In this document: in pieces, positions 1 to 14,641 of the stretch
How positions within the stretch are numbered: the stretch's first letter is position 1
Layout: every line of letters starts with the position of its first letter
Source of the DNA: a virus
Taxonomy: Duplodnaviria; Heunggongvirae; Uroviricota; Caudoviricetes
DNA length: 14,641 bases
IMG/VR virus record: IMGVR_UViG_3300012347_000520
Coordinates: 1 to 14,641 of that record
Strand: one strand, 5' to 3'
Program-made: the position numbers and the translations under genes
Notes under the pieces: model-generated
Databases searched by the model: none
The model's input: the letters and a program-made list of their open reading frames with translations, nothing else
What the model was told of the DNA's origin: nothing

Positions 1-1
1 A

Positions 2-487
2 ATGTTTCAGGAATATCCTAGGCTGTGCATTAAGTGTGGCGAACCAGAAAATTATCAGGAACAAACAATGGATAATATCAAACTAGGTGCTGACCAAATG
101 GCTGGTGACGGCAACTATAGCCTAGGCACTCCAGAGAACTACTTGGCTTTTGTCCATAATCGTGAAATGTCCGTAAAAATTGCAGCTTTGCGAAAAATTC
201 GTAAATCCATGCAACAACAAGACCTATACATTAGTAAACTGCCCAAAGAGTTTCAAGAATTGATGTTTGATAATGACTACGCTAACCAAGCCAGCCATCA
301 AGTAGATGTGCTGTTAAAAGCCTTATTTGGCAGCTTATACGAAGACGTTGCTTGGTTCTTGTACGAATTTGAAGCAGGCAAGACCCCAGGCCCTCACTTG
401 CGGTTAGCTACCGGAGCTGAGTATGTTTTCCTAACTGATGAAGATTACTTTAAATACTTGGAGCAATATGGTAAAAGACTTGTTTAA
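2..487 (+). CDS. hypothetical phage protein (start uncertain: open at window edge, or ATG 68 with AGGA RBS)
   Basis: Long ORF whose stop overlaps the next gene; no recognisable family. Confidence 0.7.
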   Translation: MFQEYPRLCIKCGEPENYQEQTMDNIKLGADQMAGDGNYSLGTPENYLAFVHNREMSVKIAALRKIRKSMQQQDLYISKLPKEFQELMFDNDYANQASHQVDVLLKALFGSLYEDVAWFLYEFEAGKTPGPHLRLATGAEYVFLTDEDYFKYLEQYGKRLV

Positions 488-644
488 ACAACTTCCTTAC
501 TCTGTGATATTTTCCGCTGCGTTCCTATTAGCAATGCTTATCTTAGTGTTGCTAACTTCTCCGTGGCAGGTTAGTTTACTTGTTATATCATTTTTATGTC
601 TACTAAGACTTATTCACTATGTTATTGAAGGACAATACCAATGA
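468..644 (+). CDS. small 2-TM membrane protein (58 aa)
   Basis: GGAG RBS before ATG 468; two hydrophobic stretches; stop overlaps next ATG (ATGA). Confidence 0.7.
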   Translation: MVKDLFKQLPYSVIFSAAFLLAMLILVLLTSPWQVSLLVISFLCLLRLIHYVIEGQYQ

Positions 645-943
645 AACGAATTATCGACAACTTCCCCAGACTCAAAAACTTTTACGAGATCGGCCCCGTA
701 CAAAAAGCGGAACTAGAACAGTTCTTGGCAGATTTCTTAAGTTTAGGGTCTGCTATTACTTGCGACCACAAACTGGTAAAAGCTGGTGATCCTGTGTGGG
801 TTATCAGTTCCACAGGTATGCCCCAACAAACCACAGTTCAGCCGCTAGAGCACACTACTAGCTACGAGCTATTTGGACTCATTCCAGTTAAGCACAGCTT
901 TTCCTCAAAACAAGCTGCCCTACAGTACATCAAGGACCGATAA
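641..943 (+). CDS. hypothetical protein (100 aa)
   Basis: GAAGGA RBS; start/stop overlaps with both neighbours. Confidence 0.75.
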   Translation: MKRIIDNFPRLKNFYEIGPVQKAELEQFLADFLSLGSAITCDHKLVKAGDPVWVISSTGMPQQTTVQPLEHTTSYELFGLIPVKHSFSSKQAALQYIKDR

Positions 944-1140
944 TGGACAACCTAATTGTTAAAATTATAGTTGCGTTAATGATCCTAGTAGCTGGCATCG
1001 GTATCTACGGCATCATTGATAACAACCAGCGTACCGAAGACTGCAACAAAGCTAATGGCACAATGATTAACACACCTAAAGGAAACTTATGCGTCTTAAA
1101 TCTGGAAAAACTAACTACCAAGCCTACCCAGCCAAACTAA
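943..1140 (+). CDS. small protein with N-terminal TM/signal anchor
   Basis: AAGGA RBS, TAATG overlap, hydrophobic N-terminus, C-x(16)-C pair. Confidence 0.7.
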   Translation: MDNLIVKIIVALMILVAGIGIYGIIDNNQRTEDCNKANGTMINTPKGNLCVLNLEKLTTKPTQPN

Positions 1141-1232
1141 TTGATGATGACTTGCACTTTTGCTTATTCCTAGCAGGTGTAGGTTATCTAAGCTTTGTCG
1201 TGGGCTTAATCATAGGTGTTGTATGTCTTTAG
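1089..1232 (+). CDS. possible 47-aa single-TM protein, not in ORF track (MRLKSGK...FLAGVGYLSFVVGLIIGVVCL)
   Basis: AAGGA RBS before ATG 1089; hydrophobic C-terminal half fills the 1140-1223 gap; overlaps upstream gene by 52 nt. Confidence 0.4.
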   Translation: MRLKSGKTNYQAYPAKLIDDDLHFCLFLAGVGYLSFVVGLIIGVVCL

Positions 1233-1405
1233 TATTACCCAAACACATTACAAAGCACCAAAGCTTTTGGACAACCACAACACTCTTAGGCAATAAGCCT
1301 AAAATAACTCAAAAAACAGTGTTCTTTTGTCGCCACTGCGAAACCTTTTTAACCACCCCACAAGAATATGCCAAACATTCCACCACTTGCCACACAAGTC
1401 ATTAA
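1223..1405 (+). CDS. small zinc-finger-like protein (60 aa)
   Basis: AGGTG RBS before ATG 1223; CRHC-x(12)-H-x(3)-CH pattern. Confidence 0.55.
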   Translation: MSLVLPKHITKHQSFWTTTTLLGNKPKITQKTVFFCRHCETFLTTPQEYAKHSTTCHTSH

Positions 1406-1574
1406 ACACCGTTACTTTGCAGCGGCTATTTTATTCCTCATATACTGCCTAGCAATCTACACCCTGCCACAAACAATTCTCAATGCCGTTAACGCAGGCC
1501 TAGCAGGATACTTCGTTGGCACCAAAATCAAAACCCTTTCAGAACTTTACGAAACTTATGCAAACAAACTCTAA
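1368..1574 (+). CDS. small 2-TM membrane protein
   Basis: Two hydrophobic segments; lies within a tightly packed operon. Confidence 0.6.
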   Translation: MPNIPPLATQVIKHRYFAAAILFLIYCLAIYTLPQTILNAVNAGLAGYFVGTKIKTLSELYETYANKL

Positions 1575-1821
1575 ACAACAATACTACTTAGACAAGCTCC
1601 AAGAAGAAGCAGCAGAACTTATTCAAGCTGTGTCCAAGATTCGCCGATTTGGCCCAGACAACAAACACCCTGATCGCAATACTACTAATTTACAAGAGTT
1701 TGTTGGTGAAATTGAGGATGTTTTGGCCTTGTTAGCGTGTTTGGAAGGCGAGCAATTATTCGACCTAAACAAAAGCCAAGACGCTATCCTTAACAAGATT
1801 AAGTCTGTCTATAAAAACTGA
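1558..1821 (+). CDS. MazG-like all-alpha NTP pyrophosphohydrolase
   Basis: KLQEEAAELIQA...EFVGEIEDVLA gives the EExxE...ExxD acidic signature of the MazG-like superfamily; ATG 1558. Confidence 0.7.
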   Translation: MQTNSKQQYYLDKLQEEAAELIQAVSKIRRFGPDNKHPDRNTTNLQEFVGEIEDVLALLACLEGEQLFDLNKSQDAILNKIKSVYKN

Positions 1822-1893
1822 CCCTCAACCTAGTAAACCCCAAACAACCAAACATTTTTACTATAACAACACAAGCATAACTAAAAATACATC

Positions 1894-1922
1894 TTGAAAT
1901 TATCAAAAACGTGTGTTATAAT
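1894..1922 (+). promoter_or_regulatory. sigma70-type promoter
   Basis: TTGAAA-17-TATAAT with TGn extension. Confidence 0.75.
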
Positions 1923-2272
1923 ATATGAAATATTCTCCTAGAGAATAAATTAGAAGGTTTTAGAATAAAATCTTAGGGCTCTCGGTAGACGGTGTGGGTT
2001 TTACCCAACACCAACGGACGCAGACAGCCCACTAAGATTTTTGAATCTTAGAAACCTTCATAGGTTTATAACGAATGTTCAATTGAGGGTCATTGTTTTT
2101 GTTTGCTTTATAAATACATACTATAACGTTATTGTTATGGTATTTTTTATAACTAATAATTTGTCAAAATTATACAATAAAAACAAGCCGTCCCACTTTT
2201 GGCAACCATCGCTCTAGCAACTCGACCCTAGCTAGAGCAAGATTAGGGTCTTTTTCAGCTTTTTAGCTTATT

Positions 2273-3253
2273 ATGATTATTAACAAACAACTTAAATCCA
2301 TCCCATTCGATAAACTTTACCACATGTATGAAGAAGCAGCCGCTTCTGCAATTGCTGGTATTGAATCACACATCCAATCCAAGTACGATGCAGAAGTAGA
2401 GCGCTTAGAACAAGCCTATACAGATACTCACGAAGCTCCTAGTGAAGTAGGTTTTGGCGATCAGGTCGTCAGAGAAACTTATAACGCACATGAAGTACGT
2501 CGCAGAGCAGGTAATAAAGCAATTACCGACACTTGGATCCCTCGCTACAAATTAGGGTCATTGCTAATTGCAGTAATGCCTCAGATTATGGCTTATATCA
2601 CTCAAAAACCTTTTAGATTATCTGAGGTTTCTACGGTTGAGGGTAAGTGGATTAATGGAAAAACAATGCTCAAGAACTCCTTTGATTTTACCAGTGACTG
2701 GGATCGAGGACTTTACTGCTTTTTAATGTTAGACTCGCGTTCAGCATATTTACCTACGCAGTACAAAGGTGAGGGCAGACAATTCTGTAGTTTAGTTCCG
2801 CTAATTCCTTATGCGTACAAACTACACCACAAAATTAACTACTCCCAGTGGGATCGTAATACCTTACACTGGGTCGTAAATCCTAGTTTGTGTAATGCTA
2901 TGTTATACATTCCTGACAAAGCATACACTCGTGAAGAGCTAATTCACGCTAGAGAGCTTGGTTTAGTTTACCAAACAGGTGCCAAAGCAGGTGAATCACG
3001 TAATCCAGTTTCTACTTTTAAACTTTGGGCTACTAAAGGCGGATGTATGTCTGGTGTTCCTGATCTTGCTCAAGTAATGTACACTCAAATCTGGTGTGCT
3101 CACCCACAAAATCGTTCGCACTACATGGTCTTAGACCCTAAACACTGGGACACTATGCCAACACCGCTTATTAGCGAAAACATCTTTATGCCTCCAGAAA
3201 TCAAAGTTTCACAGCCTCAATTCACAGGCCTAGAACTGCCATGGGAGGTTTGA
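2273..3253 (+). CDS. homologue of the T5 pre-early ~330-aa hypothetical protein (gene 10-like); function unknown
   Basis: Recalled similarity in SLVPL...INYSQW, RNP, QIWCAH..R..YMVLD...WD.MP and terminal LPW motifs; no SD sequence visible. Confidence 0.65.
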   Translation: MIINKQLKSIPFDKLYHMYEEAAASAIAGIESHIQSKYDAEVERLEQAYTDTHEAPSEVGFGDQVVRETYNAHEVRRRAGNKAITDTWIPRYKLGSLLIAVMPQIMAYITQKPFRLSEVSTVEGKWINGKTMLKNSFDFTSDWDRGLYCFLMLDSRSAYLPTQYKGEGRQFCSLVPLIPYAYKLHHKINYSQWDRNTLHWVVNPSLCNAMLYIPDKAYTREELIHARELGLVYQTGAKAGESRNPVSTFKLWATKGGCMSGVPDLAQVMYTQIWCAHPQNRSHYMVLDPKHWDTMPTPLISENIFMPPEIKVSQPQFTGLELPWEV

Positions 3254-3255
3254 GC

Positions 3256-3576
3256 ATGAAGTACACTAACGAATCAACCAAAAAATTAGTTGCCGACTAC
3301 CAAGCCGGAGTGACCGTCCAAGCCCTAGCCCAAGAGCTCGAGGTGCCAGAAAGATCAATAATTGCCAAGCTTAGCAGCCTCGGAGTCTACCAAAAAAAGC
3401 AGTACTTGAACAAACGCGGTGAGGTGCCAACAAAAAAGGCCGAACACATTGAAAGAATCGCAGAATTGCTTGAAGTTAACCTTGAGCTACTAGAATCACT
3501 AGAAAAGGTCAATAAACAGGTTTTAATTATGATCGAACAGAATTTAACAGCAAAATCTGACCCTAAACCGCAATAA
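3256..3576 (+). CDS. T5 A2/D3-like HTH DNA-binding protein, paralogue 1
   Basis: GGAGG RBS before ATG 3256; shares Y-x-AG-V-x-V...RS(I/V)(I/V)AKLS..GVY...KK...LESLEK with three other copies. Confidence 0.7.
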   Translation: MKYTNESTKKLVADYQAGVTVQALAQELEVPERSIIAKLSSLGVYQKKQYLNKRGEVPTKKAEHIERIAELLEVNLELLESLEKVNKQVLIMIEQNLTAKSDPKPQ

Positions 3577-3602
3577 ATTGCGTTAAATTGACTTAATCAA
3601 AC

Positions 3603-3639
3603 AAAAAGCCCGATATCGCAAGATATTCGGGCTTTTTTT
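3603..3639. terminator. bidirectional rho-independent terminator
   Basis: AAAAAGCCCGA-TATC-GCAA-GATA-T-TCGGGCTTTTTTT. Confidence 0.85.
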
Positions 3640-3768
3640 GGTCTGCGTTTTATACGGCAAATTGGGTGCTGAAAGCACCAACTAGCCCAATTTAGGCACA
3701 GCTTGATGCCGCTGCCAAAGGTTCTCAAAGTTTATACAGTTTAGGGTCAGAGTAATAGGAAAACCCAC

Positions 3769-3856
3769 TTGACAAAATCAGTTTAGTACTGGTATAATGG
3801 CGCGGATAGTTTAACCAAAACAAAAGCCCCCAAACTCGAAAGTAAGGAGGCTTTTG
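3769..3856 (+). promoter_or_regulatory. module M0 (divergent copy): promoter, GGCGC, hairpin
   Basis: TTGACA 3769-3774, 18-nt spacer, TATAAT 3793-3798, GGCGCG, AAAACAAAAG, stem CAAAAGCC(3821-3828)/GGCTTTTG(3849-3856). Confidence 0.7.
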
Positions 3857-3859
3857 AAC

Positions 3860-4650
3860 GCGCGTTTTTAACTCAACCTCAGGGCTTATAAAGCTGGTCT
3901 TCAGCCTGACCCTAAACCACGGTTACCTCGAGGGCACCATTACTGCTCGAGTTTACGGATACGGGGAGTTTTAGTTTTACGTCGGACGACGGCACGCAAA
4001 GCTTTTACAACCGGAGCGGCTTATGGTTGGGCTACAGTTTAGCCACTGCTACATGTGCTGCTCAAGTTTTATGACTTTGTGCAGTTTAGGGTCGGTGCGC
4101 TAGCGGGGTATCATCCCGCGTTACTGGCTAGGCCAGGTCTTAGATCAGATGATAGCGTCTGTATTTTATACTGTTCTTTCAGTTCCCAGTTTAGTCGTGA
4201 CCCGATCATAGCGGAGCGGGGCCTTAGGTATAGGGTAGGCTACCTAGGAGTTACTAGCTTCCATTCCAGCGTACGCGATGGCAGCTCATATGGGATTCGT
4301 CCTGACCCTAAACTGCGCCAGCGGAGTAGCGGGGAACTACTCGCACACTGGCCCGAGGCTTAGAGTTTCGCTGAAATTGCATCAGCTCATCAGAGGGATA
4401 GGGGGGCGGTGACTAGAGGCTTCGGTCACCATCAAGTTGTTATCTCTAGTCTAGGACTAGAGTCTCATAACACCAAAAAAAGTAGGGACAGCGACTCGAT
4501 TCGGCACTATTAAGACGCTATCAGCTTGCTATATGTTTTATGCTGTTCGCTGTCATCCCGTAAATAATTATAACACGAAACCGACTTTAGAAGAAAGTAA
4601 ATAATTTATAATGTTAGAGTCGGTTTCGGTTGTTATCTTGTTTTCGATAC
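3860..4650. other. ORF-free, GC-richer, multi-hairpin region (candidate structured RNA or injection-stop/origin-like DNA)
   Basis: Several stem-loops; three GACCCTAAAC sites; flanked by convergent promoters. Confidence 0.45.
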
Positions 4651-4654
4651 AATA

Positions 4655-4683
4655 ATTATATCAATAAAAAGGTCAAGCATCAA
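4655..4683 (-). promoter_or_regulatory. sigma70-type promoter with no downstream ORF
   Basis: Minus strand TTGATG-17-TATAAT. Confidence 0.6.
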
Positions 4684-4708
4684 GTTTAAATTTCTTGACC
4701 CTAAACCG

Positions 4709-5020
4709 TTAGTGTTTAACAGCTTTGGCAATCAGCTCGAGTGCATCTTTGGTAGCTTTTTCTAGAGACTCCAGCAATTCTTCGTTGGTACCAATAGCAA
4801 AGGCAATCTCTGCAATCAGCTCTGCTTTCTTTGGAGTTTGCTGACCTTTGGCTTTGGCCTTGGCTTGGTACACACCTTCGCGAGCCAGCTTTGCCACTAC
4901 TGATCGTGGGGATTTTTGCAAGCGTTGAGCAATTGCTTCTACAGTCTCGCCGCGTTGGTATGCCTCGACGACATCTTTGGTCATCTCGGGGGTATAGTTT
5001 TGTGCTTGTGCAGTCATCAT
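4709..5020 (-). CDS. A2/D3-like DNA-binding protein, paralogue 2
   Basis: AAAGGA RBS; own promoter; KSPRSVVAKLAREGVY...KKAELIAEIA...LESLEKATK. Confidence 0.8.
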   Translation of the reverse strand: MMTAQAQNYTPEMTKDVVEAYQRGETVEAIAQRLQKSPRSVVAKLAREGVYQAKAKAKGQQTPKKAELIAEIAFAIGTNEELLESLEKATKDALELIAKAVKH

Positions 5021-5059
5021 ATGTCCTTTCGTTTTGGTTTCTGCGCTGTCTAAGTATTA

Positions 5060-5088
5060 ATTATACTATCAAAAGGGAACATCGTCAA
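5060..5088 (-). promoter_or_regulatory. sigma70-type promoter for 4709-5020
   Basis: TTGACG-17-TATAAT. Confidence 0.8.
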
Positions 5089-5203
5089 ATTCAAAAATTT
5101 CCGCTTGTTGGTTGGTATTTGGCAAATTTTTTGACAACTCTGTTTGTACAAATTCTTGGAACCACTGTTCCTGATTTAACATGAAAAAATCCGTGTCTTC
5201 CAT
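5069..5203 (-). CDS. 44-aa acidic peptide ending EIFEFDDVPF (SSB C-terminal tail mimic); not in ORF track
   Basis: MEDTDFFMLNQEQWFQEFVQTELSKNLPNTNQQAEIFEFDDVPF; AGGAG RBS; own promoter. Confidence 0.75.
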   Translation of the reverse strand: MEDTDFFMLNQEQWFQEFVQTELSKNLPNTNQQAEIFEFDDVPF

Positions 5204-5230
5204 AAGCCAGTATCTCCTGTTGATGTAATA

Positions 5231-5259
5231 ATTATATCAAAATCAATTCTGCACTTCAA
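5231..5259 (-). promoter_or_regulatory. sigma70-type promoter for the 44-aa ORF
   Basis: TTGAAG-17-TATAAT. Confidence 0.75.
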
Positions 5260-5546
5260 ATAAATAAATTTCAAGTTGACACTGCACTAAGCCTGTAACA
5301 ACATGGTCAAATTTGCACTTGACTGCGCACTGGCGCGGCACCACTAAAAATTTAGAATTGCCACTTTCCCACTGGCGCAGCGCGCTTGTGTAGTACGAAA
5401 GTACTCTTTTTCATAATGTGGCAGACCGCTTCATCAGGTGAAATTTTATGGTAATTTTTAATTTTGCATCAATAATTATTGATTATTAATTACGGGCGTG
5501 GCGCAAGAATCATGCCAGAGTAAATTACTCGGATATAAAAAAATTC

Positions 5547-5639
5547 TTGACACCTGCCCCAAAATTGTGGTACAATTTTGGCGCCTGAAAATGAATACTT
5601 TTGTTTCCAATATTTTCTGGAAACAAAAGTATTCATTTT
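5547..5639 (+). repeat. module M1: promoter, -10 palindrome, GGCGCC, perfect 22-bp inverted repeat
   Basis: TTGACA 5547-5552, TACAAT 5571-5576; arms AAAATGAATACTTTTGTTTCCA 5588-5609 and 5618-5639. Confidence 0.9.
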
Positions 5640-5647
5640 TTAAGCAT

Positions 5648-5709
5648 AAAAAAACCCGCCAAAAGGCGGGGGAAATTCCAAACCCAAAAATTTTGGGTTT
5701 TGGTTTTTT
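5648..5709. terminator. tandem terminator hairpins, one per strand
   Basis: CCCGCC-AAAA-GGCGGG preceded by an A-run (minus strand); AAACCCAAAA/TTTTGGGTTT followed by a T-run (plus strand). Confidence 0.75.
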
Positions 5710-5721
5710 CATTTTTGATAA

Positions 5722-6063
5722 TTAAACGGGCTTAGAATTTGCCAATGCTTTAAAAATCTTTTCCAATGCGGTTTTATTCGCTTTAGTCAGTGATTCGGTT
5801 TCGGCTTCGGTCAAATTCAAAACCGCGCCGATTGCATCCGCGTGCGCGTCTTTGCGAACCACGGGTGCGCCCGTTTTGGTTTTGTATTCTTTAGCCTTAT
5901 AGACTTTTTCGCGTGAAAGTTTGGCCACAATAGAGCGGACAGATTTACCCAATTCAGCGGCGATTGTTTCCACGGCCACGCCCGCAGAATAATCGGCCAC
6001 CATTTTAGCGGTTTGTTCGGCGGTGTAGTTAACAGAACGGGCAGAGACAGATTTGCTAGTCAT
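5722..6063 (-). CDS. A2/D3-like DNA-binding protein, paralogue 3
   Basis: AAGGA RBS; TTGAAA-17-TATAAT promoter (6086-6114); closely similar to 10835-11158. Confidence 0.85.
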   Translation of the reverse strand: MTSKSVSARSVNYTAEQTAKMVADYSAGVAVETIAAELGKSVRSIVAKLSREKVYKAKEYKTKTGAPVVRKDAHADAIGAVLNLTEAETESLTKANKTALEKIFKALANSKPV

Positions 6064-6129
6064 TTTCGTTTTCCTTTAAAATTAAATTATAACACAGATT
6101 TTTCAGATTTTCAAGATTTTTTAAATTAT

Positions 6130-6342
6130 TTACAAATAATTTACCAAACCGATTACGTTAGCCAAAAAGAACACAGTTTGCAGAGCAATGTAATTCTTTT
6201 GTTTCTGCTTAATGGCCGAAACCATTAAACAAAAAGAACTCACAAAAAAGAACGGGTAACCAAATTGTGCGAACTTTAACGCTACCAAAAACGCGCCAAT
6301 AATGCCAGTTATTGTGCCAATGGTTTCAAGAATTTTTGTCAT
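6130..6342 (-). CDS. 3-TM protein resembling the N-terminal half of PnuC (nicotinamide riboside transporter family)
   Basis: LETIGTITG..L.A...YPF..VS...LQTVF..NVIG pattern; three hydrophobic helices. Confidence 0.55.
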   Translation of the reverse strand: MTKILETIGTITGIIGAFLVALKFAQFGYPFFFVSSFCLMVSAIKQKQKNYIALQTVFFLANVIGLVNYL

Positions 6343-6441
6343 TTTGTTTTGCTCGTTTGTTTTGTTTTGCTATGTGCCAATTATACCACCAAATCGGGGC
6401 AAAAAACACAATTAATAAAATAATTCCATTTAAAAATTGTT

Positions 6442-6819
6442 TCATCGTTTTATGTCCATTGTGTGAAAAGGGTCAGCCCGTAGGCCGTAGTTTACCATAA
6501 TTTCGCACCATTTTTCGCCGTGTCCCGTTTTATCTTCGCTTTCACCGAAAAGGTTAAAATCGGCTTGATGGATAATTTCGTGAGGCAAAATAACGTCAAT
6601 CATATTATAGCAGAATTTTTTGCTATGCGTAAAAAATTTGTACCCTAATTCGATTTTGTTGTTTTCTTGATCTGCCAAGCCAGCCACGCGCCACAACCTA
6701 CCATTTAGGCTAATTTCGGGGCATTCGTAAAAAGCCAAGGCGGGATAAATTTCGCAAAGCGAATCCCAAACCATTGTGGATTCACGTTTTAGCAATCGGG
6801 TTAACATCGTTTTGTCCAT
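6442..6819 (-). CDS. SprT-like zinc metalloprotease (likely leaderless start MDKT at 6819)
   Basis: ILPHEIIHQ (HEXXH)...GHGEKW..IM, the SprT signature; I.L..KF motif upstream. Confidence 0.8.
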   Translation of the reverse strand: MDKTMLTRLLKRESTMVWDSLCEIYPALAFYECPEISLNGRLWRVAGLADQENNKIELGYKFFTHSKKFCYNMIDVILPHEIIHQADFNLFGESEDKTGHGEKWCEIMVNYGLRADPFHTMDIKR

Positions 6820-6909
6820 GTAAAGATTATACAACAAAAACCGCAAAAAATCCGTTTAGATCATTGAAAAAATTAATCGGGGCAATAGTGAAAATTAATT
6901 GCCAAATGC

Positions 6910-7003
6910 TTGACACACCCCAAAATTATATGCTATAATTTTGGCGCCCCAAAATGTAATACTTTTGTTTCCAATATTTTCTGGAAACAAAAGTATTCAT
7001 TTT
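6910..7003 (+). repeat. module M2
   Basis: TTGACA 6910-6915, 18 nt, TATAAT 6934-6939, GGCGCC, ACTTTTGTTT 6961-6970 / AAACAAAAGT 6985-6994. Confidence 0.9.
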
Positions 7004-7017
7004 ATTTCGGGCAAAAT

Positions 7018-7039
7018 AAAAAGCCCCGAAGGGCTTTTT
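7018..7039. terminator. bidirectional terminator
   Basis: AAAAAGCCC-CGAA-GGGCTTTTT. Confidence 0.8.
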
Positions 7040-7046
7040 AAAAGTG

Positions 7047-7304
7047 TTAACTTTTGTTTCTGGTGGGTTTTATTTTGTAAAACAAAATAACCAAAAGAAA
7101 AATTAAATTCGCGGTATAGTTGAAAACCAAAGGCCACAAAAGGGTTGGCAAAACGTAAACAAAAGTAAACACCTCGCCCCAAAACCACATGGCCAAAAAT
7201 CCCCACGTAAGACCATCCGAATTTTTTACGCGGTAACTTTCCACGGCTTGAGGCAACCCACAAAACGCAAAAAGAATTGAACCCAGCCAGCCGATTGTTT
7301 CCAT
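7047..7304 (-). CDS. PQ-loop / SemiSWEET-like 3-TM protein
   Basis: IGWLGSILFAFCGLPQ...KNSDGLTWGFL...N pattern typical of a PQ-loop repeat. Confidence 0.8.
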   Translation of the reverse strand: METIGWLGSILFAFCGLPQAVESYRVKNSDGLTWGFLAMWFWGEVFTFVYVLPTLLWPLVFNYTANLIFLLVILFYKIKPTRNKS

Positions 7305-7435
7305 TTTTAGCCCCTATAAATTTCGTCTACCGTTATTGTATTATAACACGATTCAAAAATAAATTCATCCAATAATTTTTTATCGTTGTATAAATGCAAC
7401 AAAAGAGCAAAAACCCACAAATATCTCATTTTTTA

Positions 7436-7459
7436 AATGTAGGCCTTTCGGCCTACATT
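7436..7459 (-). terminator. stem-loop after the exonuclease gene
   Basis: Perfect 10-bp stem AATGTAGGCC/GGCCTACATT with a GAAA loop on the minus strand; U-tract short. Confidence 0.55.
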
Positions 7460-7466
7460 CTCCACA

Positions 7467-8165
7467 TTATTTAGCTTGAAAGTGGTCACGGGTTTGAAAT
7501 TCGCGCCAGTTGTAAGGTGTAACCTTTTGTTTCCAATCGCGTTTTTTGATAATTTCGCGTAAAATCGGCAATTCAAAATCCCGCGCATCTTCTAAAGCCG
7601 TATGGGGTTCGTCTTTAAATTCGCCAGTAATAAACCCACAAACGATCTCGGCGTTTGTCTTAAAAGTCATATTGCCAAATTCAGTTGGGGCATTGAACGC
7701 ATGATTTTCTAAGCAAAATTGTTTGAATTTTTTAGTATTGCAAACATTACCAACGGCGGCCTGCCACAAACAAAAGTTATCAGAAAAACCGTCTAAATTA
7801 ATGCTTGTGTTTGCACATTTTGATTTATCAAAAGCCAAATTGTAAGCGGTCAAAGTTGGGTTATACTTGCCAATGGCTTGATTAATCCAGTTATTGATTG
7901 CAGAAACAGAAGCTAACATTCTAGAACCAGAATTAAGCATATCGTTGTATTTTGCGCGTTTTTCCTTGGCATATTGCAAAGACCAAAGACCCTTTGCATT
8001 TTTATCATAAAACAATTCGTGCGCGTCAAATTGATCTTTTACCAATACCGCGCATTGATTGTAGATTTTGCCTTCGCGATCACAAATTACAATGGCAAAA
8101 TCTGCCACAGTGTCAGCGATAGTTGTTTCAGTGTCAAGAATTGCAAAGAATTGTTTTTTAGCCAT
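7467..8165 (-). CDS. DEDDh (DnaQ-like) 3'-5' exonuclease
   Basis: ExoI LDTETT, ExoII AYNLAFD, ExoIII HTALEDA. Confidence 0.88.
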   Translation of the reverse strand: MAKKQFFAILDTETTIADTVADFAIVICDREGKIYNQCAVLVKDQFDAHELFYDKNAKGLWSLQYAKEKRAKYNDMLNSGSRMLASVSAINNWINQAIGKYNPTLTAYNLAFDKSKCANTSINLDGFSDNFCLWQAAVGNVCNTKKFKQFCLENHAFNAPTEFGNMTFKTNAEIVCGFITGEFKDEPHTALEDARDFELPILREIIKKRDWKQKVTPYNWREFQTRDHFQAK

Positions 8166-8186
8166 TTTGTTTTCAATTTTGAAATA

Positions 8187-8234
8187 TTACCGAATCTGTC
8201 GGAATTCGCAGATAGTAGCGTTTTTCGCTACCAT
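8187..8234 (-). CDS. possible leaderless 15-aa uORF (MVAKNATICEFRQIR)
   Basis: TATAAT-N6-ATG; may equally be non-coding leader. Confidence 0.3.
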   Translation of the reverse strand: MVAKNATICEFRQIR

Positions 8235-8333
8235 GAAAAGATTATAACGCAAAAAGCCCAAAAAATCCGCTTCTACCAAAAATAAATGAAATATTTATTT
8301 TGTTGTTTTTTGGCGAAATTAGGGTTTACCCTA

Positions 8334-8417
8334 TTGACACCCGCGCAATTTTACGAGTAAAATTGGCGCCTTTGGAAACAAAAGTATTCATTTTCAAAAT
8401 GTAACCTTTTGTTTCCA
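8334..8417 (+). repeat. module M3, with inverted-repeat arms in swapped order
   Basis: TTGACA 8334-8339, 18 nt, TAAAAT 8358-8363, TGGCGCC; TGGAAACAAAAGTATTCATTTT 8373-8394 then AAAATGTAACCTTTTGTTTCCA 8396-8417. Confidence 0.88.
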
Positions 8418-8424
8418 AAAAAGA

Positions 8425-8444
8425 AAAGCCCCTCGCGGGGCTTT
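8425..8444. terminator. bidirectional terminator
   Basis: AAAGCCCC-TCGC-GGGGCTTT. Confidence 0.75.
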
Positions 8445-8446
8445 GT

Positions 8447-8923
8447 TTAGTGACCTTGCACGCTTGGCACGTACACGCCTCGAATATTAAAACGATCACA
8501 AACCGCTTTTAGATAACTAATATTATCTTCGTAAAAAACAAAATCAGCGTCTTTGAAAGTTACCAAATTAAAGAACTTTGTCAAGCCATTAATTTTTAAG
8601 GTTTTGCCTGAAATATCCGAACCTTGGGGGCGTGAGATAAAATAATCGGGAGCGCCTAAAATATCATCAACAAATTGCCAATCGGGTTCATTCATTACCC
8701 GCGCAGTTGCAATAATGACATAACAATTTTCGTCTTTTAAGTCTTGGCGGTATTGCTCAAACATTGGCAATAATCCATCATCCATAGCGCGGTATTCATT
8801 TTCGCGCCAGTGGTCAAGGTCAATGCGCGTGCCGTTTTCATCCGTGATTGTGCGATAACGGTGTGAAGAATCTACGATTGTGCCATCCATGTCATAAATT
8901 GCTACGCGGGTAATTTTAGCCAT
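8447..8923 (-). CDS. dmp: HAD-family phosphatase, T5 Dmp-like deoxynucleoside-5'-monophosphatase
   Basis: YDMDGTIVDSSHR, IIATAR, YEDN HAD motifs; recalled similarity to T5 Dmp (WDLDGTIINSFHR...IICTAR); AAGGA RBS. Confidence 0.75.
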   Translation of the reverse strand: MAKITRVAIYDMDGTIVDSSHRYRTITDENGTRIDLDHWRENEYRAMDDGLLPMFEQYRQDLKDENCYVIIATARVMNEPDWQFVDDILGAPDYFISRPQGSDISGKTLKINGLTKFFNLVTFKDADFVFYEDNISYLKAVCDRFNIRGVYVPSVQGH

Positions 8924-8967
8924 TTTGTTTCCTTGTTTAGAAGATTAGATTATACCACAAATTTTCG

Positions 8968-9090
8968 TCATTCAGACAAAAATTGCTCTAATGCGCCCAA
9001 ATATTCTAGCATATTTGCGAATTGTAAGCCGTGGCGATCACAAAAGCGATCAAAGCGGGCAATCTGTGTTTTAGTGTATTTTGTTTTCAT
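8968..9090 (-). CDS. 40-aa leaderless ORF, not in ORF track (MKTKYTKTQIARFDRFCDRHGLQFANMLEYLGALEQFLSE)
   Basis: TATAAT-CTACAC-ATG; fills the gap between dmp and M4. Confidence 0.65.
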   Translation of the reverse strand: MKTKYTKTQIARFDRFCDRHGLQFANMLEYLGALEQFLSE

Positions 9091-9180
9091 GTGTAGATTA
9101 TAGCGCAAAAAATGGCAAAAAGCCGTTTCGATCATTAAAAAAATTAATCGCCCCGATAGCGAAAAACAATCGGAAAATTC

Positions 9181-9268
9181 TTGACAAACCCCAAAATTAT
9201 GTGGTATAATTTTGGCGCCTGAAAATGAGAACTTTTGTTTCTCATTTTCTTTGCAAACAAAAGTATTA
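9181..9268 (+). repeat. module M4
   Basis: TTGACA 9181-9186, 18 nt, TATAAT 9205-9210, GGCGCC, ACTTTTGTTT 9231-9240 / AAACAAAAGT 9255-9264. Confidence 0.9.
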
Positions 9269-9460
9269 CAAATCGTAAACCTTCATTGTGAGATTTAATT
9301 GCACAAAATGGGTTTCTTGATTTATAAAATCAACAATTAGCAAAATCTCGCCATTGTAAAATAATCCCGTATTGGCTTTAATTTCATTTTTTGCCGCTTC
9401 TACGGTCTTGAATGAAGGCCAACCATATACGCGCCCCTTTGTGTTGAATACATCGTACAT
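9266..9460 (-). CDS. hypothetical protein (64 aa, start MYDV)
   Basis: TAA-AA-ATG coupling to the upstream gene. Confidence 0.65.
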   Translation of the reverse strand: MYDVFNTKGRVYGWPSFKTVEAAKNEIKANTGLFYNGEILLIVDFINQETHFVQLNLTMKVYDL

Positions 9461-9462
9461 TT

Positions 9463-9753
9463 TTAATCCCAAGTTTTAAATTGCATCATAAAATCACGGG
9501 TTTGCCCGTTGAATTTCATTTTCACCCATTCTGGGTTTTCTTCAATTTTAATAGGCATATTTTCTGTAATAAATTCCTCCAACATATTAAAAAACCAGTT
9601 AGGAATAACAACAAAAACCCAAACCAGTGGCATGATAACAAAAACGCCAAAAAAGAATTTTAGCACGTTTTGCCAAGAATAAAAGTATTTGAATTTTACA
9701 ATCTGCCAGTTAGCACGTTTGATCTGCCAGAATTTTTTAGTGAGAATATTCAT
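9463..9753 (-). CDS. membrane-anchored hypothetical protein (start MNIL)
   Basis: GAAGGG RBS; one long hydrophobic segment; TATAAT at 9785-9790. Confidence 0.7.
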   Translation of the reverse strand: MNILTKKFWQIKRANWQIVKFKYFYSWQNVLKFFFGVFVIMPLVWVFVVIPNWFFNMLEEFITENMPIKIEENPEWVKMKFNGQTRDFMMQFKTWD

Positions 9754-9754
9754 T

Positions 9755-10108
9755 TTAAGACCCTTCCATTGAAACAATGTCCACATTATAGCACGTCAAA
9801 AAGTGTTTTCGCCATATTTCAAATTCTTTTTCGTGATCTAGTTCTTTGTCGTTTTCCATTTGCCAAGCATGAACATATTCATGTGCCATTGTAGCAAATA
9901 GGTCGATCTGATCTTTAATCTCAGATGTAGCTAAACGGATAATGTGAAAATGCTTTTTAGCATTGATTCTATAACCCTCATACACGGCAAAGCACGAAGC
10001 CCCATCCATGCGAATCACGCGATTCTTACGAAAGTTTACGTGACTTTTTAATTTGAAAATGTCTTGCAACATTAGCTGGAATAAGCGTACATCAACGGAT
10101 CGAATCAT
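9755..10108 (-). CDS. zincin-like metallopeptidase (SprT-related)
   Basis: TMAHEYVHAWQ...DHEKEF (HEXXH plus downstream H). Confidence 0.7.
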   Translation of the reverse strand: MIRSVDVRLFQLMLQDIFKLKSHVNFRKNRVIRMDGASCFAVYEGYRINAKKHFHIIRLATSEIKDQIDLFATMAHEYVHAWQMENDKELDHEKEFEIWRKHFLTCYNVDIVSMEGS

Positions 10109-10109
10109 T

Positions 10110-10289
10110 TTAGTCTACCTGAATATCAATGATTTCTGTTTGTTCTGGGTTCACAATGTAATAAATTGTAAGATTGCCCGCAGAAGCCATGTATGTGTTT
10201 TCGCGTGTCTTTGTGACAGTGTGAAAAGATTTGAAGTCTAAAGCCACGGCTTTAGCTACGATTTCGGGGATTGTGTTTTTCGTTGTCAT
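10110..10289 (-). CDS. hypothetical protein (likely leaderless start MTTK)
   Basis: TATACT-N6-ATG; TAA-A-ATG coupling to the next gene. Confidence 0.65.
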   Translation of the reverse strand: MTTKNTIPEIVAKAVALDFKSFHTVTKTRENTYMASAGNLTIYYIVNPEQTEIIDIQVD

Positions 10290-10380
10290 GTGTGTAGTAT
10301 ACCCCAATTTTCCTCAGTTGTCCCCAATTCGCCATTGTTATTTTCTATTGCCCCGATTAATAAAAACAATCACAAAACGC

Positions 10381-10468
10381 TTGACAACCCCCAATTATAC
10401 GTGGTATAATTGGCGCGTCCAAAATGAGAACTTTTGTTTCTCATTTTGTTTCGCAAACAAAAGTATTA
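10381..10468 (+). repeat. module M5
   Basis: TTGACA 10381-10386, 18 nt, TATAAT 10405-10410, TGGCGC, ACTTTTGTTT 10430-10439 / AAACAAAAGT 10455-10464. Confidence 0.9.
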
Positions 10469-10780
10469 AAATAATACCCTTGTATCTTCTTCGTTAAGTG
10501 TAACGGGGTCGCCGTGTTTGGCTAATTTCAAAAGTTTTTGAGCGTGGTCAAGATCGCCCCAAGCATACACGGAACGCCACCCCCAACAGTCCGAATTATC
10601 AAGCGCCTTAATTGCTTGCTCCTCGGTCATGTAATAAAACCCGCGCCAACCTAATGCGCGCCGCGCCATGCGCTTTGCGATTGCTTTATCGTCTCGCGCT
10701 TTGCGATGCGCCTTGATGTGTTCAATTACATTTTCGCAGGCTTTGATAACCTTTGCGGATTCCATTACAATAGTTGCCAT
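10466..10780 (-). CDS. hypothetical protein (104 aa)
   Basis: AAGGG RBS; extended -10 TGaTATAAT at 10804-10809. Confidence 0.75.
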   Translation of the reverse strand: MATIVMESAKVIKACENVIEHIKAHRKARDDKAIAKRMARRALGWRGFYYMTEEQAIKALDNSDCWGWRSVYAWGDLDHAQKLLKLAKHGDPVTLNEEDTRVLF

Positions 10781-10812
10781 GATGTGCCCTTGTTGAAAGT
10801 TACATTATATCA

Positions 10813-10833
10813 CAAAGGGGCATTGCCCCTTTG
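10813..10833 (-). terminator. hairpin after paralogue 4
   Basis: CAAAGGGGCA-T-TGCCCCTTTG. Confidence 0.6.
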
Positions 10834-10834
10834 C

Positions 10835-11158
10835 TTATTGCTTCTCAGCCTTGATAAAATCAGCAATTGCTTTCAATGCTGTTTTGTTGGCCTTGGTAAG
10901 CGAATCCGCATCCGCTTCGCTCAAGCCCAAAGCCTGTGCGATTGCGTCAGCAAATTCGTCTTTTTTAACAACGGCCTCGCCTGTCTTGGTTTTGTATTCC
11001 TTGGCCTTGTAAACCTTCTCGCGTGAAAGTTTAGCAACAACAGAGCGCACAGATTTGCCAAGCTCGGCGGCCATAGCTTCAACAGTTACGCCTTGCAGGT
11101 AGTCAGCAACCATTTTAGTAGTTTGCTCGGGGGTGTAGTTTACGGCTTTTGCAGTCAT
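10835..11158 (-). CDS. A2/D3-like DNA-binding protein, paralogue 4
   Basis: GGAG RBS; TTGCAT-17-TATACT promoter (11201-11229); ELGKSVRSVVAKLSREKVYKAKEYKTKTG nearly identical to paralogue 3. Confidence 0.85.
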   Translation of the reverse strand: MTAKAVNYTPEQTTKMVADYLQGVTVEAMAAELGKSVRSVVAKLSREKVYKAKEYKTKTGEAVVKKDEFADAIAQALGLSEADADSLTKANKTALKAIADFIKAEKQ

Positions 11159-11177
11159 TTTAAATTCTCCTAAAAAG

Positions 11178-11270
11178 TTAAGGTTTCATCACAAAAACAA
11201 AGTATAACACAAACGGCAAGGCAATGCAAGCGGCAAAGGCCAAAGCATCTAAAGTTTGTTTGATTGTCAT
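11178..11270 (-). CDS. 30-aa single-TM peptide, not in ORF track (MTIKQTLDALAFAACIALPFVLYFVFVMKP)
   Basis: AAGGA RBS; TTGTTT-17-TATAAT promoter (11299-11327). Confidence 0.6.
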   Translation of the reverse strand: MTIKQTLDALAFAACIALPFVLYFVFVMKP

Positions 11271-11499
11271 TTGTATCATTCCTTGTTGCGATGGAATTAT
11301 TATAACGCATAAATCATAGAAAAACAAGATTATTTCAATTATTTTCTAGAGATAAACACCTATAGATTTTGTGCTAGTTTAGTGCTATAATGACTAGGGG
11401 CGGTTATTAGACTCAAGTTTTCACACACACGTGGGGGCCCTACCCCACGGAAAACTTCATAGATAATTCTCATAAACACACAAGGTGCTAAACTATAGC

Positions 11500-11570
11500 C
11501 TAACTGACCCTAAACTGCCCCTAACTACCCAATCTCACCAAACTACCCAAACCCCCCCAAACCTCCCTAA
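11500..11570. repeat. C/A-rich degenerate ~10-bp tandem tract
   Basis: C-runs at 11508, 11518, 11528, 11546, 11552, 11565; almost no G on the plus strand. Confidence 0.65.
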
Positions 11571-11581
11571 AAAAATTCAAC

Positions 11582-11611
11582 TTGCCTAAATACTTGCCCC
11601 CGTGGTATACT
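11582..11611 (+). promoter_or_regulatory. promoter for terS-terL
   Basis: TTGCCT-18-TATACT with TGG extension. Confidence 0.65.
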
Positions 11612-11630
11612 TGCCCCAAAGGATGGATCT

Positions 11631-12137
11631 ATGACCCAATTACCCCAAACACAACCTACCTCTGCGCCTGCCGAGGTATTGCAAATTTCCCCTGAGAACC
11701 TGGAAATTGCCAACGCATTCCTGCAACTACAAGATTCACAAAAAGTTGCCTATGAGCTAGATATTCCCGTGGACATGGTTACCCGAGTTTTAGCCCGTGC
11801 CGAGATAAAGGCTTATGTTAACCAAGTTTTCTTTGAAGTCGGCTTTAACAACCGTTTTCAAATGCGCGAGCTTATGGATACCTTAATTAAGAAAAAGCTT
11901 CAAGACATGTCAGAGTCTGAAACAGGAAGCAATAAGGATATCTTAGATATTCTCGCTCAATCACATAAAATGACCATGGAGCTCATGGACAAAGAAATCC
12001 AGCTTGAAAAACTACGTGCTCAAAATGCAGCAGCCGGAATTAAGTCGCAAGTCAACGTACAAATCAACGAAGGACTCGGTGACGGTACCAAGTACGGTGC
12101 CTTAATATCCAAGTTGATTTCTGGAGAGTCTCAATAA
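11631..12137 (+). CDS. terS: terminase small subunit (T5-type)
   Basis: Directly upstream of terL; N-terminal HTH; recalled T5 TerS similarity (GF.NR, KKL.., DI.DIL..HKM, QVNVQIN). Confidence 0.8.
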   Translation: MTQLPQTQPTSAPAEVLQISPENLEIANAFLQLQDSQKVAYELDIPVDMVTRVLARAEIKAYVNQVFFEVGFNNRFQMRELMDTLIKKKLQDMSESETGSNKDILDILAQSHKMTMELMDKEIQLEKLRAQNAAAGIKSQVNVQINEGLGDGTKYGALISKLISGESQ

Positions 12138-13424
12138 ATGTTAACTATCTCTAGACCAGATGTTGAGCGCGAAGCAATTACAGAGTTTGCAGCTGACAAA
12201 CGATTTATTAAGCTGCCGATTACCAACTACCTTAAATTGCTAGGAATCTGGGAAACTATCAACGAGCCCCAAATTGCGTTAATTAACGCAGTCAACGACC
12301 CTAAGTACCGTTTTGTTTGTGCTGCCTTAGCACGTCGTCTTGGTAAAACTTATATTGCCAACGTTATCGGGCAACTAGTTACACTTGTCCCAGGTGCTAA
12401 CGTATTAATTATATCGCCAAACTACAACTTATCAACAATTTCGTTTGAGTTACAGCGTCGTTTAATCAAACACTTTGACTTAGAAATTTCTCGTGATAAC
12501 TTAAAGGATCGCATTATCGAGCTATCAAATGGTTCGACCATTAGAATGGGTTCGTTATCTACAGTGGATAGTTGTGTTGGTAGGAGCTATGACTTGATTA
12601 TTTTTGACGAAGCGGCTTTGGGAGCCGATGGTGAAGCCGCGTTTAACGTTGCCTTACGCCCTACACTAGACAAGCCTAATTCTAAGGCTATTTTTATTTC
12701 CACGCCTCGTGGTAAAAACAACTGGTTCTCCAGATTTTTTGAGCGTGGATTCTCGGCGGACTTTCCAGAGTGGTGTTCGATTACAGCTGACTACACAGAG
12801 AATGCTCGTATGGCTGAGTCGGACGTTGCAGAAGCTCGTAAGTCAATGTCAAAAGCTGAATTCGAACAAGAATACATGGCCTCATTTAATACGTTTGAAG
12901 GTCAGATTTATCAGCTTGAAGAGCAGCAGATCTTAGACTACGTTCCCTTAGACGGCGATGAATCTATTGCTGGCTGTGACCCTGGTTATCGTGATGCCAC
13001 GGCGTTTGTGGTATTAATCTACCAAACACAAACTGATAAGTTTCATGTGGTTGATGAGTACCTAAAATCCGAAGCTACCACAGACAAGCATGCTGAAGCG
13101 TTTCAGGAACTTATTTCTAAATGGGGCATAGATGCGATCTTTATTGACTCTGCAGCGCCACAGTTTGCGTCAGACTTAGCTTATCTTTATGACATTGCGT
13201 CAATTAAAGCTAAAAAAGACGTACTACCTGGAATCGCGTATGTTCAAACCTTAATCGAAACTGGTCGTTTAGTAGTTGCTCCACACTGTACACATACCCT
13301 AGCTATGCTAGACCAGTACCGCTGGGATACTCGCGAAACCTTGACTATGGAAAAGCCAATCCATGATGAATATTCTCACATGGCTGACGCGCTCCGATAC
13401 GCTTTGTATACTTATACTCTTTAA
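12138..13424 (+). CDS. terL: terminase large subunit (T5-type)
   Basis: Walker A ARRLGKT, Walker B LIIFDEAA, ISTPRG coupling motif, RNase H-like nuclease GCDPG...SHMADALRY. Confidence 0.96.
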   Translation: MLTISRPDVEREAITEFAADKRFIKLPITNYLKLLGIWETINEPQIALINAVNDPKYRFVCAALARRLGKTYIANVIGQLVTLVPGANVLIISPNYNLSTISFELQRRLIKHFDLEISRDNLKDRIIELSNGSTIRMGSLSTVDSCVGRSYDLIIFDEAALGADGEAAFNVALRPTLDKPNSKAIFISTPRGKNNWFSRFFERGFSADFPEWCSITADYTENARMAESDVAEARKSMSKAEFEQEYMASFNTFEGQIYQLEEQQILDYVPLDGDESIAGCDPGYRDATAFVVLIYQTQTDKFHVVDEYLKSEATTDKHAEAFQELISKWGIDAIFIDSAAPQFASDLAYLYDIASIKAKKDVLPGIAYVQTLIETGRLVVAPHCTHTLAMLDQYRWDTRETLTMEKPIHDEYSHMADALRYALYTYTL

Positions 13425-13511
13425 CTAAACTCAAGTAATTATTCCTTATTTTATCATATCTAAGTGTTATGTTCAAATCAATATTTCACACCTGGTGAAA
13501 AATTTTCGTAG

Positions 13512-13540
13512 TTGACATTTCCCTGCTCCGGTGATATAAT
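13512..13540 (+). promoter_or_regulatory. sigma70-type (late) promoter
   Basis: TTGACA-17-TATAAT with TGa extension. Confidence 0.85.
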
Positions 13541-13572
13541 AGGAATAATTACAAAAACGTGCCTAAAAATTA

Positions 13573-13995
13573 ATGGCTAAAAATACGAATAACCGCATCC
13601 CTGTCAAATGGATCAGGGACAAAGCAAAAGCAGCTTACGAGAAACAATCCCACTGTTACGTCTGTAGCAAAACGGAAGATCTCGAACTGCATCACCTTCA
13701 TTCCATTACTATACTGTTGAACCGTTGGGCTGATCGCAAAGGATATGATATATCCACAGACGACGGAATCTTAGCTGTTAGAGATGAGTTTATTGCGGAA
13801 CATCGGATTGAGTTATATGACTTGGTTTACACTTTGTGTAACAAGCACCATGTAGCTTTACACGGCGTTTATGGCAAGGCTCCTGCTTTCGGTAGCGAAG
13901 AACGACAGAAAAACTGGATTGAAAAACAAAAAGCTAAAGCTGAGGGAAGAGCTCCTGCACAGGATTCTTTATCGCTCTTTGGCAAATTCTTGTAA
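13573..13995 (+). CDS. HNH endonuclease, T5 nicking-endonuclease-like
   Basis: CYVC...LELHHLH...TLCNKHHVALH; same terL-nickase-portal synteny as T5. Confidence 0.85.
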   Translation: MAKNTNNRIPVKWIRDKAKAAYEKQSHCYVCSKTEDLELHHLHSITILLNRWADRKGYDISTDDGILAVRDEFIAEHRIELYDLVYTLCNKHHVALHGVYGKAPAFGSEERQKNWIEKQKAKAEGRAPAQDSLSLFGKFL

Positions 13996-14004
13996 AGGAC
14001 AACC

Positions 14005-14641
14005 ATGAGTTGGTATAATCCAAGCACATGGGCTGCTGATCTCCGAGAAAAACTTAATCCAGCGCAACAAGTTATTGGTCGTGAACAAGGCGTGTACATT
14101 GGTACCGATTCTTCAATTACCTACAAAACTGCGTTTGAAAAGCTTGAGACTGTAAGCCGTGGCGTTAATATGATCGTGTCAGGCTGCGCAAGCTTAGACT
14201 ACGATATCAAAGATAAAAAATTAGATGGTGTTGTAAATGGCGTGCGTCAAAAGACGTTAGCTACATTACTAAACTATGTCCCTAACCCGTATCAATCGGC
14301 ACAGGACTTTAGAATAAACATTTTTACTGACTTCATTCTAGAAGGTAACGTGTTTATTTACTACGATGGTGTACATTTATACCATTTACCTGCATCTAAC
14401 GTACAAATTGAAACTGACCCTAAAACGTTTGTGGCTGCATATCGCTACAATACGTCAATACTGTTCAAACCGTCAGAAATCATTCATATCAAAGATCTTT
14501 CTGCATCTAGCATTTATCGTGGAAGTTCACGTTTAATGAGTGCCGACAGAAACATCAAAATCTTGTATAAAATGCAAACGTTCCAAGAACAATTCTTCGA
14601 GAACGGTGCAGTTTCAGGATTGATCTTAACTAGTGATAATA
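14005..14641 (+). CDS. portal protein (T5-type), runs off window; not in ORF track
   Basis: AAGGA RBS; open frame MSWYNP...EKLNPAQ...PNPYQ...LEGNVFIYYDG...FFENGAVSGLIL. Confidence 0.92.
   Translation, partial: MSWYNPSTWAADLREKLNPAQQVIGREQGVYIGTDSSITYKTAFEKLETVSRGVNMIVSGCASLDYDIKDKKLDGVVNGVRQKTLATLLNYVPNPYQSAQDFRINIFTDFILEGNVFIYYDGVHLYHLPASNVQIETDPKTFVAAYRYNTSILFKPSEIIHIKDLSASSIYRGSSRLMSADRNIKILYKMQTFQEQFFENGAVSGLILTSDN

Follow-up and report, generated by a model that had tools for sequence, protein, structure and literature searches.

The 10-mer GACCCTAAAC is a genuine DNA signal, conserved across a group of uncultured freshwater T5-like phages. Its dispersed copies point away from a gene-free region (hereafter the hub) on both chromosome arms, whatever the direction of the genes, and by analogy this arrangement resembles the signals that steer or restrain DNA-tracking enzymes, e.g., Chi for RecBCD. 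We tentatively favour a Chi-like signal whose effect depends on orientation and which a helicase-nuclease would read on coming in from genome ends close to the hub, although we put this reading at somewhat less than an even chance.

In the 14,641-nt stretch analysed here (the window), GACCCTAAAC occurs nine times against 0.01 expected, and none of 200 dinucleotide shuffles reached nine copies. The exact copies lie where the original prediction had placed them (plus strand, 3134, 3559, 3908, 4304, 4697 and 11506; minus strand, 741, 3739 and 4084), and its near-copies were recovered as well, with one mismatch at 1820, 2241 and 14416, and with two mismatches or as the core at 2082, 2224, 2550 and 12297. 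The check proposed at the time, a genome-wide k-mer count together with a codon-preserving shuffle, came out as enrichment. No other 10-mer of the 78.6-kb contig is as common as the word (12 copies; none for the reversed-word control), and four related genomes carry 7-11 copies each versus 0-1 of the reversed word. On the sense strand of coding regions, GACCCTAA was observed 10 times, whereas synonymous-codon shuffles in two genomes gave 2.3-2.7, a ~4-fold enrichment that 0 of 300 shuffles attained; this excess reflects selection on the DNA word itself. The core, yTGACCCTAA(A/G)(C/T)YG, is asymmetric, spans ~13 bp, comprises 10 invariant positions and biased flanks at -2, -1, +10, +11 and +12 (86 distinct sites), and is conserved in more than 15 uncultured relatives. 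The copies and the elements around them are arranged in the window as follows.

741-750, minus strand: exact copy, antisense within the plus-strand ORF 641-943, obeying left-arm polarity
1820-1829, plus strand: near-copy GACCCTCAAC, left edge of a mixed-orientation zone
2224-2250: inverted near-copy pair GACCCTAGC ... GATTAGGGTC, followed by a T run
2550-2559, minus strand: core copy GACCCTAATT, antisense within a 326-aa gene, left-arm polarity
3134-3143, plus strand: exact copy in the 326-aa gene, in frame as Asp-Pro-Lys
3559-3568, plus strand: exact copy in the last codons of the A2-like gene 3241-3576, position kept in relatives
3577-4708: hub, ORF-free, GC-richer, 1.1 kb, between convergent operons, architecture kept in more than 15 relatives
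3739-3748, minus strand: exact copy, 20 nt upstream of the -35 box of P(+), near-invariant in relatives
3769-3798, plus strand: P(+), consensus sigma-70 promoter, TTGACA-18-TATAAT with TG
3908-3917, plus strand: exact copy, forming a convergent pair with 4084
4084-4093, minus strand: exact copy, partner of 3908
4292-4401, minus strand: hammerhead ribozyme candidate with open helix I, CUGAUGA core, helix II, GAAA, long helix III and GUC site
4304-4313, plus strand: exact copy, whose minus strand would provide the cleavage C and the 3' strand of helix III in the hammerhead
4655-4683, minus strand: P(-), TTGATG-17-TATAAT with TG, kept in relatives, transcribing the hammerhead strand
4697-4706, plus strand: exact copy, 13 nt upstream of the -35 box of P(-), following the stop of the A2-like gene 4709-5020 by 2 nt
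4709-11310, minus strand: copy-free block with three A2-like paralogues, a dmp-like gene (phrog_415), a SprT-like gene and others
11506-11515, plus strand: exact copy in a divergent intergenic region, 125 nt upstream of terS
12297-12304, plus strand: core copy in terL, Asp-Pro-Lys
14416-14425, plus strand: near-copy GACCCTAAAA in the portal gene, right-arm polarity

The variant GACCCTCAAC was also found at hub boundaries in relatives, and the inverted pair at 2224-2250 with its T run is a terminator-like hairpin after ORF 2041-2217. Convergent pairs of the 3908/4084 type exist in relatives with a spacing of 106-228 bp, and at least four relatives carry a copy at the position upstream of terS.

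Polarity is the most regular property of the word. In the five genomes examined (G000, G001, G002, G003 and G004), all 72 of the 72 core sites outside the hubs follow the polarity of the chromosome arm, including 17/17 in the complete genome G003. The direction is not set by the sense of transcription, because the ~10-kb block of plus-strand genes to the left of the hub contains eight coding sites in antisense orientation; GC skew tracks gene strand only. Each genome holds ~15 dispersed copies as well as 6-9 copies of alternating orientation inside the hub (six for the hub of the window). In G003, a 102-kb circle, the hub at ~39.4 kb lies opposite a point at 91.5 kb, where gene strand and word polarity switch again. 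Individual sites turn over between relatives while density stays, as exemplified by the Asp-Pro-Lys codons of terL at the 12297 core copy, which differ among relatives. Density and direction thus matter and position does not, and Chi and KOPS behave in the same manner.

The hub occupies the position of T5 Repeat Region 3, which is untranslated, annotated as the injection-stop signal and located in T5 where the terminal repeat ends on its inner side. The hub contains an AT-rich stretch of 140 bp (4560-4700). The claim that GTTTAGGGTC on the transcribed strand lies just upstream of both convergent promoters holds true: one copy ends 20 nt before the -35 box of P(+) (TTGACA, 3769) and the other 13 nt before that of P(-) (TTGATG, 4683), and these two copies are present at fixed distances in all relatives examined. 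A further copy sits in the spacer of the leaderless NAD-ligase (DNA-ligase) promoter. The block next to the hub was predicted to be bracketed but never entered by the word, and this is the case both in the window and in all five genomes. The direct copies at 4697(+) and 11506(+) flank it, a scan of 4707-11505 detected no exact, one-mismatch or 8-mer-core match, and the corresponding 6.6-kb block has zero copies in each of the five genomes.

One hub copy appeared to take part in an RNA structure. The region 4292-4401 is a covariation-supported hammerhead candidate, in which copy 4304 would supply one strand of helix III and the GUC site. In 11 lineages, the CUGAUGA and GAAA cores are invariant around a three-helix junction with the cleavage triplet GUC; 89.8% of the cells in the helices are paired and double changes occur at 15 of the 26 pairs, values that 0/500 shuffles reached, while slid controls gave 27-47%. 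Changes in copy 4304 among relatives are matched by compensating changes in the partner strand. Some relatives have the ribozyme directly after tRNA-Glu, and no Rfam match was obtained for this tRNA-linked form.

How could a word of such a kind be used? In the Chi-like reading, a DNA-tracking helicase-nuclease, either a host enzyme of the RecBCD/AddAB type or one encoded by the phage, would enter at the genome ends and read the GT-rich strand, 5'-GTTTAGGGTC-3', as a signal limiting the degradation of linear phage DNA and channelling the ends into recombination or replication. The gene order matches that of T5, in which the terminal repeat starts 3 kb from terS and an untranslated repeat region separates convergent operons, and this likeness would place the ends near the hub. 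If the ends are indeed there, the GT-rich strand would have the orientation active for entry from either end; 'active' here is deduced from synteny with T5. The hub may lie in or beside the terminal repeat and, as each end of the molecule carries this repeat, would then need both orientations. T5 itself carries eight E. coli Chi words, ~1 being expected from base composition, with seven in one orientation and two in the terminal repeat, 1.5-2.1 kb from the right end. Among the three functions originally offered (a binding site for an A2-like protein, a nick site, or a Chi/KOPS-like signal), the last fits best, as arm polarity is independent of gene strand and sites turn over with density kept. 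Nevertheless, several observations speak against it: (i) the information content is far above that of any known Chi (10 invariant bases plus flanks vs 5-8 nt), (ii) the hub copies kept at fixed distances from the two promoters, and likewise the ligase-promoter copy, look operator-like, (iii) a sister clade, G005, lacks the hub as well as any analogous word, (iv) the empty block adjoining the hub is not predicted by the model, and (v) the Chi words of T5 have one polarity and not two arms.

An origin or terminus of replication at the hub would account for the arm polarity just as well. We regard it as unlikely, but worth serious consideration, that the hub starts or ends bidirectional replication and that the replisome reads the word, which would be either a site favoured by primase or helicase on one of the template strands or, in the manner of Ter/Tus, a barrier to forks from one side, with a monomeric phage protein bound to it. 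Two-arm polarity is characteristic of words oriented by replication, the second polarity switch of G003 lies opposite its hub, and the hub combines the absence of ORFs, strong flanking promoters, an AT-rich stretch, asymmetric repeats in both orientations and flanking genes for DNA-binding proteins. GGGTC, the 3' end of the GT-rich strand, is a recognition site of T7 primase, and the copy inside the ligase promoter is one Ter-like trait. On the other hand, no initiator, Tus-like or other reader was found, DnaA boxes (TTWTNCACA) number 0 in the window against 2.5 expected, GC skew goes with gene strand only, sites spaced 5-8 kb apart are too few for routine priming, and the origins of T5 are reported to lie close to the middle of the molecule (10.1101/866236). 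Slightly less probable in our judgement is an operator or architectural site for an HTH protein of the T5 A2 family, which, bound to hub copies, would regulate both convergent promoters, possibly through a loop joining inverted sites, and might also govern DNA transfer as in the second-step transfer of T5. The original prediction was right in that the four small A2-like proteins belong to the T5 A2 family (phrog_1725); all are encoded within 8 kb, two of the genes abut hub copies, and a clade with a different hub has different repeats, CTTATATAAG. An operator should be confined to promoters, conserved in position and tied to the promoter in orientation, and such behaviour was seen for the three promoter-linked copies only, namely the hub pair and the ligase copy, for which A2 binding is possible. 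Most sites are coding, arm-polar and turning over. An ordinary operator is disfavoured because strict arm polarity and positional turnover are not expected of it, and the 4-fold coding enrichment is left unexplained as well. Moreover, A2-family genes also occur in clades lacking the word, and an activator is not needed because both promoters already match the consensus.

It is also attractive to speculate, doubtful as the idea is, that the word is a phage-specific mark of 'self', a polar signal that, at 13 bp, is too long to be found by chance in the host and at which a processive nuclease would stop and spare phage DNA during destruction of the host chromosome. The nuclease could be a host-DNA-degrading system of the T5 A1 type or a phage-altered RecBCD, and the two-orientation hub, if it belongs to the terminal repeat, would act at either end as the first checkpoint. 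The nick-site option comes from analogy with T5 only, and we consider it improbable that the word is recognized for the nicking of single strands at specific sites of virion DNA, of the type known from T5 and BF23. T5-like phages do have localized nicks (PMC10644984), and all 18 copies of the T5 hub word GGATTYGCAC are on the nicked (minus) strand, one being 4 nt from an annotated 7.9% nick and two ~360 bp from an annotated 64.8% nick. Nevertheless, T5 nicks are on one strand, whereas GACCCTAAAC switches strand between arms, and the T5 consensus Pu/GCGC is unrelated to GACCCTAAAC, with GCGC not required at the word sites. Least probable of all is an RNA-level element, i.e., sites of pairing or processing in mRNAs and in the convergent transcripts of the hub. 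Copy 4304, with its compensating partner strand, would be such an element, and alternating copies within one transcript could pair mutually. Against this idea, the copies upstream of the promoters show no covariation but are invariant, eight copies in coding DNA run antisense to the genes that hold them, and the contig contains a single hammerhead core.

The linear DNA injected by T5-like phages is unmodified; the phages destroy the chromosome of the host and survive RecBCD, and how T5 DNA escapes both RecBCD and the phage's own degradation of host DNA has been an open question for decades, as has the role of the untranslated injection-stop region (10.1101/866236). A conserved, phage-specific word that flips at an injection-stop-like region provides a concrete, mutable handle on DNA protection, and the flip point would mark where some DNA-tracking machine runs from or toward. 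If the 'self' mark is genuine, it would answer how these phages tell their unmodified DNA from that of the host. New here are the arm polarity without exception, the antisense sites, the coding enrichment, the turnover and the copy-free block in five genomes. In addition, a single DNA word also serves as a working strand of a candidate hammerhead ribozyme.

Among known systems, hammerheads of bacteria and phages (Rfam RF00163, RF00008 and RF02276; PMC3088659) share with the hub candidate the cores, three covarying helices and GUC, a likeness that concerns copy 4304 only. The candidate differs from them in an insertion of ~45 nt in helix III and scores below the Rfam gathering threshold (Hammerhead_3, 19.5 bits vs 48.5). 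KOPS/SRS, skewed 'architecture-imparting' octamers and Ter sites are likewise asymmetric, flip at two opposite points of the replicon and are independent of gene orientation; they differ in being bacterial and read by FtsK/SpoIIIE or Tus, and the density of our word is lower than that of KOPS. To our knowledge, no reader of the FtsK/SpoIIIE or Tus type is known in T5-like phages. T5 Repeat Region 3, the injection-stop region with DRD repeats (10.1101/866236; NC_005859), is similarly an ORF-free region of ~1.1-1.2 kb between convergent operons, with neighbours of pre-early type (A2 and dmp families) and a phage-specific repeated word with further copies elsewhere. The T5 word, GTCGGATTTGCACA, is nevertheless unrelated in sequence, with all copies direct on one strand and only three dispersed; T5 has paired DnaA boxes, which the window lacks, and our hub adds two convergent consensus promoters and the hammerhead candidate. 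A likeness to the Chi-like reading is found in the lambdoid phages LLS and MD8, which carry 23-32 strongly orientation-biased Chi words clustered near one end, the Chi word being the commonest octamer in MD8 (PMC12315714). Both they and the present phages have an over-represented word among the commonest of its length, orientation-biased, near a presumed end, within genes and GT-rich on the active strand, whereas GACCCTAAAC is longer (10-13 bp vs 5-8), has two arms instead of one polarity and forms an alternating cluster. Our results extend the finding in Chi-rich lambdoid phages to a different phage family and a longer kind of word.

All nine exact copies of the 10-mer GACCCTAAAC placed in the window by the original prediction were recovered at the same positions; 0.01 copies are expected, and none of 200 shuffles reached nine. 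Copies with one mismatch lie at 1820, 2241 and 14416, and weaker near-copies at 2082, 2224, 2550 and 12297. The window opens a 78.6-kb IMG/VR virus contig, of which it makes up the first 14.6 kb and whose completeness is estimated at 74%; GACCCTAAAC is the commonest 10-mer of this contig (12 copies, against none of a reversed-word control). A TerL search yielded 80 IMG/VR relatives, and those with 7-9 kb of sequence upstream of terL have word copies at the same places, down to ~75% TerL identity; a conserved hub hairpin used as query retrieved 13 further loci. The signal compiled from 86 distinct sites reads yTGACCCTAA(A/G)(C/T)YG, with G nearly absent at -1 and +10. We also noticed that two inverted near-copies at 2224-2250 provide the stem of a hairpin that resembles a terminator, 3' of an ORF at 2041-2217.

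Megablast with the window found no match among cultured phages, and the closest cultured TerL proteins, ~50% identical, are those of Vibrio T5-like phages. The list below gives the layout of the window, the "hub" being the region between its convergent operons, with P(+) and P(-) as its two promoters:

1-3576, plus: plus-strand genes
3241-3576, plus: small HTH protein matching phrog_1725, the family of T5 A2
3577-4708: hub, GC-richer and ORF-free
3769-3798, plus: P(+), a 12/12 consensus promoter
4401-4292, minus: hammerhead ribozyme candidate, downstream of P(-)
4683-4655, minus: P(-), convergent with P(+)
4709-11310, minus: minus-strand block, followed by terS onward
4709-5020, minus: small HTH protein matching phrog_1725
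5722-6063, minus: small HTH protein matching phrog_1725
8447-8923: gene matching phrog_415, the family of T5 dmp
10835-11158, minus: small HTH protein matching phrog_1725
11.6-14.6 kb: TerS, TerL and portal

T5 A2 itself matches phrog_1725 with E = 4e-52. No tRNA was found in the window, and neither the window nor the hub matched an Rfam family at threshold. The gene for a 326-aa protein (2273-3253, plus) is always found directly upstream of the hub-side A2-like gene. This protein diverges fast and belongs to a large family (>140 metagenomic homologues) with no Pfam or PHROG match; its AlphaFold model is confident (pLDDT 80.6) and mostly helical, no PDB fold matched the model below E 2, and the protein recovered no loci when used as a probe for related loci. 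A 102-aa ORF over the ribozyme region (4055-4363, plus) is probably no real gene, and has a translated match in one relative only.

The orientation of the word appeared to be strictly organised around the hub. In G003, a complete relative of 102 kb that was assembled and rotated to the orientation of the window, sites of the core GACCCTAA lie on the minus strand left of the hub (9/9), alternate within it, lie on the plus strand to its right out to 73 kb (5/5), and return to the minus strand past the late/early junction (3/3). The other four genomes compared (G000, G001, G002 and G004) have the same polarity, so that 72 of 72 sites outside the hubs are arm-consistent, that is, point away from the hub, in five genomes whose sites are not phylogenetically independent. 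The polarity switches within a zone of 1-3 kb, hub included. Over most of the genome, arm polarity puts the word on the sense strand as well, usually as in-frame Asp-Pro-Lys. A run of plus-strand genes, ~10 kb long and left of the hub, separates the two: in it eight coding sites, including those at 741 and 2550 of the window and one within a 301-aa ORF of G001, are antisense to their genes yet still arm-polar. The polarity of the word is therefore a property of the DNA arm, not of transcription.

The codon-preserving shuffle that had been proposed as a check bore out the enrichment: 10 sense GACCCTAA sites were observed against 2.3 expected in G000 and 2.7 in G003, and none of 300 synonymous-codon shuffles of all called genes reached 10, by which a pure codon artefact of Asp-Pro-Lys is rejected. 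The terL site of the window is lost in relatives, in which Asp-Pro-Lys is retained and its codons vary. Density and direction are thus maintained and positions are not, which is the behaviour of Chi or KOPS-type signals, unlike that of operators.

Within the hub, the copies switch orientation (3559+, 3739-, 3908+, 4084-, 4304+ and 4697+), and an alternating pattern is found in every relative. Conservation in the hub stands out at the copies of the word and at a few RNA-like islands; the remaining DNA aligns poorly among relatives. The GT-rich strand GTTTAGGGTC had been noted upstream of both convergent promoters; it indeed ends 20 nt before the -35 box of P(+) and 13 nt before that of P(-), and the arrangement is conserved at both. 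Elsewhere, a copy fills the promoter spacer of the NAD-dependent DNA ligase gene, which is apparently leaderless; this copy is exact in G002 and G003 and has one mismatch at 71495 of G000. The word is nevertheless rejected as a promoter element, as it stands at no fixed distance from the -10 box (3 and 11 nt for copies in or next to the spacer, and upstream of the -35 box at P(+) and P(-)) and either orientation occurs. Several other features were seen around these promoters (3769-3870, plus, and 4583-4683). P(+) and P(-), both near consensus and ~850 bp apart, would yield fully complementary transcripts. A conserved hairpin (AAAAGCCCC...GGGGCTTTT) begins no more than 20 nt after P(+) and makes a better terminator when read on the minus strand, and a covarying hairpin (4583-4637) follows P(-). 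At the ligase locus of the G000 contig (71478-71504, minus; L109), the ligase is split into 316 aa and 252 aa, and TATAAT lies ~9 nt before the ATG.

The copy at 4304-4313 coincides with the helix III 3' strand and cleaved C of the hammerhead candidate, which comprises a CUGAUGA core, helix II, GAAA and a long helix III, with cleavage predicted after GUC; its helix I is open and its helix III carries an insertion of ~45 nt. Rfam models scored the candidate below threshold. The cores are invariant in 11 lineages, 89.8% of pair cells are paired (slid controls, 27-47%; 0/500 shuffles reach it), and compensatory double changes occur in 15 of 26 pairs; drifted 4304 copies, for example GACCCTCAAC or GACCCCAAGG, are compensated by the partner strand. 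In four relatives (L010, L034, L044 and L046), tRNA-Glu(UUC) directly precedes the ribozyme. Substrates in trans are rejected, since the contig has a single hammerhead core and the mRNAs bear the wrong strand. As the sequence of helix III is free in hammerheads, the most economical explanation is a ribozyme that formed on top of a DNA site already required at that place.

The minus-strand block from the hub to terS, which the original prediction had described as bracketed and never entered by the word, is free of the word in all five genomes, whether exact, with one mismatch or as the core; the plus-strand block across the hub has 1-4 sites per genome. Comparison of the related genomes provides moderate evidence that this absence is real avoidance, possibly because the block is part of a terminal repeat or because its cassettes turn over fast. 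The block also contains perfect or near-perfect plus-strand consensus promoters (5547, 6910, 8334, 9181 and 10381), each followed by a palindrome (e.g., 6958-6997) with GGAAACAAAAGTATTCATTT, which ranks second among the over-represented words of the contig. Beyond the block, immediately upstream of the terS promoter, the plus strand at 11490-11575 is poor in G, rich in C/A and contains CCCTAA-like repeats, with copy 11506 at the start of this tract.

Very probably, the word acts on DNA as a signal that depends on orientation, and its reader tracks along the molecule either away from the hub or toward it. What that reader is can be proposed more tentatively, and we favour, at somewhat short of even chances, a Chi-like signal for a helicase-nuclease. 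Such an enzyme would enter at genome ends near the hub, a placement drawn by analogy from T5 synteny, and the GT-rich strand would then have the active orientation for entry from both ends. A terminal repeat would sit at either end of the genome and so have to carry the signal in both orientations, in agreement with the alternation in the hub. The Chi-like reading is further favoured because Chi-rich phage genomes, with end-clustered and orientation-biased sites, are documented (PMC12315714), and because the escape of T5 from RecBCD is unexplained. Points against it are that every Chi is far shorter than the word, that the hub copies resemble operators, and that it does not predict the copy-free block.

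A polar site linked to replication, which would start or end at the hub, is possible but doubtful; on the circular map of G003, a second switch lies opposite the hub (hub at ~39.4 kb, gene-strand switch at 91.5 kb, contig of 102 kb). That the word is an operator for an A2-family protein is unlikely given that its positions are not maintained, albeit the copies at P(+), P(-) and the ligase promoter keep alive the idea that operator binding may be a second or combined function. We consider a nick signal quite improbable; our literature search for phage nick motifs found nothing useful. Least credible is an RNA-level element, a sense-strand RNA signal being rejected by the antisense coding copies.

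Sister clades differ at the same place. In the sister genome G005, 120 bp separate convergent A2-like genes and there is no hub; its 3 copies of GACCCTAAAC do not exceed background, and a search for an analogous word found none. In one clade (L061 170-1460, L063 1200-2200 and L068 480-1700), the same A2-like gene is followed by a hub of another kind, in which promoter-like modules (GGTTTTGCACTGGCGCAG) stand in tandem and the palindrome CTTATATAAG occurs 4-5 times, and which has neither GACCCTAAAC nor a hammerhead core. Gene content differs in too many respects between genomes with and without the word to name a reader. Possible parallels in T7 are the arrays of CCTAAAG repeats next to its terminal repeat and its primase site GGGTC. 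The layout of the window follows the same logic as that of T5, in which the untranslated Repeat Region 3, annotated as an injection-stop signal, is found between two convergent operons and marks the inner end of the terminal repeat; this repeat starts 3 kb from terS. The DnaA-box model of T5 injection stop is not applicable here, as the window has 0 DnaA boxes. T5 has eight E. coli Chi words, seven sharing one orientation; the terminal repeat contains two of the eight, at 1.5-2.1 kb from the right end. The hub word of T5 (NC_005859) differs from that of the window, being GGATTYGCAC, and its 18 copies are confined to the minus strand. Nine of these copies cluster at the injection-stop region, at 9.75-10.49 kb astride the repeat boundary. 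The annotated 7.9% nick is 4 nt from one of the nine, and two further copies lie ~360 bp from the annotated 64.8% nick, both nicks being at major positions.

Follow-up and report, generated by a model that had tools for sequence, protein, structure and literature searches.

On the minus strand of the window (the whole stretch of 14,641 nt analysed here, which forms the first 14.6 kb of a 78.6-kb IMG/VR contig with ~40% G+C and an estimated completeness of 74%), a gene for a peptide of 44 residues is preceded by a promoter (P1) and a Shine-Dalgarno sequence, overlapped at its end by a second promoter (P2), and followed by a leader and the gene of a T5 A2-like DNA-binding protein (Table 1). The peptide is acidic, with a net charge of about -9 (family mean about -9.7), and contains eight aromatic residues among its 44. 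Its ORF, the AGGAG ribosome-binding site, the acidic composition and the terminal EIFEFDDVPF had been described in an earlier note, which is accurate in these respects once the strand is corrected to minus. The ORF is not unannotated, as had been stated there, since it has already been called as a hypothetical protein in public collections. Similarly, the consensus promoter reported in front of the gene is present, but with a score of 10/12 it is better described as near-consensus.

Table 1. Features of the peptide gene and of the adjoining A2-like gene, with positions in the window.
Feature	Position	Strand	Remarks
Promoter P1 of the peptide gene	5231..5259	minus	TTGAAG, 17 nt, TATAAT; TG before the -10 box; 10/12
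Shine-Dalgarno sequence AGGAG	5214..5218	minus	10 nt before the ATG
Peptide CDS, 44 aa	5069..5203	minus	ORF 5203..5069, TGA stop 5071..5069; starts MEDTDFF, ends EIFEFDDVPF-stop
Helix, codons 3-26	5126..5197	minus	acidic, aromatic, conserved; DFFxLxQEQWFxEFVxxELS
Linker, codons 27-34	5102..5125	minus	variable, disordered (predicted)
EIFEFD, codons 35-40	5084..5101	minus	dual-coded with the UP-like stretch and the -35 box of P2
DVPF, codons 41-44	5072..5083	minus	tip, selected as protein; SSB-Ct-like core
Promoter P2 for the A2-like gene	5060..5088	minus	TTGACG-17-TATAAT, 11/12; inside the tail codons
Leader ACAGCGCAGAAACC of the A2-like mRNA	5036..5049	minus	identical or one base off in all relatives, then AAAGGACATATGATGAC
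A2-like DNA-binding protein gene, 103 aa	4709..5020	minus	downstream of the peptide gene, co-transcribed

Relatives of the peptide gene are numerous. A word-indexed search returned 11-12 close homologues with 70-91% identity, IMG/VR holds four loci of the gene, and an exhaustive profile search yielded 32 short representatives (at 50% identity). With further loci recovered by a scan for the conserved leader downstream, 28 distinct DNA copies were collected, and the distinct protein sequences amount to 68, nearly all of 43-45 residues. The purine-rich Shine-Dalgarno sequence, the ATG, the length of 43-45 codons and P1 are all kept in the homologues, and in nearly all loci a TTGnnn-17-TATAAT promoter precedes the ATG by about 27 nt. 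Pairwise dN/dS values range from 0.13 to 0.42 in eight of the nine computable pairs. On these comparative grounds the ORF is a real gene and is probably translated. In the 78.6-kb contig it occurs as a single copy. Apparent longer forms of the peptide proved to be over-extended ORF calls which start too early (P0013), no genuine longer form being found, and two repeat proteins (P0016 and P0035) that had surfaced as relatives were discarded as false positives. Searches of Pfam, PHROGs, PDB sequences and the ESM Atlas returned nothing meaningful for the peptide, and Rfam gave only sub-threshold hairpin matches upstream of the ORF and none over it.

An AlphaFold2 model built with a 40-sequence alignment predicts one helix (residues 3-26, pLDDT 86-89) and no secondary structure after residue 26 (pLDDT 62-66). 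Within the helix F6 is invariant, Q11, W14, E17 and E22 are nearly invariant, and hydrophobic residues lie on all sides (hydrophobic moment 0.10). The linker is P/Q-rich in two distant members (L080 and L088). The view that the peptide is too short for an OB fold is in line with this model of a single helix and a disordered tail: the OB-fold ssDNA-binding domain of SSB (PF00436) is absent from the 44 residues, which have no Pfam or PHROG hit, and as modelled the peptide is not a member of the SSB family.

A second promoter inside the tail codons

The promoter of the A2-like gene, P2, is new here and was absent from the first description of the locus. Its -35 box is composed of positions 2 and 3 of codon 39, codon 40 and position 1 of codon 41, its -10 box starts 3 nt past the stop codon, and it scores higher than P1 (11/12 vs. 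10/12). It is present in 26 of the 28 loci, with a spacing of 17 bp in 25 of those, and in most loci the ORF ends 3-6 nt before the -10 box. Together with their A/T-rich upstream stretches, P1 and P2 form direct repeats ~171 nt apart, in which the stretch of codons 35-40 repeats the region upstream of P1. In this stretch EIFEFD is encoded by GAA ATT TTT GAA TTT GAC; codons 37 and 39 are TTT in all 18 loci with Phe at these positions, and codon 40 is GAC in all 17 with Asp.

Selection was computed by segment on 18 distinct 44-codon genes. The helix (codons 2-24) is under protein-level selection (pS 0.675, pN 0.262, pN/pS 0.39), the linker (codons 25-34) is neutral (pS 0.364, pN 0.378, pN/pS 1.04), the synonymous sites of codons 35-40 are frozen (pS 0.048, pN 0.096, pN/pS 1.99), and the last four codons (41-44) are again under protein-level selection (pS 0.441, pN 0.061, pN/pS 0.14). 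Because codons 35-40 are fixed at the DNA level by P2, they provide no independent evidence for mimicry or for a protein function, and their frozen sequence is explained by the promoter. The tip behaves differently. Its Pro is encoded by CCC, CCA, CCT and CCG and its Phe by both TTT and TTC, whereas the spacer of P1, which is non-coding, varies from locus to locus; by this evidence DVPF is selected as protein. Moreover, in a subgroup of loci with the ending LDVPF the -35 box (TTGATG or TTGATA) is shifted downstream by one codon, and the distance from the stop codon to TATAAT is larger by exactly 3 nt, which preserves the 17-bp spacing. The conservation of DVPF is not a by-product of the promoter, since the tip remains unchanged when the promoter register shifts by one codon. 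The proposal of the earlier note, a mimic of the SSB tail spanning the entire ending, can thus be kept for the conserved and protein-selected DVPF, but not for EIFEFD, which the UP-like and -35 sequence of P2 explains.

The locus represents a clean case of dual coding, in which one stretch of 30 bp serves as a near-consensus sigma-70 promoter and as a selected protein tip, and in which the two constraints can be separated codon by codon. It also carries a more general lesson, namely that a short motif conserved near the end of a gene may reflect the conservation of a promoter.

The same arrangement could be taken to mean that the ORF has no function in trans and acts only in cis: translated between two tandem promoters as a spacer or leader, it would tune the A2-like gene through its translation or through its Pro-Phe-stop ending. 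The direct repeats of P1 and P2 with the ORF filling the gap between them, the end of the ORF just before the -10 box and the minor tail types, which are plainly set by promoter bases, would suit such a role. We nevertheless consider it very improbable, because selection acts on the distal helix and not on the residues beside the stop codon: purifying selection is found 25-40 residues from the stop and the segment adjoining the tail is neutral, which is the opposite of known arrest peptides. Furthermore, the A2-like gene has its own promoter and Shine-Dalgarno sequence, so that coupling is not needed.

The leader of the A2-like gene is itself conserved. Its layout (5036-5065, minus strand) consists of TATAAT, 10 nt, ACAGCGCAGAAACC, 6-15 nt and AAAGGACATATGATGAC, and it is near-invariant even though the proteins of the relatives share only 40-60% identity. 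It could serve as an operator or RNA element in the control of A2.

The tip across the family and the C-terminus of SSB

The homologues bear out the expectation of a conserved tail as far as its tip is concerned, since 60 of the 68 members have the C-terminus D-[V/I/L]-P-x with the stop codon directly after it, which leaves a free carboxylate. Nearly all of these tip-bearing members (57 of 60) are 43-45 residues long. D(-4) and P(-2), the latter corresponding to P176 of E. coli SSB (the ssb113 position), are invariant in all 60. Position -3 is V in 52, I in seven and L in one, and the last residue is F in 45 (including the copy in the window), Y in three, W in one, L in six and Q in five. Most members have three to four acidic residues among the last ten. 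The tip is carried on a linker for which no structure is predicted past residue 26 and which evolves neutrally. Among the endings closest to the DFDDDIPF of E. coli is NFDLDIPF, which matches six of eight positions and stands behind a P/Q-rich linker.

The remaining eight of the 68 relatives keep the helix and have unrelated tails, some of which are set by the -10 box of the promoter. As far as the aligned sequences tell, the helix is the constant module of the family and the tip is a frequent, selected and replaceable one. The alternative tails end in ...EEILTCA or ...NPV (L014:3782-3955; L089, L093; P0033, P0039), and where the ending is NPV, the -10 box itself (GTA TAA T) is formed by the final codon together with the stop codon.

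The C-terminal tip of SSB serves as the central docking peptide in the replication, repair and recombination of bacterial DNA. A passage of PMC5872125 describes the hexapeptide DDDIPF as highly conserved in bacterial SSBs. In the crystal structure of RecO with the SSB C-terminal peptide (SSB-Ct), only Pro176 and Phe177 are well ordered; they lie in a hydrophobic pocket, and an Arg anchors the carboxyl end.[PMC3152348] A single change of either residue reduces binding about as much as the loss of all three Asp.[PMC3152348] In both the RecO and the ExoI complexes it is P(-2) and the terminal F that bind the pocket, and the aliphatic residue at -3 likewise belongs to the portion of SSB-Ct seated in partner pockets.[PMC3152348] The part of the peptide that is selected as protein, i.e., D, an aliphatic residue, P and a terminal aromatic residue, corresponds to this pocket-binding core, which is matched imperfectly across the family.

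Like the SSB-Ct of E. coli (...MDFDDDIPF-COOH), the peptide has a free C-terminus after Pro, with position -3 aliphatic and Asp invariant at -4, carries two to four acidic residues in the last ten, and presents its tip behind a disordered, sequence-neutral linker. Unlike SSB, it has neither an OB fold nor a DNA-binding domain, and the tip sits on a single helix of 24 residues. The family also differs from SSB-Ct in preferring V over I or L at -3, in ending in L or Q in 18% of the tips (11 of 60), and in having an acidic stretch that is co-determined by the promoter. A strict reading in terms of a Phe pocket is weakened by these L and Q endings, of which Q recurs in both tail subtypes.

Phage proteins with related tails provide further points of comparison. 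In phage T7, the acidic C-terminal tails of gp2.5 and gp4, which end in Phe, bind the T7 DNA polymerase. These are likewise phage-encoded acidic tails with a terminal aromatic residue, and in T7 they serve as docking peptides; they differ in belonging to large replication proteins and in lacking a Pro-Phe tip, whereas the tail described here belongs to a stand-alone early mini-protein. Prophage DUF669 ssDNA-binding proteins carry DDDIPF and were proposed to have copied the tip of the host SSB to plug into host DNA metabolism.[PMC13687109] This copying is the nearest published idea to an SSB-tip peptide, although the DUF669 proteins themselves bind ssDNA and the 44-residue peptide has no nucleic-acid-binding domain. 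No description of a stand-alone SSB-tip peptide was found in the literature searched.

Several other origins of the tip were considered. No OB-fold SSB is encoded in the contig or in four near-complete relatives, and no genuine longer form of the peptide exists among the sequences collected, which rules out a split-off SSB C-terminus. A copy of the tail of the phage's own SSB is excluded as well: the contig and all near-complete relatives encode a PC4-like protein of ~95 aa, which ends without an acidic-aromatic tip. A PC4-like protein is also present in T5 (PDB 4bg7, cited in PMC7549692). Among the ORFs of at least 30 aa in the 78.6-kb contig, no other acidic tail ends in such a hydrophobic residue. 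By inspection, a mimic of the FtsZ C-terminal peptide, which requires P-x-F-L and then basic residues, was ruled out, as was a beta-clamp-binding motif, the latter for lack of Q-L-x-L-F.

Endings of the form [DE][ILV]P[FYW] are rare, being found in 23 of 7054 mechanical ORFs from 0.94 Mb of mostly unrelated viral contigs; 19 of these belong to the family and four do not. An unrelated viral contig (L039, IMGVR_UViG_3300023371_001006) contains a mechanical ORF of 52 codons ending in ...EVEDDDLPF, which represents the terminal part of an SSB gene or else a further small tip-bearing protein.

Possible partners of the helix and the tip

In all relatives the peptide gene lies directly upstream of an A2-like gene, and every locus examined has P1, the peptide gene, P2 and the A2-like gene in this order, including loci with another type of tail. 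A natural fusion of the two was found in a contig of 528 bp (ENA contig k141_2342701), where an in-frame ORF (P0047, L011:188-469) combines the HTH N-terminus of an A2-like protein (~65 aa) with the peptide linker and the tip FEFDDVPF. A normal peptide gene stands before this ORF, and a further A2-like gene begins after it. Several base differences between the two stretches that encode the tail make a simple assembly loop unlikely. The fusion is known from this one case, and it gives a weak hint that the tip may work when tethered to a DNA-binding domain.

Such observations could indicate that the peptide associates with a phage protein or regulates it, the first candidate being the co-transcribed A2-like protein, one of four A2-like paralogues. 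The peptide might be a DNA-mimicking brake or an assembly factor for this protein, binding through its helix, its acidic tail or both. Any likeness to SSB-Ct would in that case be a coincidence, produced in large part by the promoter. The constant gene order and the fusion speak for this role, as do the helix being the most widely kept module and the fixation of half of the tail by the promoter. However, with the A2 promoter inside the ORF the synteny is forced anyway and is a weak sign of a physical link, the fusion is known from one very short contig, and the strong protein-level selection on the C-terminal D-V-P-F is left unexplained. A complex prediction of the peptide with the downstream A2-like protein, both with alignments, gave a score of 0.00, which is evidence neither way. 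On balance this explanation is doubtful, though it deserves serious consideration.

The early proteins of T5 suggest another direction. Those of the pre-early class target varied host proteins, e.g., FtsZ and Ung.[bioRxiv 10.64898/2026.04.02.716235] The peptide can be compared with the small pre-early proteins T5.007, Hdi and the Ung-dependent nuclease T5.015, which in T5 are early host-takeover proteins binding single host proteins, although it has no sequence similarity to them. Its gene is placed like T5.007, which in T5 is likewise small and lies upstream of A2, behind a strong early promoter. T5.007 encodes 83 aa without an acidic tip. A T5 counterpart was ruled out, since T5.007 is unrelated and no T5 ORF ends in D-x-P-F.

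One could imagine that the helix, acidic and rich in aromatic residues, lets the peptide inhibit something else in the host (a nuclease, a nucleoid protein, RNA polymerase, or a protein of restriction or defence), with the tip serving a pocket outside the SSB network. Its charge and its eight aromatic residues would agree with this, and so would the hydrophobic residues all round the helix, as seen in segments that fold upon binding, the position of the gene among early host-takeover genes (dNMPase, SprT-like, A2-like), the tolerance of L and Q at the terminus and the variety of host proteins targeted in T5. We judge such a target unlikely, considering that no match to any of these in family, structure or feature was found and that D-[VIL]-P-F-COOH is otherwise a hallmark of SSB tips.

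The explanation that we favour, if only tentatively and at somewhat less than even confidence, is a two-module early protein whose tip docks into pockets of the SSB-Ct type and whose helix binds a second partner or self-associates. Host RNA polymerase would transcribe the gene from the strong P1 once the DNA enters the cell, presumably early in infection. In the product, a flexible and sequence-neutral linker would join the tip D-V-P-F-COOH to the helix of residues 3-26, which is acidic and rich in aromatic residues. The tip would insert into the type of pocket that receives SSB-Ct on genome-maintenance proteins, a hydrophobic hole with a basic rim, for which ExoI, RecO, RecQ, PriA, RecG, chi, RNase HI and Ung are candidates. 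With its helix engaged by the second partner or by another copy of itself, the peptide would compete with SSB tails or function as an adaptor. In favour of this reading are the conserved gene, the modelled helix with its disordered tail, the protein-level selection on codons 41-44, the fit of the tip to the pocket-binding residues of SSB-Ct, the rarity of such endings, and the finding that neither the contig nor its near-complete relatives encode an OB-fold SSB or a PC4-like SSB with a tip of this kind.

The earlier note had proposed a decoy which titrates host replication or repair factors, or SSB-linked defences. The sharing of the pocket-binding core of SSB-Ct by the tip is consistent with that idea, but a pure decoy leaves the conserved helix of 24 residues unexplained, and a bare titrating decoy is disfavoured because this helix is conserved even in relatives with a different tail. 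Against docking of the SSB-Ct type in general stand the eight of 68 relatives that have the helix with unrelated tails and the lack of a counterpart in T5. If the two-module proposal is true, the mini-protein, in essence a helix bearing an SSB tip, would provide a minimal natural means of hijacking or blocking the SSB hub.

A variant that we find quite improbable is a detachable SSB tail. Here, the helix would clamp a tip-less DNA-binding protein of the phage (the A2-like protein or the PC4-like SSB), and the tip would recruit, in trans, SSB-interacting enzymes of the host to the incoming or replicating phage DNA. The fusion with the A2-like HTH would be the same device in cis.

The phage group and its early genes

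The phages bearing the peptide gene are uncultured freshwater T5-like phages, the titles of the MAGs naming lakes. The remainder of the 78.6-kb contig encodes a T5-like replication set composed of PolA, a primase, a DnaB-like helicase, a split NAD ligase, an SbcC-like protein and RNR. More than 100 homologues of the A2-like gene have precomputed PF26822 hits, and the A2-like protein matches phrog_1725 ('DNA binding protein', E = 1e-9) in PHROGs, with weak HTH hits besides. The same block in related contigs contains the T5-type small terminase (PF26823) and the T5 dNMPase (PF26880), and the early-gene company of the peptide gene is made up of dNMPase, SprT-like and A2-like proteins. No match to the peptide or to its A2-like neighbour was found by tblastn in 50,697 records of cultured phages, and megablast of the region against cultured phages returned nothing. 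Mis-binned MAG contigs gave no host signal, the matches being scattered over Saccharibacteria, Crocinitomicaceae, Actinomycetota, Polaromonas, Methylococcaceae and others.

The peptide had also been called pre-early. Two hallmark neighbours of the T5 pre-early region, A2 and dmp, are present, the former as the downstream PF26822 gene and the latter as the PF26880 dNMPase in the block of the relatives, and it is on the analogy with T5 drawn from them that the term rests. A1 of T5 has been reported in all Demerecviridae and is a hallmark of the family, and the pre-early (first-step-transfer) genes of T5 are set in a terminal repeat in front of a signal that halts injection. No A1 homologue was found in the contig itself or in four relatives that are 93-100% complete, the best match having E = 0.005 over 53 aa. 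Because A1 was not found and the genome termini are undefined in the assemblies, 'pre-early' is an analogy with T5 and not a finding.

Other features of the region are worth recording. A1 is undetectable throughout this lineage (G000 and its relatives G001-G004), including records rated 100% complete. A conserved protein of 232 aa, encoded next to the dNMPase (7467-8165, minus strand), shows by eye motifs like those of DEDDh exonucleases (ILDTETT near the N-terminus and HTALEDARD close to the C-terminus). Pfam gives no hit for it, and its one match in PHROGs, phrog_20187, has no assigned function. With the dNMPase, this protein might make up for the lack of the A1 nuclease. One of the A2-like paralogues always has as its neighbour a conserved gene of 276-339 aa without a family match (2273-3253 in the window). 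Just past the stop codon of the A2-like gene, a further promoter (TTGATG-17-TATAAT with TG, 10/12; 4655-4683, minus strand) is directed into an ORF-free, GC-richer stretch of 0.8 kb (3860-4683). Finally, upstream of P1, the region 5300-5400 of the window contains repeated motifs of the types CACTGGCGC(G/A)GC and GTCAA(A/G)T(T/G)TGCAC, with similar repeats in relatives (L012:3600-3760), and these are candidate binding sites for A2-like proteins.

Follow-up and report, generated by a model that had tools for sequence, protein, structure and literature searches.

Promoter-early stem-loop (PeSL) cassettes of T4-type phages (Arbiol et al. 2010, PMC2839356; Comeau et al. 2014, PMC4122927) combine near-consensus sigma-70 promoters and AT-rich upstream DNA with a stem-loop that lies mostly between the −35 and −10 elements or over the −10 (PMC2839356). 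The promoter-palindrome modules described here, which belong to a T5-like siphovirus rather than a T4-type phage, share the near-consensus TTGACA...TATAAT, the AT-rich upstream region and the placement of the stem-loop. In both systems many repeats lie between small accessory genes at cassette boundaries, gene content is shuffled between relatives, and the stem-loop sequence is lineage-specific. However, a PeSL promoter has the same orientation as the genes and leads into a Shine-Dalgarno sequence and an ORF, whereas the modules face all flanking genes and drive no ORF. The modules also differ in their spacer, which is 18 bp instead of 17 bp, in the invariant GGCGC that follows the −10, in having a second near-perfect palindrome, and in their AT-rich, perfect stems where those of PeSLs are polyG/polyC with G-T pairs.

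Short terminated RNAs from strong constitutive promoters are also known in lambda, as the OOP antisense RNA, which converges on a neighbouring gene and is complementary to its 3′ end, and the pR′-6S RNA. pR′ is co-oriented with the downstream late genes, as the modules are with TerS/TerL. Unlike the modules, OOP and pR′ occur as one copy per lambdoid genome rather than as an array and have neither a palindrome over the −10 nor GGCGC; conversely, we identified no Q-like factor or pause element for the modules.

The injection stop signal (iss) and left terminal repeat regions of T5 (Davison 2020, bioRxiv 10.1101/866236) resemble the module block in being rich in repeats and palindromes, in lying next to the terminase end and in the presence of a Dmp homologue. 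The T5 iss, however, is a single ORF-free region of 1.2–1.6 kb that contains DnaA boxes; the modules are short units scattered among genes, and no A1 homologue was found in the clade, including in a relative rated 100% complete. T5 biology is not established for this clade, which weakens an earlier proposal, made from the sequence alone, that the modules are serial injection checkpoints; iss-like DNA is more likely to be represented by positions 3577–4708 and 5204–5546 than by the modules.

We searched the window (the whole 14,641-nt stretch analysed) and the rest of its 78.6-kb contig, which derives from a clade of uncultured freshwater T5-like phages, for exact matches to TTGACA-N16-19-TAnAAT-N0-5-GGCGC on both strands, with 200 dinucleotide shuffles as the null. 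The window contains six matches, all on the plus strand (at 3769, 5547, 6910, 8334, 9181 and 10381), compared with 0 in 200 shuffles, and no further copy was found in the rest of the contig. All six fit TTGACA-N18-TAnAAT-(T0-3)-GGCGC, for which the chance expectation is none, and they are the top six sigma-70 matches of the region, scoring 11–12 of 12. This bears out the plus-facing, non-coding modules described by the sequence-only reading, except that the T run it gave as 1–4 nt is 1–3 nt. The arms ACTTTTGTTT and AAACAAAAGT are likewise where it had placed them, 14, 14, 14 and 15 nt apart, and their order is swapped in the third module (M3). The ORFs between modules that show homology lie on the minus strand and include HTH paralogues, an SprT-like gene, a PQ-loop gene and a Dmp-like HAD gene. 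No Rfam family matched the module.

Each module has four parts: a promoter, palindrome 1 (over the spacer and −10), GGCGC and palindrome 2. The M1 promoter core (5547–5584) has its −35 at 5547–5552, a TACAAT −10 and GGCGC at 5580–5584; its palindrome 1 (5559–5581) reads CCAAAATTGT-GGT-ACAATTTTGG, and palindrome 2 (5588–5639) has perfect 22-bp arms and an 8-nt loop. M2 (core 6910–6947, palindrome 1 at 6920–6944, GGCGC at 6943–6947) continues into a long hairpin with a 1-nt bulge (palindrome 2, 6951–7003). M3 (core 8334–8369, palindrome 1 at 8346–8365, −10 TAAAAT, GGCGC at 8365–8369) is followed by the palindrome 2 with swapped half-sites (8371–8419). In M4 (core 9181–9218, palindrome 1 at 9191–9215, GGCGC at 9214–9218) the hairpin GAAAATGAGAA...TTCTCATTTTC at 9221–9249 is followed by TTTG and by a box, AAACAAAAGTATTA (9255–9268), that overlaps the stop codon (9266–9268) of the convergent gene 9266–9472. 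The same arrangement recurs in M5 (core 10381–10416, palindrome 1 at 10391–10413, GGCGC at 10412–10416), where the box (10455–10468) overlaps the stop codon (10466–10468) of gene 10466–10780 and the closing pair of the hairpin (10420–10448) is a compensatory change relative to M4. All these parts lie on the plus strand. The plus-strand copy at 3769–3803 (TTGACA-N18-TGgTATAAT-GGCGC), with a weak hairpin downstream at about 3821–3855, is present as first noticed; it is not a decayed module but a conserved non-palindromic subclass, with orthologues at the same place in relatives, adjoining the c20-c0 gene pair.

The design is conserved. Sixty-odd related IMG/VR contigs yielded 226 distinct module copies, all on the TerL-coding strand and confined to one block of about 8 kb upstream of the terminase genes. 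Five near-complete relatives likewise carry modules in a single block only, and a reversed-pattern control gave 0 matches. No analogous array was found in T5 or in Vibrio phage PG07, so there is no experimental precedent to borrow.

The modules are near-perfect sigma-70 promoters with an extended −10, and their activity is predicted from this match. Of the 226 copies, 211 have an 18-bp spacer and 167 a TGn before the −10; the DNA upstream is A-rich. Of the strong plus-strand promoters, 199/216 carry GGCGC after the −10, compared with 0/49 strong minus-strand gene promoters; the next base is A or C, after which the sequence varies. Gene promoters elsewhere in the contig have 17-bp spacers and A/T-rich discriminators, or AGG/AGA before structural operons. 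In T5, too, the discriminator is the main difference between promoter classes (PMC7472727).

Palindrome 1 varies in sequence yet remains symmetric within one genome (AAAATTGT, AAAATTATA, AATTTTAC and AATTATAC). Its perfect stem averages 8.0 bp, compared with 5.3 ± 0.12 if the two halves are taken from different modules, and reaches at least 8 bp in 62% of the plus-strand promoters versus 2% of gene promoters. Palindrome 2 is near-perfect (median 12 pairs) and starts 0–4 nt after GGCGC, whose position it follows rather than that of the −10. Predicted plus-strand transcripts of the window fold far better than shuffles (z −9.8, −10.4 and −6.1 for M1 to M3; −4.0 and −6.5 for M4 and M5), and the 70 nt downstream of modules reach −22.8 kcal/mol versus −10.6 for shuffles. 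Mismatches in palindrome 2 show no G.U strand bias (16 G.T versus 15 A.C), the fold energy is equal on both strands, many loops are only 2–3 nt, and a T-rich tail follows the first hairpin on the plus strand in only 52/226 copies. Given this strand neutrality and the tiny loops, a role at the DNA level suits palindrome 2 at least as well as one at the RNA level. Its sequence is similar among the modules of one genome but diverges from lineage to lineage, whereas the promoter persists: 77% of modules have a 9-mer in common with a second module on their contig, compared with 22% at TerL identity below 80%, and some lineages have a plain GC-rich terminator instead of the hairpin. This combination hints at a sequence-specific partner or gene conversion, neither of which is required if the modules are plain boundaries.

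From GGCGC to the stop codon of the convergent gene the median distance is 77 nt. In 143 modules, a GC-rich terminator between the two serves both strands in 45, the plus strand only in 26 and the minus strand only in 21, and is absent from 51. Terminators do follow M1 to M3 in the window, as had been claimed, but they are shared or bidirectional: the first hairpin after M1 (5655–5670) has its T tail on the minus strand and the second (5680–5700) on the plus strand, the symmetric terminator AAAAAGCCCCGAAGGGCTTTTT after M2 (7017–7041) has a GC stem flanked by an A run and a T run, and the minus-strand terminator of the Dmp-like cassette (8425–8444) has its T tail on the minus strand. A back-to-back leftward gene promoter, proposed for every module, was found for M2 to M5, where a minus-strand −10, 6 nt and an ATG lie 79–88 bp to the left; no leaderless-start neighbour is clear at M1. 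These −10 elements are TATAAT at 6831–6826 (ATG 6819, where the SprT-like gene starts without a leader, 79 bp from the −35 of M2), 8246–8241 (ATG 8234, a 15-codon leaderless ORF preceding a 232-aa gene), 9102–9097 (ATG 9090, a 41-aa leaderless ORF at 8965–9090) and TATACT at 10301–10296 (ATG 10289). Across the clade, 60/219 modules have a leaderless-gene promoter 56–79 nt to their left, versus 2 in the control.

Our preferred reading, to which we give a probability of roughly 0.4, is that the modules are a separately regulated promoter class acting as counter-promoter/terminator boundaries; they would yield short RNAs that are antisense or carry a 5′ hairpin, and recombination of the PeSL kind would be a by-product. 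The anatomy, its conservation, the strand rule, the promoter-class signature and the cassette rearrangements are observations, whereas we infer transcription, RNA ends, an insulating or silencing effect and its regulation as follows. Each module would be a working, very strong host sigma-70 promoter marked as a class by TTGACA, the 18-bp spacer, TGnTATAAT, the A-rich upstream region and the GGCGC discriminator, and a single module at the 3′ end of each minus-strand early cassette would fire against that cassette. Transcription would start within or just after GGCGC and run straight into the perfect palindrome; at about half of the modules the transcript would then meet the shared terminator. 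The product would be an RNA of 35–130 nt with a hairpin flush to its 5′ end or, where no terminator intervenes, an RNA antisense to the 3′ part of the gene that converges on the module. Hairpin or terminator and opposing polymerase may together keep transcription of one cassette from running into the next, and the special discriminator with palindrome 1 over the −10 may be a handle for switching counter-transcription apart from the gene promoters, for example in early-cassette shut-off. The direct-repeat core of about 38 bp would supply homology for cassette exchange, as proposed for PeSLs.

It is improbable that the modules are chiefly recombination units, that is, selfish or useful PeSL-like "mobile regulatory cassettes" whose conserved core mediates cassette gain, loss and reshuffling and whose transcripts have no function of their own. 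The PeSL-like anatomy (strong sigma-70 promoter, AT-rich upstream region, stem-loop over the −10; PMC2839356), the five to nine direct repeats of the core and the homogenised hairpins fit this idea, and M1 resembles the M2-type module of relatives (83–90%) more than it does the module occupying its orthologous position. Cassette order also differs between lineages, with two main orders among relatives and modules at the boundaries, which favours PeSL-like exchange at least as a side effect and lends that much to the recombination reading first proposed. In metagenome contigs, 4/4 large rearrangement joints end in a module (6904, 6979, 8394 and 9219/6909), but with a likeness of 85% and short sides these joints could be jumps of the alignment from one repeated module to another, and since modules lie at nearly all gene boundaries, breakpoints close by are expected anyway. 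Recombination alone leaves unexplained the strict strand rule, the invariant promoter elements, the class-specific GGCGC and the covariation in palindrome 1.

We also consider it unlikely that GGCGC is the clade's version of the T5 nick site, an interruption of virion DNA on the strand templating the minus-strand cassettes, between two fold-back palindromes. The nick rather than an RNA would then be the functional core, perhaps as a ligase-reversible stop for cassette transcription or as a primer or entry point for replicating the repeat, and the promoter would help to mark the site or open it. For major nicks of T5 the consensus is 5′-R/GCGCRGG-3′ (PMC3517423), annotated in AY543070 as "NPu pGCGCN"; all modules have G plus GCGC, a core of purine and GCGC common to both, and T5 nicks, like all modules, are restricted to the TerL-coding strand. 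The T5 nick at 9748 (ATTTGCACAAAA/GCGCAGGGCAATTGCCCT) presents a box, the nick and then a perfect palindrome, T5-like motifs resembling TTT(G/C)CACTG/GCGCAG (box plus GCGCAG) occur in the ORF-free stretch left of M1 in the window and in relatives, and the strand-neutral palindrome 2 is placed by GGCGC. However, T5 nicks are scattered genome-wide and untied to promoters, with an adjacent hairpin at 2/3 sites examined and none nearby at the third, whereas the putative nicks of the modules are promoter-bound and lack the RGG half of the consensus. GGCGC is not depleted on the plus strand of the contig (28 versus about 24 expected), 19 more copies lie outside module-like contexts, and a nick does not account for the near-invariant −35, 18-bp spacer and extended −10. 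To our knowledge, no nicking enzyme is known by sequence.

Quite unlikely, in our judgement, is a family of multi-copy, trans-acting stable hairpin RNAs that act very early in infection as a decoy or sponge of a host defence, nuclease or RNA-binding protein. No promoters in the region are stronger, a 5′-flush hairpin is expected to slow 5′-end-dependent RNA decay, the terminators after M1 to M3 predict RNAs of about 80–130 nt, and the homogeneity of the hairpins within a genome could reflect the demand of a common partner. Yet neither G.U asymmetry nor another RNA-strand signature is seen, so the decoy reading gains no specific support; from one lineage to another the hairpin is exchanged completely but the promoter is retained, the "RNA" of some lineages is a mere GC-rich terminator, and in about a third of modules no terminator stands between module and convergent gene.

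Very unlikely are palindromes that serve as operators or serial entry stops for phage DNA-binding proteins such as three to four A2/D5-like HTH paralogues: four HTH paralogues do lie within 8 kb (one marginally like T5 A2, E 0.04), the palindromes are perfect, short-centred and operator-like, the palindrome 2 families are lineage-specific and palindrome 1 occupies the classic repressor position over the −10, but palindrome 1 varies within a genome with its symmetry kept, as a structure would predict and a single sequence-specific dimer would not, two-step injection is only a supposition in the clade since A1 was not found, and the modules lie between genes, outside the ORF-free repeat region.

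The sequence-only reading had known of no described element with this architecture, which is too strong given the likeness to PeSLs; new relative to them are the GGCGC, the presence of a second palindrome and the orientation against the genes. The design of the modules is that of the T4-type promoter/stem-loop cassettes turned around.

The promoter-palindrome modules are genuine repeated units that occupy one block and one strand of the contig. Within the window, TTGACA-N16-19-TAnAAT-N0-5-GGCGC matches six sites, all on the plus strand (modules M1–M5 at 5547, 6910, 8334, 9181 and 10381, and a copy at 3769), with 0 matches in 200 shuffles. These are also the six best sigma-70 matches of the region (11/12 or 12/12), confirming the repeated promoters described in the sequence-only reading, and the hairpin arms lie where it had put them. 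Predicted module transcripts fold with z of −4 to −10 relative to shuffles. It had also proposed a scan of the whole genome; the 78.6-kb contig yields no copy beyond these six. The site at 3769, which it had treated as a divergent copy, does hold the promoter and belongs to a conserved subclass that is not palindromic. We gathered related loci via TerL and via the hairpin box and searched them with a slightly looser pattern, giving 268 instances, 226 of them distinct, in a search where GGCGC was required by the pattern itself; within each contig all lie on a single strand, that of TerL. Five long relatives (84–100% complete) carry 5–9 copies each in one block of 7–8 kb, again on one strand, with 0 matches to a reversed-pattern control.

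The surrounding genes are those of a T5-like phage whose closest kin are uncultured. The contig is rated 74% complete, and the window is the opening 14.6 kb of its 78.6 kb (IMG/VR). TerS (11631–12137) and TerL (12138–13424) are on the plus strand, as are the portal, protease/capsid and tail genes downstream; replication-type genes on the minus strand come next, with a tRNA-like sequence at the far end, and the region itself holds no tRNA or tmRNA. The closest cultured relatives by TerL, Vibrio and enterobacterial T5-like phages (Demerecviridae), reach only 45–50% identity, and more than 250 uncultured IMG/VR relatives reach 68–91%. Of the sequencing runs with parts of the region, most are metagenomes from freshwater or wastewater. 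Upstream of TerS, the minus strand of the block encodes three HTH paralogues, two SprT-like proteins and PQ-loop-like and NMN-transporter-like membrane peptides, with a fourth HTH paralogue on the plus strand. The four HTH genes lie at 3241–3576, 4709–5020, 5722–6063 and 10835–11158. The block also encodes a 158-aa HAD protein (8447–8923, minus strand) that aligns with the N-terminal part of T5 Dmp, the deoxynucleoside-5′-monophosphatase (38% identity over 85 residues, E 9e-16), and is about 90 residues shorter; this likeness supports the label "pre-early-like region." A 41-aa ORF (MKTKYTKTQIARFDRFCDRHGLQF...) at 8965–9090 on the minus strand is a separate cassette, located between the Dmp-like gene and M4, and small ORFs at the equivalent position in relatives make up gene cluster c19. 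Just upstream of TerS, 11400–11580 is C-rich, repeat-like and ORF-free (CTAAACTGCCCCTAACTACCCAATCTCACCAAACTACCCAAACCCCCCC...), contains a copy of the 10-mer GACCCTAAAC, and possibly lies near a genome end or packaging site.

The T5 DNA-transfer protein A1 is reported to be conserved among T5-like phages. No homologue of the T5/PG07 protein was found in this contig (74% complete) or in two relatives rated 96% and 100% complete, a search that a distant A1 could escape, and likeness to A2 within the block is marginal (E 0.04). Two-step injection in the T5 style can therefore only be assumed for this clade, which may inject its DNA differently or may carry an A1 diverged past detection.

Judged from their conservation, the modules are almost certainly functional sigma-70 promoters. 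The −35 element is TTGACA in 184/226 distinct modules and the −10 TATAAT in 189/226, the spacer is 18 bp in 211/226, TGn precedes the −10 in 167/226, and the upstream region is A-rich. An unbiased promoter scan upstream of TerL found GGCGC after the −10 in 199/216 strong plus-strand promoters versus 0/49 strong minus-strand ones. GGCGC is followed by A (109) or C (107), never by T, and then by variable bases. Gene promoters elsewhere in the contig have 17-bp spacers and A/T-rich discriminators, and those at 13512, 22123 and 33276 (plus strand), before structural operons, read TTGAC(A/T)-N17-TGATATAAT-AG(G/A), possibly a late-class discriminator unlike the TATT type of early genes and the GGCGC of modules. 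Given these distributions, the phage seems to have promoter classes told apart by discriminator, as also described for T5 (Klimuk et al., PMC7472727). A genome-wide role for GGCGC, for instance as a Chi-like site, was rejected: outside the block it is neither over- nor under-represented.

Each typical module adds two palindromes to its promoter. Palindrome 1 spans the spacer and the −10 in the form CC-AAAATTAT-(TGn)-ATAATTTT-GG, with many covarying versions. Its perfect stem averages 8.0 bp, versus 5.3 ± 0.12 when left and right halves are exchanged between modules, and is at least 7 bp in 169/226; stems of at least 8 bp occur in 62% of plus-strand promoters versus 2% of minus-strand gene promoters. 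A minus-strand promoter hidden in palindrome 1 was considered and dropped, as its −10 arises by symmetry and has no acceptable −35 or TG. Palindrome 2 begins 0–4 nt past GGCGC and has a median of 12 Watson-Crick pairs and loops of mostly 2–5 nt. Its very few mismatches are split between G.T (16) and A.C (15), and fold energy is equal on both strands. We could not assign the hairpins to one RNA strand by G.U asymmetry, the first hairpin showing none; a slight minus-strand bias over 70 nt probably stems from cassette terminators. A hairpin anchored to the transcription start was likewise rejected, since T-run length and hairpin offset do not compensate (Spearman 0.01). For M4 and M5 the arms had been placed correctly, but the minimum-free-energy fold takes a different hairpin, GAAAATGAGAA/TTCTCATTTTC, whose closing pair shows a compensatory change between the two modules; in both, the AAACAAAAGTATTA box overlaps the stop codon of the convergent gene.

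Modules sit where minus-strand cassettes end. All flanking genes with homology lie on the strand opposite to the modules, and the stop codon of the convergent gene is a median of 77 nt past GGCGC. Among 143 modules scored for a GC-rich terminator in this interval, 45 have one for both strands, 26 for plus only, 21 for minus only and 51 none, so that 71/143 have a plus-strand-competent terminator ahead of the convergent stop codon. The terminators reported after M1–M3 are present, but as terminators shared with the convergent minus-strand cassettes or belonging to them. We found no conserved plus-strand ORF after the modules, the short ATG frames being interrupted in M2 and M3 and lacking in other lineages. 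Small peptides were rejected: ATG frames follow GGCGC in M1, M4 and M5 (MNTFVS.../MRTFVS...), the frame stops at once in M2 and is inverted in M3, and other hairpin families have none. Long plus-strand ORFs in GC-richer relatives, candidates for module-driven genes, proved to be antisense artefacts, since homologues of the proteins encoded on the window's minus strand map to the minus strand there by tblastn. To the left of the module, a minus-strand −10 (TAnAAT) is followed after 5–8 nt (mostly 6) by ATG in 60/219 modules versus 2 in the control, 56–79 nt from the module's −35. At M2–M5 these pairs lie at 6819–6831, 8234–8246, 9090–9102 and 10289–10301 (minus strand), each ATG 6 nt past the −10 and opening the first ORF of its cassette, and the early mRNAs of those four cassettes are, from this spacing, probably leaderless. 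What repeats is thus a hairpin together with a divergent promoter region, as the 147-nt repeat 6810–6956/9081–9227 illustrates. Modules do not mark every cassette boundary, since a symmetric terminator (CAAAGGGGCATTGCCCCTTTG) at 10813–10833 lies between two minus-strand genes with no module.

The promoter core is retained across the clade, and palindrome 2 falls into lineage-specific families (the GTATTC box, GAATACCTGAGTATTC, ATAAGGGTTTACCCTTAT, TATAAGC..GCTTATA and plain GC-rich terminators). A module shares a 9-mer of the palindrome 2 part with another module of the same contig in 77% of cases; for contigs with TerL identity under 80%, the figure drops to 22%. The window's M1 resembles the M2-type module of relatives more closely than it does the module in its orthologous position. 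The sequence-only reading had suggested checking whether cassette content varies at module boundaries; the gene clusters occur in two main orders, c10-c4 / c9-c7 / c6 / c8 / c0-TerL and c8-c7 / c9-c6 / c10-c4 / c0-TerL, with modules at the boundaries (slashes) in both. When relatives' contigs are aligned to the window, the core is common and sequence diverges on either side of it. Four large joints in relatives' metagenome contigs each end in a module, a weak hint of rearrangement there because repeats can misplace such alignments and modules flank nearly every gene.

We favor, at a probability of roughly 0.4, the interpretation that the modules are counter-promoter/terminator boundary elements, a separately regulated class making short 5′-hairpin or 3′-antisense RNAs. 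It explains why they sit at cassette 3′ ends and obey the strand rule, and why terminators are shared and the discriminator is private. In convergent orientation the modules resemble cis-antisense RNAs of the lambda OOP type, which run from their own promoter into a gene's 3′ end; module transcripts might reach that far chiefly where no terminator intervenes. GC-rich discriminators and over-long spacers shorten open-complex life, as in stringent and in supercoiling-sensitive promoters, so module promoters could differ from gene promoters in their response to DNA topology or a phage factor. None of the RNA runs contains the region; runs labelled RNA-Seq are metagenomic contigs of relatives and have no bearing on strand or ends.

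Explanations at the DNA level are kept alive because the palindromes are perfect and strand-neutral, are tied to GGCGC and are homogenised within genomes. The most interesting, though improbable, is that each module embeds in its promoter a strand-specific T5-type nick site (G/GCGC) between two fold-back palindromes; nicks on the cassette template strand would stop or time transcription at cassette ends in a way that ligase could reverse, and polymerase would be loaded there by the opposing promoter. T5 nicks read R/GCGC, and the modules share the purine and GCGC core. In T5 (AY543070) the minus strand carries both the nicks and TerL, and likewise all modules are on the TerL-coding strand; one T5 nick is followed immediately by a perfect palindrome. 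The RGG found directly 3′ of GCGC in the T5 consensus is missing from the modules. Unlike the T5 injection stop signal (iss), a single extended stretch without ORFs and rich in repeats where the terminal repeat ends inward, the modules are ~90-nt units parted by genes. Elsewhere in the window, the TTTGCACTTG/TTGCCACTT boxes of ORF-free 5280–5400, together with its two CACTGGCGC(G/A)G motifs (GGCGC at 5332 and 5374), resemble the major T5 nick context ATTTGCACAAAA/GCGCAGGG in the iss; at the equivalent position relatives carry a complete subclass promoter, which looks deleted in the window (TTGACTGCGCACTGGCGC). Downstream of the 3769 promoter, 3860–4708 (~0.8 kb) is ORF-free, GC-richer and structured, has no Rfam match, and could be the equivalent of the T5 iss/repeat region, or else a long noncoding RNA. 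If the nick reading were true, it would give a function to the long-unexplained nicks of T5-like phages and tie them to transcription.

A second rival is that the modules make trans-acting decoy RNAs. A third is recombination modules like the promoter-early stem-loop cassettes (PeSLs) of T4-type phages, which also combine a near-consensus sigma-70 promoter and AT-rich upstream region with a stem-loop over the −10, an intergenic array and a tie to cassette shuffling (PMC2839356, PMC4122927). A PeSL promoter runs in the direction of the flanking genes, with a Shine-Dalgarno sequence and an ORF downstream, whereas the modules point the opposite way and drive no ORF, so they lack this PeSL feature; GGCGC, the second palindrome and the T5-like siphovirus setting are further departures. 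Only terminator look-alikes matched in cultured phages (megablast, blastn), a comparable array was found neither in the T5 LTR nor in Vibrio phage PG07, and Rfam 15 gave no family at gathering score, only chance-level hairpin matches far below threshold. The array, absent from these sources, appears to be a variation on a PeSL-type design. Protein-bound operators or checkpoints are a fourth rival. Late-gene promoters with Q-like antitermination are a remote possibility: co-orientation with TerS and TerL is their sole fit, M5 is separated from TerS by the terminator at 10813–10833 and three antisense genes, and no such factor was identified.

If the boundary interpretation is true, the first-expressed genes of these phages would be insulated, and perhaps switched off, by an opposing array of super-promoters and not by terminators alone. 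The modules would then offer a compact natural design for transcriptional insulation, with promoters marked by their discriminator, and a new handle on the timing of early gene shut-off in T5-like phages, and PeSL-type modular shuffling would extend from T4-like to T5-like phages. Under either the boundary or the nick reading, one promoter scaffold in 226 natural variants offers a ready data set for the study of spacer palindromes and discriminators.

Follow-up and report, generated by a model that had tools for sequence, protein, structure and literature searches.

PeSL (promoter-early stem-loop) cassettes have been described in the T4-type phages RB49/phi1, PST/T4 and nt-1/KVP40 (Arbiol et al. 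2010, PMC2839356; Comeau et al. 2014, PMC4122927), with subclasses in which the stem-loop lies between the promoter boxes or overlaps the -10 or the -35 box (PMC2839356). In phage N4, the early promoters P1-P3 of the virion RNA polymerase form hairpins with stems of 5-7 bp, a 3-nt loop and a GC-rich heptamer centred at -11; extrusion of the hairpin is driven by supercoiling, and it is read on the template strand by the 3500-aa virion polymerase with host SSB (PMC4496689). An N4 promoter hairpin inserted between the -35 box of rrnB P1 and its -10 box left this promoter without activity in vivo, and a gyrase inhibitor brought activity back (Dai et al. 1997, as summarised in PMC4496689). A cruciform at exsBA of Vibrio parahaemolyticus, attenuated by HlyU, is outlined in PMC10325908. 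Finally, the left terminal repeat of T5 contains palindrome-rich untranslated repeat regions among small early genes (Davison, bioRxiv 10.1101/866236).

Of the kinds known, the closest to the promoters analysed here is the PeSL cassette. The window (the whole 14,641-nt stretch of DNA that was analysed) comes from a freshwater T5-like phage, and homologues of its palindromic promoters occur in uncultured relatives. The terminase is ~50% identical to that of T5-like Vibrio phages, and the genome has, besides a long tape measure, tail genes of the siphovirus type.

Five palindromic promoters and their surroundings

A first-pass annotation had placed a palindrome over the -10 element of five modules (M1-M5), and all five were found base-exact in the window sequence, in an identical promoter register (Table 1). 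The modules share a near-consensus TTGACA, an 18-nt spacer, TAtAAT and then GGCGCC, and they are the top five sigma-70 matches within 5200-11400 (scores of 12, 12, 12, 11 and 11 out of 12). The -35 box is TTGACA in 5/5 modules, the -10 box is TATAAT in 3/5 with TACAAT or TAAAAT in the remaining modules, and TGn is present in 4/5. Each palindrome takes in the final 10-14 nt of the spacer, the -10 hexamer and 2-5 nt further, the right arm consisting of the hexamer and discriminator and the left arm occupying the spacer. This places it upstream of the +1 predicted by promoter geometry, in agreement with the annotation. A:T pairs make up most of each stem, which is perfect over 9-11 bp in all five modules and has no more than 2-4 G:C pairs at its base, and four different half-sites occur within the window (AAAATTAT, AATTTTAC, AATTATAC and AAAATTGT).

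Table 1. Promoters, palindromes, transcript regions and neighbouring genes of the module array
Feature	Position	Strand	Description
M1 promoter	5547..5585	+	-35 TTGACA 5547-5552, 18-nt spacer, -10 TACAAT 5571-5576, GGCGCC 5580-5585
M1 palindrome	5559-5581		CCAAAATTGT-GGT-ACAATTTTGG, 10-bp arms, loop GGT
M1 transcript body	5588..5712	+	perfect 22-bp hairpin 5588-5639, GGAAACAAAAGTATTCATTTT box in both arms
M1 terminators	5655-5670; 5680-5700	-; +	plus-strand terminator with T-run
M2 promoter	6910..6948	+	-35 6910-6915, -10 TATAAT 6934-6939, GGCGCC 6943-6948
M2 palindrome	6920-6944		CCAAAATTATA-TGC-TATAATTTTGG, 11-bp arms, loop TGC
M2 hairpin RNA region and terminator	6951..7040	+	hairpin RNA region 6951-7003, bidirectional terminator 7017-7040
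M3 promoter	8334..8370	+	-35 8334-8339, -10 TAAAAT 8358-8363, GGCGCC 8365-8370
M3 palindrome	8346-8365		CAATTTTAC-GA-GTAAAATTG, 9-bp arms, loop GA
M3 hairpin RNA region	8371-8419	+	GGAAACAAAAGTATTCATTTT box of M1, arm order swapped
M3 bidirectional terminator	8425-8444		ends M3 region 8371..8444 (+)
M4 promoter	9181..9219	+	-35 9181-9186, -10 TATAAT 9205-9210, GGCGCC 9214-9219
M4 palindrome	9191-9215		CCAAAATTAT-GTGGT-ATAATTTTGG, 10-bp arms, loop GTGGT
M4 transcript start	9220..9265	+	two overlapping alternative hairpins
M4 hairpins			GAAAATGAGAA/TTCTCATTTTC with loop CTTTTGT; alternative ACTTTTGTTT/AAACAAAAGT
M5 promoter	10381..10417	+	-35 10381-10386, -10 TATAAT 10405-10410, GGCGCG 10412-10417
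M5 palindrome	10391-10413		CCAATTATAC-GTG-GTATAATTGG, 10-bp arms, loop GTG
M5 transcript start	10419..10465	+	two-hairpin design as in M4
Non-palindromic control promoter	3769..3803	+	TTGACA, 18 nt, TATAAT, GGCGCG; second class, conserved spacer ..CACTGG
Small-gene cassettes between modules	5722..11158	-	all opposite in strand to the modules
D5/GcrA-like DNA-binding paralogues	5722-6063; 10835-11158	-
SprT-like ORFs	6442-6819; 9755-10108	-
PQ-loop ORF	7047-7304	-
232-aa ORF	7467-8165	-
Kinase/HAD-like ORF	8447-8923	-

The M1-M5 palindromes are not explained by chance. Modelled as a first-order Markov sequence, the 78.6-kb genome yields 1-4 perfect palindromes whose arms reach at least 9 bp, whereas five were observed in one promoter register. 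Folded as single-stranded DNA, M1-M5 gave -6.9 to -9.1 kcal/mol (z -2.8 to -4.9), compared with -1.8 kcal/mol (z -0.6) for the control promoter at 3769. When left halves were shuffled among 33 palindromic promoters from the phage group, summed stem length was 223 +/- 14 against the observed 337, a value reached by 0/2000 permutations.

In the window and in three relatives, palindromic promoters oppose the flanking ORFs without exception, and their predicted products are short hairpin RNAs, transcribed convergently with the genes upstream. Neither this orientation nor the parallel with PeSL cassettes had been remarked upon in the first-pass annotation. Every cassette has its own -10 box ~80 bp behind the -35 box of the next module (e.g. 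TATAAT-N6-ATG before 6819), and these minus-strand promoters seemingly function without a -35 box. The terminator scan and the sequence revealed no GC-rich terminator after M4 or M5. Four D5/GcrA-like paralogues, matching the PHROG families 'transcriptional regulator, D5-like' and 'DNA binding protein', flank the module array, and the set is present 4/4 in four genomes.

Collinearity with the related genome G001 is lost at M3 (8267-8447), where G001 carries a different module; the gene at 10466-10780 is located elsewhere in G001, which has no M5. A single type of upstream flank occurs in combination with many types of palindrome and RNA, and chimeric arms were never seen despite freely recombining flanks. 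Palindromic promoters thereby appear, purely by association, to mark borders where gene cassettes are exchanged.

Arm pairing is maintained among homologous promoters

Among all loci fetched from related viral contigs, 174/218 distinct promoter strings contained a palindrome of at least 8 Watson-Crick pairs. Symmetry is maintained across these homologues, with 1796 Watson-Crick pairs in total vs ~30 interior mismatches, and wobble-type pairs number just 15 (10 G.T and 5 C.A). A scan of viral contigs queried with the right arm alone (TATAATTTTGGCGC) returned 58 distinct promoters with TTGAC and an 18-nt spacer, and 54 of them had a perfect palindrome of 9-14 bp. By comparison, 0/10 promoters with a 17-nt spacer and 2/43 matches without TTGAC in register were palindromic, and both exceptions were of the same promoter type: one a GTGACA variant, the other the reverse strand of a palindromic promoter with 14-bp arms.

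At least eight different arm sequences were compensated in both arms, including TATAATATTGG/CCAATATTATA, ATAATTTCGG/CCGAAATTAT, TAAAATTTTGGC/GCCAAAATTTTA, ATAATTTTTG/CAAAAATTAT, GTATAATGG/CCATTATAC and ACAATTTTGG/CCAAAATTGT. Where the third hexamer base is T, A or C, the left arm correspondingly carries A, T or G, and the T-run behind the hexamer (0, 1 or 3 T) has its counterpart in the left-arm A-run. One pair position exists among related modules in A:T, G.T and G:C states, and in M1 the compensating base falls within the -10 hexamer, giving TACAAT.

The geometry of the repeat varies. Identical half-site cores are separated by 5 nt in 61 promoters and by 3 nt in 21, and the gap is 4, 5 or 6 nt in the remaining arm types; thus half-site spacing differs by 1-3 bp among promoters sharing identical arms. 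The symmetry centre shifts between -13 and -15.5, loops measure 2-6 nt and stems 8-14 bp, and the outermost CC/GG pairs are dispensable. Loop bases and spacer filler vary freely while the arms remain paired, the 18-nt spacer and GGCGC being common to all palindromic promoters. Genomes differ in how many palindromes they have and of which types, and the same phages possess a second promoter class with a conserved, non-palindromic spacer (..AGGTTTnnCACTGG).

Because the arms are compensated, wobble pairs are scarcely tolerated and loop and spacing vary, the comparison supports the view that selection targets complementarity in DNA, rather than a helix in RNA or any one operator sequence. The annotation had proposed compensatory changes and selection beyond an operator sequence, and the homologues bear out both. 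It had further allowed the hairpin to form either in DNA or in minus-strand RNA; here the near absence of G.T and A.C pairs favours the DNA-level constraint and speaks against an RNA helix on either strand.

A possible torsion-sensitive cruciform and alternative readings

An example of a cruciform-controlled sigma-70 promoter was reportedly provided by Horwitz and Loeb in 1988. We suggest, tentatively and as possible rather than probable, that M1-M5 contain a selected DNA-level inverted repeat within strong sigma-70-type cassettes, acting as a torsion-sensitive cruciform in which the -10 box is concealed. The right arm would be fixed by promoter function, because it comprises the -10 hexamer and discriminator, and the left arm, in an otherwise free spacer, would be held exactly complementary to it. 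Negative superhelical stress would extrude a small cruciform, and single-stranded DNA would form a hairpin; the extruded repeat would remove the -10 box from duplex register with the -35 box and switch the promoter off. Promoter output would then be set by local DNA torsion, which should be high because each module promoter stands back to back with the promoter of the next cassette, ~80 bp away. We infer this to be the likeliest account of the extrusion, of what it does to transcription and of how torsion enters; if true, no protein would be needed for such control. The N4 hairpin placed in rrnB P1 offers an experimental precedent. By a rough estimate, moreover, extruding 23-25 bp releases 14-18 kcal/mol at sigma -0.06 and 19-30 kcal/mol at -0.08 to -0.10, and formation of a cruciform costs ~13-18 kcal/mol.

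Several observations weigh against the cruciform. At ordinary superhelical density the energies balance only marginally, and with 8-12 pairs, most of them A:T, the arms are short for a repeat that is to extrude spontaneously. The virion DNA of T5-type phages is linear, and nicked in T5 itself, so that a stably supercoiled state is uncertain and any torsion would have to be local and driven by transcription. Additionally, the conserved spacer of the second promoter class suggests that a factor acting in trans can read spacers in these phages, the modules have four conserved D5/GcrA-like DNA-binding paralogues encoded as neighbours, and strand-switching templated at quasi-palindromes could maintain arm identity without functional selection.

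The palindrome might instead be an operator, at which a dimeric phage or host protein such as a D5/GcrA-like paralogue represses by covering the -10 box. The position is the classical one for a repressor, candidate paralogues flanking the array are conserved four for four in four genomes, and the spacer of the other promoter class resembles a protein site, yet we consider this explanation doubtful. The half-sites are not conserved, with at least eight arm sequences overall and four in the window, and identical half-sites have no fixed centre-to-centre distance; a gap that varies by 1-3 bp is tolerable for a hairpin and intolerable for a rigid dimer, and therefore favours the hairpin. Moreover, the outermost CC/GG pairs can be lost, inner positions covary and are neither fixed nor free, and the paralogues stay constant at four while palindromes differ in number and type by genome.

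It is unlikely that the palindrome acts as a PeSL-type stem-loop in read-through RNA (plus strand from the previous module, minus strand from the upstream cassette) that attenuates, processes or stabilises the transcript. The M1-M3 terminators separate genes from the palindrome, and plus-strand genes upstream are absent. M4 and M5 have no GC-rich terminator, making read-through on both strands plausible there, and PeSL stem-loops, some of which overlap the -10 box, are known as terminators or attenuators of upstream transcription. However, the terminator scan did not call the palindromes as intrinsic terminators, there being no GC-rich stem plus U-run; beyond the hairpin, the plus strand reads CGCC and the minus strand reads GGGnnGTGTCAA. 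A ratio of 15 G.U-type to 1796 Watson-Crick pairs would also be unusual for a mostly A-U RNA helix.

Quite unlikely, in our judgement, is a neutral by-product, in which an ancestral palindromic cassette spread by duplication and recombination, and template switching during replication copied changes between the arms. Quasi-palindromes are known to mutate by templated correction, the common 18-nt spacer and GGCGC fit shared descent, and copying of the left arm onto the right would predict the weaker -10 box of M1 (TACAAT). Against this, the palindrome is kept in 80% of 218 diverged promoters whose adjoining filler and loop are scrambled, and arm chimeras are missing although the flanks recombine freely. 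Promoters of the same build without a palindrome also exist, indicating that it can be lost when unneeded.

We regard as very unlikely an arrangement of two back-to-back -10 elements, with the left arm serving as the -10 box of a leftward promoter for the next minus-strand cassette. By symmetry the minus strand reads TATAAT or nearly so, a consensus scan found weak mirror promoters at M4 and M5 (9-10 of 12), and cassette promoters appear to manage without a -35 box. Nevertheless, no mirror -35 or TGn is conserved, the cassettes already own a -10 box ~80 bp further on, and leaderless starts would sit inside a long leader. Complementarity also enters the discriminator and follows its length, which is unexpected of two independent -10 boxes.

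Finally, it is hardly credible that a single-subunit RNA polymerase encoded by the phage reads the modules as N4-type hairpin promoters: the short-loop hairpin upstream of the start site is the sole supporting point, the stems are AT-rich with 8-14 bp, loops of 2-6 nt and a centre at -13 to -15.5, a perfect TTGACA/TATAAT promoter is superimposed, and ORFs of >1500 aa in the record (26% of its genome missing) and in the complete relative G002 encode tape measure, tail fibre or lectin fibre proteins only. A search for PF00940 gave no match in the four genomes G000-G003 (G000 being the record), and the control was likewise without a match anywhere. With no virion RNA polymerase in the record or the complete relative, and with longer AT-rich stems in a sigma-70 promoter, the N4 analogy drawn by the annotation does not extend to membership.

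Comparison with described systems

The N4 promoters resemble those described here in having a short-loop hairpin just upstream of the start, in which non-conserved stem bases need only to pair; they differ in their dedicated polymerase, whereas here the AT-rich stems of 8-14 bp are overlaid by a host-type promoter. Cruciform-controlled bacterial sigma-70 promoters likewise have an inverted repeat in or near the core promoter, and there its extrusion under negative supercoiling blocks transcription. Those are single engineered or natural cases, in contrast to the more than 170 natural promoters and comparative evidence presented here.

The T5 left terminal repeat belongs to the same broad lineage and also displays conserved palindromes and repeats amid small early genes, but there the palindromes are described alongside DnaA boxes and the signal that stops injection, and not as promoters. 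When the first 50 kb of T5 were scanned, no promoter showed a palindrome exceeding 7 bp across its -10 box. The TG/GCGCC of the modules fits the T5 nick consensus N-Pu/pGCGC-N, taken from the T5 record annotation, but not the GCGCAGGG common to the three T5 sites read; assembled contigs cannot display nicks.

PeSL cassettes, like M1-M5, are sigma-70 early promoters close to consensus that occur repeatedly and contain a stem-loop; also shared are a location among small, variable genes and the coincidence of these elements with borders of cassette gain, loss or replacement. They occur in T4-type myoviruses, whereas the modules belong to a T5-like siphovirus. The PeSL stem contains a GGGG..CCCC block and is a GC-rich terminator or attenuator, while the AT-rich stem here is formed by the -10 hexamer and discriminator and, as no U-run lies behind it, does not function as a terminator. 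PeSLs are upstream of and co-oriented with small ORFans, unlike the promoters here, which oppose the ORFs and drive putative hairpin RNAs, with an 18-nt spacer and a conserved GGCGCC start region of their own. What is new is a promoter/stem-loop cassette variant in T5-like phages, its stem built from the -10 box.

Palindromic promoters in the window and its relatives

Five repeated modules lie on the plus strand of the window, opposite to the genes of ~5.5-11.2 kb, where all credible genes are on the minus strand. Each module consists of TTGACA, an 18-nt spacer, TATAAT and then GGCGCC, the exceptions being the -10 sequences TACAAT (module 1) and TAAAAT (module 3) and GGCGCG in module 5, and a simple consensus scan returned these modules as the top five promoter matches of the region. 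The five palindromes that the first-pass annotation had described over these promoters were confirmed to the letter and to the position (Table). In every module the right arm is formed by the -10 hexamer with two to five discriminator bases and the left arm by the promoter-distal part of the spacer. One to four such palindromes per 78.6 kb occurred in Markov copies of the genome. Folded as ssDNA, the five palindromes gave -6.9 to -9.1 kcal/mol, far under shuffled sequences; the promoter at 3769, which has the same build and no palindrome, did not fold far under its shuffles.

Table. Coordinates of the module palindromes and of the D5-like paralogues (103-113 aa)
Feature	Position	Strand	Remark
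Module 1 palindrome	5559-5581	+	in sequence letter for letter
Module 2 palindrome	6920-6944	+	in sequence letter for letter
Module 3 palindrome	8346-8365	+	in sequence letter for letter
Module 4 palindrome	9191-9215	+	in sequence letter for letter
Module 5 palindrome	10391-10413	+	in sequence letter for letter
D5-like paralogue	3241-3576	+	
D5-like paralogue	4709-5020	-	
D5-like paralogue	5722-6063	-	
D5-like paralogue	10835-11158	-	

Homologous promoters were first sought in viral contigs using the 20-nt box of the module transcripts and the pattern TTGAC-N24-32-GGCGC. The same promoter type was found in many contigs, including the complete 99.7-kb genome of a relative (G002), and 33 of the 49 distinct promoters in this set were palindromic. 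When left halves were permuted among these 33, the summed stem length fell from the observed 337 to 223 +/- 14, and 0 of 2000 permutations attained the observed value. An unbiased scan of relatives, with the right arm TATAATTTTGGCGC as the sole query, gave a perfect 9-14 bp palindrome in 54 of 58 distinct hits with TTGAC and an 18-nt spacer, in 0 of 10 hits with a 17-nt spacer and in 2 of 43 hits lacking TTGAC in the 18-nt register. Both TTGAC-less exceptions belong to the same promoter type, one being a GTGACA variant and the other the reverse strand of a palindromic promoter with 14-bp arms. Pooling all loci yielded 251 modules and 218 distinct promoter strings, with at least eight Watson-Crick pairs in 174 of the latter, indicating that the symmetry is maintained across homologous promoters; the pooled palindromes comprised 1796 Watson-Crick pairs and ~30 interior mismatches. 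Because the symmetry centre shifts between promoters, covariation was assessed by permutation and per-type counts rather than by a single-structure covariation count.

The 78.6-kb record, of which the window is the initial 14.6 kb, has an estimated completeness of 74%. Its large terminase is ~50% identical to those of T5-like Vibrio phages, and of its two giant ORFs one encodes a tape measure protein, the other a fibre with a lectin domain. Six freshwater DNA runs (metagenomes) contain small shares of the stretch, with no RNA run among the sequencing runs listed as containing it. A megablast search of positions 5400-11400 against cultured phages gave no match, and Rfam returned nothing at gathering scores and microRNA-like hairpin noise only at E up to 1. 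The 'terminal repeat' of G002 was found to be a 105-bp assembly overlap, which gives no position relative to the genome ends.

Constraint on the palindrome arms

At least eight different arm sequences were found, each matched in the opposite arm. The third base of the hexamer is T, A or C and the -13 base is G or A, and the left arm mirrors the discriminator in all its forms (TTTT, TTT, TT, T, none, ATT, TTC and TTTTT). One pair varies between A:T, G.T and G:C among related modules, and the compensating change in the window's module 1 falls inside the -10 hexamer itself. Loops of 2-6 nt vary freely, usually retaining the TGn of the extended -10, and the symmetry centre ranges from -13 to -15.5. 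Identical half-site cores are separated by 5 nt in 61 promoters and by 3 nt in 21, other types scattering similarly. Outermost CC/GG pairs are frequently absent, and some palindromes reach into GGCGC, with arms of up to 14 bp.

Among the alternatives to selection on DNA structure, a protein operator at the palindrome survives best, although the varied arms, shifting centre and changing core gap fit a dimeric, sequence-specific site poorly. As possible readers, four small proteins of DNA-binding type match the PHROG 'transcriptional regulator, D5-like', with a weak Pfam match to GcrA. Each of four related genomes has exactly four copies, of which two bracket the module array, and their number is independent of palindrome number or type. 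One D5-like paralogue per palindrome type was rejected, since all four genomes carry four paralogues whatever their palindrome set.

An RNA stem-loop within read-through transcripts ranks second. Were the constraint at the level of RNA, from whichever strand, many wobble pairs should have been tolerated; such pairs are rare in the pooled set (G.T 10, C.A 5), and in a mostly A:T helix this scarcity makes the constraint look like true DNA complementarity. Neutral templated homogenisation, by which the arms would be made alike without selection, is less probable again, and mirrored -10 boxes less so than that. Least probable is a promoter of the phage N4 type, a link raised in the first-pass annotation that fails here: a family search for T7-/N4-like polymerases found none in four genomes (its control was likewise silent), and all ORFs >1500 aa in the window record and in the complete relative G002 encode tail proteins.

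Together, the compensated arms, the few wobbles and the variable loop, centre and gap fit a structure-level constraint. The earlier proposal of selection on pairing is thus supported by covariation across the homologues and narrowed to the DNA level, the palindrome probably being selected as DNA complementarity, with hairpin formation and its role as proposals.

Promoter orientation, transcripts and cassette borders

In the window and three relatives, every palindromic promoter faces against the flanking ORFs. The predicted product is a short RNA opening with a strong hairpin and, for modules 1-3, ending at a terminator that also serves converging genes. The module -35 box is placed behind the -10 box of the next minus-strand cassette, at a distance of ~80 bp. 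Several of these cassettes (6819-6846, 8231-8254, 9087-9110 and 10296-10310) begin with TATAAT (or TATACT)-N6-ATG, a unit that is itself a conserved repeat. They have neither a Shine-Dalgarno sequence nor a recognisable -35 box, a layout suggestive of leaderless mRNAs. Among the cassette genes are two paralogous SprT-like metalloproteases (6442-6819 and 9755-10108), a single PQ-loop membrane protein (7047-7304) and a fragment-like 70-aa match to nicotinamide mononucleotide transporters (6130-6342).

It is at the modules that the window ceases to be collinear with its closest relatives. One of these relatives, G001, carries a different module in place of module 3 and lacks module 5, and the gene that follows module 5 in the window is located elsewhere in that genome. 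One upstream flank type joins many palindrome types and many downstream RNAs, yet despite this mixing chimeric (mismatched) arms are almost never found.

The transcripts share a box, GGAAACAAAAGTATTCATTT, without an Rfam match (5588-5639, 6951-7003, 8371-8419, 9220-9265 and 10419-10465; also 7037-7060 and 7507-7536). It occurs across modules and phages in three arrangements: as a perfect 22-bp hairpin in which the arms may take either order; as a pair of direct copies, each with its own hairpin and the loop CAAAAGTATTCA; or beside a hairpin with a 7-nt loop that reads either ACAAAAG or the complement of this, CTTTTGT. The stem of this last hairpin is identical in both cases, as though the loop had been flipped. 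In many modules the -35 box is directly preceded by another short palindrome, (T)AGGG-N4-6-CCCT(A) (e.g. 8318-8333), module 3 having ttagggtttacccta directly ahead of TTGACA. In modules 2, 4 and 5, repeats of the ATCG(G/C)CCCGAT type are found instead, 25-45 bp upstream.

Approximately 44 promoters of the same build lack a palindrome, most having a conserved spacer ..AGGTTTnnCACTG(G), indicating that promoter function as such does not require the palindrome. One non-palindromic promoter in every genome examined heads a long, ORF-free structured region (from 3769 onward in the window). At 3769-4690 the promoter, with spacer ..CACTGG, is followed by the hairpin CAAAAGCC..GGCTTTTG and then ~0.8 kb without ORFs, an arrangement also present in the related records examined. 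Possible analogues of this region are the stable RNAs annotated in the T5 record (NC_005859), namely a 719-nt 'RNAX, stable RNA with unknown functions' and several others. Repeats of the form GCACTTGA-N6-10-CACTGGCGC, resembling a CACTG-class promoter minus its -10 hexamer, occur at 5290-5390 and, in two further loci (L010 and L054), downstream of CACTG-class promoters. The 9-mer GACCCTAAA occurs eight times on the plus and six times on the minus strand of the 78.6-kb record (742-14425 in the window, and the rest), clustering at ~3.1-4.7 kb and 11.5 kb and being absent from the module block.

Proposed mechanism and relation to known systems

The mechanism we favour is formation of a DNA hairpin or cruciform under negative torsion. 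Extrusion would break the register between the -10 box and the -35 box, making very strong promoters self-limiting or torsion-gated. By a rough estimate, extrusion at sigma -0.06 releases 14-18 kcal/mol, and more at higher local torsion. Cruciform formation costs ~13-18 kcal/mol, so extrusion would be plausible mainly with transcription-driven local supercoiling, which back-to-back promoters should generate.

We consider it improbable that this extends to palindromic promoters acting as protein-free torsion governors, so that the expression of each early gene cassette would be coupled to supercoiling and limit itself. Each strong promoter, making only a short hairpin RNA on a linear T5-type genome without global supercoiling, would be a local supercoiling pump serving the -35-less, partly leaderless cassette promoter back to back ~80 bp away; high negative torsion between the two promoters would then extrude the spacer/-10 cruciform and turn the pump off.

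Control of natural bacterial-type promoters by small cruciforms in vivo is an old idea with thin support, mostly from engineered constructs and phage N4. This phage group supplies >170 natural sigma-70 promoters in which the -10 box is one palindrome arm and strict Watson-Crick covariation preserves arm complementarity, together with natural non-palindromic controls of the same build in the same genomes, making the idea directly testable. It also points to a predicted family of short, strongly promoted hairpin RNAs opposing every early gene cassette.

T5 itself has palindrome-rich untranslated regions. Its first 50 kb, when scanned, contained no promoter palindrome >7 bp, which speaks against palindromic promoters as a general T5 trait. 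GGCGCC fits the short consensus of the T5-type nick site but not the GCGCAGGG of the three T5 sites read; GCGCAGGG is common to the nicked strand at the annotated major nick sites 9748, 22336 and 39746 (NC_005859), with a perfect 18-bp palindrome, GCAGGGCAATTGCCCTGC, after the first of these.

Among described systems the nearest is the promoter-early stem-loop (PeSL) cassette of T4-type phages, a strong sigma-70 promoter that incorporates a stem-loop between the boxes or overlapping the -10 or -35. PeSLs cluster among small variable genes and have been linked to cassette shuffling (PMC2839356, PMC4122927). Promoter, embedded stem-loop and mosaic borders are common to both, so that T5-like siphoviruses join T4-type myoviruses as carriers of such cassettes and of their link to shuffling. 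Besides this difference in lineage, the stem here is AT-rich and made of the -10 box itself, the elements are without any terminator signature, the promoters are oriented against the genes, and the predicted product is a short hairpin RNA. With the N4 virion-polymerase promoters the sole likeness is the idea of a supercoil-extruded hairpin (PMC4496689). When an N4 promoter hairpin was placed between the -35 and -10 of rrnB P1, activity was lost in vivo and restored by a gyrase inhibitor (PMC4496689), which is the best experimental precedent for the favoured cruciform mechanism.
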